Virus record (IMG/VR): IMGVR_UViG_2512047007_000001
Coordinates: 4,917-68,916 of that record
Length of the DNA stretch: 64,000 nt
Source of the DNA: a virus
Strand: one strand, 5' to 3'
Shown in pieces: positions 1 through 64,000 of the stretch (positions are counted from its first letter, which is position 1; the number at the start of each line of letters is the position of its first letter). The translations under genes were made by a program, and so were the position numbers. Under the pieces are notes generated by a model. That model ran no database searches. It saw nothing but the letters and a program-made list of their open reading frames with translations, and was not told where the DNA came from.

Positions 1-1
1 C

Positions 2-1033
2 ACGTTCGACCTCCCGCCTCTGGCGGACGCACCCACTGCTCGGCTTCTACTTCCTGCCGACGCACCCGAGGCGCAGTGGCACGCCACCCGCGCCGCCGGG
101 ATCGGCGGCTCGGACGTCGCCGCCATCCTCGGCCTGGACAAGTACAGGGGCCCGAGGCACGTCTTCGAGGACAAGCACGGGCGGCCCACCTTCAAGCGCA
201 ACGAGGCCGCCGAGATCGGCACGGAGATCGAAGGGTTCATCGCCAGGCTGTTCAGCAAGCGCAGCGGTGTCCCGATCGCGATGCCGCCAGGGACACTCGT
301 GCACACCGAGCACGAGTGGGCGCGGGTCAACGTCGACCGGTACACCTGCTCTGCGGACGGGGCCGTGACCGGGCTGCTGGAGTGCAAGAACCGCAGCGCC
401 TACCAGCTCGACGACTGGGAGGACGGCGTCCCCGACGCCCCCGCGCTCCAGACTCATTGGGGCATGGCCGTGGGCGGCTGGACGCACGGGTACGTGGCCG
501 CGCTCGTCGGCGGTAACCGGCTGATCTGGCACCGGCTGGAGCGCGACGAGGAGATGATCGCCTACCTCCTCGACTTCTGCGGGAAGTGGTTCGAGCGGCA
601 CGTCGTCGAGGGCTTCGAGCCCGAGGCCGACGGCCTGGAGTCGACGACCGAACTGCTGTCGAAGCTGTGGTCCGTCAAGCCGGAGGCGGTCGCCGAGGTC
701 GATGTGACCAAGGCCAAGGAGCTGCGCGCCAAGGCACTCGACCTCAAGGCGCAGGCCAAGGGCGTCGCGGAGGAGCTGCGGGCCGTCGAGAACGAGATCC
801 GCCTGCTGACCGGCGAGAACGAGATCGCGAAGGCCGACGGCAAGGCCGCCTGGTCCTGGAAGGCGAACGGCACGTTCGCCAGCAAGAGGTTCACGGAGGA
901 CGAACCCGAGCTGGCCGCCGCATACACGCACATGGTGCCCGCCCTCGACGTCGACCGGCTCAAGGACGAGCAGCCCGAGAAGTACGCCGCCTACCGCGCC
1001 CGCGTCCTGCGCATCCCCGCGAAGGGAATCTGA
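2..1033 (+). CDS. YqaJ-like viral recombinase exonuclease (5' truncated by window edge)
   Basis: Frame open from base 2: WHATRAAGIGGSDVAAILG, then D...LLECK PD-(D/E)xK core. Confidence 0.9.
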   Translation, partial: TFDLPPLADAPTARLLLPADAPEAQWHATRAAGIGGSDVAAILGLDKYRGPRHVFEDKHGRPTFKRNEAAEIGTEIEGFIARLFSKRSGVPIAMPPGTLVHTEHEWARVNVDRYTCSADGAVTGLLECKNRSAYQLDDWEDGVPDAPALQTHWGMAVGGWTHGYVAALVGGNRLIWHRLERDEEMIAYLLDFCGKWFERHVVEGFEPEADGLESTTELLSKLWSVKPEAVAEVDVTKAKELRAKALDLKAQAKGVAEELRAVENEIRLLTGENEIAKADGKAAWSWKANGTFASKRFTEDEPELAAAYTHMVPALDVDRLKDEQPEKYAAYRARVLRIPAKGI

Positions 1034-1035
1034 CC

Positions 1036-2067
1036 ATGGCTCTGTCTCTCAAGGACCGCGTGCGCGCGGTCGCCGCCCCCACCGCCGAGCAGCCGACCGT
1101 CGAGGCGACGGTGACCCGGACCGCCGACGTCCCCCAGCAGTCGACGCCCGACGAGCTGCATTCCTCGGCGCAGGGCGAGAGCGGCGACGTCGCCGACATC
1201 GCGCTGGACTGGCTGGAGCGGTACGGCGAGGAGTTCACGAAGGCACTGCCGTCGCACATCGACAATGGTGTTTTCCTCGCCGCCGTACGGGCCGCTCTGC
1301 CGGGCCTGGTCCGCTGCACGCCGGCGTCCCTGCTCCAGGCGCTCCTGACCTGCGCCCGATTCGGCCTGGTGCCGGACGGCCGTCACGCGGTCATCAAGCG
1401 CGAGGGCAAGACGGCCGTGTTCGTGCCGATGGCCCAGGGCTACGTCGAGCTGATGTACCGCTCGGGCCGGGTCGGCTCGGTGCACGTCGGGATGATCCAC
1501 GAGGCCGACGAGTGGAGCTACGAGCCGTCCGCTCCGGCGCCGCTCGACTTCACGCACAAGCCCCGGGTGGAGCTGTCGAAGAAGGACCGGGGCCCGGCGA
1601 TCCTCGCCTACGCCTTCTGCTGGATGACGTCGGGCGCCCGCTCCCAGGTGATCGTCCTGTCCCGCGAGGACGCCGAGGCGATCCGCGACGAGTACAGCTC
1701 GGCGTACCAGCGGGCCAAGGACTCCGGGGCGAACGACAGCTTCTGGCACACCGACTTCGACAAGATGTGGGCCAAGAGCGCGCTGCGGCGGCTGCACAAG
1801 GTCGTGCCGATGTCCGCCGAGCTGGTCGCGCTGCTGGCGGCAGACGACGCGGGCGATGAGGGGCGGGTGCAGGTCGTGCACGCGCCGGACCCGGAGGTCG
1901 CCGTGCTCGCCGCTGAGGCGGAGCGGGCGTATGAGGCGGCCGAGGGCTCCCAGGAGCTCGCCGACGCTGCGCTGCCCCGTAAGAGCCCGCGGACCCGTCG
2001 GACGCAGCCGACGCGTTCTTCTCGGAAGTCGCGCGGGGCCCGGTCTCGGAAGGGGGCCCGCCGATGA
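1036..2067 (+). CDS. recT: RecT family ssDNA annealing protein
   Basis: Follows YqaJ; SLLQALLTCARFGLVPDG, GYVELMYRSG, FDKMWAKSALRRL motifs. Confidence 0.9.
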   Translation: MALSLKDRVRAVAAPTAEQPTVEATVTRTADVPQQSTPDELHSSAQGESGDVADIALDWLERYGEEFTKALPSHIDNGVFLAAVRAALPGLVRCTPASLLQALLTCARFGLVPDGRHAVIKREGKTAVFVPMAQGYVELMYRSGRVGSVHVGMIHEADEWSYEPSAPAPLDFTHKPRVELSKKDRGPAILAYAFCWMTSGARSQVIVLSREDAEAIRDEYSSAYQRAKDSGANDSFWHTDFDKMWAKSALRRLHKVVPMSAELVALLAADDAGDEGRVQVVHAPDPEVAVLAAEAERAYEAAEGSQELADAALPRKSPRTRRTQPTRSSRKSRGARSRKGARR

Positions 2068-2789
2068 GCTGGAACCGGCGCCCGCTGGTCGGCTTCGACC
2101 TGGAGACGACCGGGGTCGACCCGGAGACGGACAGGATCGTGACGGGCTGCGTCGTCCGCTACGGCGGCGGCCGGCCCACCGAGGCACGGACCTGGCTCGC
2201 TGACCCCGGGGTCCCGATCCCGGCCGGGGCAACGGCGGTGCACGGCGTCACCACGGAGGCGGCCCGGGCGTCGGGCCGCCCGGCCGCCGATGTCGTCACA
2301 GAGATCACCGCGGCGCTGGTTCAGGCCGCCGCCGAGGGCCTCCCGATCGTCGCCATGAACGCGGCGTTCGACCTGACGATGCTCGACCGGGAGGCTCGCC
2401 GCCACGGGGTTCGGCCGCTGGGTGACCTGTGTTCCCCGGTGGTGCTGGACCCTCGCGTCCTGGACCGGCAGTTGGACCGGTACCGGCGTGGTGGGCGGAC
2501 CCTCACGGAGCTGTGCAGGCATTACGTGGTGCAGCTGGAGGGGGCGCACAGCGCCGACGCCGACGCGGTCGCGGCCTGTGCCCTCACGTGGAAGCTGGCC
2601 GCCCGCTACCAGGTGCTCGCCCACACCGAGCTCGGCGAGCTGCACGATCTCCAGACGAGGTGGGCTCGGGAGCAGGCTGAGGGACTGCGCGACTACTTCG
2701 TCCGGACGCCCGGCAAGGAGCACCTTGCCGCCTCCGTCCGGCTGGACTGGCCGATGATCCCGGCGCCGCGCGGGGGTGCCCCGCGATGA
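2064..2789 (+). CDS. DEDDh 3'-5' exonuclease (DnaQ-like)
   Basis: FDLETTG, MNAAFDL, AHSADADA motifs. Confidence 0.92.
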   Translation: MSWNRRPLVGFDLETTGVDPETDRIVTGCVVRYGGGRPTEARTWLADPGVPIPAGATAVHGVTTEAARASGRPAADVVTEITAALVQAAAEGLPIVAMNAAFDLTMLDREARRHGVRPLGDLCSPVVLDPRVLDRQLDRYRRGGRTLTELCRHYVVQLEGAHSADADAVAACALTWKLAARYQVLAHTELGELHDLQTRWAREQAEGLRDYFVRTPGKEHLAASVRLDWPMIPAPRGGAPR

Positions 2790-3034
2790 GCGAGCAGACG
2801 TTGACCGCCGCCTTGTTGGTGGCGGTCGGCGTCGCCCTCGTCGTCCTGCTGGTCGCCCGCGTGGGCGGCCCCGGCACCGAGGCCGCCGGCCTGGTGCTGG
2901 ATCTGGATGGCGAGTACGACGCCGTGGATTTCGACCACTGCCCGGCCGAGCGCCGGACCACCCCGCACTTCCTCCACGCCACCGGCGGGCGGACGTGCGT
3001 GTCCTGCAAGACCACCACATCGGGGGACCAGTGA
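2786..3034 (+). CDS. Small membrane-anchored hypothetical protein
   Basis: N-terminal TM segment, C-terminal Cys/His cluster; translationally coupled. Confidence 0.7.
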   Translation: MSEQTLTAALLVAVGVALVVLLVARVGGPGTEAAGLVLDLDGEYDAVDFDHCPAERRTTPHFLHATGGRTCVSCKTTTSGDQ

Positions 3035-3735
3035 TGACGGAGACGTTCGGGCCGGAGTACGTCCGGCCGCCGCAGGAGGCTTGTCCTTCCTGCTCGTGCT
3101 GCACCGCTGAGCTGTGCCTACGGGGCCGGGTCAGCGTGCACGAGTGCCGAGGGCTGACGCCGGAGGAGTACCGGGAGACCGTGCACGGCTGCCCGTGCTC
3201 GGCGGCGACAACGCGCGGTACGCACGCGTGGCGAGCCGCGCAGGTCCGCGTGACCCGCCTCGCCACCGAGCGGCCGCTTCCCCTGCCTGCGGAAGAGCTG
3301 CTGCGGGATCTCGCTGCTGGTCGCGTCCCGGTACTGCCGGACCGGCAGGTCCTCGCGTCGCTCAAGGTCCGGGGCCTGGCCGTCGAGGTCGACTTCGGGT
3401 TGCTGGCGACCGAGCTGGGGCGCGTCTACCTCGCGGCTCGTACCGGCGGCCGCACGGTGACGCGGGTGGTGGTGCAGTCCGTGGACATGGAGACGCGGAC
3501 CGCGCTGGTGATGGTCGAGGGCTGGTCGGACCGGACCCCGGTCCCCGTCCTCCTCGGCCTGCTCCGCGCCGCTTCCTGCCTCGATGCCGAGGCGCTGCCC
3601 GGGCTCGACTTCGAGGCGGAGGCCAATCTCGGCGCGCTGGAGGCAGATGACGTCGTCCTCACCCGCATCGCCGGGCCGACGGCACTGCCCGGCACGGCCG
3701 CGGCGGTGCTCGGGGATGGGGGCGGTCATGAGTGA
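3034..3735 (+). CDS. Hypothetical protein with Cys-rich N-terminus
   Basis: ATG overlaps upstream stop; CPSCSCC motif; phage-like codon usage. Confidence 0.7.
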   Translation: MTETFGPEYVRPPQEACPSCSCCTAELCLRGRVSVHECRGLTPEEYRETVHGCPCSAATTRGTHAWRAAQVRVTRLATERPLPLPAEELLRDLAAGRVPVLPDRQVLASLKVRGLAVEVDFGLLATELGRVYLAARTGGRTVTRVVVQSVDMETRTALVMVEGWSDRTPVPVLLGLLRAASCLDAEALPGLDFEAEANLGALEADDVVLTRIAGPTALPGTAAAVLGDGGGHE

Positions 3736-3976
3736 CCTCGTCGTGCTCGTCGTGGTCGTGCTGCTGGTCGGCTGGGTGGCGGGCATCGTGGCGAGCCTCG
3801 TCACGCTCTCGTCCGAGACGGGCAAGCGCCGGGTAGCCGGTGTCACTGCCGGCACGCCGCTGCCGGAGTGGGTGGCGTACGCCTTCCTCGCGGTCCTGGT
3901 CGTCGCCTGGCCGGCCGTCTACGTCGTCGCGGTCGTGCAGCGTCTCGCTGGGCGGAGTGGAGGTGAGGGGCGGTGA
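3728..3976 (+). CDS. Small two-TM membrane protein
   Basis: Two hydrophobic helices; overlaps neighbours. Confidence 0.7.
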   Translation: MSDLVVLVVVVLLVGWVAGIVASLVTLSSETGKRRVAGVTAGTPLPEWVAYAFLAVLVVAWPAVYVVAVVQRLAGRSGGEGR

Positions 3977-4512
3977 CCGCACCTCAGGTAGTGGGCCTGG
4001 ACCTGTCGTTGACGGCTTCGGGGATCGCCTACCGGGATGGGTCGACCACCACGGTGAAGACCCGGCAGAAGGACGGGGACCGGCGGCTACTCCACATCGC
4101 GGAGGCGGTGCGCGTTGCGGTGGGCGGGCCCCATGTGGGTCTCGGCCCGGTGCCGGACCTCGTGGTATTGGAGGACATTCCGCAGAACTCGTTCGCGGCC
4201 AAGCCGATCAGCATGGTGCACGGCGTGGTGCGGGCCGTCCTCATCGAGGCCGGCGTCCCGTACGCGCTCGTGACGGCCGCGACGCTGAAGGCGTACGCGA
4301 CGGGCAAGGGGTCCGGCGACAAGGTCCCGATGGCCATGGCGGCGTACAAGAGGGCCGGCCGGGAGTTCGCCGACGACAACCAGTGCGACGCCTGGTGGCT
4401 GTGGGTCGCGGGGCTCGACCGGCTCGGCGCTCCGCCCGTCGATCTCCCGGCGGCGCAGCGTGCCCGGCTCGACAAGGTCAAGTGGCCTGACCTGCGGGGT
4501 GGTGCCTGGTGA
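3973..4512 (+). CDS. RuvC-like Holliday junction resolvase
   Basis: VVGLDLSLTASG, LVVLED, TLKAYATGKG, DNQCDAWWL motifs. Confidence 0.85.
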   Translation: MTAPQVVGLDLSLTASGIAYRDGSTTTVKTRQKDGDRRLLHIAEAVRVAVGGPHVGLGPVPDLVVLEDIPQNSFAAKPISMVHGVVRAVLIEAGVPYALVTAATLKAYATGKGSGDKVPMAMAAYKRAGREFADDNQCDAWWLWVAGLDRLGAPPVDLPAAQRARLDKVKWPDLRGGAW

Positions 4513-4919
4513 TCACGGACCAGGAGATCGCGGCGGCTCTGAGCGGTGCGGCTGATACGTCGGACCGGTCGGTCTACCTGCGGCTGGGCGTGAGTGCCCA
4601 GCGGGTCGCCCGGGTGCGCGCGGAGCTGAGGATGGCGCCGTTCCGGCGCGGGCCCCGGCCCCGGTTCGCGTCGTGGGCGGAGCTGTACGCCGCGTACGCG
4701 GTGCCGCTGGCTGACGGGCATGTCGGGTGGGCCGGGAGGCGCACGGGGCGGTCGGAACCCGTGATGCGCCTCCGGCATCGGACGGAGACCGCTGGTCGGT
4801 ATGCGTTCCGCACGCAGCACGGCCGCGAGCCGGTCGGCAACGCCCGGCGGACGTGCGGGATGCCCGGCTGCGTGGCCGGCGCTCACCTCGCCGACCGGCG
4901 GATGCGGGAGGGCTGGTGA
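4509..4919 (+). CDS. HTH plus degenerate His-Me-finger (HNH-like) protein
   Basis: LGVSAQRVARVRAEL HTH; W-x-G...AFR..HGREP...CGMPGCVAGAHL. Confidence 0.65.
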   Translation: MITDQEIAAALSGAADTSDRSVYLRLGVSAQRVARVRAELRMAPFRRGPRPRFASWAELYAAYAVPLADGHVGWAGRRTGRSEPVMRLRHRTETAGRYAFRTQHGREPVGNARRTCGMPGCVAGAHLADRRMREGW

Positions 4920-5137
4920 TGATCTCGCGTGACGCGGCCTTCACCGCCGTGCCGATGGTCGTGGCGCTGCTCCTGGTCCTGGCCGTCCGGGACTCGCGCG
5001 CCTCCTCCGGGGACACGAAGGGGACGCCCGTCCCCTCCGTCCCCGGAGGGGGCGGCCCCGCCGGGGACACGGTGCGCGCCGAGGGTGTGACCTGCGGGGA
5101 CAGCGTCCCCGGCGGGTCGGGGACGGGTGTCTCGTGA
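4916..5137 (+). CDS. Small membrane protein whose C-terminus is encoded by GGGGAC repeats
   Basis: TM segment; coupled to neighbours. Confidence 0.55.
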   Translation: MMISRDAAFTAVPMVVALLLVLAVRDSRASSGDTKGTPVPSVPGGGGPAGDTVRAEGVTCGDSVPGGSGTGVS

Positions 5138-5511
5138 TGGCGCGGCGCGGGCGCCGGCCCGCCCCCGACACGCTGCCCCGCCCCGCGCACTGGTCGGTGC
5201 AGGCGGCGTGCATCGGGGCGGACCCGGAGATTTTCCATCCGCCGCGGGACGCCAGCCTGACTCAGGTGGTGGCTCGGGAGGCGAAGAGCTGGTGCGCGCG
5301 GTGCCCGGTACGGGAGCAGTGCCTCACGGACGCGCTGGACCGGGCCGAGCCGCACGGCGTGTTCGGCGGGATGGACGCGGGCGAGCGGCGACTCATCCTG
5401 CGTCGGCGGCGGGAGCGGGAGCGCAACGCCCGCCGCCGCGCCGAGCGCGACGAGCAGGCGGTGGAGGAGGTGGCGGATGGCGGTCCGGAGGAGTCGCCCG
5501 AAGCCGCCTGA
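5134..5511 (+). CDS. whiB: WhiB family Fe-S transcription factor
   Basis: Four Cys (C...WCARCPVREQC) and GVFGG motif. Confidence 0.92.
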   Translation: MMARRGRRPAPDTLPRPAHWSVQAACIGADPEIFHPPRDASLTQVVAREAKSWCARCPVREQCLTDALDRAEPHGVFGGMDAGERRLILRRRRERERNARRRAERDEQAVEEVADGGPEESPEAA

Positions 5512-5719
5512 GCTGCCGTCAGTGCCGGGCGGCCTCCTGGACTGGCGGGCCTCGGCCCACTGGTCGCAGACGGCCGCCCAGTGCCGCTACTGCCCCGAGA
5601 CCACCCAGCTCCGCGACTCCTACGGCCGCCCCTCGCACAAGACGTGCGCGGAGGAGGCCGCCCGCCGCTGGACGGCGGCGACCACACCCCAGCAGAGCAA
5701 CGAAAGGACCCACCTGTGA
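5477..5719 (+). CDS. Small Zn-binding hypothetical protein
   Basis: CRYC...HKTC. Confidence 0.6.
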   Translation: MAVRRSRPKPPELPSVPGGLLDWRASAHWSQTAAQCRYCPETTQLRDSYGRPSHKTCAEEAARRWTAATTPQQSNERTHL

Positions 5720-5934
5720 GCACCAGCGGTAAGGCTCGGCTCGGCTCGCGCTACCGGCCCCGCCTGCGCGGGGAGGAGCGCACGCGGGTCGCCGCCGCGA
5801 TCGGCGCCGAGTATGCGGCCGGCGCGGGTATCCGGGCCATCGCCGAGGCGCGGGACCTGTCGTACGGCACGGCGCGGGCGCTGATCCTGGAGTCCGGGGC
5901 GCGGCTGCGCGGCCCCGGCGGGTCGAAGCGGTGA
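5716..5934 (+). CDS. Small helix-turn-helix protein
   Basis: EYAAGAGIRAIAEARDLSYGTARALILESGARLR. Confidence 0.8.
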   Translation: MSTSGKARLGSRYRPRLRGEERTRVAAAIGAEYAAGAGIRAIAEARDLSYGTARALILESGARLRGPGGSKR

Positions 5935-6302
5935 AGACCCCCCGCCCGGGCCGGGCTCGATGGCTGCTCGCGGTGCCGCTCGGCGCGCTGCTGCTGTGGG
6001 GCTGCCAGGCCGCCGAGGACCCGGACCGCCGTTGCCGGCCCGCCGGGACCGGCCAGGAGATGAGCCTCGTGGCGGCGGTCGAGGGGCGTGGCGGGGGCCG
6101 TGGCGGCTCCGGCGGCGGCTCGGGGAGCGGGTCCGCGCCCCGGCCGGTGCCCCGGCCTGACGGCCCGTCCGTCGACCTGCGCAAGCCCAAACCCGCCCCG
6201 ACCCGGACGACGCCCCGGGGCCTGGTCCTCGTGCCGGGCGGGGCCCACCCCGCGCCGACCGAGAGCCCGTCACCGAGCGGGTCCACGAGTCCCTGCAAGT
6301 GA
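5931..6302 (+). CDS. Putative lipoprotein, Gly/Pro-rich
   Basis: Basic N-region, hydrophobic core, LLWGC lipobox. Confidence 0.6.
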   Translation: MKTPRPGRARWLLAVPLGALLLWGCQAAEDPDRRCRPAGTGQEMSLVAAVEGRGGGRGGSGGGSGSGSAPRPVPRPDGPSVDLRKPKPAPTRTTPRGLVLVPGGAHPAPTESPSPSGSTSPCK

Positions 6303-6407
6303 GGAGCGCCGGGCCCCCGACCACCGACGGTCGGGGGCCCGGCGCCCGCGCGCCCGGGTCGGCGTCCGGCCCGCCCCCCTCCCCTGTCCTGCTTGAGAGG
6401 AGCCCCC

Positions 6408-6722
6408 GTGCGGTGTGGCACCTGCGGTGCGGCTGTGCACCTGACGATCACCGAGGCCGGCCGCCGTCTGCTGGTCGACGCCCGCCCCGACCCCGAGGGC
6501 AACACCGCGGTGTACCGGGACGGGACGGGGACGTGGCGGTCCCGCCGGCCGACCGCGGAGTTGCCGTTGGCGGGGTGGGAGCGGCTGCACAAACCGCACG
6601 TGGCGACGTGCGGAGGCGGCCGGGGTGCGTCGGCGTCGAGGGCCGCTCGTCCGGCTCGGCCGCTGCCGGAGGGGGTGGCGGATCTGGCCGCGCACCGGAG
6701 CCGTCGAGGCGGCCCCCGGTGA
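6408..6722 (+). CDS. Hypothetical Zn-binding protein
   Basis: RBS GAGGAG; CGTC...HxxHxxxC. Confidence 0.65.
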   Translation: MRCGTCGAAVHLTITEAGRRLLVDARPDPEGNTAVYRDGTGTWRSRRPTAELPLAGWERLHKPHVATCGGGRGASASRAARPARPLPEGVADLAAHRSRRGGPR

Positions 6723-6761
6723 CCCTTTCGGGTGCGCACTCAAACTGCGTGACAGGGCAAC

Positions 6762-6790
6762 TTGACTTTGCAAACTCGGACGGTCAAAGT
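6762..6790 (+). promoter_or_regulatory. Putative promoter of the replication gene
   Basis: TTGACT-17 bp-CAAAGT; contains TTGCAAA shared with sites at 25376 and 28065. Confidence 0.55.
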
Positions 6791-6873
6791 GTTGATCACG
6801 AGCGGGGCGCCCCGGCAAACGGCGGCCCGAACGGAACCGCACTGACCAGCACTTACGGAAGGACCGCCGCCGC

Positions 6874-8142
6874 ATGAGCCACGAAGCGGTCACCTGGGCC
6901 ATGGACGACGCGCCCATGCTCCGGACCGAGAAGGGGCGCCCGGACACCACCACGCGGGGCGTGCTCCAGGTCCTCGCCGAGCACGCCGACAAGGACGGCC
7001 AGAACGCCCGCCCGTCGCTCGCCCGCCTCCGCTACCGCACCGGCTACGACCGCCGCACCGTGCAACGGGCGCTCCGCCGCCTGGAGGCGGCCGGACTCAT
7101 CAAGGCCACTGGCACTCACGGGGAGATCACGGTCTACGCCCTCGCCCTCCGCACGATCCGGCCGGCCTCGGACTGGACGGAGCTCCTGGAGGACGAGCAG
7201 CGGCAGAAGGACGCCGCCCGCGACCGCCAGCGGAAGTCACGCGCCAAGCGCGCCGCCTCGTCGGCAGCCGCCGAACCCTCCACCGATCCGGATGTCACGC
7301 ACCTGGACGACGTGACGGAGCAGGGCGTCACACACTCTGACGACGAACGTCACGCATCCGAAGTGCGTGACGTCACGCACTCTGACGACGCACGTCACGC
7401 ACTCAGTGCCGCCCTAACCGTCAGTGAACCGTCCACAGAACCGTCCACAACCCTTGGTGACGGCCGTAGGCCAACTACCGGTAGTGAGGGCGCGCCCGAG
7501 GGCGGCTGCGCCGCGGCAGCAACAGCGAGCCCGGCCGAGGAGGAGACGGAGGAACTGCGGACGGCCGCCGTCGGCTGCGTCATCGGGCTGATGCCGCACC
7601 GTCTGCGGGACCAGCTCCCCAACCCGGTGCCCCGGGCCGTCACGGACGCCATCCGCACGGAGCTCGCCCGCGGCCTGACCGCCGATCAGCTCGTGGAGCG
7701 GGTCGGGCGCCGCTGGTGGAACCACGGCTACGAGGACGCGGCCGAGTCCGGGGACGGCCCGGGCATCCTCCGCCCGGTGGGCGTCGCCATCGCCCTGGTG
7801 CGCCGGGGGCAGTGCACCTCGGAACGCTGCGACGACGGCACCGACGTCGACACCGGCGCCCGCTGCCGCACCTGCGAGCGGGAGGCCGAGGACCGTAAGC
7901 GCCGCCGTGAAGCGGCCCAGGCGCCCGTACAGGGGACGATCTTGGTCGGCGTGCCCTCCGGGGCCACCGACGCCGCCCCGGCCGCTCCTAGGCCCGCACG
8001 GCGGCTTCCGGCCCAGCGCACGGAGATCCGCGATTGCGAGCGCGACTGCGGCAGCGTCCACCGCACCGTGCCCGCCCCCGCCCCCGCCGGGCTCTGCCCC
8101 CGCTGCACCGCCGACGACGCGGCCCAGGCGGCGAACGGATGA
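6874..8142 (+). CDS. Phage replication initiator with N-terminal wHTH and C-terminal Zn motifs
   Basis: VTWAM...VLQVLAEHADKDG..ARPSLARL...RRTVQRALRRLE; EPSTEPS linker; internal repeats. Confidence 0.8.
   Translation: MSHEAVTWAMDDAPMLRTEKGRPDTTTRGVLQVLAEHADKDGQNARPSLARLRYRTGYDRRTVQRALRRLEAAGLIKATGTHGEITVYALALRTIRPASDWTELLEDEQRQKDAARDRQRKSRAKRAASSAAAEPSTDPDVTHLDDVTEQGVTHSDDERHASEVRDVTHSDDARHALSAALTVSEPSTEPSTTLGDGRRPTTGSEGAPEGGCAAAATASPAEEETEELRTAAVGCVIGLMPHRLRDQLPNPVPRAVTDAIRTELARGLTADQLVERVGRRWWNHGYEDAAESGDGPGILRPVGVAIALVRRGQCTSERCDDGTDVDTGARCRTCEREAEDRKRRREAAQAPVQGTILVGVPSGATDAAPAAPRPARRLPAQRTEIRDCERDCGSVHRTVPAPAPAGLCPRCTADDAAQAANG
7294..7452. repeat. Iteron-like repeats inside the replication gene (candidate origin)
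   Basis: Five GTCAC(G/A)CA units; 31-bp direct repeat at 7326 and 7371; perfect 18-bp palindrome GTGCGTGACGTCACGCAC at 7363-7380. Confidence 0.7.
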
Positions 8143-8552
8143 ACCTCACCGTCCTCCAGGACCTCCGCGCCGCCCTCGCCGACCTCGACAGCTACGGCGA
8201 CCGCCTCAACCCGCACGACGCGACGCCCGAAGCGCTGCGCGCGCTGGACGAAACTCTCGTCCTCGCCCGCCGCCTGGTCGCCGCCGCCGCGAACCGCCCG
8301 GTCACCGGGTGCCGCCTCCACCCCACCGGCCCGGTCGACAACGAGGCCGGCGGGTGCCTCCTGTGCAACACCCGCCGCCGCCGCGCCACCACGACCACAC
8401 CCACCGACGCACCCGTGGAGGACGTCCTCCACGCGGTCGACGCGCACGGCCACGACGCCGCCGTGCGCACCTACGGGGCCCGCCCCGTCGCCCGAGCCCT
8501 CGCCACCGCCGGCCGGGGCACCACCACCAACCTCACCAGGAGCACCCGATGA
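8139..8552 (+). CDS. Hypothetical protein
   Basis: Coupled ORF; CxxH/CxxC. Confidence 0.7.
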   Translation: MNLTVLQDLRAALADLDSYGDRLNPHDATPEALRALDETLVLARRLVAAAANRPVTGCRLHPTGPVDNEAGGCLLCNTRRRRATTTTPTDAPVEDVLHAVDAHGHDAAVRTYGARPVARALATAGRGTTTNLTRSTR

Positions 8553-8764
8553 GCCAGCCACTCACCCCCGCCGAGATCAAGCGCCGCACGGACGCCGCCG
8601 TGGAGGCCGAGCAGGCCGGCGACCACCGCCAGGCCGCACAGCTCTACGACCAGCTCGGCAAGGACATCCAGGCCCAGTCCGGGCGCTTCGACTCCCGCGC
8701 GCTCGACGCCTTCGAGGCCATGTCCCGCGCGATCAGCAACAGCGCCCGGGGCGGGCAGGGATGA
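8549..8764 (+). CDS. Small hypothetical protein
   Basis: RBS AGGAG; coupled. Confidence 0.7.
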   Translation: MSQPLTPAEIKRRTDAAVEAEQAGDHRQAAQLYDQLGKDIQAQSGRFDSRALDAFEAMSRAISNSARGGQG

Positions 8765-8931
8765 CCATGCACCGCACGCCCTCGGCCGCCCCGGACGACC
8801 CCGCCCGCCAGCACGGCCACCACCCCCTCCGCCAGCAGACCACCGCCGACTGCCCGGTGTGCGGCGGCGACATGCCGCCCACCGCCGATGTCTGCTCCCC
8901 GGCCTGCGCGACCGCCCCCGCCCGCTGGTGA
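8761..8931 (+). CDS. Small Zn-ribbon protein
   Basis: CPVCGG...CSPAC; overlaps both neighbours by 4 nt. Confidence 0.55.
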   Translation: MTMHRTPSAAPDDPARQHGHHPLRQQTTADCPVCGGDMPPTADVCSPACATAPARW

Positions 8932-9137
8932 GCGCCCGCACCCGGTGCCGCGCCTGCGGCAACCCGAAACCGGCCCGCACCTACCTGTGCCCGCCGTGCT
9001 GGCGGCAGCTCCCCGACGAGGCCCGACGCCTCCTCTCCCACACCGGCGACCGGGCCCGCGCCACGGCCCGCCTCCGCGAGCTCCACCACCACATCGACAG
9101 CGGGCACCCGCTCGCAGAACTGGAGATCACCCCATGA
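8928..9137 (+). CDS. Small Zn-binding protein
   Basis: CRAC...LCPPCW. Confidence 0.65.
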   Translation: MSARTRCRACGNPKPARTYLCPPCWRQLPDEARRLLSHTGDRARATARLRELHHHIDSGHPLAELEITP

Positions 9138-10306
9138 ATGCCCCCGAGCCCCGCGCCGCCGTTATCGCGGCACTTGAAATCGCTGGCTGGTACCGCGCAG
9201 ACCTTCACCAATTCCCGCTCCTCAAGCACCACTCGGGCATCTGCTGGGAGGTCTCTACCAGCGAGGGGACATGCCACATCGACTACCTCAACGGCACGAG
9301 CACCACGCTCAACCAGGCCACCCCGGACCAGGTCGTCACCGCCGCATGCCTCGCGGCGACCGGTCAGGGCGGCCCCGGCGCCGCCAAGCGCGCCCACTTC
9401 CTTGAGGCTGCCGACACGATTACCCGGCTTCAGGACCAGCTGGACGAGGAGATTCGGACCGAGTACGGCGAGCTCGACCGGGACACCGAGGTCGAGGGCG
9501 CCGCGACCCGGCGCATGGCCGACATGCTCCGCGAACGCGCTGAGACCGAGACCGCACAGACCGCCCTGCCCATCGACTTCTTCGCTCCCGACACCGTCTA
9601 CCGGCGGCGCCGCTGGACCTACCAGTGCCTCGCCGTCGTCCTCAACCCGCTCACTGGGGAGCCTCGCGCGGTCGGTCTCCTCGGCCGGGACGGCGAGCCG
9701 TCCACCGCCACGTCCATGGACCCGGACAACTGGCAGCACGACGGATGGGAGGCGCAGACCGACACGCCCGTTTCGGCGGCCCCGTCCGGCCCGTCCGTTG
9801 CCGAGGTCCAGGCCGCCGCGTACCGCAAGGCCGCCGGCCTGGTCGACGCCCTGCCGCAGGACTACGAGCTCGACCCCGGCCGCGGCGACGCCGTCCAGAT
9901 CCTCCAGCGCCTTGCCGCCGAGGCCCCGACCACGCAGCCCGCGCCGGCCATCACCGACGCCACCAGCACCACAACCGGCAGCGCATGCCGGTGCTACGCC
10001 CCCACCCACCACGCGCCGGACTGCGCGTCCGCGAGGCTCACGTGGCAGGGAAAGGCCTACCCGGCCGCCGTCTGGTACCGCGACGGCGAAGGGGCGTGGT
10101 GGTGGCCGAGCGGTATCGACGCCCGGGGCTGCCTGCTCCTCCTCCACGAGGGCGACCCCACCAACGAGGCCGAGCCCATCGACCAGGTCGAGGCGGAGTA
10201 CCCGCCGCTCACCCCCACCGCGTACGGCGCCTGTCTGCCGCTCGATGACCTCCCCGCTTGGGACCCGAGCACGGGGCAGTGGGTCCCCCCGGCCTACGAC
10301 GCCTGA
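9134..10306 (+). CDS. Mosaic hypothetical protein
   Basis: Long coupled ORF with phage codon usage. Confidence 0.7.
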   Translation: MNAPEPRAAVIAALEIAGWYRADLHQFPLLKHHSGICWEVSTSEGTCHIDYLNGTSTTLNQATPDQVVTAACLAATGQGGPGAAKRAHFLEAADTITRLQDQLDEEIRTEYGELDRDTEVEGAATRRMADMLRERAETETAQTALPIDFFAPDTVYRRRRWTYQCLAVVLNPLTGEPRAVGLLGRDGEPSTATSMDPDNWQHDGWEAQTDTPVSAAPSGPSVAEVQAAAYRKAAGLVDALPQDYELDPGRGDAVQILQRLAAEAPTTQPAPAITDATSTTTGSACRCYAPTHHAPDCASARLTWQGKAYPAAVWYRDGEGAWWWPSGIDARGCLLLLHEGDPTNEAEPIDQVEAEYPPLTPTAYGACLPLDDLPAWDPSTGQWVPPAYDA

Positions 10307-10310
10307 CCTA

Positions 10311-10356
10311 CCGCCCGCACAGCACGGGCCGCCCCCGCGGGAATCGGGGGCGGCCC
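10311..10356 (+). repeat. 46-bp direct repeat, copy 1 (hairpin)
   Basis: Identical to 11179-11224. Confidence 0.9.
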
Positions 10357-10383
10357 CCACCACACACCTATGGAGACCGAACG

Positions 10384-10776
10384 GTGAGCCGAAACCTCTG
10401 GGAACACGACCACCCGTACTACTGCGCCAAGGGCAACTACTTCGCCAGCCCGGACAAGGGCATGCACACGAAGTACGACTCGTGGACCGCCTTCCACGCC
10501 GACTGGGGCGACAACGACCCCGACCTCAACCTCGTCGTCCGCTGGGACTGGGAGCGCCCCGACCCCGCCGACTACAAGCCCTACGGCGAGGCGGTCCCCC
10601 CGGACACGCTGGCCGTGTACTGGGTCCTCCAGCGCAAGGCGATCCTTCGGTCCACCGAATGCGTCGTCACCGAGGCCGACGAGCCCGCCGTCCGCGAGTG
10701 GCTGGCCCGTCGGGCGCAGACCATCGCCGACGTCTGGTCGCCGTTCCTCGCCGCCGCCGAGGGAGCGACGGCGTGA
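10384..10776 (+). CDS. Hypothetical protein
   Basis: RBS GGAG; Trp/Tyr-rich. Confidence 0.7.
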   Translation: MSRNLWEHDHPYYCAKGNYFASPDKGMHTKYDSWTAFHADWGDNDPDLNLVVRWDWERPDPADYKPYGEAVPPDTLAVYWVLQRKAILRSTECVVTEADEPAVREWLARRAQTIADVWSPFLAAAEGATA

Positions 10777-11171
10777 GCGAGATCGAGCCCGTGGGACACC
10801 TCTACGGCATCGAGCCGGGACGCTACGACGCCAACGACGACTGGCAGCCCGAACGCATCGTGGCCTTCCGGATCACCAAGAAGACCCCACGCCGGATCTA
10901 CTACGACGCCGACCTCTACCGCGGGCAGCCGAACATCCGGTTCGTCAACCGTCAGGTCATCGAGGAAAAGGGCGAGATCACCCGCAGGAGCGGCGTCTGG
11001 TCGGAGCCCGACCTCCAGCTGTACGTCAAGCCGCCGCAGACCTGGCCGCCCCAGCCGGACCTGGACATCGCACGACTCAAGGCCGAGATGGCCGCCGCAC
11101 ACCCCGACCGGGGCGGTACCGAAGCGGAGTTCATCGCGGCTCGCGGCCGATACGAGAGCGCGCGCCGCTGA
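10773..11171 (+). CDS. Protein with C-terminal minimal J-domain
   Basis: LKAEMAAAHPDRGGTEAEF (HPD motif). Confidence 0.6.
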   Translation: MSEIEPVGHLYGIEPGRYDANDDWQPERIVAFRITKKTPRRIYYDADLYRGQPNIRFVNRQVIEEKGEITRRSGVWSEPDLQLYVKPPQTWPPQPDLDIARLKAEMAAAHPDRGGTEAEFIAARGRYESARR

Positions 11172-11178
11172 CGCCTGA

Positions 11179-11224
11179 CCGCCCGCACAGCACGGGCCGC
11201 CCCCGCGGGAATCGGGGGCGGCCC
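11179..11224 (+). repeat. 46-bp direct repeat, copy 2 (hairpin)
   Basis: Identical to 10311-10356. Confidence 0.9.
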
Positions 11225-11251
11225 TCCCACCAGCCAACCACGGAGAACATC

Positions 11252-12114
11252 GTGACGACGCCCCGCCCCCGACGCCCGCACCCCAAGACGGCGCAGATCA
11301 TCGAGCTTGCCCGCGCCGGCCGCACCACCGACGAGATCGCCCGCACCCTCCGCGCCGGCCGCGGGACCGTCGCCAGGGTCCGCGAAGAGGCCGGCATCCC
11401 CCCGACCCCCGCACCGCCTGGCGCAAGCCGCCCCACCCCAAGGAGAAGGAGGTCCGGGGCCTCCTCGCCGAGGGGTACAGCAACGCCGAGGCCGCCCGCC
11501 GGACCGGCGTCACCCCGGCCACCGCGGCCCGCATCCGCGAGTCCGCCGGTATCGGGCCCGCCACCATCCCGCCGCCGCCCCGCCCCCACCCGCGCACCGC
11601 CGAGATCACCGCCCTCCTCGCCCACGCCACGAACACGGCCATCGCCGAGCAGCTGGGCGTGGACCGCGCTGCCGTCGCCCGCATCCGCCAGGAGACCGGC
11701 ACCACCTACCGCAAGCCGAAGTACCGCTCAGCCGAGGAGAAGTGGGCCGACCACGTCCGCTTGGTCGACGGCGGCCACCTGGAGTGGCTGGGGGAGCGGT
11801 CCAGCACCGGCACCCCGGTCATGCGCTACCAGGACCAGTGGGTCAGCCCGGCCGGCATCGCCTTCCGCTGGGGCACGGGCCGCGACCCCGTCGACCAGGT
11901 CCGCGCCGAGTGCGGCGTCCGCCACTGCCAGGCCCCCGACCACGTAGACGACGACCTCGGCCGCCAGCGCACCCGCGAGCAACTGCGCTACCTCACCGGG
12001 CGCGGCCCCCGGCCCGAGCGCTGCCGCCACGGCCACCTCCAGGCCGACCACGGCCGGTACACGCCCACCGGCGTCGCCTACTGCAACAAGTGCAAGCAGC
12101 GCAAGCGCAGTTGA
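11252..12114 (+). pseudogene. Triple-HTH plus degenerate HNH-like protein, frameshifted near 11398-11410
   Basis: RBS GGAG plus GTG at 11252; first HTH in one frame, HTH2/HTH3 and HNH-like/Zn C-terminus in the -1 frame after C6/C5 runs. Confidence 0.65.
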
Positions 12115-12201
12115 CCACCGTGCCCCACGAGCGCGGGGCCGCTCCCGCCCGAACCGGGAGCGGCCCCACCCCGCCACCCTCCCACGCCACAGAGGCCCAC
12201 C

Positions 12202-12387
12202 GTGCACCCCATCTGCGCAGCCTGCTGGACACCCCTCCCCGACACCACCGCCCCATGCCCCCGCCCGCGATGCCGCCGGCCCGACCCGCCCGACCCATCC
12301 CCGCCGCCGCCCACGTCCGTCCCCGGACAGACGGCCCTGCCGCTACCTCCGCCACAACCCCGCCAACTGCCCCTGTGGGGCCCGTGA
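12202..12387 (+). CDS. Small Zn/Pro-rich hypothetical protein
   Basis: RBS GAGG; CAAC...CPRPRC. Confidence 0.5.
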   Translation: MHPICAACWTPLPDTTAPCPRPRCRRPDPPDPSPPPPTSVPGQTALPLPPPQPRQLPLWGP

Positions 12388-12418
12388 ACCCGCGCACCGA
12401 CCACACCGGAGACCCCCG

Positions 12419-12895
12419 ATGACCGAGCAGTTCAACGACGAGGTACGCACGATCGGCGATGCCCTCGCCGCCGGCGTCGCAGGCGACCTCGAACGGGGCA
12501 CCACGATGCTCCAGCCCCTCGTGGACCGGGGCCGCCGCGAGACGTTCGCCGTCCTCGGCAGCCTCGCCGAGGCCGCCACGTTCATCGCCCGACGCGACAG
12601 CACCGCCGGCGCCTTCGGCCTGCACGTCGCCGACATCACCACCGGGGAGAGCGCGTCCGCCGACGAGCTACCGCCGCCGGCGCGCTTCGCGTTCCAGTAC
12701 GTCACGGCCTGGGCCAACCGTGACCCTGACGCCGCCCTCGATCTGTTCACCGTCTTCGCGGACCACTGCGAACGCACCGGCGCCCCCGACCTCGGCGAGG
12801 CCATCGGCCTCGTCTACGGCATGGCCGTCACGACCAGCACCCAACTGATCCGCGAAGCCCGCGAGGCTCGCGAGGCCGGAGAGGACCGTCCGTGA
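12419..12895 (+). CDS. Hypothetical protein
   Basis: RBS GGAG; good codon usage. Confidence 0.75.
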   Translation: MTEQFNDEVRTIGDALAAGVAGDLERGTTMLQPLVDRGRRETFAVLGSLAEAATFIARRDSTAGAFGLHVADITTGESASADELPPPARFAFQYVTAWANRDPDAALDLFTVFADHCERTGAPDLGEAIGLVYGMAVTTSTQLIREAREAREAGEDRP

Positions 12896-13173
12896 CCACC
12901 GTCTACCTCCTGGCGGCCCTCCTCGCCGGGTACGGGCTCGGCCGCTGGCAGCCCTACACCCGACTCGGCGACTGGGTCGCATGGGAGGTCCACCTCCACA
13001 TCGACCGGTGGACAACCCGCCCCCGGCAGCTCGTCCTCGCCGCGCTGCTGCTCATCACCGACCCGCGCCGCACCCTCCGGGCCTGGCGCCACCGCCACGA
13101 CCCCCCGCCCACCAGGAGCCCCGCCATGCAAGTCCCGCCCCCGTACCGCCCCGAGGGCGAGGAGGCCCGTTGA
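12892..13173 (+). CDS. Small membrane protein
   Basis: TM segments; coupled. Confidence 0.65.
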   Translation: MTTVYLLAALLAGYGLGRWQPYTRLGDWVAWEVHLHIDRWTTRPRQLVLAALLLITDPRRTLRAWRHRHDPPPTRSPAMQVPPPYRPEGEEAR

Positions 13174-13478
13174 ACCGCCCCCTCGGGTACGCCCTGGCTG
13201 CCGCGCACCTCACCGCCGGCCTCTACCTCGCCCACGCCGCCACCATCACCGTCAACCACGGCGGCGCCCCCGCGACCGCCACCGCCCTCTACGCCACCGC
13301 CGCCCTCGCGGCCGCCGCCGCGCTCACGGCCGCTCCCGGCCCCCGGCGGCCGCCCGTTCCGACCCGGCCGGGCACCGCCGACGAGGACGCCGCCGCCCTC
13401 GCCACCCTCACCTGCGACCAGGACCGCGGCGAGAACCCTTTCGCCTGGACCGCCACCACCCCGGAAGGAAAGCCATGA
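13170..13478 (+). CDS. Small membrane protein
   Basis: TTG start overlapping upstream stop after GGAGG. Confidence 0.55.
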   Translation: MNRPLGYALAAAHLTAGLYLAHAATITVNHGGAPATATALYATAALAAAAALTAAPGPRRPPVPTRPGTADEDAAALATLTCDQDRGENPFAWTATTPEGKP

Positions 13479-14389
13479 CCGACACCACCACGACTGACCA
13501 GTGCTTCACGTGCGGGGACACCACCGAGCCCGGCCACGAGTGCGCCCCCGCACGGCTCAAGGACGCGCTGCGCCACGCCCGGGGCCGCCTGGATCTCCTG
13601 GCCCACTCCCTCCGCACGCTCCTGGCGCACCTCGCGGAGAGCGCGGCCGAGGAGCAGGCCGTCCCGCCCATGATCGTGAAGCGGGCCCGCTCCGCCCTCA
13701 CCGCACGCCGCACCCGCCCGTACCACCCGGATGTTCAAGGCCGCTGCCCGAGCTGCGGCGGCGCCACCCTCTTCCTCGCGAACGGCGGCTACATCACCTG
13801 CTCCTCCCTCCCCTGCCCGACCCCCGACGCCGCAACGACCCTCCTCGAACGCCGACCCACCCGCGAGGACGTGACCGGCGCGTCTTCACCGTGCCGCCAG
13901 GCCGCCTACGAAGCGGTGTACGACCACATCCGCCGCCTCGGCGCCGGCCTCCCTTCGGACACCGCCCAGCGCAACGCCTCGATCTGGCGAGCAGTTCACG
14001 CCGCCCTCGACGCCGCTGGCGTGCCCGCCCGCGCCAACCCAACCGACTCCCACGCCACCACCGAGGGACACCCCGTCCCCACCGGGAGACACCCCGTCCC
14101 TCCGGCGAGGGACACCAGGGAGGACACGCCCCCCGAGCCCGGAGGACGGACACAGGCGTCCCCCCTCGGGGACACCGCCGAACCTTCCCTGACCAGGACT
14201 GTCCCCGTCGCCCCTGCCCCTGTCCCCGACCACCCCGGCCCCGGGGGCGACGGTGGGGACAGTGCGCAAAACGCCGGTGTCCGCTTCGCCTACACCGCCA
14301 CCGTGCGCCGGGGTGAGGTCCGCGACGCCATCACCGAGGCGTTCGACCTCCTGGACGCCGAGCTCCACGCCCAGCGGCGCCAGCCATGA
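13475..14389 (+). CDS. Hypothetical protein containing a GGGGACA repeat patch
   Basis: CPSCGG...YITC Zn motif; coupled. Confidence 0.65.
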   Translation: MTDTTTTDQCFTCGDTTEPGHECAPARLKDALRHARGRLDLLAHSLRTLLAHLAESAAEEQAVPPMIVKRARSALTARRTRPYHPDVQGRCPSCGGATLFLANGGYITCSSLPCPTPDAATTLLERRPTREDVTGASSPCRQAAYEAVYDHIRRLGAGLPSDTAQRNASIWRAVHAALDAAGVPARANPTDSHATTEGHPVPTGRHPVPPARDTREDTPPEPGGRTQASPLGDTAEPSLTRTVPVAPAPVPDHPGPGGDGGDSAQNAGVRFAYTATVRRGEVRDAITEAFDLLDAELHAQRRQP

Positions 14390-14589
14390 CGCTCGACCCC
14401 CCGCTGCCCCGCAGGATCAGCCGGGCCGAGATCGAGCACGCCCTACACCTCGACCGACTCCGCAGGCACGCCGCCGCGGGCGACATCGGAGCAGCCATCG
14501 CCCTCGGCCGGCACCTTCCTCTCCACGAGGCGTACGCCGTGCTCGCCGCTACCCGCTCCCCGGCTGCACCGTCCCCGTCCGCCTTGTGA
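14386..14589 (+). CDS. Small hypothetical protein
   Basis: Coupled ORF. Confidence 0.55.
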   Translation: MTLDPPLPRRISRAEIEHALHLDRLRRHAAAGDIGAAIALGRHLPLHEAYAVLAATRSPAAPSPSAL

Positions 14590-14696
14590 CGAGGCCCACG
14601 GCCGGGGTGCCCACCACAGGGCACCCCGGCCGCCGCTGCTCCACAACCATGACCACCCTCGACGGCCAACAGCCCACCACCTCCAAGGAGACTCCA

Positions 14697-15161
14697 ATGG
14701 CCAGCACCGCCGCCGCCTACGCCGCCGCGTACGCCGTCCTCACCGCCGCCCACGAAGCCGGGGACTACATCGTCCAGCGGGACGCCGACGCCCGCGACAA
14801 GGGCAAGCACGGCCACACCGGCCGCGCCGCCTGCGCCCGCCACGTGGCCTCCTACACCGCCACCCAGGCCCTCGCGCTCCTCGCCGCCCACCGCGGCCTC
14901 CGCCTCCACCTCAACCCCCGCCGCGCCCTCCTCGGCCTCGGCCTCTCCGCCGCCACCCACTACATCGCCGACCGCTGCGCAACCCACTGGGCGGACGACA
15001 CCGCCACGGCGCCGCTCCTCGTCCGCGCCGCCCACGCCACCGGCAAGGGGGCGTGGCTCCAGCGCGATCCCGGCGCCGGCGCCCTCATCGACCAGGCGTG
15101 GCACAAAGCGTGCATCGGCGTCGCCGCCGCCGTTGCCGCCTCCGGACGCCGCACCTGCTGA
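14697..15161 (+). CDS. DUF3307-like membrane protein
   Basis: AHEAGDYIVQ, H..Y, HYIAD, DQAWH His/Asp motifs; RBS AAGGAG. Confidence 0.7.
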   Translation: MASTAAAYAAAYAVLTAAHEAGDYIVQRDADARDKGKHGHTGRAACARHVASYTATQALALLAAHRGLRLHLNPRRALLGLGLSAATHYIADRCATHWADDTATAPLLVRAAHATGKGAWLQRDPGAGALIDQAWHKACIGVAAAVAASGRRTC

Positions 15162-15175
15162 GTTCCGGCCGCTTG

Positions 15176-15205
15176 CTAACTATGCATCATGTGATGCATA
15201 GTTAG
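15176..15205. promoter_or_regulatory. AT-rich palindromic operator
   Basis: CTAACTATGCATCA-TG-TGATGCATAGTTAG, perfect 14-bp arms. Confidence 0.7.
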
Positions 15206-15240
15206 GTCGAGGCCGAGGGACCAGCCCGCCGGCCCAGCGA

Positions 15241-15615
15241 ATGGAGCGTGTACCGATGCCGAGCGCGGACAGCCTTCAGCAGGCCATCAAGGACGCCACG
15301 GAGGAGCGGGCAAGGTCGCTGGACGCGAGCCTCCCCGACGACGAGCGGAAGGACGCGGCGGAGTCCGCCGACATCTACTGGCGCAGCATCATGCACGTCG
15401 CCACGCGCCTCGCCGAGGTCTGCAGGAAGGAGGGCGCCGCCCTGAGCCCCCGACTCCGAGCCCTGGCACCCGACGACTACAGCCGCGAGGCGCAGGAGCT
15501 GGACGACCTCTACCGCACCTGGACGGCCGCGACCTATGACATGGAGGCCCTGGCGGCACACGCCGCACTCCGCCAGGACGCCGAGCGGACGCTCTCCGCA
15601 GAAAGGGCGGGCTGA
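15241..15615 (+). CDS. Hypothetical alpha-helical protein (start may be 15256)
   Basis: ORF downstream of the palindrome; stop overlaps next start. Confidence 0.7.
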   Translation: MERVPMPSADSLQQAIKDATEERARSLDASLPDDERKDAAESADIYWRSIMHVATRLAEVCRKEGAALSPRLRALAPDDYSREAQELDDLYRTWTAATYDMEALAAHAALRQDAERTLSAERAG

Positions 15616-15830
15616 TGCCCGAGCTATGGACCATTGAGCAAGTGGCGCAGGAGCTCGGCATCAAGCCGAACGCCGCTCGCGGACAGCTCTCCCGCTGGGG
15701 CATCCGCCGCGCGGGCACCGGCTCCTCACCGGCCGGGCGCATCACCGCCCAGTACGACGCCGACGAGGTCCGTGATGCAGCCGCCCGCCGGCCCGGCCGC
15801 GGCGCCCGAACCGACCTCCTCAACAAGTAA
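15615..15830 (+). CDS. HTH DNA-binding protein (excisionase/MerR-like)
   Basis: WTIEQVAQELGIKPNAARGQLSR; C-terminal PGRGARTDL. Confidence 0.8.
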   Translation: MPELWTIEQVAQELGIKPNAARGQLSRWGIRRAGTGSSPAGRITAQYDADEVRDAAARRPGRGARTDLLNK

Positions 15831-15853
15831 CCGGCCCACCGCCAGATCCGCAC

Positions 15854-15888
15854 AAAGGCCCCCCTCGACGCATCGAGGGGGGCCTCCT
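15854..15888. terminator. Hairpin between convergent genes
   Basis: AGGCCCCCCTCGA..TCGAGGGGGGCCT. Confidence 0.7.
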
Positions 15889-15902
15889 GGCGTGTGCCTG
15901 CC

Positions 15903-16382
15903 CTACTCCGGCGTCCGCTCCACCGTCGACACCCGCACGGACCGAATGTCCGCCAGTTCCCCGTTCCGAATCTCCGCCTCCAGGGGCGCCGTGTCCCCCT
16001 TCGAGGTCTTCCCCACCCCCAGCTTGTCCGCCGTCACCCCGGTGGACCCCAGGACATCCCCGTCCCCGTCGAGGAACTCCAGCCCCACGAAGTACGAGGC
16101 CCCCTCTTCACCGCGGTTGGTGATCGAGTACGGGGTGACGTACGCCCCCGGCCCCCACACGTCGTGATCCTGGAACCCAGCCTTGCCCAGCTCGACATCC
16201 CGCGCGGCCACATCCTCCTCGCCACCCTTGTCCCCCGCCGGAGCCGCCCCGGCCGGCGCCGACGAACCGGTCGACGCGGGCGCCCCCTCGCCGCCACCCG
16301 TGCCCTCGCTCGACCCCGCGCAGCCGCTCACCAGCGCAGCCGCAGCCACCACCGCACCCACGTACACCCCAACACGCCGCAT
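15903..16382 (-). CDS. Lipoprotein with FxLYD-like Ig-fold domain
   Basis: LVSGC lipobox; YSITN...YFVGLEFLDGDGDVLG. Confidence 0.75.
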   Translation of the reverse strand: MRRVGVYVGAVVAAAALVSGCAGSSEGTGGGEGAPASTGSSAPAGAAPAGDKGGEEDVAARDVELGKAGFQDHDVWGPGAYVTPYSITNRGEEGASYFVGLEFLDGDGDVLGSTGVTADKLGVGKTSKGDTAPLEAEIRNGELADIRSVRVSTVERTPE

Positions 16383-16612
16383 AGCCCTCTCCCATCTGAT
16401 CAGTGCAAAGCCCCGACGCTAGCGACCCGGCACCCGGCCCCCGGGGCAATCCCGGCCGCACCCCCCGAACGAGGGGCGCACCGATCGGGCGTACGGCAGC
16501 ACGGGCCGGCCCACTCTGATCACCCCGAAGCGCTACGGTCGCACCGCTCATCGGGAACCGCGTCGGCCGGGGAATTCGACGCGGACCGGGCCGCTCCGGC
16601 GGTAGCTCCACA

Positions 16613-16650
16613 CGAACAGCCCCCCAACCGATCGGTTGGGGGGCTGTTCG
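16613..16650. terminator. Perfect 38-bp palindrome downstream of the GntR gene
   Basis: CGAACAGCCCCCCAACCGA|TCGGTTGGGGGGCTGTTCG. Confidence 0.7.
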
Positions 16651-16685
16651 CCTGCTCACTTCTCAGCCGCGCCTCGCCGGCCGCG

Positions 16686-17411
16686 TCACACGTCGCACTC
16701 GGCCACCAGCCGCCGGCCAGGCGCCAGGTAGTCCACCGCGTACTCCGTCGGCTCCCCGCGCTGGTCCCAGTAGTGGTTGGTCGTCGCCAGCACCTCGGTC
16801 CCCGCAGGCACGCCCAGGTGCTCCGCGACGTCCAGCGGCACCGGCCGCACCTCATGGGTATCCCGACGCCGGGCCACTCGCCGCCCCGTCCGCTCCTCCA
16901 CGAGCCCGAACGTCATCTTCGGCAGCGGGGCCAGCTGTTCGTACTCCGGCATCAGGTCGGCCAGGGCGCCCGTGACCCACGTCGAGGACACCGCGACCAC
17001 CCCGCCGACGTCGAGGTACCGGCGGCGCCGCCGGGCCACCACCGTCCCGACCTCGACCCCGAGCGCGTCAGCCACCGCCCGGTCGGCTTCCTCGCGCCGG
17101 ACGTCCAGGAGCTCGACGCGCTCGCCCTCGCCGATCGAGGGCCGCGCGGACAGCATCCGCGTCAGCCGCTCCGCGCCGGCCGTCGCCGGGCTCGGGGTAC
17201 GCACGATCGTGCCGATACCGGGCACCGTGTCCACGTACCCCCGGTCACGCAACACCGCCGTCACCCGTGCCGCCGTCGCGGCGGACACGCCCTCCGCCCG
17301 CTCGATCTCCCGCACCGACGGCGCACGGTCACCAGGGCGCAGCCGCCCCGCCTCGATGTCGGTGATGATCTTCTCCGCGATCCGCCGGTACGGCGGCAGG
17401 GCCTGACTCAT
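16686..17411 (-). CDS. GntR/HutC-subfamily repressor with UTRA domain (KorSA-like)
   Basis: YRRIAEKI..DIEAGRLRPGDRAPSVREI...GYVDTVPGIGTIV plus UTRA-type C-terminus. Confidence 0.9.
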   Translation of the reverse strand: MSQALPPYRRIAEKIITDIEAGRLRPGDRAPSVREIERAEGVSAATAARVTAVLRDRGYVDTVPGIGTIVRTPSPATAGAERLTRMLSARPSIGEGERVELLDVRREEADRAVADALGVEVGTVVARRRRRYLDVGGVVAVSSTWVTGALADLMPEYEQLAPLPKMTFGLVEERTGRRVARRRDTHEVRPVPLDVAEHLGVPAGTEVLATTNHYWDQRGEPTEYAVDYLAPGRRLVAECDV

Positions 17412-17452
17412 CCCGGCCTCCCCTCTCTCTGATCACTGAAAGTGCCTGATGC

Positions 17453-17490
17453 GGCACCGCTTGACACCATGCGGTGCCTTAGTACACCTT
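17453..17490. promoter_or_regulatory. Divergent promoter with inverted-repeat operator
   Basis: GGCACCGC-TTGACACCAT-GCGGTGCC: 8-bp arms enclose a perfect TTGACA. Confidence 0.65.
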
Positions 17491-17581
17491 AGAGCGCACC
17501 GAGGCTCCTCGAAAGCCCACGGGGACCCAACGTCCGCGCGGACTGGCCACTAACCGCCCGCGCGAACGCCCCGCCCCGGCC

Positions 17582-17599
17582 CGGGTGGTCGCACACCCG
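17582..17599 (+). promoter_or_regulatory. GUCGCA-loop hairpin (leader element, copy 1)
   Basis: CGGGTG-GTCGCA-CACCCG. Confidence 0.6.
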
Positions 17600-17656
17600 C
17601 GAGGAGCCACCCCGACCCCACGTCGCACCCCCCACAGGGTGGAATCGGAGGAAGCC

Positions 17657-17749
17657 ATGACGGTGGAGCACGATCTCAGCAAGCCGGAGGAGCGGAAGGA
17701 ACTCAAGGACAAGGTTCGAGACGCCAACCGACGCACCGGCAAGGAATGA
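17657..17749 (+). CDS. 30-aa charged peptide
   Basis: Strong RBS GGAGG; MTVEHDLSKPEERKELKDKVRDANRRTGKE. Confidence 0.55.
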   Translation: MTVEHDLSKPEERKELKDKVRDANRRTGKE

Positions 17750-17843
17750 TCTGTCCTCTACGCCACTTCGGCCCCCGCACCAACCCTGGTGCGGGGGCCG
17801 AAGTGCGTTTACCTGGGGGTTGGGTCCCTCGCTGGAGGGGAGG

Positions 17844-18125
17844 TCACTCCGTCGGGCGGTTTTTCTCGCTCAGGTCCGTCCTCTCTCCCTGGCGAGTGAC
17901 GCGCGCACGGAAGTACGTCAGGACGTCCGGCCAGTTCCACAGCCGAATCCGGCCGTGCTCGTACACCGTCGCCGGAAAGTCGGGGTCGGTCGCGACGAGC
18001 TGCCGAATGCGGGGTGCCCCCACGCGCTTGACGCCAGCCGCCACCAGGCGGTCCGGCATGGCCGGGATCGACACCAAATCGGGCTGGCCCTCCTGCCGCT
18101 CCGCTCCCAGGGGGGAGTGAGACAT
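17844..18125 (-). CDS. AlpA/excisionase-like DNA-binding protein
   Basis: RIRQLVATDPDFPATVYEHGRIRLWNWPDVLTYF; C-terminal RQGERTDL. Confidence 0.7.
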   Translation of the reverse strand: MSHSPLGAERQEGQPDLVSIPAMPDRLVAAGVKRVGAPRIRQLVATDPDFPATVYEHGRIRLWNWPDVLTYFRARVTRQGERTDLSEKNRPTE

Positions 18126-18191
18126 GCCGCCATCCTTCCAACTTATTTGCGTTAGCGCAAACGCCACGCTAGTCTCGCAATCTCAGCACGA

Positions 18192-18306
18192 AGCCCCGAC
18201 CCGCGGTCGCACGCGGAGTCGGGGCTGCTGAAAAAGCGGCGGTGCCCGGTAGTCGCATACCGGGCACCGCCTCAACCCCGGCTCGTGGTCGCACACGAGG
18301 TCCGGG
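18192..18306 (+). promoter_or_regulatory. Three tandem GUCGCA-loop hairpins
   Basis: Loops at 18206, 18252 and 18288; unrelated stems, identical hexaloop. Confidence 0.7.
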
Positions 18307-18340
18307 CCGCCACCCCCTGCCGCTAACAGGAGATGACGCA

Positions 18341-18748
18341 ATGCAGCACTTTACGGGGCGTGTCCCCGTGACCTCTACGGCCGGGGGCGCCCAGCGCGCC
18401 GCCGTGGCCGTGGCCTCCCGGAGCGAGGTCGGGGAGGTGCTGGCCGCGATGGCCGGCCACTTCGCCGCCCGTCGGCCGGGGGACCGCATCACCCCCCTTT
18501 CCGTCCAGGCGTGCACCGCCGGGACCGTCTACAACCTCCGTGGGCGCACCTGCCGCAGCAGCGGCAAGGCCCTCTCGAAGGCCGTCGTGGACGCCCTCCC
18601 CGAGCCGGACCTCTCCAGCACCCGCGGCCAGTACGCGGCCCAGCTGGAGCACACCGCCGCGGCGTACGGCTGGGGCCCGGACGACGACAAGCCCGTCATC
18701 CCGAGCATCCCCCGGCCGCGCCCGAGCACGGGGAGGGCCGGCCAGTGA
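18341..18748 (+). CDS. Hypothetical protein
   Basis: RBS AGGAG; first gene after the hairpin leader. Confidence 0.65.
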   Translation: MQHFTGRVPVTSTAGGAQRAAVAVASRSEVGEVLAAMAGHFAARRPGDRITPLSVQACTAGTVYNLRGRTCRSSGKALSKAVVDALPEPDLSSTRGQYAAQLEHTAAAYGWGPDDDKPVIPSIPRPRPSTGRAGQ

Positions 18749-18921
18749 AGCTCAAGCCGAACAAGATCTTCGCCGAGCCCGCGACGGTGGAGGCGTGCCA
18801 GCAGGACCGGGGCACCGCCGCCGAGCGCGCGGCCCGGGCCGAGGACGCCACCGCGCAGCAGGAGAACACCCGCTGGCACGCCAAGGCCGCGGCCGAGGCC
18901 CCGAAGGGGCGTGCGCGGTGA
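18745..18921 (+). CDS. Small hypothetical protein
   Basis: Coupled ORF. Confidence 0.55.
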   Translation: MKLKPNKIFAEPATVEACQQDRGTAAERAARAEDATAQQENTRWHAKAAAEAPKGRAR

Positions 18922-19034
18922 CGTGCTGCGGGCGCGAGATGCGCAACGAGAACGGCGTCCTGGTCTGCGGCAAGTGCGGCAGCTCGTACCAGTCGTCCAC
19001 CACCGGAAAGCGCGCCCAGCCCCACGGGCGCTGA
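18918..19034 (+). CDS. Tiny Zn-ribbon peptide
   Basis: CCG...CGKC; coupled. Confidence 0.45.
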   Translation: MTCCGREMRNENGVLVCGKCGSSYQSSTTGKRAQPHGR

Positions 19035-19144
19035 CGCCCCCTCGCCCCACCACGAGACCGCCGTGGGCGGTGCCCCCTCTTCTTCCTTCTTCGCGCCGCC
19101 CACGGCGCCATTCCGCCATCCCGAAACCCCCCTTGGAGACCCCG

Positions 19145-19588
19145 ATGAACATCAAGCGCATCGCCAGCAACAGCGCCCTCGTCGCCACCCCGGTCGCGAT
19201 CGCTCTTGCCGCCACCCTGCTGATCCCGACCCCGGCCGCCGCCGACCCGCTCGCCCCGCCGACCGGCGGCTGCCCCGGCACCCGCGTCGGCACGTACAGC
19301 CTCAGCACCTCCAGCCACATCGAGATCTACTACTCGCCCGCCCAGGGCGGCACGAACTGCGTGAAGACCGTCTCCTCGAAGACGTCGGCGCGCTACCTCT
19401 ACGCGCAGGCCGCGCTCGTCGGCACCGGCCAGGTCAACTCGGACGAGGGCCTGTACCGGTCGTACGCCGGGCCGATCACCCTCACCGGCACCGACGGCCG
19501 GTGCATCTCCGTGGCAGCCAAGGCCAGCCCGAGCACACGCCCGGCCGAGGCGACCCGACGGTCGCTGGACGCCCTGCACTGCGGCTGA
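19145..19588 (+). CDS. Secreted spore-associated protein A (SapA)-like protein
   Basis: Signal peptide (PAAA/D); IYYS..GGTNCV, DEGLYRSYAGPI, GRCI, four Cys. Confidence 0.65.
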   Translation: MNIKRIASNSALVATPVAIALAATLLIPTPAAADPLAPPTGGCPGTRVGTYSLSTSSHIEIYYSPAQGGTNCVKTVSSKTSARYLYAQAALVGTGQVNSDEGLYRSYAGPITLTGTDGRCISVAAKASPSTRPAEATRRSLDALHCG

Positions 19589-19696
19589 CCCCCCCCAGCC
19601 CCGGCCCCGCACCCAGCGGGGGCCGCGACGACGCCGGATCGAAACCGCGCCCGGGGCACCAGAGCTCTCCCAGACCGACGCCTTCAGGAGCCCGCC

Positions 19697-20167
19697 ATGC
19701 TTCGCTTCCGCAGCACCCGCACCTCCACCACCCCCGAGGTCCTGGCCGCCCTCTGGGCCGACATCGCCGACCTCCGCCGCGACATCGCCCGAGACCGCGC
19801 CGAGCGGCACGAGGTCACCGAGTCGCTGCGCCACCAACTCGCGGAGGCCCGCGCGGCTCTCATCGCCGCCGAGACCGAGCGGGACGGCCTCCGCGCCCAG
19901 CAGCTCCTCGACACCGAAGACCGCGCCGCCCTGCGACTGCTCCTGCGCACCGCACGGAAGCAGCAGGCCGGACCGAGCCAGGTCTACGTCCTCACCCGCG
20001 ACCGGGCCTACCACAGCGCCCACATCACCCGGGACGCCGCCATGGATGCCGCCGCAGCCGCCGGCGCCCCCTGCGACGGGTGGTCCTCCCACCCGGTCGA
20101 CGCCGAACCGCCGCAGGGCAGCACGTCCTGGTCCATCCGGACCGTGCCGCTCGGAGACGCCTCGTGA
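19697..20167 (+). CDS. Coiled-coil hypothetical protein
   Basis: RBS AGGAG; heptad-rich. Confidence 0.7.
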   Translation: MLRFRSTRTSTTPEVLAALWADIADLRRDIARDRAERHEVTESLRHQLAEARAALIAAETERDGLRAQQLLDTEDRAALRLLLRTARKQQAGPSQVYVLTRDRAYHSAHITRDAAMDAAAAAGAPCDGWSSHPVDAEPPQGSTSWSIRTVPLGDAS

Positions 20168-20241
20168 TCCGGACCCTCGTCGTCCTGTCGCTGATCACCA
20201 GCCTCAGCCTCCTCTGCTGGACCGTCTACGCCGCCGCGTAG
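20164..20241 (+). CDS. 25-aa transmembrane peptide
   Basis: GTG overlaps upstream stop; fully hydrophobic. Confidence 0.4.
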   Translation: MIRTLVVLSLITSLSLLCWTVYAAA

Positions 20242-20283
20242 CCCCGACCCCGTACCCACCCACCTGAGTGCGAAAGGCGCACC

Positions 20284-21483
20284 ATGACCACCCCCCAAGA
20301 GCAGCAGCCGCGCGTACCTGGCGTCCGCTACCGCAAGGTACGGCGCACCCGTCAGGAGACCACGGTCATCGGCGGACGAGCGTCCACCCGGACCGTCGAG
20401 TACGACGCCTGGGTGCCCGAGCCCCCGCGGGACTGGGACGCGCTCATCCTGCGGGGCGCCATTGGTGTCGCCGTCGGCTTCACGGCCGTGGCGATCGTGG
20501 CGACCACCGCCAGCATCGGCGGGCTGCTGTCCTCGCTCGTCCCGACGGTCGTGGCGTACGGCATGGGCTGTGTTTTCGCAGCGGGATGGCTGTACTGCCT
20601 CGCAATCGAATGGCTCAACCGCACCCAGCCCAGCCGCGCGCTCCCCGCCCGGATCACCGGCTGGATCTTCCTGGCCTTCAGCATGGGGGCGGTCTACGCC
20701 TACGGCGCCCAGCTCGGGGTGCACTGGGCGGGCGGTATCGGCGCGTGCATCGACGTGCTCGCCAAAACCGCATGGTGGCTGCTCCTGCGCGAGTACGCGG
20801 TCCCGCTGTCCCCGGCCGTCGCGCACTGGGTCCACGACCAAGAACAGGCCCTTGCAGGGCAGTCCCTCCTCGCGACCCGCCTGCGGCGTCTCAACCGGCG
20901 CGCGGCGTACGACGAAGTTGTGGGCGGCGTCGAGTATCAGGCCGCGAGCGCGATCCTGGCGGCCGATGCCCGGCCGGCCGTCACTGGTGCTGCCCCTCAG
21001 ACGACGACCGAGGACACCGGCGGGGACAGGGCGGGGACGCCTGTCCCCGCTGCCCCCGTTGGTCCCGTCGCCCCTCCGGCTCCGGTGTCCCCCGCTGTCC
21101 CCCCGGCTCCGACCGGCCCGGTGTCCACGCCCACAGGGACAACGTCCGCCCCGGCGTCCCCGGCGTCCCCGCCCCCGGCGGACGTAGGCCCGTTCGTCAA
21201 GTCCCTCGGCTTCCCCGTCTCTCACGTCCCGGCCGCACCCCCTGCACCCCCGGCAGCCGCAGTGCAGGAGCCCACAGTGCAGCCGACGCCGACGGCACCG
21301 CTCCACGTCGTGGACGGCCCCCCGGTCAGCAAGACGGCGTTTATCCGATCCGTCCTCGCGGAGACCCCGGACATCGCCCTGGACGACCTCACCACCAAGG
21401 TCAGGGCGCAGTTCGGGGACAAGCCCGACCTCCGCAAGGACGTGCGGCGGCTCCAGGCCCGCATCGAGGGCCGCGCCTCCTGA
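20284..21483 (+). CDS. Four-TM protein with Pro-rich linker and C-terminal HTH-like domain (DUF2637/Spd-like)
   Basis: Hydrophobic helices, GGGGACA patch, KTAFIRSVLAETPDIALDDL. Confidence 0.7.
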   Translation: MTTPQEQQPRVPGVRYRKVRRTRQETTVIGGRASTRTVEYDAWVPEPPRDWDALILRGAIGVAVGFTAVAIVATTASIGGLLSSLVPTVVAYGMGCVFAAGWLYCLAIEWLNRTQPSRALPARITGWIFLAFSMGAVYAYGAQLGVHWAGGIGACIDVLAKTAWWLLLREYAVPLSPAVAHWVHDQEQALAGQSLLATRLRRLNRRAAYDEVVGGVEYQAASAILAADARPAVTGAAPQTTTEDTGGDRAGTPVPAAPVGPVAPPAPVSPAVPPAPTGPVSTPTGTTSAPASPASPPPADVGPFVKSLGFPVSHVPAAPPAPPAAAVQEPTVQPTPTAPLHVVDGPPVSKTAFIRSVLAETPDIALDDLTTKVRAQFGDKPDLRKDVRRLQARIEGRAS

Positions 21484-21535
21484 TCCCTCGTCCCTCCTGT
21501 CCCTTCCACCACCCCTTGACTGCCGGGAGTACGGC

Positions 21536-22672
21536 ATGACCACCCACCCCGAGACCGACGCCGACGAGGCCCGCATCCGGTCGCTCCTCATCGCGGCCGG
21601 CGTCGGCCCGCTCGCGGACCACCACACCGCCCCCGACACCACCGTGGACGCCGACCCGGCGCCGAACAGCGCGGGGCAAGGCGACGAGCCGGGCGCCGAC
21701 GACGAGACCGACTGGCGCGCCCGCCTCCTCCGCCTCACCGAGCGCCTCGAGGAGAGGGCCGGCGTGTCTCCGCCCACCCCGGTCGACGCCGACGAGGACC
21801 ACGACGACAAGGGTGACGAGGGCCAGGACGACGAGGACGAGGCCGCCCCGGCGGCCGGAGCGAACCGGATGCCGGACTGGCGGACCGGCGCCCACATCGA
21901 CCTCACCAAGCCCCAGCCGGACGACGCCGACGACGCGGACGACGACGCCCCCACGAAGGCGTCCGGCGGCGGGGGAGCGGACGCCGCCGCCGAGGACGAC
22001 GACCAGGACGACGACGCCGACGAGCAGGGCCACGACGCCGAGGGCGACCCGGAGGCGGGCCTCCCCTGGTGGCAGCGCACCGCCGGACGGCTGGAGCGCA
22101 AAGCCGGGGTGGAGCCCCCCGCCGGCACCGAGCCCCCGCCCGGCCCGGGAGGCAACGGCGGGGGAGACGACGACACGACCGGCGACGACGCGGGAGACGA
22201 CGACCACGCCCCGGCCGCCAAGAAGACCCCCGCCCCGAGCGGGGGCGGGGGAGCGGCACGGTTCTGGCCCTCGTGGGGCAGCGGCCGACGCCCCAAGTTC
22301 GACGCCCCCGGCCTCCACCAGGACCGCCGCTCCGTCCTCGACATCATCCGCTCCACGCCCCGCCACGTCTGGTGGCTCCTCTACTCCGGCAGCGCCGCCG
22401 CCGTCGGCTGGCACTTCGGCTGGCCCCAGTGGGTGAGCGGCGCCCTGCTCCGGCTGGAGACCACCCAGGCGTCGTGGACCACCGTCGACTGCATCACCAG
22501 CTACGCCCTCGCGGCCTGCGTTTTCGCGGTCGACTCCGCTACCCGGAAGTGGTTTTACCCCCTGGCCTGGGCCACCCGCGTTCCCACCGCCTCCCTCGTC
22601 CTCGGCTTCCTGCTGTGGGGCGACCCCACCCCGATCTCCGACCTGGTCACCCCTGAACGGACAAGCGCATGA
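21536..22672 (+). CDS. Acidic low-complexity protein with C-terminal TM segments
   Basis: Asp-rich tracts; duplicated W..R...RLE..AGV.PP motif. Confidence 0.7.
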   Translation: MTTHPETDADEARIRSLLIAAGVGPLADHHTAPDTTVDADPAPNSAGQGDEPGADDETDWRARLLRLTERLEERAGVSPPTPVDADEDHDDKGDEGQDDEDEAAPAAGANRMPDWRTGAHIDLTKPQPDDADDADDDAPTKASGGGGADAAAEDDDQDDDADEQGHDAEGDPEAGLPWWQRTAGRLERKAGVEPPAGTEPPPGPGGNGGGDDDTTGDDAGDDDHAPAAKKTPAPSGGGGAARFWPSWGSGRRPKFDAPGLHQDRRSVLDIIRSTPRHVWWLLYSGSAAAVGWHFGWPQWVSGALLRLETTQASWTTVDCITSYALAACVFAVDSATRKWFYPLAWATRVPTASLVLGFLLWGDPTPISDLVTPERTSA

Positions 22673-23076
22673 GCTTCCTCGCTGGCATCGGCCTCTTCGG
22701 TCTCGCCGCCATCCTGACTGTTGTCCTCTGGTTCGGAAGCAAGGAGAACGAGGGGGGAAAGGTCAAGCTGTCGTGGGGCTGGTGCCTCGGCCTCAGCCTC
22801 CTCGCCGGTGTCTCATACTCCGCCGCGGGCTTCCCCTTCGACCTCATCGGCTCCGCGATCAACGACCTGCTCGGCGTCGTCTCGGCTGTCGCGCCCGACC
22901 TCAAGATGCCTGCCTTGGCCGCTCTTATGCTCGCGCTCGCGATGTTCCGAAAGTTCACGAAGCGCGGCATTAGCTGCCTGTGCATCGTGTGGATTCACGT
23001 CGCCACCGGGGCCGGCGGACCGTACGCCCGGTTCGCCGCCGCGCTGGCCGACGCCGCGGAGAGGCTGGCCGCATGA
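22669..23076 (+). CDS. Multi-TM membrane protein
   Basis: Hydrophobic; coupled. Confidence 0.75.
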   Translation: MSFLAGIGLFGLAAILTVVLWFGSKENEGGKVKLSWGWCLGLSLLAGVSYSAAGFPFDLIGSAINDLLGVVSAVAPDLKMPALAALMLALAMFRKFTKRGISCLCIVWIHVATGAGGPYARFAAALADAAERLAA

Positions 23077-24401
23077 CCACCGTCGAGCAGCTGGGGGAGG
23101 GGGCCGTCCTCCCGGCCCCTACGCGCCTCCCTGAGGCCCCCGCCCCGGTCGAGGCCCCCGCCCCGGCCGGGGCGGGCCCGTCCCGCCCCCACGGGCCCCT
23201 CACCACCGCCGTGGAGACCGGCGACCCTGCGGGGGAGCAGCCCCTCCCGGACCAGGCCGACAGCGCGAAGGACGCCGAGCCGGAGGACACCGAGGAGCCC
23301 GGCCCTCGCCGTGCCCTGGCGATGCCGGCGCTCCGCCCGTACCTGCCCGACCGCACCACCCCACGCATCCTCGCCCGGGAGGCCGTGGCCACCGCCCGCA
23401 GTGCGCACCGTGCACGGCGCGCCGGACGGCTCGCCGTACGGGCCACCGCCTACCTCGTCCGGCGCGGCCTCCGGCTCCTCCGCGACTGCGCCACCGTCCT
23501 CTACATCGCCGCCGCCGCCTGGTGCACCGGAAAGGTCGGCAAGCGCTTCCACCCCCTCGTCCGCCTTATCGCCATTCCGGGCGGCACCGTATACGCGCTC
23601 ATCCAGTCCCCTCGTGACGTCCAGATCGGCGCACTAATCGTCGTGCTCGCCGTCGTCGTCCTTACGGCGATGGCCGTATCCCGGAAGGCGGATGCCAACT
23701 CGGAGGAGGAGCCGGTTAAGGCTGCGGAGAAGTCCACCGAGAAGACCGAAGAGGAGGGCGCCGGAAAGGCCGAGAAGAAGGCCACCGGAAAGGGGAAGCG
23801 GACCCCCAAGGGCGGGAAGAAGGCGCGGCCCGCCTGGTCCCTCGCGGGGGCCCTGGAAAGCGCCCTCGCCCGACCCGCCCCCGACTCCCCCGCCGGCCCC
23901 TCCCCGCAGACCCCCGCCGAGCCCTCGGGTGAGGCCCCGCAGGAGCCCCCACAGGAGGCCCCGCAGGAGGCCCCGGCCCCGCCTTCCCGGGACGACCTCG
24001 CGCGCTCCCTCCACGCCCACCTGCGGGGCGCCCGCGGGGTCCTCCTCACCACCCTCCAGGAGGCCCACAACCTCCCCTCCACCAAGGCCGTGAAAGCGGC
24101 CCTCGACGGGGCCGGCATCCGGCACCGGGAGGGGGTCCGCGCAGCGGTCCTCGACGGGGGCCAGGTGAAGCGGAAGAACGGGCCCGGCGTACACCTGGAA
24201 GACATCCCCCCACTGCCGACCTCCCGAGAGGGGTCCCCTGTAGGCGTTGTTGCCGCAGGTCAGGAGCCAACGCCAACGCCAACAACACCCGGAGAGGCCC
24301 CCGAGAAGGGGTTGAGTGCACAGGGCACCGATCTTCCCTTCGACGTCGTCCCCGACCCCGAGCGCGGCCCCTCCGCGTGGAAGGTGATTCAGCGCCCCTG
24401 A
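23073..24401 (+). CDS. Membrane protein with Pro-rich and charged linkers
   Basis: Central TM helices; coupled. Confidence 0.7.
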   Translation: MTTVEQLGEGAVLPAPTRLPEAPAPVEAPAPAGAGPSRPHGPLTTAVETGDPAGEQPLPDQADSAKDAEPEDTEEPGPRRALAMPALRPYLPDRTTPRILAREAVATARSAHRARRAGRLAVRATAYLVRRGLRLLRDCATVLYIAAAAWCTGKVGKRFHPLVRLIAIPGGTVYALIQSPRDVQIGALIVVLAVVVLTAMAVSRKADANSEEEPVKAAEKSTEKTEEEGAGKAEKKATGKGKRTPKGGKKARPAWSLAGALESALARPAPDSPAGPSPQTPAEPSGEAPQEPPQEAPQEAPAPPSRDDLARSLHAHLRGARGVLLTTLQEAHNLPSTKAVKAALDGAGIRHREGVRAAVLDGGQVKRKNGPGVHLEDIPPLPTSREGSPVGVVAAGQEPTPTPTTPGEAPEKGLSAQGTDLPFDVVPDPERGPSAWKVIQRP

Positions 24402-24488
24402 CGCCCCCGGCCCGGCTATCGTCAGTACCCCGCCCCGGCGCGACCCTCGCGCCGCACCGCCCCGCACAGCCGCTCCCCGGAGGACACG

Positions 24489-24731
24489 ATGGCCCAGTCC
24501 CAGTACCGGTGCACACAGTGCCGCGAGACCTCCCCGCCGGTCGGCCGGCAGGAGCTCGACCGCATCCGCGCCCGGCACCGCCGAGTGGCGCACGGGGGCC
24601 TCATCCCGGACGGGGAGCAGGTGATCGAGGAGCCCCGCGTCCGGCTGGTCGACATGCCCAGGCCGCAGAAGATCGCGTGCGTGCTCCTCCTGGCATTCAT
24701 CGTCTTCGCGTGGGCCACGGGAATGCTGTAG
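24489..24731 (+). CDS. Small Zn-finger protein with C-terminal TM anchor
   Basis: YRCTQC...RHRRVAH; RBS GGAGG. Confidence 0.7.
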   Translation: MAQSQYRCTQCRETSPPVGRQELDRIRARHRRVAHGGLIPDGEQVIEEPRVRLVDMPRPQKIACVLLLAFIVFAWATGML

Positions 24732-24739
24732 GGGCGCGG

Positions 24740-24787
24740 GAAAGCCGAAAGGCCGCACAGTGCGCACTGTGCGGCCTTTCGGCTTTC
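24740..24787. terminator. Perfect 48-bp palindrome, bidirectional terminator
   Basis: GAAAGCCGAAAGGCCGCACAGTGC|GCACTGTGCGGCCTTTCGGCTTTC between convergent genes. Confidence 0.8.
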
Positions 24788-24803
24788 TCACGGGGCGGGA
24801 GTA

Positions 24804-25301
24804 TCAGGAGGATCGGCTTTCCCGATGCCTCTTCGTGGAGGCGCTGCGGGCAATCTCGCCGATCCAGTTCCGGTCATAGGGGACATGGGCCGACATCTCT
24901 TCCGGGGTGGCGCCGGCCTCGTATTCGGTCACGATCTCCTTGTGCACGAGCGGACGGGTCCGCTCGATAGCGCCTTCCGCCCGCTCCCATACGGCGGTGA
25001 GCTGGTCGAGTTCGGCCAGGGCGGCGGCCTGGACCTCCGGGTCGTACTTGGGCGGCGGGCCGACGGCGCGCGGGCCTCGAAGGGCCGGGATTTCGGCGCG
25101 GCGCCCCAGCTCCCCGATCCAGTTCCGGTCGTAGGGGGTGTGCGCGGCGATCTTTCCGGGCGGGGCGCTGCGGGACCGGAGGTGCCTGAGGATCGCGTCA
25201 TGTAGGGCATCGCGGGCGGTGGCCTGGTCGGCCTCGGCCTTTTCGAGGGCCGCGGCAAGCTTCTTCAGCCGGGTGAAGGGCCGGGGGCGGGTGGGGGTCA
25301 T
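24804..25301 (-). CDS. Tandem-duplicated HTH regulator
   Basis: H(T/V)PYDRNWIGE occurs twice; divergent from the 25376 promoter. Confidence 0.7.
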   Translation of the reverse strand: MTPTRPRPFTRLKKLAAALEKAEADQATARDALHDAILRHLRSRSAPPGKIAAHTPYDRNWIGELGRRAEIPALRGPRAVGPPPKYDPEVQAAALAELDQLTAVWERAEGAIERTRPLVHKEIVTEYEAGATPEEMSAHVPYDRNWIGEIARSASTKRHRESRSS

Positions 25302-25365
25302 GGCGAGCACTATGCCATCCGGGTTTACAAAGCGGCAAGGCTAAGGGGGCGGCGAGCCGTCCAGC

Positions 25366-25404
25366 GCTAAGCGCGTTGACATTGCAAAGTGGCTGTGCTT
25401 ATCT
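25366..25404 (+). promoter_or_regulatory. Conserved early promoter
   Basis: GCTAAGC-N3-TTGACATTGCAAA-N4-CTGTGC; same layout at 28055. Confidence 0.65.
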
Positions 25405-25452
25405 AGTGGTGCGCGGGGTCGCCGGGACCCCGCCCAGCACGAGGAGCCGGAC

Positions 25453-26484
25453 ATGCCCCGCACGATCACCCGCCCCCAGGCCGAGGCCCTGCGCACCGCC
25501 GCTCCCATCACCGAGTGGCAGGACCTCCCCGACGCGCACCCCCTGGCCCGTCTCAAGGCACGCCGGGTGACCGGCGCCCGCCGCTCCACCGTCGACGTCC
25601 TCAAGCGCCTGGGCCTGGTCGAGGACGCGGAGGCCGGCACCAGCGAGACGACCGGCCGCCCCTGGACCGTCGTGACCGCACTCACCCCCGCCGGCGAAGC
25701 CCTCGCCGCCACCCTGGAAGAGGGCGGCCCGCTCCCCACCCTGGACGCCGTCGCCACCGCCGTTGCCGCACAGACCGCCCCGGCCGCCGCCGACCAGCCC
25801 GCCACCCCCGGCGACGTCGTCCGCCCCGGCGTCACGATCCGCAAGGACGGCCGCTCGCAGTGGACCGTGGAGCGCGACGGCCACATGGGCGTCATCCACG
25901 ACGAGAAGGGCATGACCCGCGGCCGGTGGGCCGCCTGGTCCCCCTTCGCCCGCACCCGCCACAGCATCGCCGCGTTCACCGACGACCCGGCCGAGGCCGT
26001 AGACGCGATCCTCGCCACCCTCCCCGTCCTCGTCTCCACCCTCGCCGCCACCAGCGGCCACACCGCGGCGGACATCCTGGACGAGGCCGGCACCCTCGCC
26101 GCCGAGTGGGCCGACCAGGGCCCCCGCGCCGTCCACCACACCCCGGTCGACGGCGGCCGGACGGAGCTGTCCGGCCCGGCCGCCCTCGTCATCCTCGACG
26201 CCCTCACAACCCCCGCCACCGAAGCGCCGGCCGAGGAGCCCGCCCCCGTCCCCGCCGAGCCGGAGTGGCGCACCCTCAAGGGCCTCACCGCCCCGTTCTT
26301 CATCTGGGGCACGGAAGACGAGCGCAGCTGGCGCCCCGCCGGGGACCGGGAGCAGTGCACCGGCGACCCGCTCCGCATCGAGCGCACGTGGATGCGCGGA
26401 ACCCGGTACGCCGAGGACACGGCCGGCCGGGAGATTCACCTCTGGGGCGTCGCGACCAAGTATTGGGCCGCCCCCGCGGCCTGA
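25453..26484 (+). CDS. Multidomain hypothetical protein
   Basis: RBS GAGGAG; strong codon bias. Confidence 0.8.
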   Translation: MPRTITRPQAEALRTAAPITEWQDLPDAHPLARLKARRVTGARRSTVDVLKRLGLVEDAEAGTSETTGRPWTVVTALTPAGEALAATLEEGGPLPTLDAVATAVAAQTAPAAADQPATPGDVVRPGVTIRKDGRSQWTVERDGHMGVIHDEKGMTRGRWAAWSPFARTRHSIAAFTDDPAEAVDAILATLPVLVSTLAATSGHTAADILDEAGTLAAEWADQGPRAVHHTPVDGGRTELSGPAALVILDALTTPATEAPAEEPAPVPAEPEWRTLKGLTAPFFIWGTEDERSWRPAGDREQCTGDPLRIERTWMRGTRYAEDTAGREIHLWGVATKYWAAPAA

Positions 26485-26620
26485 CCCCCTCTGCCACGGG
26501 CCGGGGGCCGCCTACCCCCGGCCCGGCCCCACCCGGGCACCCTCCGGACCGCCCGCCCCCCGGCGGACCGCCCGGAGGGTGCCCGGACACCAGAGTCCGC
26601 ACCTCGACCACGGAGGAACC

Positions 26621-27703
26621 GTGACCACCCAGACCGCCCCGGCCACCTTCCAGGCCGGCGACCGCATCCTCTGCGCGGACGGCGTCGCCCGCACCGTCCG
26701 CGCCATGGCCCCGCTCACCGCCGGCGAGCCCGTCCGCGTCGTCGTGGAGGACGGAACGGAGTGGGCCGCGCTCACCTGCCGGCGCGCCAACCAGGAGGAC
26801 CTGGCCGCCGCCCGCCTCCTCGCGTCCGCATCCGCCGCCCGCGTCCGCCTGGCCGACCCGGACGCCCCCCAGTGGCGCGCCGCCCTCGCCGACCTTGGCG
26901 CCGCAGAGGACTACCTCAAGGACGCCGACCCGGACCCGCGGGTCCGCGCCGCCATGGCCGAGGGGGAAGCATCCGCCGCCCGGACCCTGGCTGAGATCGG
27001 CATGCAGACGGCCGCCGTGGAGACGCCGGAGGAGACCGCCCTCCGCGAGGAGCTGGCCGCCCTCTTCACAGCCCTGGCAGGGGACCGCAACGCTCACTGC
27101 TTCCAGCCCGTCCACCTCCGCGGCGCGGACCACCCGGCGGCCTGGACATACCGCACCGGCTACGGCTCCGCCGCCCGGTACGGGTGGATCACCGCCCGCA
27201 CCGGGGAGCAGTGCACCGCGCCGGTGGAGTACCGGTGGCGGGCGGAGGAGGCCGCCGTGACGGCCGTAAAGGCGGAGGACCGCGCCGCCGCCTCGCCGGC
27301 ATTCGCCTTCACCGCCATGTCTCCGGCCGACCTCCGCGTGGCCCTCGACCACTTCCGCGACCGCGCCGCACGCACCCGCGGCACTGCCCCGCGTTACGTC
27401 CTGGACGACAACGTGGCGGCGGCCCTCAAGGTGCTGGACGCCGCCACCTTCGCAGAGGTCCCCGACGGCTTCACCCCGGAGTCCATGGAGGACGTGGACG
27501 TGGACGTGACCGGACTCGTGGTCCAGCCCCTCGCCGCGACCGGCGTGACGGCGTACTGGGTGGAGAACGGCCGCCATGTCGCCCTGTCCGGCCGCCCGCA
27601 CACGGCGCAGCTCAGGAGCATCCGCCGGATGTTCGAGGAGGCCGGGTGGTCGCTCGCCCCCGGCAGCGGCTGTGCGGTGAGCGCCTACCGGCCCACCACC
27701 TGA
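26621..27703 (+). CDS. Multidomain hypothetical protein
   Basis: RBS GGAGG plus GTG. Confidence 0.75.
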   Translation: MTTQTAPATFQAGDRILCADGVARTVRAMAPLTAGEPVRVVVEDGTEWAALTCRRANQEDLAAARLLASASAARVRLADPDAPQWRAALADLGAAEDYLKDADPDPRVRAAMAEGEASAARTLAEIGMQTAAVETPEETALREELAALFTALAGDRNAHCFQPVHLRGADHPAAWTYRTGYGSAARYGWITARTGEQCTAPVEYRWRAEEAAVTAVKAEDRAAASPAFAFTAMSPADLRVALDHFRDRAARTRGTAPRYVLDDNVAAALKVLDAATFAEVPDGFTPESMEDVDVDVTGLVVQPLAATGVTAYWVENGRHVALSGRPHTAQLRSIRRMFEEAGWSLAPGSGCAVSAYRPTT

Positions 27704-27743
27704 CCCCACGCACCCGACCCGCCTACCGCCACCAGGAGGACAC

Positions 27744-27950
27744 GTGAAGCACCTGCGTCAGAACTACTGCACCGAGGTCCAGATTCGCACCGCACCCGGT
27801 GCCGACCTCTCCACCGTCTATTGGGACTTCACCGGCCCCGCCGGCCTCTCGGACGTCGAGGTCCACGCCCGCGCGGCGCGGGCCGCCCTCGCCGAGGTGC
27901 CCGGGGAAGTCGTCGGCTCCCGCGTCATCACCGACGGCCACGCGTACTGA
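27744..27950 (+). CDS. Small hypothetical protein
   Basis: RBS AGGAGG. Confidence 0.7.
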   Translation: MKHLRQNYCTEVQIRTAPGADLSTVYWDFTGPAGLSDVEVHARAARAALAEVPGEVVGSRVITDGHAY

Positions 27951-27960
27951 CACACCCTGA

Positions 27961-27998
27961 GACGAGCCCCCGCCGGGACGCCCGGCGGGGGCTCGTCC
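27961..27998 (+). terminator. GC hairpin
   Basis: GACGAGCCCCCGCCGGG...CCCGGCGGGGGCTCGTC. Confidence 0.6.
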
Positions 27999-28054
27999 GT
28001 GCCTGGGGAGCTGCCGAGTCACCGTCACGGTCAGGCAACACGCCAAGCAAAGAG

Positions 28055-28093
28055 GCTAAGCAAGTTGAGATTGCAAACTCACTGTGCCAACAT
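28055..28093 (+). promoter_or_regulatory. Conserved early promoter, copy 2
   Basis: GCTAAGC-N3-TTGAGATTGCAAA-N4-CTGTGC-CAACAT. Confidence 0.65.
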
Positions 28094-28143
28094 GGGGGTG
28101 CAGGCAGGGCGAGGGGCCCGGCCTCAGACGACGGGAGCACACC

Positions 28144-28908
28144 ATGAGCAAGACCACCGCCGCCGCCGCCCGCCACCTCGCCAACCTCCTCGCCGCCGAG
28201 GACGCCCTCACCGCCGCCACCCGCGAGGAAGCCCGCGCCACCCGCGCCGCCACCCGCGCCACCGCCCGCGTCCTCAAGGCCCGCGCCCTTCGCACCGAGG
28301 CCCGCAAGGCCGCCCGCGCCGCCGAGCGCACCGGCAAGGGCATCGCCGCCGCCACCCGCCGCCTCGCCACCCGCGAAGCCCGCCTCGCCGAGCTGGTCGA
28401 CGCCGCCCGCGCCCGCAAGGCCGAGGCCACCACCGCCCGCCGCGCCCGCCGCGCCGCCGAGCGCCGCGTAGAGCGCATCGCCCGCCGCGCCGCACTCGCC
28501 GCCACCCGCAGCGTCGAGAAGATCGCCGCCACCCTCGGGGACGTCGCCCTCACCCCGGCCCCGGAGACGGACCCGGTCCTCCCCGTCGACGAGCTCCCCG
28601 CCGCGGAGGTCGTGGAGGCTCACGCGGTTCAGTACGCAGCCCTGGACCGCCAGGCGAAGGACCTCGCCAAGCTCGCGGAGGCGGAGCGCACCTGGCTGCG
28701 GCAGCTCCCCAACGGCACCTACGGCCGGGTCGTGATCATGCGCACCCCGGGTCGGTCCGTGCTGGACGGCGCGGCCGTGGCCCTGGCCTACACCGCCCGC
28801 GGCGAGGTCCCCCCGCGGAAGTCGACGCGGACCACGTTCAAGTGCGACGCGACCGCCGTCCTGGCCGCCGAAGAGGCGGACGCCTCCGCCCTCACCCTCA
28901 CCGCCTGA
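28144..28908 (+). CDS. Ala/Arg-rich coiled-coil protein
   Basis: RBS GGAG; long heptad N-terminus. Confidence 0.75.
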   Translation: MSKTTAAAARHLANLLAAEDALTAATREEARATRAATRATARVLKARALRTEARKAARAAERTGKGIAAATRRLATREARLAELVDAARARKAEATTARRARRAAERRVERIARRAALAATRSVEKIAATLGDVALTPAPETDPVLPVDELPAAEVVEAHAVQYAALDRQAKDLAKLAEAERTWLRQLPNGTYGRVVIMRTPGRSVLDGAAVALAYTARGEVPPRKSTRTTFKCDATAVLAAEEADASALTLTA

Positions 28909-28978
28909 CCCACACCACCCACAACACCCGAGAGCGACCCGCCGGGCGCCCAACAACGCCCGGCCCGAAGGAGGACCC

Positions 28979-29506
28979 GTGTTCGCCGAGACCGTGCTCC
29001 ACTCCGGGGGCATCACCGAGGGCCACGCCAGCGAGGCCCACGCCGCCCACCTCATCCGCCGCGCGCTCCACCGCGGCTACACCGTCACCCCCACCCCCGA
29101 CGGCGGCGCCTGCATCACCTGGACCGCCCGGCGCCTGGGCAGCGGCAGCCTGATCGAGGAGCCCCGCTCCGTCGTCCTCACCCCCCACACCCCCGCCGGA
29201 CACCTCCACGCCAGCGTCCGCACCGCCCTCCACGCCATCGCCCGGTCGGCCGACGCACACGCCTACCTCGACAAGCAGGACCGGGACCGCCCCCGCCCCG
29301 GCCTCCGCATCCGCACCAGCGCCGACGCCGAGCCGGTCGACGTCCGCACCACCTCCCGCCTCTACGGGTGCCGCCTCGTCACCGAGGAGCGCGGCAGGGT
29401 CCGCCTCACGCTCACCGCCACGCTCGCGCTCCTCGCCGCCCACGGCGCCGACCGCGACGCCCTGACCGCCGTGTTCCTCCCGGCCCCGGCCGCCGTCCCC
29501 GCCTGA
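28979..29506 (+). CDS. Hypothetical protein
   Basis: RBS GGAGG. Confidence 0.7.
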   Translation: MFAETVLHSGGITEGHASEAHAAHLIRRALHRGYTVTPTPDGGACITWTARRLGSGSLIEEPRSVVLTPHTPAGHLHASVRTALHAIARSADAHAYLDKQDRDRPRPGLRIRTSADAEPVDVRTTSRLYGCRLVTEERGRVRLTLTATLALLAAHGADRDALTAVFLPAPAAVPA

Positions 29507-29583
29507 CCCACCCGGAGCGGGCCGCCACCACCGCGGCCCGCCCTCTACCCTCACGCCCTCCGCGTGAGCAAGGAGAACCCCGC

Positions 29584-30312
29584 ATGCGCACCTACGCCAT
29601 CGCCAAGCACACCGGCGCCCGCCCCCGGCAGTGCGACACCGCAACCGTCGTCGCCGCCCCCGGCGGCGTCCGCGCCTTCGCCCTCCTCGACGGCGTCGGC
29701 TCGACCGAGGAAGTGGCCCGCTGGACCCGCGGCGCCGCCCACCAGGTCGCCGCGCTCGCCGCCCGCCACCAGAACGCCGGGGCCGGCCTGCGCGCCGCTT
29801 ACGCCGAGTACGCCGCCCGCCCCGGCCACAACGACCCGTGGGTCGACCTTCCGCACGCCGCCGCCGTCGTCGTCGTCACTGTCCCCGGCCGGCCCCTCAC
29901 CGTGGCGTGGTGCGGCGACGCCCGCGCGTACCTCTGGTCCGAATTCGACGCCGTCCAGCTCACCGACGACCACAACGACCGCCGCGTCTACCCCCCGTAC
30001 GGCGCGCGGAACATTCTGACCTCCGCCCTCGGCGCACAGAGCACGGACGCCGGGCTGCAGGCCCTCCACGGCCACCCCGCGGTCGAGGAGACCACCCACA
30101 CTCCCGCCGACGAGTGGGCGCGGCTCTGGCTCGCCAGCGACGGCGCCTACGAGCCGATGGAGGAGGCGTCCATGCCCCTCTCCGACTTCCTCTACGGGGA
30201 CCTGGAGAAGGCCGCCCGCACCGTCGTGGAGTCCGCCATCGAGGCCGACGGAGAGCGAGCCGACAACGCCACCACCCTCCTCGCGGACCTCTACCGCGGC
30301 ACCCACTACTGA
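29584..30312 (+). CDS. PP2C/SpoIIE-family Ser/Thr protein phosphatase
   Basis: LLDGVG, WCGDARAY, LTDDH, NILTSALG, LASDG, DNAT. Confidence 0.9.
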   Translation: MRTYAIAKHTGARPRQCDTATVVAAPGGVRAFALLDGVGSTEEVARWTRGAAHQVAALAARHQNAGAGLRAAYAEYAARPGHNDPWVDLPHAAAVVVVTVPGRPLTVAWCGDARAYLWSEFDAVQLTDDHNDRRVYPPYGARNILTSALGAQSTDAGLQALHGHPAVEETTHTPADEWARLWLASDGAYEPMEEASMPLSDFLYGDLEKAARTVVESAIEADGERADNATTLLADLYRGTHY

Positions 30313-30376
30313 CCACCCATCCCCCGGGGCGGCGGAACGGCCGCCGCCCCGCCACCGCACAGAAGGAGCAACCAGC

Positions 30377-30586
30377 ATGAGCACCACGTACACGATCGGG
30401 CAGCGCGTCCGCACCGCCATCGACCTCGCCCCCGGGTGGGAGGGAGCGTGGGGCGCCCCCGCCGGCACCCTGGGCACCGTGACCGGCCTCCCGGTCGGCC
30501 AGGGCTGCGGGTACGGCGTGGTCCTCGACGGTGACCCGGACCGCCTGCCCGTAGCCCTGGACCCCCACGAGTTCACGGAGGCCTGA
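30377..30586 (+). CDS. Small SH3-like beta protein
   Basis: IGQRVRT...GTLGTVT...YGVVLD; RBS AAGGAG. Confidence 0.65.
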   Translation: MSTTYTIGQRVRTAIDLAPGWEGAWGAPAGTLGTVTGLPVGQGCGYGVVLDGDPDRLPVALDPHEFTEA

Positions 30587-30609
30587 CCGCCGCCACCTCC
30601 GCGAGGGGC

Positions 30610-30895
30610 GGGGGACACCACCCGGGAGACACCTGTCCCCGGACGCGTCCCCCGCTCCTCGCGCGCTCCACCAGCCCCACCCCACCGCCCCGCCCGTCCC
30701 CATGTCGAGGGACAGGCCGTCCCCGGGTCGGGAGACACCCCGCTCGGACCGTGTCCCCTCGGCACGGACACCCGTAGCCACCTGCGGAGACAACCGCCCC
30801 CGGGACTGCCCCGAGTGCCCCGCCGGGCACCCGCGAGGACACCTGCCCCGGTGCGAGGACACACCGCCCGGAGCCCGTCCCCGGCCATGTCCCCG
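30610..30895. repeat. Intergenic GG(G/A)GACA / TGTCCCC repeat cluster
   Basis: About 15 exact or near copies in both orientations. Confidence 0.7.
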
Positions 30896-30926
30896 AGCCC
30901 ACCCACACCCCGAAGGAACCGAACCC

Positions 30927-31616
30927 GTGACGTTAACCGCCCTCCTCGCCATCGCGGCCGCCGCCTGGTGGTGGCACAACCACCGCCCCCGGCACGGCGC
31001 CGGGGCCTCGGCCGCCGCCCGGGCCCGCGCCCTGCGCACCCCCCTGGTCCGCCTCGCCACCGCCCTCGGCATCCGCACCCGCGCCGCCGCGCTCGCAGAC
31101 CGCAGCGACGCCGGCGCCGCCGGGGAACGGCGCACCGCCGCGCGCCTCGCACCCCTCACCCGCGCGGGCTGGCTCATCTACCACGACCTCGCCCTCCCCA
31201 CCGGCCGCGCCAACGTCGACCACCTCCTCGTCAGCCCGGCCGGGGCCGTCTTCCTCCCCGACAGCAAGCGGTGGTCGGCCGCCCGCCCGGTCCTCATCCG
31301 CGCCGGCCGCCTCCTCCACGGCAACCAGGACGTCACCGACCGCCTCAACGGCCTCCGCCACGAAACCGCCACCGTCGCCCGCGTCCTCGGCGTCCCCGTC
31401 ACCCCCATCGCGGTCATGGACGGCCCCCAGCTCATCGGCCCCCACGGACGCCCCGCCACCCAACTTGAGTTCCGCGGCGTCCAGATCGTCCCCGCCGACC
31501 GCCTCACCGACTACCTCACCAGCCGCGCGACCATCCCCGGCCAGCGCCGCCCCGCCGACCTCGCCGCCACCATCACCAGCGACCTCCCGCCCTACACCCG
31601 CCGCCACCGCAGCTAA
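30927..31616 (+). CDS. NERD-domain nuclease-related protein with N-terminal anchor
   Basis: GAAGERRTA, IYHDL, NVDHLLVSPAGAVFLPDSKRW; third codon is TTA. Confidence 0.85.
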   Translation: MTLTALLAIAAAAWWWHNHRPRHGAGASAAARARALRTPLVRLATALGIRTRAAALADRSDAGAAGERRTAARLAPLTRAGWLIYHDLALPTGRANVDHLLVSPAGAVFLPDSKRWSAARPVLIRAGRLLHGNQDVTDRLNGLRHETATVARVLGVPVTPIAVMDGPQLIGPHGRPATQLEFRGVQIVPADRLTDYLTSRATIPGQRRPADLAATITSDLPPYTRRHRS

Positions 31617-31630
31617 CCGAAGGAGCAAGC

Positions 31631-32005
31631 ATGCGCACCACCGATGCCACCTGCCCCGACCCCGACCACCCGACGTGGCTCCGCGCCCACGACGACACCC
31701 GAGGCTGCCCCTGGTGCCGCGTTGAGGAGCTGGAGCAGGCCGCCGCCTGGAGCGGCGCCAACCGCGACCGCTGGGCCGATGTCCACGACCTCGTGGAACA
31801 GGCCATCGAGAAGGGCTACACCTCGATCCCCACGGAGGAGCTGGAAAGCGCCCTCGGCCCCGACCCCGCCACCGACAGCAGCGTTCGCATCTGCGGCGAC
31901 TGCGCGGTGGACGAGGCAGTCCGCGACGCCGCCACCCTCGCCCCGATCCCGCCCGACGAATGGCCGGTGGAGGGGAACCTCACCTGGGCCAGCCTCTCCA
32001 GCTGA
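31631..32005 (+). CDS. Hypothetical protein
   Basis: RBS AAGGAG; CPWC. Confidence 0.7.
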   Translation: MRTTDATCPDPDHPTWLRAHDDTRGCPWCRVEELEQAAAWSGANRDRWADVHDLVEQAIEKGYTSIPTEELESALGPDPATDSSVRICGDCAVDEAVRDAATLAPIPPDEWPVEGNLTWASLSS

Positions 32006-32127
32006 CCGTCGACTACAGGGCCCGCCCGGCACCCGCCCGGGCGGGCCCTTCCACGTCCCCGAATGTGATCAAGACGGGCGCTTATCCTCCTGGGCCGCCG
32101 ACCCCGACCCGACCAGGAGCAACGCCC

Positions 32128-32820
32128 ATGCCACCCGCCACCCACGTACGCACGGACACCCTGCTCCTCAACCAGCTCCAGCACTTCCCCGGCAACGCCC
32201 GCCGCGGGGACGTCGAACTCATCCTCACCAGCCTCAAGCGCAACGGCCAGTACCGCGGCCTCGTCGTCCGCGACGTACAGCCGGACGGCCCGCTCGTCGT
32301 CCTCGCCGGCAACCACACCATGCAGGCCCTCGCCCTCCACGGCCCCGGCGCCTGCACCTACCGCACCACCCACCAGGGGCAGGAGCGGCCGTGCGGCGTC
32401 TGCTACGGCGAGGACTGGACGCCCTCCGCCCGCTGCGAGGTGATCATCTGCGACGACGACACCGCCCGCCGCATCAACCTCGTGGACAACAAGGCGAGCG
32501 ACGACGGCACCTACGACCGCGACGCCCTCGCCGAACTCCTGTCGTACCTCGATGACGACGGGTACGAAGGCACCGGCTACACCGACACCGACATCAACCT
32601 CCTCGTGGCACCGCCCCCCTCCCTCGAGGAACTGGCCGACACCTACGGCGACCCCGAAGCAGACGACTTCTGGCCCGTCCTCAAGTTCCGCGTGTCCCCG
32701 GAACTCCGGGACGCCTTCTACGGCCTCACGATCAACTGCCCCAACCCCAACGACGACGCCGAGCGCTTCCGCTACCTCCTGGAACGCGCCCGCACCGCCC
32801 CCGACCCGGAGACCGCGTGA
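32128..32820 (+). CDS. ParB/Srx-like N-terminal domain protein
   Basis: FPGNARRGDV..ILTSLKRNGQYRGLVV...VLAGNHT...INLVDNK. Confidence 0.85.
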   Translation: MPPATHVRTDTLLLNQLQHFPGNARRGDVELILTSLKRNGQYRGLVVRDVQPDGPLVVLAGNHTMQALALHGPGACTYRTTHQGQERPCGVCYGEDWTPSARCEVIICDDDTARRINLVDNKASDDGTYDRDALAELLSYLDDDGYEGTGYTDTDINLLVAPPPSLEELADTYGDPEADDFWPVLKFRVSPELRDAFYGLTINCPNPNDDAERFRYLLERARTAPDPETA

Positions 32821-33743
32821 TGCGGCTCCTCGTCTCATACCACTACCACCGGAACACCGACCTCGCCGGCCTCGTCGCCGAGCTGGGCGGGGACGTCGAC
32901 CTGTTCGCGGACTCCGGCGCATACTCCGCCGCCACCACCGGCGCCACCATCAACCTGACCGACTACGCCGCCTGGCTCCGCGACTGGGAACCGCTGTGGA
33001 CCGTACGGGCCGGCCTCGACGTCATCGGCGACCACGAGGCCACCGCCGCCAACACCACCGCGCTCCAAGACGCCGGGCTGCCCGTGCTGCCCACGTTCCA
33101 CCTCGGCTCACCCTGGCCGGTCCTGGAGCAGCTGTGCGCCAGCCACGAGTACGTCGCCCTGGGCGGCATGGCCCTCCACGCCGTCGGAGCCGCGAAGCAA
33201 CGCCCGCTCATGGCATGGCTCGTACGCGCCTTCACCATCGCCCGCGACCACGGCACCCGCTTCCACGGCTTCGGCCTCACCTCGGCACAGATCGTCAAGC
33301 ACCTGCCGTTCTACTCCATCGACTCCTCCTCCTACATGTTCGGGGAGCGCTGGGGCCTGACCTACCTCTGGAACGCCCGGGCCTGGCGCATGGAGTCGGT
33401 CCTCTTCCGCAACCCCGAAGAGGTCCGCCCCCACGCACAGCTGTTCCGCCGCCACGGCCTCGACCCCGCCCGGGTCATCCACCCCGACTTCATGCGCCCC
33501 GGCCGGGGCAACGTCGCAGACGACCGAGCCGCCGTCTCCGCCGCCGCAGCCCGCGCCTACGGCTTCATGGAGACCTCCCTCGCCCGCCGCCACCAGGTCC
33601 CCCCGCCACCGCTCCCACGCAAGGCGGACACCGGCACAAAGGTCTACCTCGCCCTCGGCGGCGCCGGCGAGAAGGACCGCGAACCGCTGCGCCGCCTCAT
33701 CCGCCAGGCCCCGCTCCCCGACCGAAAGGCACCACACCCATGA
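32817..33743 (+). CDS. dpdA: TGT-fold DNA transglycosylase (DpdA-like)
   Basis: FADSGAYS, LDVIGD, VALGGM, FHGFG, SIDSSS; directly upstream of queC. Confidence 0.75.
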   Translation: MMRLLVSYHYHRNTDLAGLVAELGGDVDLFADSGAYSAATTGATINLTDYAAWLRDWEPLWTVRAGLDVIGDHEATAANTTALQDAGLPVLPTFHLGSPWPVLEQLCASHEYVALGGMALHAVGAAKQRPLMAWLVRAFTIARDHGTRFHGFGLTSAQIVKHLPFYSIDSSSYMFGERWGLTYLWNARAWRMESVLFRNPEEVRPHAQLFRRHGLDPARVIHPDFMRPGRGNVADDRAAVSAAAARAYGFMETSLARRHQVPPPPLPRKADTGTKVYLALGGAGEKDREPLRRLIRQAPLPDRKAPHP

Positions 33744-34432
33744 CCACCCCCTCCGCCCAGCCGCTCGCGGTCCTCGCGTTCTCCGGCGGCATGGACTCCA
33801 CCACCCTCGCCGCCTACTACCACCGCCGCGGCTACCGCCTGCTGCTCCTGACCGTCGACTACGGCCAGCGCCACGCCCGCGAGCTGGAAGCGGCCCGCGC
33901 GGTCGCCGCCCACTACGCCGCCGAACACCACATCGTGGACCTGACCACGGTGGGCGCGCTCATGCCCGGCTCCGCGCTCACCGACCCCACCGTGGACGTC
34001 CCCGAAGGCCACTACGCCGCCGAGTCGATGCGCGCCACCGTCGTCCCCAACCGCAACGCGATCATGGCGAACATCGCCGCCGGCATCGGCTCCGCCCGCG
34101 CCGCGCACGTCGTCGCCCTCGGTATCCACGCCGGCGACCACCACGTCTACCCCGACTGCCGGCCCGCCTTCCTCACCGCCCTCCAAGCGTCCACCACGGC
34201 CGCCCTCGACGGCTTCCACACCCCCTACGTGGACGCCCCGTTCATCAACCGCACCAAGACCGACATTGCCCGCCTGGCCGCCACCCTGGACGCCCCCCTC
34301 GCCCTGTCCTGGTCCTGCTACCAGGGCGGCACCGCCCACTGCGGACGCTGCGGCACCTGCGTGGAGCGCCGCGAGGCCTTCACCGACGCCGGCGTGCCCG
34401 ACCCCACCACCTACGCCACCGAAGGGATCTGA
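33740..34432 (+). CDS. queC: 7-cyano-7-deazaguanine (preQ0) synthase
   Basis: FSGGMDST, VPNRN, YPDCRP, SWSCY..G..HCGRCGTC. Confidence 0.97.
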   Translation: MTTPSAQPLAVLAFSGGMDSTTLAAYYHRRGYRLLLLTVDYGQRHARELEAARAVAAHYAAEHHIVDLTTVGALMPGSALTDPTVDVPEGHYAAESMRATVVPNRNAIMANIAAGIGSARAAHVVALGIHAGDHHVYPDCRPAFLTALQASTTAALDGFHTPYVDAPFINRTKTDIARLAATLDAPLALSWSCYQGGTAHCGRCGTCVERREAFTDAGVPDPTTYATEGI

Positions 34433-34433
34433 C

Positions 34434-34877
34434 GTGCACTCCGTGACCGTCCGCCACAACTTCGAGACCGCCCACCGCCTCCCGCACCTGCCCGGCAAGT
34501 GCGAGTCCCTGCACGGCCACTCCTGGTGGGCCGAGATCACCGTCACCGCCCCCCAGCTCGCGGACGGCCTCGTGGTGGAGTTCGGCCCGTTCAAACAGCA
34601 CATCCGCCGGTGGATCGATGAGCACCTGGATCACGGCGTCATGCTCGGCCCCCAAGACCCGCTCGTCCCCCTGCTCCGCGCCCACACCACCAAGGTCCAC
34701 CAGGTGCCCGGCTGGCCGACCGTGGAGAACGTCGCCGCGCTCCTCGCCGACGTCGCCCACCTCGCCCTCCTCGACCTCCGCCGTGCCCCCGGCGCCGCCG
34801 TCACCCGCGTCCACGTCCAGGAGACCCACGTCAACGCCGCCACCTGGCACGCACCCAGCACGAGGACAGCCGCATGA
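34434..34877 (+). CDS. queD: 6-carboxytetrahydropterin synthase
   Basis: FETAHRL...CESLHGHSW, LDH, PTVEN, VQET. Confidence 0.95.
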   Translation: MHSVTVRHNFETAHRLPHLPGKCESLHGHSWWAEITVTAPQLADGLVVEFGPFKQHIRRWIDEHLDHGVMLGPQDPLVPLLRAHTTKVHQVPGWPTVENVAALLADVAHLALLDLRRAPGAAVTRVHVQETHVNAATWHAPSTRTAA

Positions 34878-35602
34878 CCACCACCCCACCCGCCCCCACC
34901 CCGGCCACTCTCGTCGTCGCCGAGACGTTCGGCCCGACCGTGCAAGGCGAAGGCCCCTCCCTCGGCCGCCGCGCCTCGTTCGTTCGCCTCGGCGGCTGCA
35001 ACCTGTCCTGTACGTGGTGCGACACCCCCTACACCTGGGACGGGGACCGGTACGACCTGCGCGCCGAGCTCACCCGCACCCCCGTGGCCGACATCGCCGC
35101 CCGCGCGCTCCAGGGCGCCCCCGGCGTCGTCGTCATCACCGGCGGCGAACCCCTCCTCCACCAGCACCAGCCCGGCTGGACGACGCTCCTCGACCTCCTC
35201 ACCGCGGGCGGCGCGGAGATCGAGGTGGAGACCAACGGCACCATCGGCCCCACCCCCACCACGGTGGCCGCCGTCGCACGCTTCAACGTCTCCCCGAAGC
35301 TCCCCCACGCCGGCGACCCCGAGCGGGCCCGTATCCGCCCCGCCCAGCTCGCCGCGCTCAACGCCACCGGCCGCGCCGCGTTCAAGTTCGTGTGCCGCAC
35401 CCCCGCCGACGTCGACCAGGTAGCCACCTACACGACCGCGTGGGGCGTCCCCCCGGCCCGGGTGTGGGTCATGCCCGAAGGCACCACCCCCGCCGCCCTG
35501 AACGCCCACCTGGCCGCCATCGCAGACCCCGCCATCACGGCCGGGTTCAACCTCACTACCCGCCTCCACGTCCACGCGTGGGGCGACGAAAGGGCCCGCT
35601 GA
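34874..35602 (+). CDS. queE: 7-carboxy-7-deazaguanine synthase (radical SAM)
   Basis: TVQGEG, FVRLGGCNLSCTWCDT, ITGGEP, ETNGT, SPK. Confidence 0.96.
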   Translation: MTTTPPAPTPATLVVAETFGPTVQGEGPSLGRRASFVRLGGCNLSCTWCDTPYTWDGDRYDLRAELTRTPVADIAARALQGAPGVVVITGGEPLLHQHQPGWTTLLDLLTAGGAEIEVETNGTIGPTPTTVAAVARFNVSPKLPHAGDPERARIRPAQLAALNATGRAAFKFVCRTPADVDQVATYTTAWGVPPARVWVMPEGTTPAALNAHLAAIADPAITAGFNLTTRLHVHAWGDERAR

Positions 35603-35604
35603 CC

Positions 35605-36216
35605 ATGACCACCACCACCCCGCCCCCCGCCAGCCTCCCCACCGCCCAGGAGACCGCCGCCGACGCCTACACCGCCGGCCTCCGCTCCTGGCTCACCGCC
35701 CGCGGCCTCGACCCCACGAGCCCCGCCCTCACCGACACCCCCGCCCGCGTCCTCCGCGCCCTCACCGAGATGACCGCCGGATACGACGAAGACCCCGCCG
35801 ACCACCTCGCCCGCACCTTCCCCGTCGACCACGACGGCGGCCCCATCCTCGTCACCGGCGTCCCCTTCACCTCCCTCTGCGAACACCACCTCCTCCCCTT
35901 CACCGGCCACGCGGACATCGCCTACCAGCCCGCCCCCGGCGCCCCCGTCGCCGGCCTGTCCAAACTCCCGCGAGTCCTCGACGTCTACGCCCGACGCCTC
36001 CAGACACAGGAACAGCTCACCCAGCAGGTCACGACCGCCCTGGACACCCACCTCGACACCCTCGGCGCCGCCTGCATCATCCGCTCCGCCCACGGCTGCC
36101 TCACCCACCGCGGCGCCCGCAAGCCCGGCTCCGTCATGGTCACCGCCTCCTACACCGGGCACTTCCACGCCTCCCCCCAGGCGCGCGCAGACCTCCACCA
36201 CCTCATGACCACCTGA
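35605..36216 (+). CDS. folE: GTP cyclohydrolase I
   Basis: TPARV, SLCEHHLLPF.G, GLSKL.R, RRLQTQE, HGC...RG. Confidence 0.96.
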   Translation: MTTTTPPPASLPTAQETAADAYTAGLRSWLTARGLDPTSPALTDTPARVLRALTEMTAGYDEDPADHLARTFPVDHDGGPILVTGVPFTSLCEHHLLPFTGHADIAYQPAPGAPVAGLSKLPRVLDVYARRLQTQEQLTQQVTTALDTHLDTLGAACIIRSAHGCLTHRGARKPGSVMVTASYTGHFHASPQARADLHHLMTT

Positions 36217-36305
36217 CCACCCCACCCCCCCCGGCGACCGCCCCCGCACCGCCCACCGGGCACCGGGGCGTCCCTGGAACCCATAAGACTCTGGAAAGAG
36301 GGACC

Positions 36306-36734
36306 GTGGGCGCATCGAAAGCACAGCGGGCCACCGCGGCGAAGAAGCGCGCGCAGGCGACCGCGCTGCGCGTCGCCGGCGTCGACTGGGCGACGATCGC
36401 GGAACGCGTCGGCTACGCCTCACCCGGCGCCGCCTGCACCGCCGTGAGCGAGGCCCTGAAAGCGAACCTCCGCGAGCAGCACGACAACGTGGACCAGCTG
36501 CGCGCCCTCACCGTCGCCCGCTACGACCGGCTCCAGGCCGCGTTCTGGCCGCTCGCCATCCAGGAGAAGGACAAGAAGGCCGCGGACGTCGTGCTCCGCT
36601 GCCTGGCGGGCCGCGCGGACGTCGAGGGCACCAAGGCCCCGACCCGCCTCAACGTGGAGGCACAGAAGCTCGGCGACGAGATCATGGCCATGCTGGAGGG
36701 CGGCGGCGACGACGGGCCGGGGGACGGGCCGTGA
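36306..36734 (+). CDS. terS: Terminase small subunit
   Basis: HTH (LRVAGVDWATIAERVGY) directly upstream of terL. Confidence 0.75.
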   Translation: MGASKAQRATAAKKRAQATALRVAGVDWATIAERVGYASPGAACTAVSEALKANLREQHDNVDQLRALTVARYDRLQAAFWPLAIQEKDKKAADVVLRCLAGRADVEGTKAPTRLNVEAQKLGDEIMAMLEGGGDDGPGDGP

Positions 36735-39547
36735 GGTCCCGTGAGGACGTGGAGCGCCAGGTCCTCGCGCTCGTCCAGGCCGGCGACGTGACCGCGCTCC
36801 GGGAGGTCCGCGACGCCGTCCGCCGGGCCCGGGCGCGGAAGAACTCCCGCCGCGTCATCCGCTACATGTACGACCCCGTCGGGTGGGCCCGCGACTGCAT
36901 CGCCTGGCAGCCCGGCGAGGGCCTGACCGCCTACCAGGAGGACGCCCTCGGCGCGATCCCCACCCGGCGGCGCGTGGCCGTACGAGGCCCCCACGGGCTC
37001 GGCAAAACGGGCATGTCCGCGATCGGTGTCCTGTGGTTCGCGACGACCCGGGAGGCCGCAGGCATCGACTGGAAAGTCATCATGACCGCCTCGGCGTGGC
37101 GGCACCTGTCGGTGTACCTCGTGCCGGAGCTGCGGAAGTGGGCCAAGCGCATCCGCTGGGACCAGGTGGGCCGGCCGCCGTTCTCCGAGCGGACGGAACT
37201 CCTCGCGCTGAACCTGAAGCTGGAGAGCGGCGCGGCCACTCCGGTGGCGTCCAACAAGCCGGAGCTGATCGAGGGCGCCCACGCAGACTCCCTCCTCTAC
37301 CTCGTGGACGAAGCGAAGATCGTGCCCGACGGCACGTGGGACGCGATCGAAGGCGCCTTCTCCGGCGGCCATACCGAGGGCCCGCCCGGGCAGCTCCCGG
37401 AGGCGTTCGCGTTCGCCATCAGCACGCCGGGCCCCCCGGCCGGCCGGTTCTACGACATCCACCGCCGCGCCCCCGGCCTGGAGGACTGGTGGGTCCGCCA
37501 CGTCACCCTGGACGAAGCGATCGCGGCGGGCCGGATCTCCCAGGGGTGGGCGGAGCAGCGGGCGCGGCAGTGGGGCCGCGACTCCGCCATGTACGCCAAC
37601 CGCGTGTTGGGGGAGTTCCACGCGTCGGACGAGGACTCCGTCATCCCGCTGGCGTGGGTGGAGGCCGCCGTGGAGCGCTGGCACGAGTGGGACCAGGCCG
37701 GCCGCCCCACACTGACCGGCCGCCAGTACCTCGGTGTCGACGTCGCCCGGACCGGCGGCGACTCCACCGTCCTCGCCCACCGACACGGCTCCGCCGTCAC
37801 CGCCCTGGAGACCCACGACAAGGAAGACACCATGCGCACGGTGGCGCGGGTCCAGGCGGCCGCAGGAGCGGACGGAAAGGTCACGCCGGTGGTCGACTCC
37901 ATCGGCGTCGGCGGCGGCGTCGTAGACCGCCTCCGAGAGCTCGACGTACCAGTCCTCGCCTACACCGGAGCGGCCAAGGCCACCGGCCGCACCCGCGACC
38001 GCGAGTGGGGCTTCCGCAACTGCCTAACCGGCGACGCCCGCGTTCACCCCATCGGGGGCCTCCGGCGCATCTACCGGAGCTGGCACGAGGGCCCGATGTT
38101 CAAGGTCGAAACGGCCAGCGGTGACAAGTTCACCGCCACCCCGAATCACCAGGTACTGACGCGGCGAGGATGGGTCACGGTTCAGTCGCTCCGCGTGGGT
38201 GACCAGCTCCTCAACGCCGCGCGGCGTGATACGGCGCACGCCGGCGTTAGGCCAGAAGTACAGGACATGCCACCCATGCTCAGCGAGGTCTACAGCGCGG
38301 CTCGCCGTGCTTTCGGAGCGGAACGGGTGAAGGGCGGAACAGTGGACTTCCACGGCGACCGGCCCGTGGGTGAGGTCGATGTTGTAACGGTCAACGGCCA
38401 GTTGCTCGGCGTCGACCCACCCGGCAGGCAGCATCCCGAGCAGCGATACTTCGGTGGGCTGCTGCATGGATTTGGTCCGCTGTTGGGTGGCGGCCTTCTT
38501 CCTCATGCCCTCCGGGTAGGCGCACGGGCTGGGCGGGTAGGTGCGGCCCTCCCACACGCGCTGGTGGCGGGTAGCCCGAACCTGGCGCTCTTGGAGCGTC
38601 AACCGTTCCTCGTGAAGCCTGTTCGCCTCGCCGCAGTCACGGAGGGGTACGCCGTGATCGCGCAGCACGGTTTCGATGAATCCGTAGCTCACCCCGGCGT
38701 CTTGCGCGAGGGCGTTCCGACTTTCTCCGCTTCCGTAGCGGCGGACGATCTCCACCTCGTCCACCCGCGCCTGTCGGTTAACGCGCAGCGCCTCACGCCG
38801 CCCCCGGATCTGCACGCCATGGTCCCGGAGGATGCGGCGAACGGCGTACATGTCGATACCGAAGGCCTCCGCCAGTGGGAGTTGTGCCTCTCCCGCTTGG
38901 TACCGGGCGACCAACGCGGGCTCATCCACGCCGGTGAGGGCCACGGCCAGGCGGTGAGCCTCCCTGCGCCCACGTGGCTCGACTCCGCGTTCGCTGAGGA
39001 CTCGGTGAATGGTGGTCCGGTCCGTCCGGAACTCCTTCGTGAGCGAGTTGAGGGACTGGCCGGCGGTGTACCGCTGGACCAGGTCGTCAACGTTGAACGG
39101 ACTACGTCCGGGCATGGGGGTACCTACGTCTTCACGCTTGAGACGGATACGGGCTCCTACAGGACACGGAGCGTAGCCCACCGCAACTGTCGGTCGCAGG
39201 CGTACTGGAGGATGCGCGAGCTCCTGGACCCGGCGTACGAGTCGGAGGTGATGCTCCCGCCCGATGACGAGCTGCTGGCCGACCTCACCGCGCCGACGTG
39301 GGACACCACCACCGGCGTCCCCCCGAAGATCCGCGTGGAGACCAAGGAGGACCTTGTGAAGCGGATGGGTCGCTCCCCGGACAAGGGAGACGCCGTGGTC
39401 ATGGCGTTCGCGGGGGAGTGGATGAAGGCCGGCGCCGTGCACTCCCCGGCCCGCCCCGGCGGCGGGGGGACAGCGGCCCGGGCCGCGTCCCGGTACGCCC
39501 GGCCCATCGGCGGCGGCGGGAGCGGCAGCGGCGGGCGTGGCCGGTGA
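36731..39547 (+). CDS. terL: Terminase large subunit interrupted by an intein
   Basis: VRGPHGLGKT Walker A, LVDEAK Walker B, GVDVARTGGDST nuclease, SPDKGDA. Confidence 0.95.
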   Translation: MRSREDVERQVLALVQAGDVTALREVRDAVRRARARKNSRRVIRYMYDPVGWARDCIAWQPGEGLTAYQEDALGAIPTRRRVAVRGPHGLGKTGMSAIGVLWFATTREAAGIDWKVIMTASAWRHLSVYLVPELRKWAKRIRWDQVGRPPFSERTELLALNLKLESGAATPVASNKPELIEGAHADSLLYLVDEAKIVPDGTWDAIEGAFSGGHTEGPPGQLPEAFAFAISTPGPPAGRFYDIHRRAPGLEDWWVRHVTLDEAIAAGRISQGWAEQRARQWGRDSAMYANRVLGEFHASDEDSVIPLAWVEAAVERWHEWDQAGRPTLTGRQYLGVDVARTGGDSTVLAHRHGSAVTALETHDKEDTMRTVARVQAAAGADGKVTPVVDSIGVGGGVVDRLRELDVPVLAYTGAAKATGRTRDREWGFRNCLTGDARVHPIGGLRRIYRSWHEGPMFKVETASGDKFTATPNHQVLTRRGWVTVQSLRVGDQLLNAARRDTAHAGVRPEVQDMPPMLSEVYSAARRAFGAERVKGGTVDFHGDRPVGEVDVVTVNGQLLGVDPPGRQHPEQRYFGGLLHGFGPLLGGGLLPHALRVGARAGRVGAALPHALVAGSPNLALLERQPFLVKPVRLAAVTEGYAVIAQHGFDESVAHPGVLREGVPTFSASVAADDLHLVHPRLSVNAQRLTPPPDLHAMVPEDAANGVHVDTEGLRQWELCLSRLVPGDQRGLIHAGEGHGQAVSLPAPTWLDSAFAEDSVNGGPVRPELLRERVEGLAGGVPLDQVVNVERTTSGHGGTYVFTLETDTGSYRTRSVAHRNCRSQAYWRMRELLDPAYESEVMLPPDDELLADLTAPTWDTTTGVPPKIRVETKEDLVKRMGRSPDKGDAVVMAFAGEWMKAGAVHSPARPGGGGTAARAASRYARPIGGGGSGSGGRGR
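38021..39187 (+). mobile_element. Intein, 389 aa (C1...HRN / C+1)
   Basis: FRN|CLTGD, block B FTATPNHQVLTRRGW, block F VFTLET, block G VAHRN|C. Confidence 0.93.
38024..39115 (-). CDS. Antisense-encoded 3xHTH plus Vsr/DUF559-like endonuclease (candidate homing endonuclease) nested in the intein
   Basis: Three RYxxGxS..LA..FG...V.R.L..xGV..R repeats; PTEVSL...EQLAVDRYNIDL...VAVEVH...H...DLAEHGWHVLYFW. Confidence 0.85.
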   Translation of the reverse strand: MPGRSPFNVDDLVQRYTAGQSLNSLTKEFRTDRTTIHRVLSERGVEPRGRREAHRLAVALTGVDEPALVARYQAGEAQLPLAEAFGIDMYAVRRILRDHGVQIRGRREALRVNRQARVDEVEIVRRYGSGESRNALAQDAGVSYGFIETVLRDHGVPLRDCGEANRLHEERLTLQERQVRATRHQRVWEGRTYPPSPCAYPEGMRKKAATQQRTKSMQQPTEVSLLGMLPAGWVDAEQLAVDRYNIDLTHGPVAVEVHCSALHPFRSESTASRAVDLAEHGWHVLYFWPNAGVRRITPRGVEELVTHAERLNRDPSSPRQYLVIRGGGELVTAGRFDLEHRALVPAPVDAPEAPDGVNAGVAG

Positions 39548-39566
39548 CACCCCGGGCGGCGGCTCC

Positions 39567-39950
39567 TCAGGCGCCCACCGGGAAGACGTGCGGCTCCTCG
39601 TCCCCGTCGAGCCTGATCGTTGCCCCGTGCCCGCACTCCCCGTACACAGCAGTCACGTACGTCCCGGCCTCGGGGCCGAGGTCATGCTCCTGGCTCATGA
39701 GCCCTTGGTTGATGTCCGGGCACCGGGGACACCCCCGGGTGACCGCCCACCGGCGCCGATTCTCGGCAGTGTCAGCAGGGATGATCAGCGTTCCGCCGCC
39801 GCAGAGCCGGTCGTCCTCGCCGGCCGGGTGGAACACCATCTCCCGGCCACGCTCGGTGTCCAGGGTCACCACGGCGACAGGGGGAACGGACCTGAGGGCG
39901 TCCGCCGCCATGGCCTCGAACGCGCGCAAGAGATTTCGGTCGGTGCTCAT
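39567..39950 (-). CDS. Hypothetical protein
   Basis: Antisense ORF between terL and portal; Cys motifs. Confidence 0.55.
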   Translation of the reverse strand: MSTDRNLLRAFEAMAADALRSVPPVAVVTLDTERGREMVFHPAGEDDRLCGGGTLIIPADTAENRRRWAVTRGCPRCPDINQGLMSQEHDLGPEAGTYVTAVYGECGHGATIRLDGDEEPHVFPVGA

Positions 39951-40038
39951 GCCGGGAGCGTAGCCGCGGCCGCCCCCCGCCGGGCTGTCGATGCTCTACC
40001 CTCACCCTCCGCACACCAGCCGCACGAGAGGGGCAGAC

Positions 40039-40749
40039 ATGAGTGGCGGCGGCTTCGACTACCTCCACGAGCACGCCGGGACACTGGACGAGCTCGCGGC
40101 CCGGCGGTCCACGGTGGAGTCCATGGGGGATTACCTGGTGGCCCCGGACGCCCTCGGCTGCGGCGACACCGCCCGGGCCGGCCGGGACACCCTGGAGCTC
40201 GCTCGGCTCCTCCATCAGTGGGAGACCCGCGCCGTGGCCCGTGCCGCGCCCCTCTTGGACGTCTGGCGGGTCGCGGACCGCGTGGAGTCCGGCGACGCCG
40301 GGGAGACGGAGCTCCGCGCCGCCGCCGAGGCCTACGCCACACGCCCCGCCCACGCCCCGCCCACGCCGCGCCCCGTGGAGGACCCGGCCGCCTACCTCCG
40401 GGACGCCCTGGCCGCCCACGAGCGCCAGGAGCGCGCCGCCCGTACCCTCCGGGTCAACAGCCCTGAGGTCCACTTCTCCAGCGGGGGCGACTCCTGGACG
40501 ACGGAGGACGGCCAGCCGCTCACCGCCGAGTGGTGGGAGGAGCACTCCACCTCCGGCGCTGACCCCTTCGTCCTGACGCTCATCGACGTCATGCGGGAGG
40601 TCCTGGACGACTACCTCAAGGACGTGGAACTCCTCAAGACGCTCGACCCGGCCGGGGAGGCGTACGGCATGACCATTCGGGGCCAGGCCGTCCGCGCCGG
40701 GATCGTCCACCAGTGGGCCGCCGCCTACTCTGTCCGGCAGGAGGCGTGA
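40039..40749 (+). CDS. Hypothetical protein
   Basis: RBS GAGGGG; upstream CTACCCT -10-like site. Confidence 0.7.
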   Translation: MSGGGFDYLHEHAGTLDELAARRSTVESMGDYLVAPDALGCGDTARAGRDTLELARLLHQWETRAVARAAPLLDVWRVADRVESGDAGETELRAAAEAYATRPAHAPPTPRPVEDPAAYLRDALAAHERQERAARTLRVNSPEVHFSSGGDSWTTEDGQPLTAEWWEEHSTSGADPFVLTLIDVMREVLDDYLKDVELLKTLDPAGEAYGMTIRGQAVRAGIVHQWAAAYSVRQEA

Positions 40750-40961
40750 ACGTGGAGCAGGAGTACAACCCGGGTGGCCTGGTGCCGCCCGCCACGACCG
40801 CCGGCCGGTTCACCGTGCCCGTGGTGTTCGTGCCGCTCGGCTACGGCCCGGCCGTCGCCGCCCGCGCCCGGCGCCTCGCTCTCCTCAACGGCCCGACCTC
40901 CGGGCCCCGGGAGTGGGCGCGGCGCCCCGACACCGGCCGACCGACGAACAAGCCCGCCTAG
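40746..40961 (+). CDS. Small hypothetical protein
   Basis: Coupled GTG after GGAGG. Confidence 0.45.
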   Translation: MNVEQEYNPGGLVPPATTAGRFTVPVVFVPLGYGPAVAARARRLALLNGPTSGPREWARRPDTGRPTNKPA

Positions 40962-41278
40962 CCGTACCGCAACACCTCGGCCCCCGGCCTCCCTCGCGCA
41001 AGGGGGCCCGGGGCCGAGTGCTGGAAGGGGCGGGCGGGTACGGGGAGCGTACTTCCGCGCAGTCCGGACGCTGTATCTGCGTAACCGTCGCCCCCCGGCG
41101 CCAGCTCCGTACCCCAATTCACCTGGGAATTACCCCCGGAATTGATCAGAATTACTGCGCACTAAACGCGTACTTTCCCGCCCCGTGCCCCTCCTGACGA
41201 GCGGAAACGGCCCGCGAGAGCCCTTTCCGGCTGGCCTATGATGCTCCGCCGAATGACGGCGATCACCAAGGGGCAGCG

Positions 41279-41605
41279 ATGATCACAATCCCGGAACTCG
41301 TAATCCTGGCGCTCGCCGGATATCGACTCACCCAACTCGGCGTACATGACGCCATCCTCGACCCCGCCCGGGACAAGGTGTTCGACTGGCAGACCCGCCG
41401 CCCCGAGTCCAGCGCCCGGGCGTTCGTCGTCACCCTCATCTCCTGCATCTACTGCCTCGGCTGGTGGCTGACCGGCGCCGTCCTCGCCGCCTGGCTCCTG
41501 TGGCCCGACAACCGCGTGGTCCAGGTCGGCGTGCTGTGGTTCGCGGTCGCCGGCGCCGCCGCGCTCCTCAACCGCTGGGACGACTCCCGCAAGGCCGCCT
41601 CGTGA
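41279..41605 (+). CDS. DUF1360-family membrane protein
   Basis: YRLTQLGVHDAILDPAR, SCIYCLGWW. Confidence 0.8.
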   Translation: MITIPELVILALAGYRLTQLGVHDAILDPARDKVFDWQTRRPESSARAFVVTLISCIYCLGWWLTGAVLAAWLLWPDNRVVQVGVLWFAVAGAAALLNRWDDSRKAAS

Positions 41606-43347
41606 CCGCCCCCGCGGCGCGCCACCGCGTCATCACCGCCGCAGCCTCCCGCTACACCGCCCGCAAGACCAAGAACCAGACCAAGGGAACCGACTCCGGC
41701 TGGCAGTCCCGCGCCTGGAGCTTCTACGACACCACCCCCGAGGTCCGCTTCGCCGCACAGTGGATCTCCGGCGCGATGAGCGCCGCCACCCTCTACGCCG
41801 GGCGCCTCGCCGACGACGGCAAGACGATCGAGCCCGCGCCGCCCGGCGACCGCGCCGCCGAGATCGTCGCGAGCATCGCCGGCGGCCCCGAAGGCCAGTC
41901 ACAGCTCCTCGGACGGTTCGGCCCCCACCTCGTCGTCCCCGGCGAAGGCTGGATCGTCGTCCAGCCCAACGAAGACGGGACACAGGACTGGCACGTCCTC
42001 TCCGTCCAGGAGGTCCGCAAGCAGGGGCAGAAGCTCGTGGCGGACATCGAAGGGGAGCCCGTCGAGGTCCCCCCGGCCGACCCCGACGGCGGCGGCAACG
42101 ACACCGACCCCATCGCCATCCGCGTCTGGCAGCCCCACCCCCGCACCTTCATGGAGGCCGACAGCCCCGTACGGGCATCCCTCGTGCTCCTGGAGGAACT
42201 ACAACTCCTCAACGCCGCCGTGGCCGCCATCGCCCGGTCCCGCCTCACCGGACGCGGAGTCCTCCTCGTCCCCCAAGGCACCCGCTTCCCCTCCACCCCC
42301 GTCCAGGGCGACGCCGAAGACGACCTGATCGAGGTGTTCATGCAGGTGGCGGAGACCGCCATCCGCGAACCGGAGTCGGCGGCGGCCACGGTCCCGCTGA
42401 TCCTGGAAGTACCGGCCGAGCACATCGCCGCCATCAAGCGCCTCACGTTCGAGAGCGACTTCGATGAGCTCGCGCTGAAGCTCCGGGACGAGGCAATCCG
42501 CCGGTTCGCGACCGGCATGGACGTCCCCGCGGAAGTCCTCCTCGGCTCCACCGGCCTCAACCACTGGGGCGTGTGGGCCATGAAAGAGGAAGCCATCACC
42601 CTCGGCGTGCAACCCCGGCTCGACACCGTCACCCACGCCCTGACCACACGGTGGCTCCGCCCGATCCTCCAGGCCGACGGCGTCGAGGACGCGCACCGGT
42701 ACGTCGTCGCCTCCGACACCTCCGGCCTCCGCGTCCGCGGCAACCGCTCCCAGACCGCGCTGGACGTCTACAAGGCCGGCGGCGTCATCAGCGCCGCCGC
42801 GCTCCGCCGCGAGACCGGCTTCGACGAGAGCGACGCCCCCACCGCCGAGGAGGAGGAGCAGCGGCGCGCCCCGCAGACCGACCCCGCCGACGACCAGCCG
42901 GACCCGGCAGACCTGCCCGTGGACGAGTCCGAGAGCGAGCCGGACACCCTGCCCGCCCCGGACACCCTCCCCGCCTCCGCCGCGCCGTCCACAGCCGTCC
43001 TGGAGGCCGCCGACGCCCTGATCTGGGCCGCCCTCGCCTCCGCCGGGGAGAAGTTGCGCCGGACCCCGGCGTGCCCCCGCTCGGAGCGGGCCCGGGCCCG
43101 GGAGATCGAGCCCGCCGCCCTCCACACCGCGCTCCGCGTCGAGGCCGTACAAGTCGAGCAGTGGGGCCTGCTGGAGGGGGCGTGGCCGCGCCTGCCCGAC
43201 GTCGCCGCCCGCCACGGCCTCGACCCCGACTGCCTCACCACCACCCTCGACACCTACTGCCGCGAGCTGATCGCGGCGGGCATCCCCCACGCCTACGACC
43301 TCACCCCCGGCGCGCTCCGCGCCTCGTGCCTGGCGGTCGCCGCGTGA
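41602..43347 (+). CDS. Portal protein
   Basis: Position and size; WQSRAWSFYD..PEVRFA, RVWQPHP, NHWGVW. Confidence 0.85.
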   Translation: MTAPAARHRVITAAASRYTARKTKNQTKGTDSGWQSRAWSFYDTTPEVRFAAQWISGAMSAATLYAGRLADDGKTIEPAPPGDRAAEIVASIAGGPEGQSQLLGRFGPHLVVPGEGWIVVQPNEDGTQDWHVLSVQEVRKQGQKLVADIEGEPVEVPPADPDGGGNDTDPIAIRVWQPHPRTFMEADSPVRASLVLLEELQLLNAAVAAIARSRLTGRGVLLVPQGTRFPSTPVQGDAEDDLIEVFMQVAETAIREPESAAATVPLILEVPAEHIAAIKRLTFESDFDELALKLRDEAIRRFATGMDVPAEVLLGSTGLNHWGVWAMKEEAITLGVQPRLDTVTHALTTRWLRPILQADGVEDAHRYVVASDTSGLRVRGNRSQTALDVYKAGGVISAAALRRETGFDESDAPTAEEEEQRRAPQTDPADDQPDPADLPVDESESEPDTLPAPDTLPASAAPSTAVLEAADALIWAALASAGEKLRRTPACPRSERARAREIEPAALHTALRVEAVQVEQWGLLEGAWPRLPDVAARHGLDPDCLTTTLDTYCRELIAAGIPHAYDLTPGALRASCLAVAA

Positions 43348-43565
43348 CGCCCCGCCAGCAGCCCGTACCGCCCCCTCTGGCGACCGCCACCGTCTACGTG
43401 ACCGCCAGCGAGCCCCGCACCGCCTGGTGCCACGTCTGCAAGGCATGGACCCGGTTCACCGGCGACGTCCTCTACCTCGACCGGGGCGGCGTGTCCGTCG
43501 TCGGCTCGTACGCCGGGTGCGAGGTCTGCGACGAGCCCGACGACCCGGAGGCCGGCCGTGGCTGA
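43344..43565 (+). CDS. Small Zn-ribbon protein
   Basis: WCHVC...CEVC. Confidence 0.6.
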   Translation: MTPRQQPVPPPLATATVYVTASEPRTAWCHVCKAWTRFTGDVLYLDRGGVSVVGSYAGCEVCDEPDDPEAGRG

Positions 43566-43761
43566 CCTCACCACCATGCTCGCGGACTTCCTCGCCGACT
43601 TCAGACGCCAGATCTACGCGGATGCCGCCCGGGCCCTTGAGGACGCCCCTCCCGGCCAGGAGGCGGGCGTCATCATCACCCCCGTCCTCGTCTTCGAGGA
43701 CCAACGGGTGGAGCTGGAACCGATGACGTTCCACCGCCCCGGGGAGGCCGGCCGTGGCTGA
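43558..43761 (+). CDS. Small hypothetical protein
   Basis: Coupled ORF. Confidence 0.55.
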   Translation: MADLTTMLADFLADFRRQIYADAARALEDAPPGQEAGVIITPVLVFEDQRVELEPMTFHRPGEAGRG

Positions 43762-43999
43762 CCAGCCGACCGCCCCGAACGGCCGGCCCCTGGACCACAC
43801 GGCGCGGGTCGGGCACTCCACCGCCGCGCACCGCGCCCACGGCTGGTGCGCTGCCTGCCCCGGCATCGAGCCGGACACGGAGCTGGTGGCCTGGCGGGCA
43901 CGGGACAACGCCCTCCACGCCGCCGCAGATCCGGCCCAAGCACACGACCCCGACTCGTGCCCGGACCCCCGGGCGGAAGAGGTGACCCATGGCCGATGA
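43754..43999 (+). CDS. Small hypothetical protein
   Basis: WCAAC; coupled. Confidence 0.55.
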   Translation: MADQPTAPNGRPLDHTARVGHSTAAHRAHGWCAACPGIEPDTELVAWRARDNALHAAADPAQAHDPDSCPDPRAEEVTHGR

Positions 44000-46900
44000 G
44001 GAGGCCACGCTCCAGCAGGCGGAGGAGGAGGTGAGCCGCGTCGTCGCGGACGTCCTCGCCGAGGTGGCCGAGGAGTTCGCGGACGCCGTGTCCGGCGCGG
44101 ACGAGCTGGTGGCCGCCAGATTCTCCGTCGGCCGCATCGCCCGCATGTGGGCATCACGCATGCCCCGGGTCGTCGCCCGGCTCCTCGGCGTCGCGGAGAC
44201 CGCCGCGCATCAGGCCGCGGACTCCGTGGACGCCGACCTCGACGGCACGTGGGACGACCTCCCCGGCCGGTACGAGGACGGCCGGGACCTCCCCGCCGGC
44301 ATCGGCCAGTACGTGGAGACCACCGAGCACCTGCTCCGCGCCGTGGGGGACAGCCTCGCGGACGTCGCCCGCCAGGAACTCGCGGAGGGCCTGGAGGCCG
44401 GGGAGGACGTCGACCAGCTCCGGGCGCGCCTTCTGACCCGGTTCCGGGCGGACGGGCCGCAGCTCGGCGCGGGCCGCCAGGAGCGCACCGCGGCCACCGA
44501 GGCGTCCCGCGCGTGGAACACGGCGACGCTGGAGGCCGCCCGGGCGCTGTCCGGCCCGGACCGGCCCCTGGTGAAGCAGTGGCGCACCCGGGGCGACCGG
44601 CGCGTGCGGCACGCCCACGATGAGGTGGACGGCCAACTCCGCATGCTGGACGAGCCGTTCCGGGTCGGCGGGCACGACATGGACGCCCCCGGCGACCCCT
44701 CCGCCCCCGCCTCCCTCGTCGTGAACTGCCGGTGCCAGCTCCGCGTGTCCCGCGCGGAGGGCCGCGCCTCCTCCGCCGCCCCCACTTCCGAAGACGCCGG
44801 ACGGACGGCTTCTTACGAATCATCGGCGCACCACGGCGCCACGCCTTCGAATGCCGGGCCGATCGTGGCTGCGGCGGACGGGAGCCACCTCATGGGCGGC
44901 ATGATCGCGCTCATCCCCACCGAGGACGACGCCGCCCGCCTCGCCCTCGACGGCGGCGAAGCGGCCGACGAGCTCCACCTCACCCTGTACTTCCTCGGCG
45001 ACCAGGGCGGCGACTGGACCGAGGACCAGCGCCAGGAACTCGCGGACCTCGTCCGCTCCCGCGTCCGCGACCTCGGCGGACCCATCACCGCCCGGGCGTT
45101 CGGCGCCGCCCACTGGAACGCCGGCAGCGACTCCCCGTCGTGGGTGTGGTCGGTCGGCGGTGACCGCGACGCCCCCGACGACGCCCCCACCCTCGTCCAG
45201 GCCCACGCCCTCGCCACGGACGCCCTGGAGAGCACCCACGACCGCCCCGAGCTGCCCACCCAGCACTCCCCCTGGGCGCCCCATGTGTGCGCTGCGTATA
45301 GCGACGACCCGGGCCTCCTGGCAGCCCTGGAGGACCGCCTCGGCCCGATCACCTTCGACCGCGTCCGCCTCGCCTTCGGCGGGGACCGCATCGACATCCC
45401 CCTACAGCTGGAGGACGACCCCATGCCCACAGAGGAGACCACGGCGGCCGGCCTGCCGACCCGCGCGTGGAGCACGCCGGACGGCACCGCGCTCGCCTAC
45501 GAGAACCAGACCACCGGCGACGGAAGGGTCTTCCGGCCGGGCGCGCTCTCCTGGGACGGCGCCGGCCCCTGGCCCCTCCAGTACGCCGACGAAATGCTGT
45601 CCGGCCACCAGGGCGCCGAGCTGGCCGGAGCGATCACCAGCGTGGGCCGGGACGGGGACCGCATCACCGGCAGCGGCGTCCTGTACCTCACCCAGCGCTC
45701 CGGCGCCGAGGCCGCCCTCCTCCTCGAGGAAGAGGCCCCGCTCGGCGTGTCCGTCGACCTGGACGACGTCGACGTGGAGTTCGTGGACAAGACCCTCGCC
45801 GAGGACGAGGCCGGGAACCTGGTCCTGGCCGCGTCCCTCGCCTCCGCGTCGCTCCTCCCCCTGGAAGACGGCGGCTGGCTCATCACCGCCCAGCCCACCG
45901 CCGAGTGGGAAGCGTCCGCCGGCGTCCTCTCCCGCACCCGCCAGACCGTCCAGCTCATCACCGGCCCCGGCGGACAGGTCAACGCCTCCGCGCTCCTCAA
46001 CGCGTTCGCCGGGACGGCACTCCTCCCGGACGCCATCGTGGCCGCCGCCGGCGACGCCGACGACCCCGACACCGGCGTGGTCGTCCACTCCGAGAAGTCC
46101 GGGGACTTCCTCGTCCGCATCACCCGCGCCCGCCTCCGCGGCGCCACCCTCGTGGCCGTCCCCGCGTTCGCGGCCGCCCGGATCGTCCTGGACCCGCTGG
46201 ACGACGACGAGGCCGAGCGGGAAGCGTCCGCCCGCCCCCCGCTGCTGGACGACGTCACGGCCAGCAGCGAGGCCACCCGCCGCCGCATCATCACCTACGT
46301 CCGTACAGCGCCCGCCCCCGTCGGCGCGGCCCACGTCGCCAAGGCCCTCGGCATCTCCGTGTCGACCGCTCGCAAGCACCTCGGCGCGGCGGTCAAGGCC
46401 GGAGACCTCGTGCGGCTCCGCCCCGGCCTGTACGTCGGCGCGACGGCCGGCCCCGGCACCGAGGCGTCGGCGTCGGTGGCTGCGGCGGCCGGAACCGTCC
46501 CCGGCGCTCCCGCCGACGTCCCGGCCTCGCTGCGCCTCCACCCGGTGCCGGACGACGTCCTCACCGACCTCGCCGCGTCGGCCTGGACCGCCATGCGCGA
46601 CGCCGACCCCATGCCCGCCGCCTGGTTCCGCGAGCCGACCGAGGCCGAACTCCCGCCCGGCTCCGGGGGAGTGCACTACGCCGACGGCCGCGTGTTCGGA
46701 TGGGTGGCGCAGGCCGGGGAACCCCACGCCGGGTACCCGGGCCGCAACCTCACCGTGGAGTCCCTGGGCGAGCTGGACATGTCGCACTTTCTCCGCGCCC
46801 GGTTCCGGCTGGACGACGGCACGTTCGTCAAGGCCGGCGCCTTCACCATGAACGTGCCCCACAGCAAGGACGGCGCCGAGTGCGACACCGCGTCGTGCCA

Positions 46901-47375
46901 GTTCGATGACACCCGGACCGTCGCCGCGGTCGTCACCACCGGCATGAACGAGCGCGGGTTGTGGTTCTCCGGCGCAGCCGCACCGTGGCTGAGCCAGTGG
47001 GACCGGACCGTCTTCACGGCGTGCCAGCCGAGCTACCACATGCGGCAGGGCGCTGACGGCCGCTGGCAGCTCCGCGCGGTCCTGTCCGTGCCCGTGCCCG
47101 GGCACTCCTCGCCGCTCCTGGCGGCCGCCGTGGAGCGCTCGAACCTCGCGCTGGCCGCGTCCGCCGCGAGCGGCATGCCCGCCCCCGCCCCCGCTCCGGC
47201 CGCTGGTGCCCCGGCCACGTCACCCGTGCCGACCCCGGCCCTGACTGCCGCGCTCGACAGCCCCGACGTCCTCGACACCCTCTTGGACGCCCTGTCCCGC
47301 CGGCAGCAGCAGCGGGCCGACGAACGACGCGCGGAGGTGGAGCGCCTGGCCGCCACCGTCTCCGCCGCCGCCTAA
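43989..47375 (+). CDS. Head morphogenesis fusion: MuF domain, 2H phosphoesterase, capsid maturation protease-like region, wHTH
   Basis: KQWRTRGDRRVRHAH...NCRC (MuF); HLT at 44976 and HVC at 45282 (2H); TGDGRVF...GA.LVAVPAF. Confidence 0.85.
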   Translation: MADEEATLQQAEEEVSRVVADVLAEVAEEFADAVSGADELVAARFSVGRIARMWASRMPRVVARLLGVAETAAHQAADSVDADLDGTWDDLPGRYEDGRDLPAGIGQYVETTEHLLRAVGDSLADVARQELAEGLEAGEDVDQLRARLLTRFRADGPQLGAGRQERTAATEASRAWNTATLEAARALSGPDRPLVKQWRTRGDRRVRHAHDEVDGQLRMLDEPFRVGGHDMDAPGDPSAPASLVVNCRCQLRVSRAEGRASSAAPTSEDAGRTASYESSAHHGATPSNAGPIVAAADGSHLMGGMIALIPTEDDAARLALDGGEAADELHLTLYFLGDQGGDWTEDQRQELADLVRSRVRDLGGPITARAFGAAHWNAGSDSPSWVWSVGGDRDAPDDAPTLVQAHALATDALESTHDRPELPTQHSPWAPHVCAAYSDDPGLLAALEDRLGPITFDRVRLAFGGDRIDIPLQLEDDPMPTEETTAAGLPTRAWSTPDGTALAYENQTTGDGRVFRPGALSWDGAGPWPLQYADEMLSGHQGAELAGAITSVGRDGDRITGSGVLYLTQRSGAEAALLLEEEAPLGVSVDLDDVDVEFVDKTLAEDEAGNLVLAASLASASLLPLEDGGWLITAQPTAEWEASAGVLSRTRQTVQLITGPGGQVNASALLNAFAGTALLPDAIVAAAGDADDPDTGVVVHSEKSGDFLVRITRARLRGATLVAVPAFAAARIVLDPLDDDEAEREASARPPLLDDVTASSEATRRRIITYVRTAPAPVGAAHVAKALGISVSTARKHLGAAVKAGDLVRLRPGLYVGATAGPGTEASASVAAAAGTVPGAPADVPASLRLHPVPDDVLTDLAASAWTAMRDADPMPAAWFREPTEAELPPGSGGVHYADGRVFGWVAQAGEPHAGYPGRNLTVESLGELDMSHFLRARFRLDDGTFVKAGAFTMNVPHSKDGAECDTASCQFDDTRTVAAVVTTGMNERGLWFSGAAAPWLSQWDRTVFTACQPSYHMRQGADGRWQLRAVLSVPVPGHSSPLLAAAVERSNLALAASAASGMPAPAPAPAAGAPATSPVPTPALTAALDSPDVLDTLLDALSRRQQQRADERRAEVERLAATVSAAA

Positions 47376-47401
47376 CCCACCCACCCGAGAGGAGCACCGC
47401 T

Positions 47402-47806
47402 ATGGCATGCGCGTGCAAGAACAAGCGCCAGACGTACGAGGTCGTCCCGAACGCCGGCCGCGCGAACCGGCCCGCGTTCACCAGCTCCAGCCGCGGCACG
47501 GCCGAGGCCGTCGCGGACCGGTACCCGACCAGCGTCGTCCGGGACAAGAAGACCGGCGACGCCGTCTACCACGCCTGGCCCAAGGGCGCGTACGAGGTCG
47601 TCGCCGGGGACACGGTGATCCTCCCCGCCCACACCGTCCGCAACGACGCCGACAAGGCCCCGCTGCGGGCCGCTGCGGACGAGCGGGCGGCCGACGGCGC
47701 CGTGGTCCGCGCCGTGAGCAGCGGGGCCGTGGTCTACCCGCTCCCGGCGGCGCTCACCGCCTCGGGCGCCACCCTCACCGCCGAGCAGGCCCCCACCCCG
47801 GCCTGA
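47402..47806 (+). CDS. Hypothetical head-region protein
   Basis: RBS GAGGAG; MACACK start. Confidence 0.7.
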   Translation: MACACKNKRQTYEVVPNAGRANRPAFTSSSRGTAEAVADRYPTSVVRDKKTGDAVYHAWPKGAYEVVAGDTVILPAHTVRNDADKAPLRAAADERAADGAVVRAVSSGAVVYPLPAALTASGATLTAEQAPTPA

Positions 47807-47843
47807 CCACCCCTCACATCACCGCGTAGCTGCCCTCCGGGGT

Positions 47844-47883
47844 GGCTATGCTGGTGCACTAGTACCGCTGGTTATGGGCCGGG
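47844..47883 (+). promoter_or_regulatory. Late promoter plus leader motif, copy 1
   Basis: GGCTATGCT followed by GCTGGTTATGGGCCGGG. Confidence 0.7.
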
Positions 47884-47915
47884 TCATCAGGCTTCACCTC
47901 CTGGAGACCCGACCC

Positions 47916-49595
47916 ATGGCCTTCGAGCTTCCGCAGGACCTCAACCAGCTCTCCGACGGCGCTTTCCTCTCCACCCTCACGGACGAGGACCTGAGCGCGG
48001 CCACGGAGACCACCGCGCGCACCTTCGCCGCGCTGTCCGCTCAGGACGAGATCACGGACGACGCGCTCGCCCAGATGCGGGCGCTCGCCGCCGGCACCGA
48101 GGCGATCCGGTCGGAGCAGCGCTCCCGCCGTGAGGCCGCCGAGGCCGCCGTGAGCGAGATCGACCAGCTCGCCGCGCAGATCCGCGGCGACGAGCCGCAG
48201 ACCGCGCCCGCCGAGCCGGAGCAGTCCGCGGCGGAGGAGACCACCGCGGCCGCCGACCCGGCCCCCGAGCAGCCCGCCGCCCCGGCGGCCCCGGCCGCTC
48301 CGGCGGCGCCCGCGACCGCCACCGCCTCGGCCGTCGCCCGGCCCGCCCTCAACCTCAGCGCCGTGCGCCGGGTCCAGCCCCGCGTCCTGCCCGAGGCCCC
48401 GGCCCCGGGAACCACCATCACCGCGGCGGTCGACGTCCCCGGCTACACCCCCGGCGCGGCCCTGGACTTCAACGACATCACCGCCGGCATCATCTCCAGG
48501 GCGAATGCCCTGAAGACCGCGGGCGGCGGCGTCGGACAGGTCATCTCGTACCGGCACCCGTACCCGCAGGAGCTCATCGTCACCGACTCCTCGTCGGCGC
48601 CGGAGGGCACGAGCGTGGCCCTGACCGCCTCCAGCCAGAGCCGCCTGCCGGAGCGGGAGCTCGTCGCGTCGGGCGGCTGGTGCGCCCCGTCGGAGACCAT
48701 CTACGAGCTGACCGACACGGCGTGCCCCGACCTCCTGTGGGACGCACCGGAAATCCAGCTCGCCCGGGGCGGCCTGCGCTACTACATGCCGCTCTCCCTC
48801 GACGTCGCCGCCATGACGTGGGTGCACACCGAGGCCGACGACATCAGCGGTGCGGAGAAGCCCTGCTTCCGCATCCCCTGCCCGGAACCCGTCGAGGTGC
48901 GCTGCGACGCCATCGGCGTGTGCCTGGAGGCCGGCATCCTCACACAGCGCCACTTCCCCGAGCTGGTCGCCTGGTACCTGCGCAACTCGATGGTGGCGCA
49001 CGAAATCCGCATCAAGCAGCAGCTGTTCCAGCAGGCGCTCAACACCGCCACGCCCGTGGACATCCCGGCGTCGTTCGGCGCGCTCTCCAGCGTGTTCGCC
49101 GCGGTGGGTCTCCAGGCGGCCGACATGATCGAGCGCCACAGCCTGTGCGAGTCGACGGCCCTGGAGGTCGTGTTCCCGTACTGGTCGAGGCAGCTGTTCC
49201 TCGCCGACCTCGCGCGACAGAACGGCGTCAACATCTGCGACCTCGACCCCAACTGCATCCAGGACACGTTCAGCAAGCTCGGCGTCCGCGTGCAGTTCGC
49301 GCGGGGCCTCAACCCGGCCGTGCCCGACGAGATCGGCGGCCCCGACCCCGCCACCGCGTTCCCCGGCGAGGTCAAGTTCCTGATCTACCCCGCCGGCGGC
49401 CTCGTCATCGGCCGTGGCGAGGAGGTCAACCTCGGCGTCATCCACGACTCCACGAAGTTCCGCGTGAACGACTACACCGCGCTCTTCGCGGAGGAGTGCG
49501 CCGCGCTGGTCAACCGCAGCGTGGACACCCGCCTCGTCACCGTCCCGGTCTGCCCCTCCGGCGAGACCGGCGCACAGACGCTCCTCGCCTGCTGA
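47916..49595 (+). CDS. Major capsid protein with N-terminal scaffold
   Basis: Coiled-coil N-terminus; ASGGWCAPSE, RGGLRY; position. Confidence 0.85.
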   Translation: MAFELPQDLNQLSDGAFLSTLTDEDLSAATETTARTFAALSAQDEITDDALAQMRALAAGTEAIRSEQRSRREAAEAAVSEIDQLAAQIRGDEPQTAPAEPEQSAAEETTAAADPAPEQPAAPAAPAAPAAPATATASAVARPALNLSAVRRVQPRVLPEAPAPGTTITAAVDVPGYTPGAALDFNDITAGIISRANALKTAGGGVGQVISYRHPYPQELIVTDSSSAPEGTSVALTASSQSRLPERELVASGGWCAPSETIYELTDTACPDLLWDAPEIQLARGGLRYYMPLSLDVAAMTWVHTEADDISGAEKPCFRIPCPEPVEVRCDAIGVCLEAGILTQRHFPELVAWYLRNSMVAHEIRIKQQLFQQALNTATPVDIPASFGALSSVFAAVGLQAADMIERHSLCESTALEVVFPYWSRQLFLADLARQNGVNICDLDPNCIQDTFSKLGVRVQFARGLNPAVPDEIGGPDPATAFPGEVKFLIYPAGGLVIGRGEEVNLGVIHDSTKFRVNDYTALFAEECAALVNRSVDTRLVTVPVCPSGETGAQTLLAC

Positions 49596-49680
49596 CCGCA
49601 CCTCCCCCCGACCCGGACGCGCCGGGCTCTCGGCCATGAGCCGGGGGCCCGGCGCCCCTTGAACGCACCGGAGGTGCACG

Positions 49681-50520
49681 ATGCCGTCAGACATGCGTAA
49701 GGCTGTCGAGCCCATCACCGGGACGCCGCTGCCGCACGGCATCCTCAACGCCTGTACCACCGTCGTGGACGTCGATGACGTCCACGAGCTGATGGGCGTG
49801 GAGTGGCTGGGCCTCGGCTGCTCCCCGGTCCGCCACTGGGTGGACCCCTGCCTCACCGACGAGTCGCCCGGCGAGTCGCCCGGGGAACCCGCCGTCAAGA
49901 TCTTCGACCGGCCGGAGATCGAGGCCGCCGACCCCATCACCCTGTACGCCGGTGCCGAGTGCAGCGCCCTTGGCTGGTCGTACGCCGAGGCGGTGGAGCA
50001 CGCCCGGGCCACCATGGACCTCGGCGAGCAACAGGGCCTTGAAGCCGCGTTCATGGCCTCCCACCTCTCCCAGCAGGCCGTGGACCTCACCCCGGCCGAG
50101 GGGCCGGTGTCAGTCGCTCAGGGCGTCGCCGCGCTGGAAGGCTGCCTCGCCGAGTCCTACGGCGGCGTGGGCGTCCTCCACGTTCCCGCCGGCGTCGCCG
50201 CGCTCCTCGGCTGCTGCAACATCCTCCGCGAGGACCCCGTCACGGGCGACCTGCGGACCCTGGCTGGCAACTGCGCGGTGATCGGCGCCGGGTACTCCGC
50301 GCTCAACGTCGGCCCCGGCGGGCTGCCTGCCGAGCCCGGCACGACCTGGCTCTACATCACCGGCCCCGTCCACATCCGGCGCGGCCCCCTCGACACCATC
50401 CCCGACCGCTCCGCGTCGGTGAACATCCGCACCAACGACCGCCGGGTGCTCCTGGAGCGCTCCTACGTGGTCGGCACGACGTGCACCGTGTGCGCAATCC
50501 AGGTGGTGACTTGCCCGTGA
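49681..50520 (+). CDS. Putative head decoration/completion protein
   Basis: RBS GGAGG; follows the capsid gene. Confidence 0.65.
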   Translation: MPSDMRKAVEPITGTPLPHGILNACTTVVDVDDVHELMGVEWLGLGCSPVRHWVDPCLTDESPGESPGEPAVKIFDRPEIEAADPITLYAGAECSALGWSYAEAVEHARATMDLGEQQGLEAAFMASHLSQQAVDLTPAEGPVSVAQGVAALEGCLAESYGGVGVLHVPAGVAALLGCCNILREDPVTGDLRTLAGNCAVIGAGYSALNVGPGGLPAEPGTTWLYITGPVHIRRGPLDTIPDRSASVNIRTNDRRVLLERSYVVGTTCTVCAIQVVTCP

Positions 50521-51137
50521 ATCCGCTCATCACAGTGCAGCCGTGTCCCGAGCAGCGGCAGGCACTCGCCCGGTGGGCCGTGGCTCAGGTGCCGAAGGTA
50601 CGCACCGTGGGCCCGTCCTCGTTCGGGGTGCCCCCGCACCTGTACACCGACATGCCCGAGGCGCTGCTCCGCGGCGCCCTGGTCGACGGCCACCCCTACC
50701 GGTCGCCCGACGACTACGAGGCCACCGAGCCCGCGCCGGCCGGAGCGCCGACACTGCTCGGCGTGGCCACCCCAGACGGCCTCCGGGACGCGGTGCTGGT
50801 CCCCCCGCTCCCGGAGGCTCCCCAGACGTTCGAGGAAGGGGAACTCGTCGTCCTCGCGGGCGGGGCGGACGGCCAGGAAACCTACGTCCCCCTCGGGGAC
50901 AGCAGCGGGGACACGGGCGGAGACGCCCCGGCCCCGCCCTCGCCGGGCCCCACGGCTGCACCGGCCGTGACCAGCGGGGACACCGCCGGGGACACGGGCA
51001 GGGACGCGGGGGACACGAGCGGGGATAGTGGCGCCACCGCACCCGCCAAGCCGTACCTCTGCGGCGACGGGTGCCCGCGAGCCTTCACCACCGCACGCGG
51101 CCGGGCGCGGCACCGGCGCACCGTCCACGGGAGGTAG
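50517..51137 (+). CDS. Protein with GGGGACA-encoded linker and C-terminal C2H2 zinc finger
   Basis: KPYLCGDGCPRAFTTARGRARHRRTVH. Confidence 0.65.
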   Translation: MNPLITVQPCPEQRQALARWAVAQVPKVRTVGPSSFGVPPHLYTDMPEALLRGALVDGHPYRSPDDYEATEPAPAGAPTLLGVATPDGLRDAVLVPPLPEAPQTFEEGELVVLAGGADGQETYVPLGDSSGDTGGDAPAPPSPGPTAAPAVTSGDTAGDTGRDAGDTSGDSGATAPAKPYLCGDGCPRAFTTARGRARHRRTVHGR

Positions 51138-51140
51138 CCC

Positions 51141-52055
51141 ATGCCCGTCCAGCCAGTTCCTTGCGCCCCCGGCGGCGGTGGGGGCGGCGAGCCCGGCCCG
51201 TCCTGCTGCGCCCCCTCCATCGCCTCCACCCCGCTCTGCCGGGAGGACGGCTCCACGATCCTCCTCGTGCTCCGCTCCGCGTGCGCGTGCGACGGCGCCG
51301 AGCCCGCCCCACCGGAGATCACCGGATGGCTCGACCCGGTCACCGGCGAGTTCACCGAGGGCGCGGCACCGGCCGACGCCCGGCCGTGCGGCGCGGACGA
51401 CTGCGCGTCCGTCTCTCTCCTGCGCCTGTGTGACCAGACGGAGGAGGAGTGCGTCCCCTTCCTCCGGCACCTGGTGCACGACTGCTCCGGCACGGTCACC
51501 GCGAGCACGGACACCACCCTCGACGGCGTCACGCCGTACGTGGTGGCCGGCGAGACGGGGGACTGCGACGACTGCCCGTGCGAGGACGGCAGCAAGGTCC
51601 TCCCGCTCTGCGACTACCAGCCAGACGGCACGAGCGTGCCGTTCCTGCGGCACCTCACCTACGACTGCACGACCGGGCAGGTGACGGAGGAGACCGACAC
51701 CGAGACGGACGCCACCACCCCCTACACCCCGACCGGCGACATCGGAGAGTGCGGCGAGTGCCGTCCAGCGCCGATGTGCCCCCAGCTCCTCGGCTTGTCC
51801 GGGCCCGAGACCTGGACCATGCCGGAGGGCACCGAGTCCGTCGCCGTCACCGTGGCCTGCGGCCCCGTCACCATCACCGACTGCGCCGGCAACGCGACCG
51901 TGGTCAACGAGTGCGGAACCGCCTTCTCCTGGGCCGCGCCCGCCTCCGGCGGCTGCGGTCCCGCCTCCCTCTGCACGCCCTTCACCGTGGAGCTACCCGA
52001 TGGCGCCGCGGTCTACCTCAACTTCGTGAGCCCTTGCCTGGGAGACGCCTCGTGA
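51141..52055 (+). CDS. Cys-rich repeat virion protein
   Basis: Two LCD..VPFLRHL.xDC..DT..D..TPY..G..G.C units. Confidence 0.75.
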   Translation: MPVQPVPCAPGGGGGGEPGPSCCAPSIASTPLCREDGSTILLVLRSACACDGAEPAPPEITGWLDPVTGEFTEGAAPADARPCGADDCASVSLLRLCDQTEEECVPFLRHLVHDCSGTVTASTDTTLDGVTPYVVAGETGDCDDCPCEDGSKVLPLCDYQPDGTSVPFLRHLTYDCTTGQVTEETDTETDATTPYTPTGDIGECGECRPAPMCPQLLGLSGPETWTMPEGTESVAVTVACGPVTITDCAGNATVVNECGTAFSWAAPASGGCGPASLCTPFTVELPDGAAVYLNFVSPCLGDAS

Positions 52056-52984
52056 ACTGCAACTGCTGCCCCCCTGTGATCATCAGCAGCAACGGTGGGG
52101 GGCCGCCCCAACCGCCGGCACCGCCGTGCGTCAGCCCGGGGTCAGAGACGGTCCTCACCGTGGACAGTGACGGATGCCTCGGCCTCATCACCGATCCGGC
52201 CGGCCCGGTCCGGCCAGGCCCTGACGGCCTCACCGTGTGCCTCTCGGAGCAGGCGGACAACACGCTCACGCAGGACGGGGACGGCTGCCTCTACGTCCCG
52301 ACCGCCCAGCCGGAGCCGATCGCCACCGGCTGCGGCATCCTCGGCGACGGAACCACCGGGGCACCCCTGGCCGCCGGCACTTCCGGCACCTGGGGAGCCG
52401 GGCAGCTCGCCTTCCCCTGCGACGACATCAACGGCGGCTCGATCTACTGCGACAGCCGAGGCCGGATGCGTACCGCGCCCCCGACGTATGCCCGCGGCTT
52501 CTCCCAGTTCGCGCAGGAGAGCGTGAGCGGCCCGCCGGAGGCCGTGGGCACCACCAGGACGACGCACGACGTGACGCTTACCGTCACGAACCCCTCGCCG
52601 TGCCGCACGATGATCACGTCAACCCGCGTCAGCGTCAACGGCGTCGCCTTCACTCAGACCGCCGCCAACGACTGGTCGATCGACTGGGGGTTGTCGTTCT
52701 CGACGGACGGCAGCGAGCCGCCGCCGCCCGCGGTCGGCTCTGGCCTCATGCGGCGGCGCACCGCCCCTGACCTCGCCTCGCCGGACGAGTGGGAGTTCCC
52801 CGTCATCGACGCCGTGACCAGCGCAGGCGCCTTCGGGTTCGTCGGCCCCGGCGAGACGATCAAGGTCCGCGCGGCGGTCGGGATCACCTTCCACGCGGTC
52901 AACCCGGCGGCTGGAGCGGACGGGACCCCGCCCGCCTGGCGCATCCGTGAGTTCGGCCTCTACGCCTGGGGCTTCGCGATCTGA
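52052..52984 (+). CDS. Putative virion structural protein
   Basis: Coupled; Cys-rich N-terminus, beta-rich C-terminus. Confidence 0.7.
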   Translation: MNCNCCPPVIISSNGGGPPQPPAPPCVSPGSETVLTVDSDGCLGLITDPAGPVRPGPDGLTVCLSEQADNTLTQDGDGCLYVPTAQPEPIATGCGILGDGTTGAPLAAGTSGTWGAGQLAFPCDDINGGSIYCDSRGRMRTAPPTYARGFSQFAQESVSGPPEAVGTTRTTHDVTLTVTNPSPCRTMITSTRVSVNGVAFTQTAANDWSIDWGLSFSTDGSEPPPPAVGSGLMRRRTAPDLASPDEWEFPVIDAVTSAGAFGFVGPGETIKVRAAVGITFHAVNPAAGADGTPPAWRIREFGLYAWGFAI

Positions 52985-53039
52985 CCCGCCCCGGCTCCCC
53001 TTCTTCCGTTGCTGACTCGACCCGAGAGCGAGACGACCG

Positions 53040-56000
53040 ATGCCCGTAGGCGGCAACTTCACCAACTGCAACTGCGGGCCCGAGACGTCCGCCTGTGAGA
53101 GCCCCACCGAGCCCCTGGCGACTGTCGGCCTGTGCCTGGCAGACGGCTCCCCGATCGCGGTCACGGTGGTCCGTGACTGCGCCGGAGTGGTCACCTCGGA
53201 GGGCTGGCTCGACCTCGCCACCGGCGCATGGTCAGCCGGGCCGCCCCCGGTCGGCACGGTCGCGTGTGGGGACTCCCGCTCCATCCAGGTCTCCGGCACC
53301 TTCTGCGACATCGCCCCGGACAGCGGCGACGTCCTCGGCCTGGTCCTCGTGGAGTACAGCTACGCCGCCGATGGCTCGATCGACGGCGTGCGCCTGGTCG
53401 ACGCCGTCACCGGCGAGACGTACACCCCGACCGGCACGGTGACGACCTGTCCGGCCGGGGTGGAGCAGCCGGAGCGGGACCTCACACAGCTCTGCGACAT
53501 CAACGACGACGAGTCCGGCACCGTCCAGGCGGTCCCGTTCCTGCGGGACTACCAGCGCGACGAGAACGGGCGGATCACTGGCCACAGTGACTACACGCTC
53601 GCCGGCGAGGCGTACGAGCCGACCGGCACCGTGGACGTCTGCCACCCGGCCGAGACGGAGCCGTGTGCCTCCACGGTGTCTACGCTGCGCCTCTGCGACC
53701 TCAACCCGGACGTGGCCCCGGACGAGACGGGCAAGCGGTGCGCGGTGCCGTTCCTGCGGCACCTGGTCTACGACTGCACCGGCGCCCTCACCGAGGCCCG
53801 GGACACGGCTACGGACGGCGTCACCCCGTACACGCCGGTGGAGGCCGTGGACTGCGGCACCGGCGGCGTGCCGGCCATGGTGGAAGTGCCGTGGGAAGTC
53901 GTGGACATCCAGCCGGACCCGGCGAGCGCGGTCGGCCGCGGCCTCATCTACACCCTGTCGCCGATCGACGACCCGACGACGACCGGCACGGTGACGGTCA
54001 CCACGAGCAGTAGCTACAACACGGCCTCCTGCCCGGCGACTCCGCCGGCCTACGCGTACCGCAACCCCACGCAGTACACGTTTACGCCGGACCAGGCGCT
54101 CCGGGACGCCGCAAGCTACGTGCGTTGTGACCTGGTGGACTTCGACCGCTTCGAGCCGGTCACCGGCCTGTCCCCGGCCCCGTCACGGCTCGGCGGCACC
54201 GCCTACTGGGACGGGACGACCGTCCGCCCGACCGCGAATGACGGCGTCGGCGAGATGTACTACGACGGCCCGCCTGAGCAGTGGACGTACCGCGTCGGCA
54301 ACACCGGCGGAGGCAACTCCTGTAGCTCCCTCTCCTTCGCCGCGGTGTCGCTGCGCCCGGAGGGCTGCTGCGCCCCGTGCGGCGGGAGCGGCGGCGGGGA
54401 CGGCAGCGGGCGCACCGTGCAGGAGGTATGCGTCATCGCCAACGCCGCTCCGGACGACGTGATGACGTGGACGCGGGTGATCGAGGACGGCGGCGCCACG
54501 ATCTACTACCTGGACCAGGACGGTGCCCGCTACGACGGCACCCTTCCCGCCGGGCACCAGATCGTGGCGTGTCCGGTGGAGGAGTCGGACACCTGCCAGC
54601 ACTGCGAGACCCTGACTCTGTGCGACGTCCAGCCGGACGAGTCCCCGGGGGAACCGGAGATCGCGTACGAGGCGATCCCGCTCGCCGAGCTCGGCCCGGC
54701 CGGCTCGTACGGCGACGGCAGCCCCGTCACGGGCACGCTGCCCAACGGCGTCGGCTACAGCGTGAACGTGGGCGAGTGGGGCCCCGGCCAGGGGCACTAC
54801 ACGTTTTACCCGTACGACGGCACGCAGGTGTGGTCGTTCACCGAGCCGGTCTATGTCCGGTTCGGGCTGCGCGGCCTCAACATCACGCCCACGGAGTGCT
54901 ACGTCCTCCCCGAGGGCGCGGTGGCCGAGTCCATCAGCCCCAGCCATACGTGGGACCCGGACAGCCGGTACCTGTGTGAGATCACCGGCCAGTCGAGCGC
55001 CACGGATGAATCTGTGTTCCGCCTCGGCCCGGTCACCGAACTGCCCATCGTCCCCTCGGGCAGCAACACCGGCGGCCGTGGCCCCGGCCTGATCGAGGTC
55101 GGCTTCCCCGTGGACGCGCCGGCGCCGGGCTCCTCCACCAGCTTCCTGCGCGTGGTGTGCCGGGACTGCTCCGGCGTCGTCACCTCGGTCACGGATACGG
55201 ACCTGGACGGCACGCCGTACACCCCGAGCGGGACCGTCACGGCCTGCACCAGCAGCAGCGGCGGCGGGGACCAGCCCGCGGAGCCGTGCCGGGACAGCTC
55301 CACGCTCCTGGTCTGCGACCTGCCTACCGAAGGTGTGGACGGCACGGCGACCGCGTCCGACGTGAGCGCGCAGGCCGCGGAGTATCCGTTCGACGCGGAC
55401 CCGATTCGCTGCGTCAACCCTCTGCCGGGCGGCGCAGCCAGCCTGTGGGCCGGCGGTGCCGGGAACGTCGTCTTCCCGGCGGAGACCACGGCATCAGGCA
55501 CGTGCGATGACCGGCCGCGCGGTCAGGTACTGCGCGGTATCGCCGCGGAACTCCAGGCCGATCCGCCGTCGTGCACTGACGGGACCGTCGACGTGACGGT
55601 GTCCGTGCGCGTCACCAACGACAGCCCGCACGCCGCCGCCGCCAACTACAACGGCGGCCTACGGCTCCACCGGGTCGACACCGGGGAGCGGCTGGCGCTC
55701 TCACAGAGCCTCCTTTCTACCCCGGCCAACGCCTCGCGGACGCTCACCGCCACCGCTACCGGCATCGACGCCGGGTTGCTGGAGACCGGGCAACTCGTCG
55801 TCGTCCTCGATGTGGAAACCTTCGACGGCACCAACCCGGCCGGCAACGGGAACCGGTGGACGGCCGACCAGTTCATGGCCACCTACGCCTACGGCACCGA
55901 GGGCTGCGCGAACCAGATCCTCCGCACGGTCGTCACGGACTGCGAGACCGGCGCCGTCCTGTCCGTGTCGGACACCACGATGGACGGCGAGCCGTACGAG

Positions 56001-58373
56001 GTGACGGGCGACGTCGGCCAGTGCGAGAGCACCGGAGGCGGAGCGACAGCGCCGCCGGAGATCCGGTTGGACGTGGAGACGGCGCTCCTGTGCATCCGGG
56101 ACGACGCCGGGAACATCACCGGTCAGGTCTTCGTGGAGCGCATCTACGCCGACCAGACCGGGGAGCGCATCGCGCAGCGCCTCACCGACCCCACCACCGG
56201 GGATGAGGTGGAACTCCCGGACGGCGCCGAGCTGGTCGCCTGCCAGGAGCCCGCGTGCCCGGTCGCGTTCTCCACGGAGTGCGTGGGCGCGGTCACCCGC
56301 ACGGAGGCCGGCTACGACAACACCTCCACGATCAACGGGGTGCCCGGCAAGTGCGGGTCGGTCCAGGGCCCGGGCGGGCAGTTCCCGTGCCAGCCGACCG
56401 GCGCCCTGACGATCACCTCGTGGATCGTGGACGGGGAAGAGGTCATCGGCGAGGGTGGCGGCCGGTCCTTCAACGGCGGCCCCTGTGGGCAGGGCACCAC
56501 CGCCAACCGCGGTATGCACCACAACTGGGCCCTTGCCCTCACCAACCTCGACCCGTCTGGCGCCAACTGGAGCGCCCAGGAGGCGGACGGCTGCGCCTGG
56601 TTCGTCGGCTCCACGGGCGGGACCCGCACCGTGTACGGCGCCATGACGGTGCAGGACGCGGCGGGACAGCAGTGGATTCTCGGCCCGGCGCAGGCCTGCG
56701 AAGAGGTCCAGTACACCAAGGTGTACACGCAGGAGTGCGACGGCACCGTGTCCGTCTCCTGGCTGGACGCTCAGGGCGTGGCGACGGACGCCCCGGACGG
56801 CGACCTCGTCCCGTGCGGCACGGGCTGCGGGAGCGGTGGCGGGGCCGGCCTGGACGTGGAGACGGTGGCGCTCTGCGACGTCCAGGCGGACGGCACCACC
56901 GTGCCGTTCCTGCGGCACATCACCTACGGGACCGGCGGGCAAGTCTCCGTCGTCCTGGACACCGGCCTCGACGCGTACTCCCCGTACGTCCCGAGCGGCA
57001 CCGTGGGCGTGTGCCAGCCGCGCGAGGACGGCCAGGACGTGGAACTCCTGGCCATGTGCGTCATCGACAACGCCACCGGCGGCACCGTGCAGCGCATCCT
57101 GGCGGAGGTCCGCTACGACGCGGAGACCGGCGAGCGCACTGGCGTCTCCTACGTGGACCCGAGCACCTGGGGGCCGGTCGCGCTCCCGGGCGGCACGCAC
57201 ATTGGTCTGTGCCCGGAAGCCGAGCCCGAGCCCGCCGAGGAGTGCCGGAACACGAGCACGCTCCTGCTGTGCGACGACACGGCCGGCACGCCGGAGACCG
57301 AGGCTGTGCCGCTGTCCACCCTCGCGGAGTCCCCGCCGGCGGTGAGCGGCACGCTACCGAACGGCGTCGGGTGGTCCGTGAGCGCCGGCCGGTGGGCTGA
57401 GGCCGCGGCCGGATACTCGATCGCGGTCAACCCCGGGCAGACCAACCCCGAGGGCCCGCAGGCGTGGACGTTCGATCAGCCGGTGCACGTCCGCGTCGGC
57501 ATGACCGGGCTCAACCAGGAGGAGTGCGCGCAGCTCCCGCCCGGCCTGGAGGTCGAATCCCTCAACACCGGGCACACCTGGGACCCCGTCACGCGCCGTC
57601 TGTGCGGGCTGCCCGGTGCGCCGGCGACCGCCATGACCATCCTGCGGAGCACCGCCCCGCTCACCAGCCTCGAATGGGACGCCGTCTACGACGGCGGTGC
57701 GGCGCCCGCCGCGAGCGGGGTGGGCCTGCTGGAGCTCACGACGGTGCCCGAGCCGGTGCAGTTCCTCCGGCACGTCACCGTGGACTGCGAGACGGGCGCC
57801 GTGGTGTCCGTCGCAGACTCCACCCTGGATGGCGACCCGTACACGGTCGTGGGTGAGGTCGGGCAGTGCACCAACGCCGCGCCCGCCGAGCCGGAGACCC
57901 CTCCGTGTGACGCCCAATCCGTGCTGTCCGCCTGCCGGTGGGACGACACGGACGGCGACGGCATCGCGGACACGGAGTACGTCGAGCTCCTGGCTGTCGA
58001 CTGCGACGGTGTCCTCGCCGGGATCGGCACGTACCTGCCGGACCTCTCCGAGCCGTACGAGCCCGTGAGCCCCGTGGACGGGAGCACGGCCGACCCTGGC
58101 CCGGAGCCCGCGGTGAACGTCCAGGCGCACCGGGTGCAGCTTGCGCCCGGCGGCACGTGGGACGCGGCGGACGTCGCCGCGCTCCGCTCCGTCACCCTGA
58201 CCGCGCACAGCGGCACGGGTCAGATCACCACGGCGGACGGGGTGTCCACCCTGTTCTCCGGTGAGTCGGTGACCTGGTCCGTGGACAAGGACGTGGACGC
58301 CGCTCTTGTCGGCCCGCTCACCGTCACCGCGGGCACGGGCACCGTCACCGTGACGTGGACGCGCTCCGTCTGA
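53040..58373 (+). CDS. 1777-aa Cys-rich repeat protein with inserted beta domains
   Basis: About a dozen related repeat units; paralogous inserts. Confidence 0.85.
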   Translation: MPVGGNFTNCNCGPETSACESPTEPLATVGLCLADGSPIAVTVVRDCAGVVTSEGWLDLATGAWSAGPPPVGTVACGDSRSIQVSGTFCDIAPDSGDVLGLVLVEYSYAADGSIDGVRLVDAVTGETYTPTGTVTTCPAGVEQPERDLTQLCDINDDESGTVQAVPFLRDYQRDENGRITGHSDYTLAGEAYEPTGTVDVCHPAETEPCASTVSTLRLCDLNPDVAPDETGKRCAVPFLRHLVYDCTGALTEARDTATDGVTPYTPVEAVDCGTGGVPAMVEVPWEVVDIQPDPASAVGRGLIYTLSPIDDPTTTGTVTVTTSSSYNTASCPATPPAYAYRNPTQYTFTPDQALRDAASYVRCDLVDFDRFEPVTGLSPAPSRLGGTAYWDGTTVRPTANDGVGEMYYDGPPEQWTYRVGNTGGGNSCSSLSFAAVSLRPEGCCAPCGGSGGGDGSGRTVQEVCVIANAAPDDVMTWTRVIEDGGATIYYLDQDGARYDGTLPAGHQIVACPVEESDTCQHCETLTLCDVQPDESPGEPEIAYEAIPLAELGPAGSYGDGSPVTGTLPNGVGYSVNVGEWGPGQGHYTFYPYDGTQVWSFTEPVYVRFGLRGLNITPTECYVLPEGAVAESISPSHTWDPDSRYLCEITGQSSATDESVFRLGPVTELPIVPSGSNTGGRGPGLIEVGFPVDAPAPGSSTSFLRVVCRDCSGVVTSVTDTDLDGTPYTPSGTVTACTSSSGGGDQPAEPCRDSSTLLVCDLPTEGVDGTATASDVSAQAAEYPFDADPIRCVNPLPGGAASLWAGGAGNVVFPAETTASGTCDDRPRGQVLRGIAAELQADPPSCTDGTVDVTVSVRVTNDSPHAAAANYNGGLRLHRVDTGERLALSQSLLSTPANASRTLTATATGIDAGLLETGQLVVVLDVETFDGTNPAGNGNRWTADQFMATYAYGTEGCANQILRTVVTDCETGAVLSVSDTTMDGEPYEVTGDVGQCESTGGGATAPPEIRLDVETALLCIRDDAGNITGQVFVERIYADQTGERIAQRLTDPTTGDEVELPDGAELVACQEPACPVAFSTECVGAVTRTEAGYDNTSTINGVPGKCGSVQGPGGQFPCQPTGALTITSWIVDGEEVIGEGGGRSFNGGPCGQGTTANRGMHHNWALALTNLDPSGANWSAQEADGCAWFVGSTGGTRTVYGAMTVQDAAGQQWILGPAQACEEVQYTKVYTQECDGTVSVSWLDAQGVATDAPDGDLVPCGTGCGSGGGAGLDVETVALCDVQADGTTVPFLRHITYGTGGQVSVVLDTGLDAYSPYVPSGTVGVCQPREDGQDVELLAMCVIDNATGGTVQRILAEVRYDAETGERTGVSYVDPSTWGPVALPGGTHIGLCPEAEPEPAEECRNTSTLLLCDDTAGTPETEAVPLSTLAESPPAVSGTLPNGVGWSVSAGRWAEAAAGYSIAVNPGQTNPEGPQAWTFDQPVHVRVGMTGLNQEECAQLPPGLEVESLNTGHTWDPVTRRLCGLPGAPATAMTILRSTAPLTSLEWDAVYDGGAAPAASGVGLLELTTVPEPVQFLRHVTVDCETGAVVSVADSTLDGDPYTVVGEVGQCTNAAPAEPETPPCDAQSVLSACRWDDTDGDGIADTEYVELLAVDCDGVLAGIGTYLPDLSEPYEPVSPVDGSTADPGPEPAVNVQAHRVQLAPGGTWDAADVAALRSVTLTAHSGTGQITTADGVSTLFSGESVTWSVDKDVDAALVGPLTVTAGTGTVTVTWTRSV

Positions 58374-58436
58374 CCCGCTCAAGGGCCCGCCGCTCATCGA
58401 GGGCGGCGGGCCCGCCCTGTACCTGAGGAGGTACCT

Positions 58437-58898
58437 ATGTCTGGCACCAACGGCAGCGTGGCCGCCGCGTCCAGTGACGTGGAGTACGAGGTCCTGTGCG
58501 ACGACGGAGGCCCGTTCCTCCGCCGCTACACCACGGTGGGGGGAGGCGCCCCGACCGTCACGGACACCGAGCTGGACGGCGCTACGCCGTACACGCCGGC
58601 CGGGGCCGTCACCCGGTGCGGCACTCCGGCAGCCGCGGCGCTCGTGGAGGCGACGGTGGAGAGGGTGAGCGGGGCGGGCTCGGTCACCATCGACGCCGGC
58701 GCCCGCTCCGTCACCGTCGTGGTCTACGCCGGGGCGCCCGCCGTCGCCATCGGCGGCGGCACGGCGGCGGCCCTCCCCGCCGGCACGTCCCTCACGTGGG
58801 GCGTCAACCAGGGCGGCGGGGAGGCCCTGGGGGACGCGCTGGTCTTCACCGGAGTGGCCGGGGATGACTTCCTCGTCACCAGCACCCGTGAGGTCTAG
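58437..58898 (+). CDS. Short paralog of the repeat protein (one repeat plus C-terminal domain)
   Basis: VLCDDGGPFLRRY..DTELDGATPYTPAG.V..C. Confidence 0.8.
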   Translation: MSGTNGSVAAASSDVEYEVLCDDGGPFLRRYTTVGGGAPTVTDTELDGATPYTPAGAVTRCGTPAAAALVEATVERVSGAGSVTIDAGARSVTVVVYAGAPAVAIGGGTAAALPAGTSLTWGVNQGGGEALGDALVFTGVAGDDFLVTSTREV

Positions 58899-59213
58899 GT
58901 GGCAGAAGGAACGGACGGCGCGTACGCCGCGCCCGGGCCTCGGGTGGAGCGTGCCCGGGGTGTGACGGACAGCGCGGGGAACGTCACCTTCGCGTGGCCC
59001 GTCGGCGCGTTCACCGCTCCACCCGTCGTCACCATCGGCGTGCAGGCCGGGGCCGGATTCCGGTCGCACGCCATCACGGCATCCTCGGCGACGGCCACCA
59101 CGGTGAATGTGCAGGTGTCCGCCGGTGTGACGTTGCTGGGTATCGGTGTGCTCGCCGTAGGCGCGGCGGCGGCCGGCGTCACGGTCCACGCTCAGGCGGT
59201 CGCCGCGCCCTGA
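58899..59213 (+). CDS. Small beta-rich fibre-tip-like protein
   Basis: VTFAWPVGAFTAPPVVT. Confidence 0.6.
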   Translation: MAEGTDGAYAAPGPRVERARGVTDSAGNVTFAWPVGAFTAPPVVTIGVQAGAGFRSHAITASSATATTVNVQVSAGVTLLGIGVLAVGAAAAGVTVHAQAVAAP

Positions 59214-59260
59214 GACGGAAGGGCCGGGGTGCGCGGGCCCGCTTGGGGCCGGGCGTCCCC

Positions 59261-59328
59261 GGCTAGACTCCTGGTAGCCGCTGGTTCTGGGCCGGGCTGA
59301 TCTTCACCGCTGCTGGTTGTGGGCCGAG
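59261..59328 (+). promoter_or_regulatory. Late promoter plus two leader motifs
   Basis: GGCTAGACT; GCTGGTTCTGGGCCGGG (59280); GCTGGTTGTGGGCCGAG (59312). Confidence 0.7.
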
Positions 59329-59359
59329 CCGTCCAACTCCGCTTTGTTGGAGGGCCCCA

Positions 59360-60061
59360 GTGCCAGCACCGCTCATTTCCAATGCCGCCACGGTGCGCGT
59401 CACGCGCGTGGACGGCTGTGGTCGCCCTGTCTGCGGCGAGGACTCCTCGTTCGTCACCGACTGCTTCGCCTCCGTCTCCATGGCGGCGAACATCGAGGAG
59501 GGCGAGGACATCACCTTCACCGCCGCCAACGGCCGTCAGTGCGGGTTCAAGCGAGGCTGCCCCACCCTCAACGGCTACGACCTCACGTTCGGGTTCTTCG
59601 AGGCGTCGCCGGAGCTCATCGAGATCATGACCGGCAGCCCCGTGTACTTCGACTACGACGGCCGCCCGATCGGTTTCGATTCGTGTTCGATTCCCTGTAA
59701 CTCCGGTTTCGCGCTGGAGGTGTGGACGGACGTGCTCGGCGCGGACGTCTGCGAGGACGAGGCCGCCGAGGGCGCGTGGGTCTACTTCCTCCTCCCGTGG
59801 GTCACCAACGGCATCCTCGGGGACGTCGAACTCGCCAACGAGGCCGTGAACCTGGAGCTGACTGGCGCGACCCGCGCGGGCGGCAAGTGGGGCACCGGCC
59901 CGTACGACGTCCAGGCCATCGACGCCGGCGGCACGCCCGGCCCGATGCTCGCCCCGCTCGGCTCCACCTGCCACCGGCGCATGTTCATCACCTCCATCGC
60001 CCCGCCGGAGACCAGCAACACCTACATCCCGGTGGCCGGCGACTTCTGCGTGGCGTCCTGA
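59360..60061 (+). CDS. Major tail (tube) protein
   Basis: RVTRVDGCG, GFALEVWT, YFLLPW; RBS GGAGG. Confidence 0.8.
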   Translation: MPAPLISNAATVRVTRVDGCGRPVCGEDSSFVTDCFASVSMAANIEEGEDITFTAANGRQCGFKRGCPTLNGYDLTFGFFEASPELIEIMTGSPVYFDYDGRPIGFDSCSIPCNSGFALEVWTDVLGADVCEDEAAEGAWVYFLLPWVTNGILGDVELANEAVNLELTGATRAGGKWGTGPYDVQAIDAGGTPGPMLAPLGSTCHRRMFITSIAPPETSNTYIPVAGDFCVAS

Positions 60062-60063
60062 CC

Positions 60064-60765
60064 ATGGCGCTGGACATCGTGGTGCCGGTGCGGGAGGGCG
60101 TCGTCCACGAGCAACTGCGCTACGCGCTCCGCTCGTGGGCGGCGACCCTCCCGCACCGGCGGGTGTGGCTGGTCGGCGCCCGGCCGTCGTGGGCGACCAA
60201 CGTTGAGCACATCCGCACCCGCCAGGGCGGCACCAAGTACCGCAACACGACGGTGGCCATGGAGGCGGTGTGCCTTCACCCGGAGATCAGCGACCCGTTC
60301 ATCTACTGCAACGATGACTTCTTCGTCCTCCGTCGCCTGGCCGCGGTGCCCGTGTTCCACCGGGGGCCGGTGGCGGAGGTGGAGGCGTACTACGCCACCC
60401 GAGGCAACGGCCGGTACCTGCGCGGCCTGCGGGAGACGCGGGATCTCCTGGTCGAGCTCGGCCACCCCGACCCGCTGTCGTACGAGCTGCACGTCCCCCT
60501 CCCCGTCAACAAGCGCGGGATGCTCGCCGCGCTGGAGACCGGCCGTCACCTCGACGTCCTCCACAAGCGATCGCTGTACGGGAACCTCGCCGGGATCGGC
60601 GGGGAGCGGATGGCGGACGTGAAGGTGATCAACCGGGCGCCAGGGTTCGACACGGCCAGCGGGTTCCTGTCGACCATGCCGGACAGCTTCACCCGGGGCG
60701 CCGTCGGCGGGTACCTGCGGCAAGCGTTCTTCAGGCCGTCCCGGTACGAGCGGGGGCGGCGATGA
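60064..60765 (+). CDS. Stealth-family hexose-1-phosphate transferase-like protein
   Basis: DIVVP, EQLRYALRS, RVWLVG, FIYCNDDFFV, YELHVPLP. Confidence 0.75.
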   Translation: MALDIVVPVREGVVHEQLRYALRSWAATLPHRRVWLVGARPSWATNVEHIRTRQGGTKYRNTTVAMEAVCLHPEISDPFIYCNDDFFVLRRLAAVPVFHRGPVAEVEAYYATRGNGRYLRGLRETRDLLVELGHPDPLSYELHVPLPVNKRGMLAALETGRHLDVLHKRSLYGNLAGIGGERMADVKVINRAPGFDTASGFLSTMPDSFTRGAVGGYLRQAFFRPSRYERGRR

Positions 60766-61580
60766 GCCTGCGCGTCGGGCCCTGCGAGCCGTGGCCCACG
60801 GTGCTCTGCTGCGACACCGACGAGTACCCGCCGGAGGAGGTCGAGCGGTGGACCCGCGTCGCCTCCACCATCCTCTTCCACCTCACGGGGATGCGGTACG
60901 GGCCGTGCCCAGTGACCGTACGGCCGTGCTCCCGCTCGTGCCTCGACGGCGGCGCCCCGCTCTCGTTCCAGGCGATGCCGGGGGCGTCCACGGGCGGGTG
61001 GGTGCCGTACATCGACGGCGCCGGTATCTGGCGGAACGCCTCACTGTGCGGCTGCAAGTCGTCGTGCTCCTGCGGGGAGCTGTCCGAGATCTACCTACCC
61101 GGCCCGGTCTACGACGTCGTGGAGGTCAACGAGAACGGCCAGGTCCTCGCGCCCGGCCTGGAGTACCGGCTCGACGCCCCGGGGCGGCTGGTGCGGCTCG
61201 GCGGCGCCCGCTGGCCGACGTGTCAGGAGATGGCGGAGCCCGAGGGCGCGCCGGGCACGCTCACGGTCACCTACCGGTGGGGCCTGGAGCTGGACGACGC
61301 CGCGGTGGCCGCCGTCTCCGAACTCACCTGCCACCTCCTCCGCGGCTGCGGCGCCGGCGGCGGGTCGTGCGGCTGCAAGGCCAACCCCCGCGCCACCCGC
61401 GTCTCCCGGCAAGGCGTCGAGATCGAGCGGCAGGACGTGACGCTCATGTACACCGAGGGCCTGACCGGTCTCCCCGTCGCGGACGCCTGGATCAAGGCCG
61501 TCAACCCCTACGGGCTCCGCTCCCCGGGCCGGGTCTACTCCCCGGACTACCAGCGCCCCCGCTTCACCGTCTGGCCGTAG
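60762..61580 (+). CDS. Head-tail adaptor
   Basis: ASTILFHLTG, AVSELTC, VSRQGV, GLPVADAWI..VNP. Confidence 0.75.
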   Translation: MSLRVGPCEPWPTVLCCDTDEYPPEEVERWTRVASTILFHLTGMRYGPCPVTVRPCSRSCLDGGAPLSFQAMPGASTGGWVPYIDGAGIWRNASLCGCKSSCSCGELSEIYLPGPVYDVVEVNENGQVLAPGLEYRLDAPGRLVRLGGARWPTCQEMAEPEGAPGTLTVTYRWGLELDDAAVAAVSELTCHLLRGCGAGGGSCGCKANPRATRVSRQGVEIERQDVTLMYTEGLTGLPVADAWIKAVNPYGLRSPGRVYSPDYQRPRFTVWP

Positions 61581-61590
61581 GAGGCCCCTG

Positions 61591-62193
61591 ATGCCGCTCT
61601 CCCCGCTCGCGGTGCACGACCTCGCGGAGGCCGTCCTCGGCTGCGTGTGCGCCGCCCTGGACGCCGCCGTGACGGACGGCGTGGACGGCGCGGCCGGATG
61701 CCCCTGCCGGGCCTGCGTGGTCCCCGGCACGCCCGCGTGGGACGAGTGCGACGCCCTCGACGGCTGCGCCGGCGGCCCGCCCGGACAGCTCACCGTCAAC
61801 ATCGCCCGCGTCTTCCCGTCGAGCCCGGACCGGTTCCCGGCGCAGGACGTCAGTGTCCAGGGCGTGCGGGGGTGCACGCCGCCGCACATCACCGCCGTGG
61901 AGCTGGTCGTCACCCTCCTGCGGTGCGTCCCCACGGTGGACGAGACCGGCTGCGCGCCGACGTGCGAGGAGCTGAACGAGGCGGCGCGGGCGATTCACGT
62001 GGACGCGGCCACCGTCTACTCCGCGCTCTGGTGCTGCCTGCCCGGCCTCAGCCCCAACCCGCGCCGGCCCCGCCGGTTCGTCTTCGGCGCACAGACCATC
62101 ATCGGCCCTCAAGGCGGGTGCGCCGGCCTGGAGCAGAGGGTCACGGTCGCGCTGCCCGGCTGCGGGCAGTGCCCCGGAGAGGAGTCCCCGTGA
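61591..62193 (+). CDS. Tail terminator/completion protein
   Basis: Position; Cys-rich. Confidence 0.65.
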   Translation: MPLSPLAVHDLAEAVLGCVCAALDAAVTDGVDGAAGCPCRACVVPGTPAWDECDALDGCAGGPPGQLTVNIARVFPSSPDRFPAQDVSVQGVRGCTPPHITAVELVVTLLRCVPTVDETGCAPTCEELNEAARAIHVDAATVYSALWCCLPGLSPNPRRPRRFVFGAQTIIGPQGGCAGLEQRVTVALPGCGQCPGEESP

Positions 62194-62567
62194 GCGTCCA
62201 GGTGACCGTACGGCCCGGCGCCCTCGCCCGGCTCCTGCGGCTCCGCAACGGGCCCGTGGAGCGGCGCCTCCGAGAGCGGACCCGGAGGGTGGCGGACATC
62301 GCCGCCCGGGAAGCGCCCGGCTCGATGGGGGACTACGTGGACTGGCGGGTGGAGAACGGCCCGCGCGGGCTCCGGGGCGTCGTCGTGTGCAACCACCACG
62401 CCGTTCGCTTCGTGCTCGATGGCACGCGGCCTCACCTCATCCGGCCGCGCCGGCGGAACGTGCTGCGGTTCCAGATCGGCGGGCGGGTCGTCTACTCCAA
62501 GCTCGTCCGGCACCCCGGCACCAAGGCCAACGACTTCATGAAACGGGCCCTGGAGCAGGGGCGGTAG
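62190..62567 (+). CDS. HK97 gp10-like neck/tail completion protein
   Basis: FVLDGTRPHLIRP...HPGTKANDFMKRAL. Confidence 0.75.
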   Translation: MSVQVTVRPGALARLLRLRNGPVERRLRERTRRVADIAAREAPGSMGDYVDWRVENGPRGLRGVVVCNHHAVRFVLDGTRPHLIRPRRRNVLRFQIGGRVVYSKLVRHPGTKANDFMKRALEQGR

Positions 62568-62959
62568 GCCGGCCCCGGCGGGGTGTTTGACCGCCGGGGC
62601 CGGTCGTGCCACGCTGCTGCGAGCTGATCAGTGCAGCGGCGGAGGCCGCTCCCCTTCACCCCGGGTCTCCCGGGGGCCCCTCATGCCGGGAGGGCGGGGA
62701 GCGGCCTCCGTGCCGTTCCGGGAGTCAGGAGCCCCCGCCGTCGCATCCTCCGCCGCTGGAGCTGGAGCCGGAGTCTCCCCCGGACGAGCCGCCGGAGGAG
62801 CCGCAGGACGGCGAGCTGGTGTCCTGGAGGTAGGGCGTGGGGTCCTGGCGCGTCGAGGACGACCCGAACGGACGTGGGCGGCGGGGAGCAGGCTTGCGCT
62901 GAGAGGCTGTCATGCCCGGGGTCTTCCGCACTTCCGCCCGGCCCACACATCACGGGGGC

Positions 62960-63002
62960 GGCTACCCTGCTGGGGCCGCCGCGCTGCTGGTTGTGGGCCG
63001 GG
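62960..63002 (+). promoter_or_regulatory. Late promoter plus leader motif
   Basis: GGCTACCCT; GCTGGTTGTGGGCCGGG (62986). Confidence 0.7.
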
Positions 63003-63031
63003 CGAGGAGCGGCCGCACGAGGGGCAGACCC

Positions 63032-63592
63032 GTGAGGAAGAGTTTCGCGCTCGCCACCGAGCCGCATGTAGCTGAGCTTCCGTCGCTCGGCCTGGAGCTC
63101 CGCTTCCTGGCCGAGGTGATGGGGGACGAGTACCTGGACGCCTACGCCGAGATGCGCGACATGCAGAAGGCGGAGACCGGTGTGGACGTCGATGACCTGG
63201 AGGGCGCCGACGTGGAGAAGGTCAAGGCGGCGAGCAGCGGGCTCCGGGTGTTCCTGTCGCGCCTCATGCTGCCGGAGTCGGCGGCGCTCATCACGCGCGT
63301 GGACGTCGTACGCGGCGAGAAGGTCGTGAACTCCTTCCAGTCGTGGGACGAGGCGAAGGCCCACGCGGAGAAGGTCAAGGGCGGCGGCCGGCCGGTGTGG
63401 GCGCTACGCCTCCCGGACCGCGTCCTGGTCGAGCTCCTGGAGTGGACCGTGGAGCTCTACACGGGGGGCCGCCGCCCTCCTACGTCGTCTGGCGGCTCCT
63501 CGACGGCCTCGCGCAAGGGTGGGACGCGTGGGACGGGCACCTCGCGCTCCAAGGGGTCGACCCGCACGGCTGGCCGCTCCGCCGCCTCCTGA
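63032..63592 (+). CDS. Tail assembly chaperone (gpG)
   Basis: Position; ends with RPPTSSGGSS after a slippery site. Confidence 0.75.
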   Translation: MRKSFALATEPHVAELPSLGLELRFLAEVMGDEYLDAYAEMRDMQKAETGVDVDDLEGADVEKVKAASSGLRVFLSRLMLPESAALITRVDVVRGEKVVNSFQSWDEAKAHAEKVKGGGRPVWALRLPDRVLVELLEWTVELYTGGRRPPTSSGGSSTASRKGGTRGTGTSRSKGSTRTAGRSAAS

Positions 63593-63888
63593 ACGCGGCT
63601 GAGGCACACATCCTCGCGTCGGCCGAGGACGAGGCGGCCCAGGAACGCATCCGGACGGACCTCTACGCGCCTGCGGGCGGCACGGGGCGCCGCCGGGTCG
63701 GGGCGACCCGTCCGGCCCGTAGGGACGCCGACGACGGCCCCGGGGCCGGGGCCGGGGCCGGAGCCGGGGTGGCGGCGGAGCGCCGGGCGCCGGCGGGGCC
63801 GGGTGGCGGGATGGCGCTGGGGCAGGCGCAGGCCCTCATGGCGCAGCTCGCGGCCGAGGAGCAGCGGTTCGCGGGCCCGCGTCGGTGA
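63466..63888 (+). CDS. Tail assembly chaperone gpT portion (-1 frameshift extension)
   Basis: G GGG GGC heptamer at 63463-63469; overlapping -1 ORF with WPLRRLLNAAE. Confidence 0.65.
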   Translation, partial: GPPPSYVVWRLLDGLAQGWDAWDGHLALQGVDPHGWPLRRLLNAAEAHILASAEDEAAQERIRTDLYAPAGGTGRRRVGATRPARRDADDGPGAGAGAGAGVAAERRAPAGPGGGMALGQAQALMAQLAAEEQRFAGPRR

Positions 63889-63898
63889 CCCGTCCACC

Positions 63899-63955
63899 GG
63901 CTAACCTGAGCGTGACCGGCCGTCGTGCCGGTCACGCCGCTGGTTCTGGGCCGGG
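63899..63955 (+). promoter_or_regulatory. Late promoter, 10-bp hairpin and leader motif, upstream of the presumed tape measure gene
   Basis: GGCTAACCT; CGTGACCGGC/GCCGGTCACG; GCTGGTTCTGGGCCGGG (63939). Confidence 0.7.
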
Positions 63956-64000
63956 CGACCGTCACGAGTTCCGTGAGGTTGCCCGGTGGCTAGCGAAGAG

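Follow-up and report, generated by a model that had tools for sequence, protein, structure and literature searches.

Two early leaders of this phage carry hairpins with one and the same GUCGCA hexaloop, and the locus raises the question of what, if anything, reads that loop. The window, which is the whole 64,000-nt stretch of DNA that was analysed (IMG/VR virus record IMGVR_UViG_2512047007_000001, positions 4,917 to 68,916), had received an initial annotation in which the hairpins were taken for boxB-like antitermination sites. Here, the hairpins are found to be part of a conserved control cassette of Streptomyces phages. Rather than lambda-type antitermination sites, they seem to mark the stretch where an operon leader and a small antisense RNA overlap, with the identical loops as would-be recognition tags.

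Four hairpins in two leaders

H1 to H4 lie exactly where the initial annotation had placed them and share the identical loop. The hairpins and their surroundings comprise the following features.

16686-17411, minus strand: regulator gene with Pfam GntR and UTRA matches, divergent from the promoter preceding H1; we take it to be KorSA-like
17582-17599, plus strand: H1 (cgggtg-GTCGCA-cacccg), a solitary fourth hairpin in the leader of the 30-aa ORF
17657-17749, plus strand: 30-aa ORF (MTVEHDLSKPEERKELKDKVRDANRRTGKE), followed by a 19-bp hairpin at 17764-17805
17844-18125, minus strand: divergent gene of a 93-aa regulator
18146-18175, plus strand: rightward promoter/operator, -35 TTGCGT (18147-18152), 17-nt spacer, -10 TAGTCT (18170-18175)
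18184-18230, plus strand: H2, upper stem 5 bp, lower stem 9 bp, CAGC/GCUG extension, loop GUCGCA at 18206-18211
18238-18271, plus strand: H3, perfect 14-bp stem, loop GUCGCA at 18252-18257
18277-18306, plus strand: H4, third hairpin of the array, stem 6+5 bp, loop GUCGCA at 18288-18293
18312-18343, plus strand: C-rich spacer, Shine-Dalgarno (SD) sequence AGGAG (18328-18332) and start codon (18341-18343) of the 135-aa first gene

GTCGCA occurs 60 times in the 78,185-bp phage genome (20 on the plus strand, 40 on the minus strand). Stems of at least 5 bp surround it in only four of these 60 cases, namely H1 to H4, all on the plus strand and within 725 nt, which rules out a chance origin of the hairpins. 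The hexamer itself is not enriched (48 copies in the window, 59 expected), and thus the signal lies in the hairpin context. The leader RNA from 18180 to 18350 folds with -95 kcal/mol (z = -6.5); folding of the H1 leader is weaker (z = -2.2). Other strong hairpins of the same phage carry quite different loops.

The stems had initially been described as unrelated. They do differ in sequence, but all four share the frame CCCGG...GYR / YRC...CCGGG, and the pairs closing the loop are conserved as well. H1 and H4 have the loop and three closing pairs in common, and the 12-mer GTGGTCGCACAC is present in both. Judged by their sequences, the four hairpins look like paralogues. H1 is confined to the clade of the window's own phage, and no other genome holds an extra copy of the hairpin.

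H2 to H4 (18184-18306) form a tandem array between the operator-controlled promoter and the first gene of a membrane operon resembling plasmid spd genes, with linkers of approximately 5-13 nt and about 22 nt from the end of H4 to the SD sequence. The placement of the hairpins in leaders just 3' of promoter/operator regions, as originally proposed, is borne out with promoters that were read by eye, TTGCGT-17 nt-TAGTCT (18147-18175) and TTGACA (17461-17466); a scan for the strict sigma-70 consensus found no promoter. H2 is probably the extreme 5' end of the rightward transcript. A palindrome, TTTGCGTTAGCGCAAA (18146-18161), overlaps the rightward promoter (18147-18175), and every homologous cassette has a palindrome-bearing promoter-like stretch at the same place. 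The 93-aa regulator, which matches nothing in Pfam or PHROG, is probably a winged-helix DNA binder and the repressor of this operator. The operon downstream, of approximately 6.4 kb, resembles the spread genes of Streptomyces plasmids, the match to SpdB_N being weak.

Known elements did not account for the array. Among 50,697 records of isolated phages, from which the window's own record may be missing, and 72,556 of plasmids, blastn found no match to it, and the best Rfam match between 15000 and 21000 on both strands scored 29 bits, none reaching the gathering score of its family. An 86-nt tRNA-Ala called by ARAGORN on the minus strand (18274-18359), spanning H4 and the ribosome-binding site, was read as a false positive. 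A HutC/GntR operator with its TGGTC half-site was also discarded, as the second half-site is absent and the stems vary.

Covariation of stems and concerted change of loops

At least 19 distinct sequences of Streptomyces phages or prophages contain a homologous array, with one array per genome. Across 19 cassettes 96% of cells are paired, 16 of 33 pairs have changed on both sides, and double changes occupy 49 cells as against 11.4 in shuffles, counts that are not independent between cassettes, since these are related. None of 500 shuffles reaches 49, and all slid controls collapse. This supports the selection on structure plus loop that had been proposed at the outset, and the hairpins are conserved in relatives. 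At H2, three G.U pairs of the relative L002 fit the plus strand alone.

The loops follow the rule G-U-N-R-C-A, with G at position 1 in nearly all of them, and mostly switch in concert across all three hairpins of a cassette. GUGACA is found three times each in L632, L793 and L845, and GUUGCA three times each in L787 and L802. Mixed sets occur in L438 (GUCGGA, GUCGGA, GUCGAA) and L834 (GUGACA, GUAGCA, GUAGCA). U-N-R is kept on the plus strand in every variant (UCG, UUG, UGA, UAG). The stems and the SD-proximal leader of the three GUGACA cassettes are homologous to those of the GUCGCA cassette, and an array with the loops GGTGACAC in another Streptomyces phage, of the same architecture, belongs almost certainly to the same cassette family. 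Conservation of the loop in homologues, on which the initial annotation had made its reading depend, is not universal, and this counts against boxB-like antitermination: some homologous cassettes have other loops or a single generic hairpin.

These patterns bear on two explanations that do without a specific RNA partner. The element might act as DNA, either as iteron-like direct repeats or as extruded cruciforms. A protein of replication, partition or transfer would then bind it, for instance at a clt-like site for the spd-like system, or else the element would be a signal for single-strand initiation. A 12-bp core that recurs in three direct copies spaced 36-46 bp apart and the resemblance of the operon to plasmid spread genes would agree with such a role. 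Pervasive compensatory changes and G.U pairs, however, select for an intrastrand helix and not for a duplex sequence, and bulges of variable length would displace duplex half-sites. Moreover, the element always lies between promoter and ribosome-binding site in one orientation, and the genes around the array that were scanned (15903 to 24401) showed neither an FtsK/TraB-like nor a Rep-like domain. We regard a DNA-level function as very improbable.

The hairpins could also be purely structural, serving as leftward terminators that shield the repressor and promoter region against antisense transcription and as protective 5' structure of the rightward mRNA. Their loop would then be kept for folding, as a stable U-turn hexaloop, or by shared ancestry. 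In other relatives with the same operon and SD-proximal leader, a single 13-bp hairpin with a long variable loop stands in this place, so that the hairpin is the common denominator; the U-rich tails on the minus strand, described below, point in the same direction. Neither drift nor folding stability predicts, however, that loops nearly always match within cassettes and differ between them. Nor does this account fit the different loops of the other strong hairpins in the phage or the repetition by H1 of loop and closing pairs in another leader. A merely structural role is hence improbable.

Candidate protein partners

An invariant loop, conserved closing pairs and covarying stems are the classic signature of a protein-bound hairpin. 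A sequence-specific RNA-binding protein of phage or host could act on the rightward leader as an antiterminator (N/boxB-like or put-like), as an ANTAR-like regulator or as a translational repressor. Identical loops would allow multivalent binding, and loop variants would reflect a co-evolving protein specificity; concerted loop changes fit such specificity switches, as in the N proteins of lambdoid phages. Like lambda nut (boxA/boxB with N) and HK022 put, the array is a promoter-proximal structured RNA heading a long phage operon, here of about 6.4 kb.

The particulars speak against antitermination of the lambda type. Lambda boxB has a GNRA-like pentaloop (GAAAA / GACAA type), whereas here a U-N-R hexaloop occurs in three identical copies, and no small arginine-rich N-like protein co-occurs with it. 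As regards the read-through of downstream GC hairpins that was originally envisaged, a scan of 16500-29500 detected no terminator-like site on the plus strand; in high-GC actinomycetes, however, U-tract terminators are poor predictors, and Rho-dependent sites escape such scans.

The search for a phage-encoded partner was equally negative. When 124 ORFs of the window's phage genome were compared by tblastn with seven related genomes and with TurkishDelight, the only whole-genome relative compared that lacks the loops, no protein was present in all array-bearing genomes and absent from TurkishDelight. The 30-aa basic peptide, which had been put forward as the binder, is identical in L002 although the DNA differs, so the changes are synonymous. 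Homologues were found in G002, G006 and, weakly, G008 only, and not in the array-bearing G003, G004, G005 and G007, which leaves this proposal unsupported.

The divergent regulator was rejected as well, since at least three regulator types accompany the same loop and one type accompanies different loops; G003, G006 and G008 have a homologue of the 93-aa protein beside the array, whereas G004, G005 and G009 do not. Autoregulation by the first gene was dismissed, as its close homologues follow loop-less leaders (L012, TurkishDelight). Loop type is thus independent of both repressor type and first gene. Since, in addition, G004 contains the array and has almost no proteins in common with the window's phage, and no ANTAR domain (PF03861) was found in five phage genomes, the cassette looks self-contained.

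ANTAR target RNAs offer a structural parallel. Two tandem hairpins whose loops are hexanucleotides, plus a linker of 2-25 nt, define such targets (PMC8164766), and the array shares with them the tandem hexaloop hairpins, conserved closing pairs, short linkers and location in actinobacterial 5' leaders (PMC3369931, PMC8164766). ANTAR target loops require A at position 1 and G at position 4, while the present loops begin with G and have either G or, in the GUGACA cassettes, A at position 4. With 9-16 bp the stems are long and unlike mini-hairpins, the hairpins number three and not two, the array overlaps neither a terminator nor a ribosome-binding site, and the phages are without an ANTAR gene.

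As to host factors, the 12-mer is not enriched in 61 Streptomyces genomes, with approximately 105 matches, fewer than the reversed control, and those examined are solitary and mostly without an extended stem. A host regulon is therefore unlikely, and a host protein would leave the phage-specific loops unexplained. Mimicry of, or pairing with, rRNA was rejected, as the 16S and 23S rRNA of one Streptomyces genome contain neither a hairpin loop GUCGCA nor UGCGAC. The loops of L438 suggested arginine codons (CGC, CGG, CGA plus purine) for a tRNA-Arg anticodon; this idea was dropped in view of the homologous GUGACA, GUUGCA and GUAGCA loops. Since no shared phage protein emerged and the minus-strand signals would also be left unexplained, we consider a protein partner of the loops rather unlikely.

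A putative antisense RNA facing the leader

On the minus strand, two further features are predicted.

18348-18353, minus strand: candidate -10 hexamer TAAAGT of a leftward promoter, inside codons 3-5 of the first gene
18230-18342, minus strand: predicted antisense RNA of approximately 110 nt, its ends placed by the -10 motif and the U tail

Of 19 cassettes, 17 carry TAnnnT on the minus strand at codons 3-5 of their first gene (background 4.6e-4 per position); L802 and G007 lack it. Within the first codons of the 19 cassettes, no columns other than A...TA are invariant or nearly so, and the motif is built from rare T-ending codons. The candidate promoter has no recognisable -35.

Terminator-like signals lie at the other end. 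H3 is followed on the minus strand by GCUUUUUCAG, and the scan calls this combination terminator-like on that strand. In the 10 nt 5' of each cassette's longest hairpin, usually H3, A makes up 41% (corresponding to U on the minus strand), compared with 7% T in the 3' flank. With 3-5 U these tails are short, and in L097 and L198 they are weak or missing.

Between H4 and the start codon, structure is strand-specific. The minus strand of 18312-18343 folds into a hairpin of 14 bp, 5 of them G.U pairs, which contains the anti-SD sequence, with -21.0 kcal/mol (z -2.9) as compared to -7.2 (z +1.1) on the plus strand. Each of the 17 distinct cassettes has a minus-strand hairpin of 12-16 bp with 2-5 G.U pairs in this stretch, and the mean z of -2.9 for the minus strand contrasts with -0.6 for the plus strand, as determined from per-sequence folds with shuffles; RNAalifold on a MAFFT alignment, which was inconsistent with the structure, gave no consensus. 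For the array hairpins themselves strand tests were mixed: H2 favours the plus strand, H4 slightly the minus strand, internal G.U against A.C mismatches stand at 13 to 5, and folding energy singles out neither strand. The predicted antisense RNA, in the order 5' anti-SD hairpin, H4', H3' (with UGCGAC loops) and U tail, folds with -73.6 kcal/mol (z = -5.9), and transcription may read on through H2' towards the gene of the 93-aa regulator. It counts against the antisense reading that the richness in A of first codons and linkers may have arisen for other reasons.

From the computed hairpins, covariation, concerted loops, -10 motif, U tails and minus-strand hairpin we infer that an antisense RNA is made, that it kisses the leader and that this affects expression. 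We assign a probability of about 50% to this reading, in which a sense leader meets a cis antisense RNA and U-turn loops serve as kissing and specificity tags. H2 to H4 would be the overlap zone of two facing transcription units. Rightward, the operator-controlled promoter (18147-18175) would produce the mRNA of the spd-like membrane operon, with H2-H3-H4, the C-rich spacer and the ribosome-binding site as its 5' leader. Leftward, a -10-only promoter in codons 3-5 (TAAAGT, 18353-18348) would yield a small antisense RNA of about 110 nt. Beginning opposite the start codon, this RNA would have the anti-SD sequence in its 5' hairpin, followed by H4 and H3 in complementary form, and would end with the U-rich tail that follows H3' (or H2').

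U-turns are a feature of anticodon loops and of the recognition loops of known antisense systems. The sense G-U-N-R-C-A loops carry the U-turn signature, with G instead of the pyrimidine of the YUNR motif before the U, and could start kissing with antisense UGYNAC loops. Complete pairing would in turn keep the first gene from being translated, make the operon mRNA unstable, or have both effects. An operon that is potentially toxic would thereby come under a second, post-transcriptional brake beside the repressor.

One objection is that the complementarity of a cis antisense RNA to its target does not depend on loop sequence, so three identical loops are not required per se. As all loops of a cassette are identical, we infer that any antisense hairpin could dock on any leader hairpin, including the solitary H1. 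The loop sequence would then be a cassette-specific address, different between related phages, and a trans-acting address would explain why H1 repeats loop and closing pairs in a second leader. More tentatively, the loops may act as programmable address tags in a system of immunity or compatibility that works with RNA only. A single small antisense RNA per phage would recognise every tagged hairpin, be it the three in the operon leader, others like H1 or those of an incoming related phage, and phages would escape mutual control by switching all tags together.

Plasmid countertranscript systems that combine an antisense RNA with a repressor include pMV158 (CopG and RNAII), pIP501 (CopR and RNAIII), R1 (CopB and CopA/CopT) and ColE1 (RNAI/RNAII) (PMC4485353). 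The predicted arrangement shares with them a repressor-controlled promoter, an antisense promoter located in the leader or where the target gene begins, a small antisense RNA that is rich in hairpins and ends in a terminator, the proposed recognition through U-turn-like loops and a dose-sensitive target. Marks of countertranscripts found here in silico are the promoter motif on the opposite strand, the candidate antisense terminator and the antisense-strand-specific structure. Unlike in the plasmids, the target is a phage-borne spd-like membrane operon and not a replication gene. The three loops of a cassette are identical and change together between elements, a pattern that those plasmid systems are not known to show.

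Among phages, c4 of P1 and P7, which acts on ant and constitutes an Rfam family, and sar of P22 are immunity antisense RNAs, and in P1 and P7 short complementary loop sequences set specificity (heteroimmunity). The c4 RNA arises by processing of the very transcript on which it acts, and its target sites lie downstream of it. As with c4 and sar, a small phage-encoded antisense RNA is proposed here to block translation of a downstream operon; unlike c4, it would arise from a facing promoter and overlap its target, and no sequence or Rfam match connects the two.

A limited literature search found no description of the array element, and no Rfam family matches it. If the preferred reading is true, Streptomyces phages and prophages possess a compact self-contained cassette of repressor-controlled promoter, three-hairpin leader and facing antisense promoter, whose specificity resides in a single six-base loop present in three copies. 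To our knowledge few RNA regulators are known in high-GC actinomycetes, and the cassettes would supply natural orthogonal RNA switches for them, with at least five loop variants. The arrangement would further explain how a plasmid-like, probably toxic spread operon is silenced in phages, and it would make loop tags as cross-immunity determinants between related prophages directly testable. Should the loops indeed be address tags, they would represent a new, portable and protein-free specificity code for a plasmid-like spread operon.

Hairpin leaders of a Streptomyces phage

The window covers bases 4917-68916 of one 78,185-bp contig (73% G+C) and belongs to a tailed phage of Streptomyces. Among its gene products are two exonucleases, one YqaJ and one RNase T-like, a Mu-F-like head protein and PHROG-only families. 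The closest isolated relative is Streptomyces phage TurkishDelight, and several IMG/VR proviruses of 72-90 kb are also related. Two identical hairpins of the early region (12-bp stem, loop CGGGAAT) at 10338 and 11206, 868 nt apart, look like duplicated terminator-like elements.

Four hairpins with the loop GUCGCA, H1 to H4, lie exactly where the initial annotation had placed them.

Features of the hairpin region
16686-17411, minus: GntR/UTRA regulator
17461-17466: promoter-like region with TTGACA
17582-17599, plus: H1
17657-17749: 30-aa ORF
17764-17805: 19-bp hairpin
17844-18125, minus: 93-aa regulator
18146-18175: promoter TTGCGT-17 nt-TAGTCT, overlapped by the palindrome TTTGCGTTAGCGCAAA
18184-18306, plus: H2, H3 and H4 in tandem
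Then a C-rich spacer, AGGAG and an ATG at 18341

Behind the array, an operon of small-protein and membrane-protein genes reaches to about 24731; one of the products weakly matches SpdB_N in relatives. The hexamer GTCGCA itself is not over-represented, and therefore the signal is the hairpin plus loop: only 4 of the 60 copies in the whole genome are flanked by a stem of at least 5 bp, all on the plus strand within 17582-18306. The stems, which had been called unrelated, are not quite so, as all four share a CCCGG...GYR / YRC...CCGGG frame; the 12-mer GTGGTCGCACAC is common to H1 and H4. Folding of the leader (18180-18350) gives -95 kcal/mol (z = -6.5). GTCGCA shows a roughly twofold strand bias in every genome compared (the window's own G000, G002-G008 and W01), the array sitting on the GTCGCA-rarer strand wherever present (e.g. 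20 vs 40 in G000); codon usage probably accounts for the bias. ARAGORN calls an 86-nt tRNA-Ala (anticodon AGC) at 18274-18359 on the minus strand, across H4, the ribosome-binding site and the first-gene start; the hairpin has probably misled the program here.

Covariation of stems and concerted change of loops

All four hairpins are kept in the close relatives L002-L005 and L013; in L002 the stem of H2 is rebuilt and shows a single compensatory double change as well as G.U pairs. When IMG/VR and the species-representative genomes were scanned for the pattern, many further Streptomyces proviruses and genomes proved to have the triple array (loci L097, L138, L139, L143, L152, L198, L211, L225, L255 and L313). 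The array occurs exactly once in every complete genome, invariably with a small, divergent regulator gene on one side and a rightward operon on the other, and the extra H1 is confined to the window's clade. In an alignment of 19 array cassettes, 96% of cells are paired and both-side changes occur in 16 of 33 pairs; double-change cells number 49 as against 11.4 in shuffles (0/500 as high), a signal lost when the partners are slid by 1-3 columns. The hairpins are thus real intrastrand helices under selection, and a role of the element at the DNA level is very improbable.

Cassette and operon appear to travel together between phage lineages as a module, because the 90-kb provirus G004 (the record of L139) carries the cassette, with a perfect array, yet has almost no proteins in common with the window's phage. 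Only three are detectable: the homologues of 21536-22672 and 24489-24731, both from the spd-like operon, and the product of an early gene.

Using the conserved SD-proximal (Shine-Dalgarno) leader CCTGCC..ACAGGAG.TGAC as a loop-independent query, leaders of the same operon were recovered in several arrangements. A single 13-bp hairpin with a long variable loop is found in TurkishDelight and in L006, L012, L433, L447, L451, L458, L466, L470 and L475; the L433 loop resembles the reverse complement of that of L447 on similar stems, as if the hairpin top had flipped. L468 combines one GUCGCA hairpin with a generic one, the L438 loops are changed to GUCGGA, GUCGGA and GUCGAA, and H4 is decaying in L442 and L494. 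The loop is therefore not universal. Scanning further, either for three GUGACA loops or for the H3 stem with its loop left open, detected plainly homologous cassettes with the same H2, H3 and H4 stems and the same leader 3' part. All three loops read GUGACA in L632, L793 and L845 and GUUGCA in L787 and L802, and L834 has GUGACA, GUAGCA and GUAGCA. Loops change in concert within a cassette, with the general form G-U-N-R-C-A; every variant retains the U-N-R core (U-turn signature), and loop type is unrelated to regulator type and to the first gene.

Other high-GC viral contigs contain a second family, unrelated to the first, whose modules consist of two hairpins with matched six-base loops (CGCGAA in L789, L795, L816 and L850; CGCTAA / TTAGCG in L825, L857, L755, L768 and L824). 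They lie between one gene's end and the next gene's start, often with a third, unpaired hexamer copy just upstream. Loop matching seems to recur among actinophages.

Candidate partners of the loops

The best argument for recognition by a loop-specific protein of the boxB/N, put or ANTAR type is the identity of the loops, which a cis antisense RNA by itself does not need. No cognate phage protein is in sight, and we consider such a reader unlikely. The boxB-like antitermination site proposed initially is at odds with the loops, which lack the defining pentaloop of boxB as well as the A1/G4 loop that defines ANTAR targets; no ANTAR domain was found in the phages examined. No ORF of the window's genome occurs in all array-bearing genomes compared yet is absent from TurkishDelight, which lacks these loops. 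The 30-aa basic peptide, suggested as loop binder, is found only in G002, G006 and, weakly, G008. This highly charged ORF looks like a real micro-protein: the peptide is identical in L002 though the DNA differs, so that the changes are synonymous, and the copies of G006 (53% identical) and G008 (42%) occupy the same place between small regulator and GntR gene. The divergent regulator was rejected, since at least three unrelated types accompany the same loops, as was the first gene, whose close homologues stand behind leaders that lack these loops.

A general host protein does not explain cassette-specific tags. A host regulon was rejected as well: 61 Streptomyces chromosomes show no enrichment of the 12-mer core, and the matches examined there are solitary, most without extended stem. 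The 16S and 23S rRNAs of a Streptomyces genome hold neither a look-alike hairpin nor a loop complement, no Rfam family matches the hairpin region, and searches of 50,697 phage and 72,556 plasmid records with the array returned no similar sequence.

A predicted leftward antisense RNA

Across the 19 cassettes, A...TA alone stays invariant or nearly so within the opening codons of the first gene; on the minus strand it reads TAnnnT, a candidate -10-only promoter facing the array. It is present in 17/19 cassettes (background 4.6e-4 per position), as TAAAGT at 18348-18353 in the window and as TAGAGT, TACAGT, TACGAT, TAAGGT, TAGCAT and others elsewhere. The T is supplied by T-ending codons, which are rare in Streptomyces. 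The window's clade alone has, directly before this candidate -10 in minus-strand direction, the perfect palindrome ACGGGGCGTGTCCCCGT (18354-18370), which might serve the leftward promoter as operator or roadblock.

A makes up 41% of the 10 nt on the 5' side of each cassette's longest hairpin (usually H3), which gives the minus strand a U-rich tail; T accounts for only 7% of the 3' flank. In the window a terminator scan called H3', the minus-strand complement of H3, plus GCUUUUUCAG terminator-like on that strand, and found no plus-strand terminator in 13 kb. Purely structural hairpins, acting as leftward terminators and 5' stabiliser, are improbable. On the minus strand, the stretch from H4 to the start codon forms a 12-16-bp hairpin holding the anti-SD sequence in all 17 distinct cassettes, with 2-5 G.U pairs that are A.C mismatches on the plus strand; its mean z is -2.9 on the minus and -0.6 on the plus strand. 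Energy tests of H2-H4 do not separate the strands, as expected if both are used. Running from 18342 to about 18230, the predicted antisense RNA folds into three clean hairpins with a U tail (-73.6 kcal/mol, z = -5.9). From these sequence signals, a leftward RNA probably exists.

We propose that at the array a rightward leader under repressor control overlaps a small leftward antisense RNA, a mechanism to which, as a whole, we give a probability of about 0.5. Contact would begin by kissing between the leader's U-turn loops and their antisense complements, and pairing would spread across ribosome-binding site and start codon, switching translation off or triggering decay. Leftward read-through into the regulator gene and collision of facing polymerases may add control. 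The design matches countertranscript systems with repressor control (pMV158 CopG/RNAII, pIP501 CopR/RNAIII, R1 CopB/CopA) and phage antisense immunity (P1/P7 c4, P22 sar), but the target here is a phage spd-like operon, and the loops are matched and co-varying. The identical loops are the weakest link of the antisense reading. With them, each antisense hairpin could dock on every leader hairpin, H1 of the neighbouring leader among them, and loop identity would be a cassette-specific address. Its concerted change between related phages would then be an RNA counterpart of heteroimmunity.

What the first reader, a model, noticed from the sequence alone, without database searches (positions are those of the whole stretch)
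38021..39187. Intein whose homing endonuclease is encoded on the opposite strand, codon-for-codon, inside its own splicing domain
Seen: TerL is split by a class-1 intein (C1 at 38021, HRN ending 39187, C+1). Its ~290-aa central region has no recognisable domain and many A/T-ending codons, unlike the rest of the phage. The reverse strand of the same triplets holds a 363-aa ORF (ATG 39115 to TAG 38024) with three tandem HTH repeats and a clear Vsr/DUF559-type nuclease (TEVSL...QLAVDRYNID...VAVEVH...H...L..HGWHVLYFW). The antisense stop is the intein's second codon (rare CTA-Leu). The antisense start sits in the C-terminal splicing region, so both Hint halves are dual-coding. Established: intein homing endonucleases are normally in-frame domains. 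I recall reports of actinobacteriophage inteins with alternate-frame endonucleases; whether an opposite-strand arrangement is described needs a literature check. Inference: this is a mobile bi-directional gene in which the nuclease can be expressed early from an antisense promoter, independent of late terL expression, and its transcript is antisense to terL mRNA.
Basis: partly seen in the sequence, partly recalled or inferred. Interest (0 to 1): 0.95.

Follow-up and report, generated by a model that had tools for sequence, protein, structure and literature searches.

The report
Terminase intein with antisense homing endonuclease
A self-splicing protein insert (intein) in this phage's DNA-packaging gene carries its DNA-cutting "homing" enzyme as a separate gene on the opposite strand, codon against codon; this is real and under selection, but a 2025 preprint already described the layout for phage head genes, so this is a new host gene for a known design.

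Summary
TerL (36731-39547, +) carries a 389-codon class-1 intein (38021-39187). A close relative (phage TurkishDelight) and one sequencing run show the empty site.

The minus strand holds a 363-aa ORF (39115 to 38024) in exact codon register. It encodes three HTH_58 repeats plus a Vsr/DUF559-like nuclease (AF2 pLDDT 90; Z 9.7 to Vsr 1CW0).

Among eleven homologous TerL inteins, the sense frame is constrained only at codons 1-20 and 366-389. The antisense frame is constrained at 71-349. Both are constrained at 21-70 and 350-365.

Inside intein block B, sense wobble bases are fixed against codon bias (GTA, AAT, ACC, CCG), which preserves the nuclease motif Y-x-V-I-R-G-x-G.

All 42 loci examined share the layout, mostly in MuF head genes. 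The TerL-hosted ones form a single clade.

Gosselin et al. (bioRxiv 2025) already describe "VSR -1 ORF" inteins, all 16 in MuF genes. This scan has also met the design repeatedly on other DNA. I therefore class it as a new member of a known kind, with TerL as a new host.

Antisense transcription, early timing, cleavage and splicing remain untested.

The parts
36731..38020 (+). TerL N-extein (430 codons)
   Evidence: phrog_2 terminase large subunit, E 4.6e-40. It is 87% identical to TurkishDelight terminase. GC3 is 0.94.
38021..39187 (+). Class-1 intein, 389 codons (C1 ... VAHRN)
   Evidence: Absent from TurkishDelight TerL and from a 92-nt contig of run X12 that joins 38020 to 39192. Pfam Intein_splicing scores 22 bits, below the cut-off. 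The same site is occupied in 15 TerL loci.
38021..38230 (+). N-terminal splicing region (codons 1-70: block A CLTGDARV, block B T-A-T-P-N-H, then GWVTVQSLRVGDQLL)
   Evidence: Sense pN/pS is 0.30 for codons 1-20, 0.50 for 21-46 and 0.74 for 47-70 in 11 TerL inteins. Invariant columns are listed.
38132..38155 (.). Dual-constrained block B codons: sense T38-A-T40-P-N-H43-Q-V45, antisense Y321-L-V-I-R-G-G-G328
   Evidence: In 35 non-duplicate loci, Thr38 is ACC in 29 of 29, Val45 is GTA in 27 of 29 (background 7%), Asn42 is AAT in 24 of 32 (background 17%) and Pro41 is CCG in 23 of 27. The antisense residues are 83-94% conserved in 125 representatives.
38231..39067 (+). Central sense 'linker' (codons 71-349), the translated shadow of the antisense gene
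   Evidence: No domain hit. Sense pN/pS is 0.9-1.2 in most of it (0.54 at the catalytic motif, codons 101-125), against 0.54-0.77 for the antisense frame. Sense pos1 GC exceeds pos3 GC. AF2 pLDDT is about 20-35, but the alignment was shallow.
39068..39187 (+). C-terminal splicing region (codons 350-389: ...LDQVVNVE..., block F TYVFTLETDTGSY, block G RSVAHRN)
   Evidence: Sense pN/pS is 0.38 for codons 366-389, against 1.52 for the antisense frame. Codons 350-365 are constrained on both strands, 0.75 and 0.45.
39188..39547 (+). TerL C-extein, beginning with Cys+1 (TGT 39188-39190)
   Evidence: 82% identical to the TurkishDelight C-terminus, where the +1 residue is Val.
38024..39115 (-). Homing-endonuclease gene, 363 aa (ATG 39115-39113, TAG 38026-38024)
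   Evidence: There are 2835 representatives at E<=1e-3. The start codon ATG/TTG/GTG is conserved in position in relatives.
38603..39115 (-). Three tandem HTH units (HEN residues 1-171)
   Evidence: Pfam HTH_58, three stretches. AF2 shows three repeats of three helices plus a linker helix at pLDDT >90. Resolvase/Tc3/Hin-type HTH matches reach Z 5-6.5.
38183..38515 (-). Vsr/DUF559-like nuclease core (HEN residues 201-311). Conserved residues: E222, Q238, Y244, N245, D247, E256, H258, R273, G281, W282
   Evidence: VIA-align gives 1cw0_A Z 9.7, 3hrl_A Z 7.8 and 3r3p_B Z 7.8. The family profile matches 3hrl at E 3.7e-6.
38081..38158 (-). HEN C-terminal beta strands (residues 320-345), opposite intein codons 21-46
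   Evidence: AF2 pLDDT is 90-95 for residues 311-340 and 74 for 341-350. The Vsr structural alignment reaches residue 334. The motif is conserved.
38027..38071 (-). Variable, probably disordered HEN tail (residues 349-363), opposite intein block A
   Evidence: pLDDT <50. Antisense pN/pS is 1.34. The stop position differs among relatives.
39122..39127 (-). Shine-Dalgarno-like GTAGGT, 6 nt before the ATG, inside intein block F codons
   Evidence: An AGG(A/T) motif lies 6-9 nt upstream of the start in 9 of 10 TerL-type loci. This is a pattern only, not shown to function.
39567..39950 (-). Leftward gene converging on terL, a possible but unproven source of antisense transcription
   Evidence: GC3 0.87. 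No terminator-like site lies between it and the HEN start. The arrangement is not conserved in relatives.

Best explanation
This is a mobile intein of the 'antisense VSR-like homing endonuclease' kind, sitting in the large terminase gene.

Splicing side. TerL is translated straight through the insert. A small Hint domain, made from about 70 N-terminal and 40 C-terminal intein residues, splices the two TerL halves. The roughly 280 residues between them are a meaningless, probably disordered read-out of the other strand.

Endonuclease side. The minus strand of the same triplets is a real gene. Its 363-aa product has three helix-turn-helix units that would read a long DNA site, plus a Vsr/DUF559-type (EDxHD-like) nuclease domain. 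When made, the enzyme should cut terL alleles that lack the insert (...TTCCGCAAC GTCAGGTCG...). Repair from the intein-bearing copy would then spread the intein and its endonuclease gene together.

Overlap. The overlap is more than nested ORFs. The nuclease's C-terminal strands and the intein's catalytic block B use the same codons, and both reading frames are under purifying selection there.

Shown here: the anatomy, the domain and fold identity, selection on each strand, conservation of the layout, a natural empty allele, and one likely horizontal move.

Inferred: transcription and translation of the minus-strand gene, its cleavage site, and splicing.
For: Boundaries and empty site.

HEN domains and fold:
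- HTH_58 at E 7.5e-22.
- AF2 pLDDT 90.4.
- Vsr 1cw0 Z 9.7, DUF559-like 3hrl Z 7.8, I-Bth0305I 3r3p Z 7.8.
- Family profile against 3hrl, E 3.7e-6.

Strand-specific selection in 11 TerL inteins (five-sequence version):
- Sense-only constraint at codons 1-20 (pN/pS 0.30 against 1.34) and 366-389 (0.38 against 1.52).
- Antisense-only constraint at 71-349 (sense 0.9-1.2, antisense 0.54-0.77), apart from the catalytic motif at codons 101-125, where both frames read about 0.55-0.6.
- Both frames constrained at 21-70 and 350-365.
- The GC3 flip agrees.

Block B wobble bases are fixed against codon bias and preserve the antisense residues.

The start codon is conserved in position, with an AGG motif upstream.

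In all 42 loci with DNA, the host frame is open in register across the HEN. This includes six loci at 51-53% GC.

Mobility:
- Run X12 holds both the intein-plus contigs and a contig joining 38020 to 39192 with GTCA between (N-V-R), at similar depth.
- Intein pieces differ from the window by 0.1-0.4%, while N-extein pieces differ by 1-11%, in four runs.
- L017 has a TerL only 34-38% identical to the others, but a HEN 48-56% identical and nested in their clade.

Published relatives are homologous: Fosterous, Vivi2 and Angelicage match at E 1e-28 to 6e-31 and lie antisense in MuF genes.
Against: - There is no evidence of antisense transcription or of the protein. No RNA run holds the stretch, and four RNA runs gave 0 reads, which is no test.
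- No sigma-70-like promoter was found in 37800-39800.
- The Hint fold could not be confirmed by modelling (pLDDT 34 with a four-sequence alignment).
- Pfam Intein_splicing is below its cut-off here.
- The penultimate intein residue is Arg, not the usual His (His sits at -3).
- Among most TerL hosts, HEN identity tracks extein identity (r 0.55). Long-term inheritance therefore looks largely vertical.
- The X12 empty allele rests on a single 92-nt contig.
Confidence: 0.8

Rival explanations
1. The intein is now a vertically inherited passenger, and the antisense endonuclease gene is a silent or decaying relic. It stays open only because high GC content makes antisense stops rare.
For: Open antisense frames are cheap here (P about 0.39 for 363 codons). 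HEN and extein identities are broadly correlated. There is no expression evidence.
Against: Antisense pN/pS is 0.45-0.77 over about 300 codons between loci only 40-70% identical. Catalytic residues are invariant in 125 representatives. The start codon and the AGG motif are conserved. The frame is kept open at 51-53% GC as well. An empty allele coexists in one run, and one intein sits in a far more divergent TerL.
Confidence: 0.1
2. The minus-strand protein or its transcript serves the phage rather than the intein. It could be an antisense regulator of terL, a DNA-binding regulator, or a nuclease used against competing phages, with homing only secondary.
For: The transcript would necessarily be antisense to terL mRNA. 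Three HTH units could act as a regulator. The leftward gene at 39567-39950 could feed transcription into it.
Against: All 42 family loci checked sit inside inteins, in MuF genes or in two unrelated TerL sites. Association with the intein, not with a host function, is therefore what is conserved. The convergent neighbour is not conserved. Nuclease residues are invariant.
Confidence: 0.07
3. [quoted passage not shown]
For: The Pfam intein hit is below threshold, and the Hint fold was not confirmed by AF2.
Against: Blocks A, B, F and G, Cys1, the terminal Asn and Cys+1 are conserved under sense-frame selection. The sense frame is open in every locus. Related loci reach the Pfam intein cut-off (41 bits in L037). 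The centre shows sense pN/pS of about 1 and an antisense codon signature.
Confidence: 0.02

Closest known systems
Anti-sense VSR-like HEN inteins ('VSR -1 ORF') of actinobacteriophages. Gosselin, Arsenault and Gogarten, bioRxiv 10.1101/2025.01.02.630785
   Same: Same design. A class-1 intein has a middle that is the reverse strand of a Vsr-like endonuclease gene with an N-terminal helical DNA-binding part. The published best PDB match is also the same (1CW0, Z 10.6; here Z 9.7). The published members (Fosterous, Vivi2, Angelicage, Malisha, Sejanus and others) are true homologues of this HEN.
   Different: All 16 published cases are in MuF-like minor capsid genes. This one is in TerL, and its TerL group forms a separate clade. 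[quoted passage not shown] Here the HEN ORF runs through block B, with both frames under selection.
Antisense LAGLIDADG inteins (Synechocystis DnaX, Chloroflexus SpoVR-like; Gorbalenya 1998 and Gogarten 2002, as cited in the preprint), and the TerL inteins with antisense HNH genes noted earlier in this scan
   Same: An endonuclease gene on the opposite strand inside an intein. TerL is a host in the HNH cases.
   Different: The nuclease family and DNA-binding modules differ. I did not compare the sequences.
EDxHD / Vsr-like homing endonucleases: I-Bth0305I (PMC3239194) and the 'fractured gene' split-intein loci (Dassa et al. 2009, PMC2677866)
   Same: N-terminal tandem HTH/NUMOD-type DNA-binding repeats plus a C-terminal Vsr-fold nuclease, associated with inteins or introns in phage genes. 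Terminase was already listed as a host of split inteins.
   Different: Those genes are free-standing, lying between split-intein halves or inside group I introns and overlapping their neighbours by at most 6-69 bp. Here the gene is fully nested antisense in a contiguous intein. Sequence similarity to 3r3p is not detectable; only the fold matches (Z 7.8).
Canonical bifunctional inteins with an in-frame LAGLIDADG or HNH domain
   Same: The same two functions, splicing and homing, at one insertion site in an essential gene.
   Different: The endonuclease here is a separate polypeptide from a separate transcript. The in-frame centre is non-functional filler.

Membership tests
Class-1 intein (Hint splicing domain) | Cys/Ser at position 1 (block A) and a nucleophile at +1 | tested here: met
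   C1 (CLTGDARV) and Cys+1. Both are invariant in 11 TerL-type inteins.
Class-1 intein (Hint splicing domain) | Block B TxxH | tested here: met
   T40-P-N-H43. His43 is CAC or CAT in all 35 loci.
Class-1 intein (Hint splicing domain) | Blocks F and G ending in His-Asn | tested here: inconclusive
   The terminal Asn is present and block F is conserved (YVFTLET.TGSY). The end reads H-R-N, with Arg or Lys penultimate and His at -3. Some known inteins lack the penultimate His (from my own knowledge, not tested here).
Class-1 intein (Hint splicing domain) | The insert is absent from colinear homologues of the host protein | tested here: met
   TurkishDelight TerL and the X12 joint contig.
Class-1 intein (Hint splicing domain) | Match to a curated intein model or Hint fold | tested here: inconclusive
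   PF14890 scores 20-22 bits against a cut-off of 35.8, although relative L037 reaches 41 bits. The AF2 model has pLDDT 34.
Class-1 intein (Hint splicing domain) | Protein splicing | not testable with these tools
   Inferred only, from the fact that TerL is essential.
Anti-sense VSR-like HEN intein (Gosselin et al. 2025) | Endonuclease ORF on the strand opposite the intein, within its bounds | tested here: met
   39115 to 38024 on the minus strand, inside 38021-39187 and in codon register.
Anti-sense VSR-like HEN intein (Gosselin et al. 2025) | Vsr-like catalytic fold of that ORF | tested here: met
   1cw0_A Z 9.7, rmsd 2.8, 109 residues aligned.
Anti-sense VSR-like HEN intein (Gosselin et al. 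2025) | Homology to the published members | tested here: met
   tblastn hits to Fosterous, Affeca, Vivi2, Angelicage, Malisha and Sejanus at E 1e-28 to 2e-12, antisense to the annotated MuF genes.
EDxHD / Vsr-like homing endonucleases (I-Bth0305I) | N-terminal HTH/NUMOD repeats plus a C-terminal Vsr-fold nuclease | tested here: met
   Three HTH_58 units and a Vsr-like core.
EDxHD / Vsr-like homing endonucleases (I-Bth0305I) | The composite catalytic motif E, D, H, D | tested here: inconclusive
   E222, D247, E256 and H258 are invariant or nearly so. I did not map them residue by residue onto 3r3p, and there is no sequence-level hit to 3r3p.
EDxHD / Vsr-like homing endonucleases (I-Bth0305I) | Cleaves the insert-free allele next to the insertion site | not testable with these tools
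The natural empty-site sequence is recovered.
Pfam DUF559 (PF04480) | Score above the gathering threshold | tested here: not met
   12.5 bits against 20.6 for the single sequence. The family profile does match the DUF559-type structure 3hrl at E 3.7e-6, so the relation is at superfamily level.

The most novel reading that the evidence does not exclude
The endonuclease and the intein may be one co-evolved, inseparable coding unit rather than a recent guest in a host intein.

- The nuclease's last folded strands (Y-x-V-I-R-G-x-G-E) and the intein's catalytic block B (F-T-x-T-P-N-H-x-V) are written in the same codons, under purifying selection on both strands.
- Every family member examined with DNA (42 of 42) lies inside an intein.
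- If so, this HEN family may have no free-standing members. That would argue against the published idea that these ORFs lie outside the splicing domain and arose by a rare recent invasion of a free-standing gene.
Probability: 0.45. Interest if true: 0.6.

Novelty: new member of a known kind. Interest (0 to 1): 0.42.

Why it matters
It extends a recently described, experimentally untouched class of mobile element to the terminase gene. These are inteins whose homing enzyme is a separate antisense gene. The work shows that the class is large: 2835 representative proteins, and every locus checked is nested in an intein.

It also gives a clean natural case of two folded protein segments encoded on opposite strands of the same codons, both under selection. 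Such cases are useful for studying overlapping-gene evolution.

There is a practical side. Gene callers annotate either the host gene or the endonuclease, never both. Terminase genes in such phages therefore appear fragmented, or the endonuclease goes unseen.

Tried and rejected
- Single-sequence locus searches in viral and genome contigs found nothing.
- The 125-sequence alignment was too diverse for pattern search. A 13-sequence alignment then found 33 loci.
- Foldseek on the whole three-domain model gave no significant PDB hit. VIA-align did.
- Phmmer of the single HEN against PDB sequences gave nothing meaningful.
- AF2 of the sense intein with four sequences was uninformative (pLDDT 34). 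The contrast with the HEN model (pLDDT 90) is therefore not a fair comparison, and I do not use it as evidence.
- No run on record as RNA holds the stretch. Four raw-read RNA runs with the same species label gave zero reads, which is no test.
- The sigma-70 promoter scan was empty. TAGG-type motifs upstream of the HEN are explained by conserved sense residues (T-G-S-Y), so I do not call them a promoter.
- The idea that the HEN is transcribed by read-through from the convergent gene at 39567-39950 is possible in this phage. It is not a conserved feature.
- Candidates that looked free-standing in the gene-call tables (P0036, P0074) also proved to lie antisense in inteins.
- Open-frame length as evidence was rejected after the chance calculation.
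Full report
**What is there**

The window is part of a 78-kb IMG/VR virus record. It is related to Streptomyces phage TurkishDelight.

The 938-codon ORF at 36731-39547 (+) is the large terminase (phrog_2, E 4.6e-40). Aligned with TurkishDelight terminase (547 aa), the two match at 87% over the N-terminal part and 82% over the C-terminal part. The window protein has exactly 389 extra residues between ...EWGFRN and RSQAYW.

The insert begins with Cys (38021) and has T-P-N-H at residues 40-43. It ends ...VAHRN (39187) and is followed by Cys, where the empty allele has Val. That is the anatomy of a class-1 intein. The Pfam intein model scores only 20-22 bits against a cut-off of 35.8.

**The antisense gene**

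On the minus strand, ATG 39115 to TAG 38024 encodes 363 aa. The register is exact: HEN residue i lies opposite intein residue 366-i. The stop is the reverse of the intein's second codon, CTA, which makes up 1.2% of Leu codons in the phage.

- Pfam finds three HTH_58 stretches (E 7.5e-22) and a weak DUF559 hit.
- With a 125-sequence alignment, AlphaFold2 gives pLDDT 90.4. The model has three repeats of a three-helix HTH unit, an alpha/beta nuclease core (residues 201-311), three further strands (320-345) and a disordered end.
- The best structural match is E. coli Vsr (1cw0, Z 9.7, 109 residues). Next come the DUF559-type protein 3hrl and the I-Bth0305I catalytic domain 3r3p, both at Z 7.8.
- The family profile also matches 3hrl by sequence (E 3.7e-6).
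- E222, Q238, Y244, N245, D247, E256, R273, G281 and W282 are invariant or nearly so across the family.

**Is it more than chance?**

Frame openness is not informative here. At 73% GC, the in-register antisense frame of ordinary genes has only 2.6 stops per 1000 codons. The chance of 363 open codons is about 0.39, and the chance that the sense frame stays open over the HEN is about 0.45. The real evidence is as follows.

(a) Codon-position GC. The exteins have GC3 of 0.93-0.94. In the centre of the intein the pattern reverses, with sense pos1 at 0.82 and pos3 at 0.73.

(b) Strand-specific selection. I used a codon alignment of 11 homologous TerL inteins, 40-70% identical.

| Intein codons | Sense pN/pS | Antisense pN/pS |
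|---|---|---|
| 1-20 | 0.30 | 1.34 |
| 21-46 | 0.50 | 0.69 |
| 47-70 | 0.74 | 0.61 |
| 71-349 | 0.9-1.2 | 0.54-0.77 |
| 350-365 | 0.75 | 0.45 |
| 366-389 | 0.38 | 1.52 |

The 71-349 row gives the range of the sub-blocks. The exception is the catalytic-motif block at codons 101-125, where both frames score about 0.55-0.6.

The sense frame therefore matters only at the two ends. The antisense frame matters in the middle, and both matter in two junction zones.

**Dual coding inside block B**

The HEN motif Y321-x-V-I-R-G-x-G328-E is 83-94% conserved in 125 representatives. It is the mirror of intein block B, F-T-x-T-P-N-H-x-V.

In 35 non-duplicate loci, the sense wobble bases are fixed in ways that codon bias does not explain.

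| Sense residue | Codon used | Count | Background usage |
|---|---|---|---|
| Val45 | GTA | 27 of 29 | 7% |
| Asn42 | AAT | 24 of 32 | 17% |
| Thr38 | ACC | 29 of 29 | 49% |
| Pro41 | CCG | 23 of 27 | 55% |

Each choice preserves the antisense residue (Tyr, Ile, Gly, Arg). The rows are related by descent, so these counts are not independent. Even so, sense third positions in the neighbouring codons 1-20 differ at 51% of pairwise comparisons. The fixation is therefore local.

At the C-terminal side, the HEN ORF starts at intein codon 365 (His CAT = ATG). It overlaps only the strand before block F. Blocks F and G carry its leader, including an AGG motif 6-9 nt upstream that recurs in 9 of 10 relatives.

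**How general is it?**

- A full scan of 1.84 billion representative proteins gives 2835 relatives at E<=1e-3.
- In all 42 loci for which I obtained DNA, the host frame is open in register across the HEN. Six of these loci have 51-53% GC.
- Fifteen loci are in this TerL family at the same site, (F/M)xN|C...(H/A)(R/K)N|CR(S/A).
- Most of the others that I scanned are in MuF head-morphogenesis genes. Two are in a Terminase_3-type TerL at a different site.
- On a tree of the HEN C-terminal 200 residues, the TerL-site HENs form one group (support 100/99). With midpoint rooting it falls among MuF-hosted lineages. This fits a single move into this TerL site, but the direction is not established.

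**Signs of mobility**

- In run X12, contigs carrying the intein (depth 9-10) coexist with a 92-nt contig (depth 11.5). That contig joins 38020 to 39192 with GTCA between, giving ...F-R-N-V-R-S..., the same empty site as TurkishDelight. It is one short contig, so I treat it as suggestive.
- In four runs from four studies, pieces covering the intein differ from the window by 0.1-0.4%. Pieces of the N-extein differ by 1-11%.
- Locus L017 has a TerL only 34-38% identical to the other hosts. Its HEN is 48-56% identical to theirs and nested among them.
- Elsewhere, HEN and extein identities are roughly correlated (r 0.55). Most long-term inheritance therefore looks vertical.

**What is not shown**

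Nothing here shows that the minus strand is transcribed or translated, when that happens, where the enzyme cuts, or that TerL splices.

- No sigma-70-like promoter was found.
- No RNA data were usable.
- A leftward gene (39567-39950) converges on terL with no terminator-like site in between. It could supply antisense transcription in this phage, but relatives lack that arrangement.

**Comparison with the literature**

[quoted passage not shown] Their VSR-like case gives the same Vsr match, 1CW0 at Z 10.6.

Their table lists 16 'VSR -1 ORF' inteins, all in MuF-like minor capsid genes. Several of them are the very phages my tblastn search recovered.

According to that preprint, antisense LAGLIDADG inteins were reported by Gorbalenya (1998). 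Vsr-like homing endonucleases were defined by Dassa et al. 2009 (PMC2677866) and Taylor et al. 2011 (PMC3239194).

This scan has also noted the design many times on other DNA, with Vsr-like genes in MuF and HNH genes in TerL. It has not noted this particular sequence.

New here, relative to what I could read, are the TerL host and site for the VSR-like type, and the demonstration that the overlap reaches into the splicing domain with selection on both strands. The preprint states that the second ORFs typically lie outside the splicing domain.

**Verdict**

The feature is real and well supported, and it is a new member of a known kind. Interest is moderate. The most novel defensible reading is an obligate, co-evolved sense/antisense unit, and it needs the frame-separating mutants listed under next steps.

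Noticed in passing
window 38020/39192 (run X12): One sequencing run holds both the intein-bearing form and a 92-nt contig with the precise intein-free terL junction (AAC GTC AGG), at similar depth. This is a possible natural presence/absence polymorphism.
   Followed up: partly
window 38014-38022 and 39181-39189: A 9-bp direct repeat, CCGCAACTG, spans both intein junctions (Arg-Asn-Cys codons at each end). The DNA-level boundaries are therefore ambiguous by up to 9 bp. The repeat is not present in relatives whose N-extein ends differently.
   Followed up: partly
L041:657-2924 and L042 (IMG/VR contigs): A Terminase_3-type TerL carries the same kind of intein with an antisense Vsr-like gene at a different site, near residue 160 in the ATPase part. 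Its HEN forms a separate clade, so this is a second terminase host.
   Followed up: partly
L003 (phage Snoke) and the TerL loci; compare window 38018-39196: The MuF-type site (...HPN|C...HN|CRS) and the TerL site (...FRN|C...RN|CRS) share Asn before and Cys-Arg-Ser after the insert. Target similarity may have allowed the jump between genes. This is untested.
   Followed up: partly
L031:1188-3512 and L029:3-3848: MuF host proteins of related inteins carry C-terminal add-on domains: an ADP-ribosyltransferase exoenzyme-like domain in L031 and a 2'-5' RNA ligase/2H-like domain in L029.
   Followed up: no
L006 (ENA contig_87054): The TerL exteins on both sides of the intein look frameshifted, while the intein and the HEN frames are intact. 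This could be assembly error or a decaying host gene.
   Followed up: no
window 39452-39455: 6-bp insertions (GCCCCG or CCGGGG) occur in the Gly/Pro-rich C-terminal tail of TerL in three runs. This points to length polymorphism of a low-complexity tail.
   Followed up: no
L005, L006, L007, L011 gene-call tables: Automatic gene callers kept the antisense endonuclease and split or dropped the terminase or MuF gene. Public protein sets therefore hold the HEN while the host gene appears broken.
   Followed up: partly

Follow-up and report, generated by a model that had tools for sequence, protein, structure and literature searches.

A bulged leader RNA hairpin as a candidate late-gene control element in Streptomyces and Gordonia phages

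The nut/boxB sites of phage lambda, which act with the N protein, and the put sites of phage HK022 are small, conserved, phage-specific hairpins that occur in several copies just past promoters and act in the transcript. In the Com/mom system of phage Mu, as at the operators of MS2 and PP7, protein binds a bulged hairpin that adjoins a ribosome binding site held in RNA structure; the Mu protein is small, is encoded by the phage just upstream and switches translation on. The tisB standby site is a 5′ structure at a fixed short distance from a hairpin-held Shine-Dalgarno (SD) sequence, and it requires no dedicated phage protein. The T7 capsid gene (phi10/T-phi) is preceded by a promoter of its own, used by the phage RNA polymerase, and by a 5′ stem-loop, and it is followed by a strong 3′ hairpin that polymerase partly reads through. 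In cluster K mycobacteriophages, the SAS, GGGATAGGAGCCC, is 13 bp long, takes in the ribosome binding site and lies 3–8 bp from the start codon. Both SAS and ESAS are repeated, strand-specific intergenic motifs before a subset of actinobacteriophage genes, and their function is unproven but thought to be translation-related. The timing and scaling of late expression in actinobacteriophages are largely obscure, and neither a late activator nor an antiterminator is known to us for phages of Streptomyces or Gordonia.

The Streptomyces phage DNA analysed here (the window, 64,000 nucleotides of a 78-kb virus record) carries the 17-mer GCTGGTTNTGGGCCG in five exact copies, at 47867, 59280, 59312, 62986 and 63939, just as a sequence-only reading had listed them, against an expectation of 0.00 from dinucleotide shuffles. 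Allowing up to two mismatches in the search of the window added no copies. The full record holds eight, all on the plus strand, with three falling just beyond the window end; its reverse strand has none, and a reversed-pattern control likewise gave none. The motif is asymmetric and lies in short intergenic gaps, always co-oriented with transcription. Homology searches agree that the window copies precede the capsid, tail tube (major tail, two tandem copies), tail assembly chaperone and presumed tape measure genes. Although the 17-mer is real, the true element is longer, spanning 21 nucleotides (−3 to +17, counted from the first G of the motif). A covariance model of this element scores the five window copies at 29–36 bits (E ≤ 8e-6), and the runner-up match in the window reaches 14 bits.

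A promoter-like box upstream of the motif had been proposed as GGCTAnnCT, of which TAnnCT proved to be conserved but GGC did not. Matches to GGCTANNCT occur at 47844, 59261, 62960 and 63899, at distances of 14, 10, 17 and 31 nucleotides from the motif; the minus strand has two further, unrelated matches, at 39170 and 39957. Thus four boxes are present, but the tandem second copy at 59312 has none of its own. Among 184 instances of the element, a TAnnnT sequence ends 9–17 nucleotides before the motif in 143, more than 100-fold above the background of 0.0007 per nucleotide. The gap between the end of TAnnCT and the motif, earlier described as variable, is 9–13 nucleotides in about 70% of the 184, where it is flat and shows no helical phase; the 31-nucleotide case in the window reflects an inserted hairpin. 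Positions T1, A2 and T6 of the box are invariant, as the box search itself dictates, C5 is found in 119 of 138 aligned sites, and TAGACT is the most frequent hexamer (42 instances). No −35 hexamer is evident ~17 bp upstream, where columns −45 to −1 all carry 0.2 bits or less, and there is no other upstream conservation. Judged by its sequence, TAnnCT is an ordinary actinobacterial sigma-70/HrdB-type −10 box of the −35-less class, for which transcripts would be expected to start 6–8 nucleotides past the hexamer. Boxes of the same type also precede other genes that lack the element, and therefore presumably work without it.

The conserved unit, GCY-GCUGG-N5-GGCCG-RGY, forms a 7-bp stem with a two-base 5′ GC bulge (G0, C1) and a five-nucleotide loop, in which GCY pairs with RGC around the bulge. 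This arrangement replaces the earlier register CUGGU-UNUGG-GCCGG, whose outer pair C1:15 fails, being broken in 21 of 68 distinct variants without covariation. Among these variants, the closing-helix pairs −3:17, −2:16 and −1:15 show changes on both sides in 14, 8 and 19 cases, respectively. The resulting 41 double-change cells compare with 6.9 ± 3.4 in shuffles, none of 500 of which scored as high. In the closing helix 97.7% of cells are paired, and slid registers all score far worse. Of the 16 cases with A at position 15, 15 have U at −1 and none has C, and more generally U-G pairs are common and C-A is avoided. RNAalifold independently recovers this covariation-supported fold and, on 20 major-tail leaders, predicts the start-proximal element fold unaided. 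The covariation test that the sequence-only reading had suggested revealed RNA-type compensatory changes at every closing-helix pair, and these support its placement of the motif inside the transcript. Compensatory change at three pairs, with tolerance of G-U and avoidance of C-A, establishes the element as a sense-strand RNA hairpin. No variation was seen in the bulge, the U-G pair or the GG/CC pairs.

These observations bear on the proposal that the motif is a double-stranded DNA site, either a phage repressor operator or roadblock resembling the cluster A stoperators or a site for a late activator or sigma-like factor. The fixed orientation of the motif, the temperate nature of these phages, and a helix-turn-helix protein (phrog_645) common to all five phages compared would fit such a site. 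However, base-pair covariation with wobble pairs is a signature of RNA, the flat gap to the −10 box shows no helical phase, and the same boxes appear to function without the element. Moreover, in phage TurkishDelight every copy lies among the virion genes, and none is close to the repressor and cro genes. We consider a DNA site very improbable. Thus, of the RNA signal and DNA activator site previously offered as alternatives, the former is favoured, and the RNA-type covariation and the absence of a fixed phase to the −10 box both count against the latter. Stoperators in particular were rejected: the orientation bias is found, but the copies are confined to the capsid/tail region and covary as RNA.

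The element recurs in hundreds of relatives, both phages and prophages, from Streptomyces and Gordonia, with more than 400 instances as a lower bound over all three loop types, and host chromosomes lack it outside prophages. Ten invariant core positions are common to Streptomyces temperate phages, Streptomyces BG phages and Gordonia phages. The loops are lineage-specific (UUNUG, CGKUA/UGYUA and CCGAG), with the other-loop variants found in Streptomyces BG phages and Gordonia Wizardvirus phages. Operons headed by the element encode capsid, tail tube, chaperone, tape measure and minor tail proteins, and the major capsid and major tail genes are marked in every lineage. No Rfam 15 family gave a gathering-score match anywhere in the window, and none matched the elements within 59200–64000 at E ≤ 10. 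No description was found in the literature searched, and this late-gene control element has apparently not been described before. In the five complete phages compared, only virion-module proteins and phrog_645 are common to all; the latter, a small helix-turn-helix protein whose gene precedes that of the terminase, is a probable small terminase, and no regulator candidate stands out among these common proteins.

Four units on the plus strand illustrate the arrangement. Their −10 boxes were assigned from sequence, with TAnnnT offset statistics added for the capsid and chaperone units. The capsid unit begins with the box TATGCT (47847..47852), within the previously noted GGCTATGCT (47844–47852). 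Its element (47864..47884; ACC-GCUGGUUAUGGGCCG-GGU), an exact motif match scoring 29 bits (E 7.6e-6), has an A-U closing pair that is one of the compensatory variants. The SD sequence GGAGA and the ATG at 47916 follow (47903..47918), the start lying 31 nucleotides past the 21-nucleotide element. The predicted fold of this leader (−33.6 kcal/mol, z −4.2) engages the SD in pairing. The gene itself (47916..49595) encodes the major capsid (major head) protein (phrog_777, E 8.7e-167; 78% identical to TurkishDelight gp17). In the major tail unit, the box TAGACT (59264..59269) is followed by a promoter-proximal element (59277..59297; 35.7 bits, E 8.9e-8) and a start-proximal one (59309..59329; 33.7 bits) of the form GCU...AGC with a U-A closing pair, a tandem arrangement also seen in TurkishDelight and several prophages. 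A second hairpin, CCAAC/GUUGG (59333..59354), whose 3′ arm enters the SD sequence GGAGGG, was recognized from instance-specific complementarity, and covarying arms are visible across major-tail leaders. The major tail protein gene (phrog_792, E 1.2e-95) occupies 59360..60061.

The chaperone unit consists of the box TACCCT (62963..62968), an element (62983..63003; 33.5 bits) and a GTG-initiated gene (63032..63592; phrog_12617) whose product is 43% identical to TurkishDelight gp26, an annotated tail assembly chaperone (E 1e-35). In the tape measure unit, an extra perfect 9-bp hairpin, GTGACCGGC / GCCGGTCAC (63912..63935), recognized by sequence and fold, separates the box TAACCT (63902..63907) from the element (63936..63956; 34.1 bits), and TurkishDelight and several prophages carry hairpins of different sequence at the same place. 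The gene starts with GTG (63986..64000) and continues past the window; the 1109-amino-acid ORF in the full record matches the TurkishDelight gp28 tape measure protein (E 6e-105).

The location of the element goes with the start codon: whichever copy is closest to the gene always lies 22–35 nucleotides upstream of the start (mode 28), with the SD sequence outside it, and this range holds even when the −10 box is 18–57 nucleotides away; in units with altered spacing it is the promoter distance that shifts, not the start-codon distance. All seven copies that lie far from a start codon have a second copy in between. Leaders that lack the element are also only about 22–36 nucleotides long, and the constant distance may simply be normal leader length, with the element added at the 5′ end. 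The 11 nucleotides past the element pair with the SD region of their own gene (−7.40 kcal/mol versus −6.21 ± 0.18 in permuted combinations, z about −6.6). Forcing the hairpin to form is predicted to lower start-codon pairing from 0.64 to 0.47 (p 5e-10). A competing “off” state, in which the 3′ strand of the element would pair with the start region, hardly exceeds controls (p 0.036). The element has no complementarity to 16S rRNA beyond that of shuffled controls. Identity with the cluster K SAS was rejected, since the element differs in sequence and distance, excludes the SD, follows a −10 box and shows base-pair covariation.

A purely cis-acting 5′ stem-loop with no specific partner might shield the mRNA from 5′-end-dependent RNases (RNase J or E) or insulate the ribosome binding site from RNA upstream of it. 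Passive protection or insulation of this sort is exemplified by the 5′ stem-loops of T7 gene 10 and ompA. The predicted 5′ overhang of just 0–4 nucleotides at the common 9–13-nucleotide spacing, together with the strong 3′ hairpins of the capsid and major tail units, is in keeping with this classic design for stable mRNAs. However, positions that are unpaired or form wobble pairs stay the same from one host genus to another, a constancy that a passive hairpin does not need. The T7 stem-loop has no conserved bulge or loop common to many operons. Furthermore, the hairpin is weak (predicted at about −5 kcal/mol); forcing it to form takes about 10 kcal/mol, and in the free ensemble it is predicted to form with a probability of 0.03. 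The element is also retained behind another 5′ hairpin, as in tape measure units, and as an internal second copy, positions from which it could not protect a 5′ end. Passive protection is accordingly improbable.

We tentatively favour the reading in which the hairpin is a leader RNA operator that docks a putative factor and thereby controls the translation or mRNA lifetime of virion genes. Each unit would be a compact expression cassette for one virion operon, whose transcript would begin 0–4 nucleotides before the 21-nucleotide element, downstream of the −35-less −10 box. That the hairpin would be a docking site for a macromolecule rather than a passive structure is suggested by its unvarying bulge, U-G and GG/CC pairs, its covarying closing helix, its lineage-specific loop, and its weakness when alone. 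In the least secure part of the proposal, the operator would work on the translation initiation region, because the nearest copy lies 22–35 nucleotides before the start codon and abuts the second hairpin that holds the SD. Binding by a late factor, or by the 30S subunit as at a standby site, might then set translation and mRNA lifetime of capsid and tail mRNAs jointly. Unlike this element, standby sites are not conserved in sequence, and binding by S1 or 30S is hypothetical here. Since the element marks the capsid and major tail genes in every lineage, and both are closed by strong 3′ hairpins, the net effect is expected to be positive. The tape measure, chaperone and lysin genes do not yield high-copy products, so boosting of abundant proteins does not cover every site.

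The binding partner could be a dedicated small phage protein that recognizes the hairpin on all capsid and tail mRNAs and activates translation or releases polymerase, a genome-wide version of Com/mom or Tat/TAR, although we regard this as unlikely. The best positional candidate is a conserved MxCxC protein of 50–140 amino acids encoded directly upstream of the capsid unit, in the portal operon, which lacks the element. As a binder it is a candidate by position only, and here one operator would serve many operons, which differs from Mu, MS2 and PP7; the MS2 and PP7 operators, moreover, contain the start codon and repress, whereas this hairpin ends about 25–30 nucleotides upstream. If such a reading is true, the hairpin would be the RNA half of a new late-gene switch in a large group of actinobacteriophages. 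The element offers a concrete, testable handle on late expression in cultured, manipulable phages, among them TurkishDelight, TP1604 and other BG-cluster phages, and Gordonia Wizardvirus. It might also be used for annotating late operon starts in prophages, as a compact promoter-leader part for Streptomyces expression, or as bait for the missing regulator.

A serious rival to a translational operator is antitermination, even if we judge it somewhat unlikely. The nascent hairpin, alone as in HK022 put or with a phage protein as in lambda N/boxB or Tat/TAR, would modify host RNA polymerase directly after initiation, allowing pause escape or read-through of the hairpins after the capsid and major tail genes. 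Genes past these hairpins have no promoter of their own in this phage and would need read-through. Also, the element normally falls within the first 25 nucleotides or so of the predicted transcript, tandem copies exist, and, like put, it is phage-specific and absent from host genes. Being weak, the hairpin is predicted to lose out to other pairings when downstream RNA is present, and nascent RNA would be the most favourable setting for it. Yet one loading site per operon would suffice, and each genome has 8–9 separate units, each with its own promoter and heading late virion genes, with the conserved distance running to the start codon and not to the promoter. On the plus strand between 46 and 64 kb, canonical U-tract terminators are not above chance. 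A bulged 7-bp stem with lineage-specific loops differs from the GNRA-like pentaloop hairpin of boxB and the two-stem put RNA, and no boxA-like second conserved block lies up- or downstream; a lambda-type nut site was rejected on these grounds. Neither an N-like nor a Q-like protein was found among the Pfam/PHROG matches of the 40-odd ORFs, many small ORFs having no assignment.

The 3′ hairpins are themselves a recurrent feature, as stems of 15–30 bp occur just after the capsid and major tail genes in three phages. Here, a 16-bp GC hairpin (49619..49655, plus strand; −54.5 kcal/mol, z −5.3) directly follows the capsid gene, and we propose from its predicted fold that it may be the 3′ end, an attenuator or a stabiliser of the capsid unit. 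TurkishDelight and TP1604 have unrelated, equally strong hairpins at the same place. A hairpin of ~30 bp (60083..60162, plus strand; −75.1 kcal/mol, z −7.8) begins 22 nucleotides past the major tail gene, and weak miRNA-precursor-like Rfam matches on both of its strands reflect only its length.

Virion-gene leaders share three features: a -10 box, a covarying hairpin on the sense strand, and placement of that hairpin at a set distance ahead of the start codon. As the sequence-only reading had reported, the motif GCTGGTTNTGGGCCG occurs in five exact copies in the window (47867, 59280, 59312, 62986 and 63939), all on the + strand, and these precede the genes it had named, namely capsid, major tail (two tandem copies), tail assembly chaperone and tape measure. 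Shuffled window sequences contain zero copies, and permitting two mismatches adds none in the window. Under a covariance model of the element, the 21-nt leader RNA hairpin described below, the copies in the window obtain 29-36 bits and the next match in the 64 kb 14 bits. The full record holds eight copies on the forward strand and zero on the reverse, and the three past the window's end stand before minor tail genes.

The IMG/VR virus record is 78,185 bp long, the window being its bases 4917-68916, with a G+C content of ~73% and nearly all genes on the + strand. PHROG profiles identify the portal (41464-43347), a MuF/protease fusion (43989-47375), the major head protein (47916-49595, +), the major tail protein (59360-60061, +) and a head-tail adaptor (60762-61580). 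Among cultured phages, the temperate Streptomyces phage TurkishDelight is the closest relative, and the capsid and tail module is also common to the more distant Streptomyces BG-cluster (Woodruffvirus) and Gordonia Wizardvirus phages.

Conservation extends beyond the search pattern to a unit of 21 nt, with G/A, C and Y added 5′ of the motif and C/T added 3′. Among 68 distinct variants from three lineages, numbered from the first G of the motif as 0, GCY is paired with RGC in the best structure, followed by a 5′ bulge of G0 and C1 and by inner pairs U2-G14, G3-C13, G4-C12 and Y5-G11, which enclose a 5-nt loop; 97.7% of the cells of this structure are paired. Compensatory changes keep the closing helix, as is typical of a structured cis-regulatory helix: the three closing pairs show both-side changes in 14, 8 and 19 rows, and 41 double-change cells are observed versus 6.9 ± 3.4 after shuffling (0/500 shuffles as high). 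For example, of 16 cases with A at 15, 15 have U at -1 and none has C; A at -3 accompanies U at 17 in 15 of 17, and relaxed matches contribute U-A at -2:16 (GUC...GAC, GUU...AAC, GUA...UAC). Slid registers all collapse in this test, and RNAalifold predicts the same fold unaided from 20 major-tail leaders.

The earlier proposal of an RNA signal behind a promoter thus survives as a covarying hairpin behind a -10 box, with a fold other than the one proposed. That register pairs C1 with position 15, an outer pair that 21 of the 68 variants disrupt and that shows no covariation. The alternative of a DNA site for an activator is disfavoured by covariation of the sense-RNA type: U-G pairs are frequent and would be C-A mismatches on the opposite strand, so the sense RNA is the folded molecule. 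A Chi-like site was dropped on the same kind of covariation, a leader peptide because no start codon recurs consistently, and a sigma-54-like promoter because the GG-GC spacing is wrong. From these sequence comparisons we class the element as a putative phage cis-regulatory leader RNA; it has no Rfam match at gathering score or at E ≤ 10. The hairpin is weak (about -5 kcal/mol), and forcing it costs ~10 kcal/mol relative to the free ensemble, where its predicted probability is 0.03.

Promoter statistics were collected on 184 non-redundant exact motif instances. In 143 of these a TAnnnT hexamer ends 9-17 nt upstream of the motif, compared with 0.0007 per nt in the background. The four GGCTAnnCT boxes noticed in the window (47844, 59261, 62960 and 63899) are present, although only their TAnnCT portion is conserved; conservation is limited to T1, A2, C5 and T6, and GGC falls outside the box. 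Spacing between box and motif does vary, as had been claimed, being flat across 9-13 nt in the 184 instances, but it is tighter than the 10-31 nt first described. No -35 sequence and no conserved position upstream of the box was found. Such a combination typifies the -10-only promoters of Actinobacteria, a class that we take from established knowledge of sigma-70 -10 recognition.

Element-less genes also have such a box 29-43 nt upstream, both in BG phages and in the window's phage, where one example is the portal operon. The element thus supplements a general type of promoter in some cases only and lies outside promoter recognition, and the window's phage has two classes of -10-only units. 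In the window, TAnnCT/TAnnnT boxes without the hairpin element lie 35-45 nt before start codons in the regions upstream of 40039 and 41279, and also of 29584 and 32128; one of them, TATGAT, precedes DUF1360 and portal genes.

The distance from motif end to start codon is 22-35 nt (mode 28), and it is still 26-34 nt where an inserted hairpin or tandem copy places the -10 box 18-57 nt away. Seven copies lie far from a start codon, and each of them is separated from it by a further copy. Because element-less leaders are equally short, the argument from spacing is no more than suggestive. The 11 nt 3′ of the element pair with the Shine-Dalgarno (SD) region of their own gene at -7.40 kcal/mol, compared with -6.21 ± 0.18 kcal/mol for the SD regions of other genes, and covarying arms (CCAAC/GUUGG, CCUCC/GGAGG, CUAC/GUAG) are seen in major-tail leaders. 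With the hairpin forced, start-codon pairing drops modestly, 0.64 becoming 0.47. Selection for an "off" pairing of the 3′ strand of the element with the start region was rejected, since its p of 0.036 versus control genes is marginal and shuffles do equally well.

We infer that the hairpin has a specific partner rather than serving as passive structure, because the bulge and wobble pairs are invariant, the loop is lineage-specific, the fold is weak and the element is retained behind another 5′ hairpin. The element may be an operator that acts on the translation initiation region, and would hence affect translation and mRNA life. This reading was chosen because the start-codon distance is the constrained one and the SD lies in an adjoining hairpin.

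The main rival is that the element acts during transcription, through antitermination or pause release as nut, put or TAR do, which would fit a promoter-proximal element with a weak fold. It would also fit the hairpins that follow the capsid and major tail genes and need read-through. In the window's phage, TurkishDelight and the BG-cluster phage TP1604, each of these two genes is followed by a perfect GC hairpin of 15-30 bp, whose sequences differ between phages and are unrelated. In the window's phage no promoter box precedes the next gene after either hairpin, the one that follows the capsid gene being at 49681.

The structure after the capsid gene (49596-49680, +) is a 16-bp GC hairpin nested in an outer helix, whose strands are GCACCUCC and, from the gene at 49681, the Shine-Dalgarno GGAGGUGC, so that the ribosome binding site of this gene is sequestered. 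A near-perfect hairpin of ~30 bp (60083-60162, +; -75 kcal/mol, z -7.8) begins 22 nt past the major tail stop codon, within the 5′ end of the next ORF, a Stealth-like gene; a related structure occupies the corresponding place in TurkishDelight.

The reach of the element goes well beyond the window's phage. TurkishDelight carries nine copies at orthologous places and is the only one of 50,697 cultured phage records with the exact motif version. At least 120 IMG/VR stretches contain the element, many with 3-5 same-strand copies. In five Streptomyces/Kitasatospora genomes the form with loop UUNUG is confined to prophages, seen as same-strand clusters that hold 5-8 copies in 15-40 kb. Use by the host was rejected, as non-prophage matches in these genomes are no more frequent than those of the reversed-pattern control; unrelated bacteria show lone matches at chance level.

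Reading the leaders of relatives revealed the same element with other central pentamers. BG phages have GCUGG-CGKUA-GGCCG or GCUGG-UGYUA-GGCCG in capsid and major tail leaders and a form one base longer, GCUG-CGCGCUA-GGCCG, in tape measure leaders, while Gordonia phage Bakery has GCUGG-CCGAG-GGCCG before capsid, major tail, tape measure and lysin genes. Scans for the BG and Gordonia variants gave ~100 stretches each among the matches listed. Among these, a -10 box stands at the right offset in 50 of 101 unique instances of the BG pattern and 11 of 81 of the Gordonia pattern, and many Gordonia matches look like chance.

Several candidate partners were considered. The best non-self duplexes with a phage-encoded complementary RNA in the window's phage and TurkishDelight are GC-rich chance pairings at non-orthologous places, and those with 16S rRNA are no stronger than duplexes of shuffled elements. 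The 16S 3′ end of a Streptomyces host reads ...GGUGCGGCUGGAUCACCUCCUUU, in which GCGGCUGGAU is identical, without complementarity, to the element 5′ part GCCGCUGGUU at 8 of 10 positions, probably a coincidence. A regulator shared by five phages whose proteomes were compared was rejected, as only virion proteins and phrog_645 (5/5 phages) are common to all. In the window phrog_645 is a 142-aa helix-turn-helix protein (36306-36734, +) immediately 5′ of the terminase gene. It resembles a small terminase or a late regulator and is probably the former; it has no sequence match among solved structures. The label RNase E, given to it in PHROGs as well as in the records of TP1604 and Bakery, is probably spurious.

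By position, a candidate partner is the small MxCxC protein: across lineages, its ORF lies directly 5′ of the promoter/hairpin unit at 23 of the 27 sites before capsid genes, while 19 of 242 other sites have such an ORF upstream. Members of this family have 50-140 aa, with an N-terminal MxCxC-K-x-R followed by a beta-beta-alpha-beta core, and a sub-threshold match to DUF7196 is the sole domain match. Its assignment as an RNA binder was rejected (model pLDDT 67, no structural match at E ≤ 0.001). The window copy (47402-47806, +) begins MACAC. Many tail proteins whose genes follow the element likewise have a Cys-x-Cys motif at the N terminus (MARCQCGG or MARACVCDD, for example).

No description of the element was found in the literature searched, sequence-string search included. 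In action it would resemble phage leader operators such as boxB/N, put, Com/mom, the MS2 operator and standby sites, but it fails the tested defining features of each. To our knowledge, SAS and stoperators are the two repeated actinobacteriophage motifs, and the element differs from both in sequence, position and RNA covariation. Gordonia phage Vardy has a 50-bp motif as well, a distinct element that belongs to the early region.

Other features of the window concern neighbouring genes. Homologues of QueD (PTPS) and QueE (radical SAM) adjoin the terminase gene (34434-35602, +, and neighbours), a gene content consistent with 7-deazaguanine DNA modification; none were seen in element-bearing BG and Gordonia phages. 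The 938-aa terminase large subunit (36731-39547, +) shares 87% identity with that of TurkishDelight over the matching part and has a weak intein-splicing-domain match mid-protein. Between the capsid and tail modules lies a 1777-aa ORF (53040-58373, +) without Pfam match, one part of which resembles Mischief19 gp18, and the ORFs on its flanks match the same PHROG (18824).
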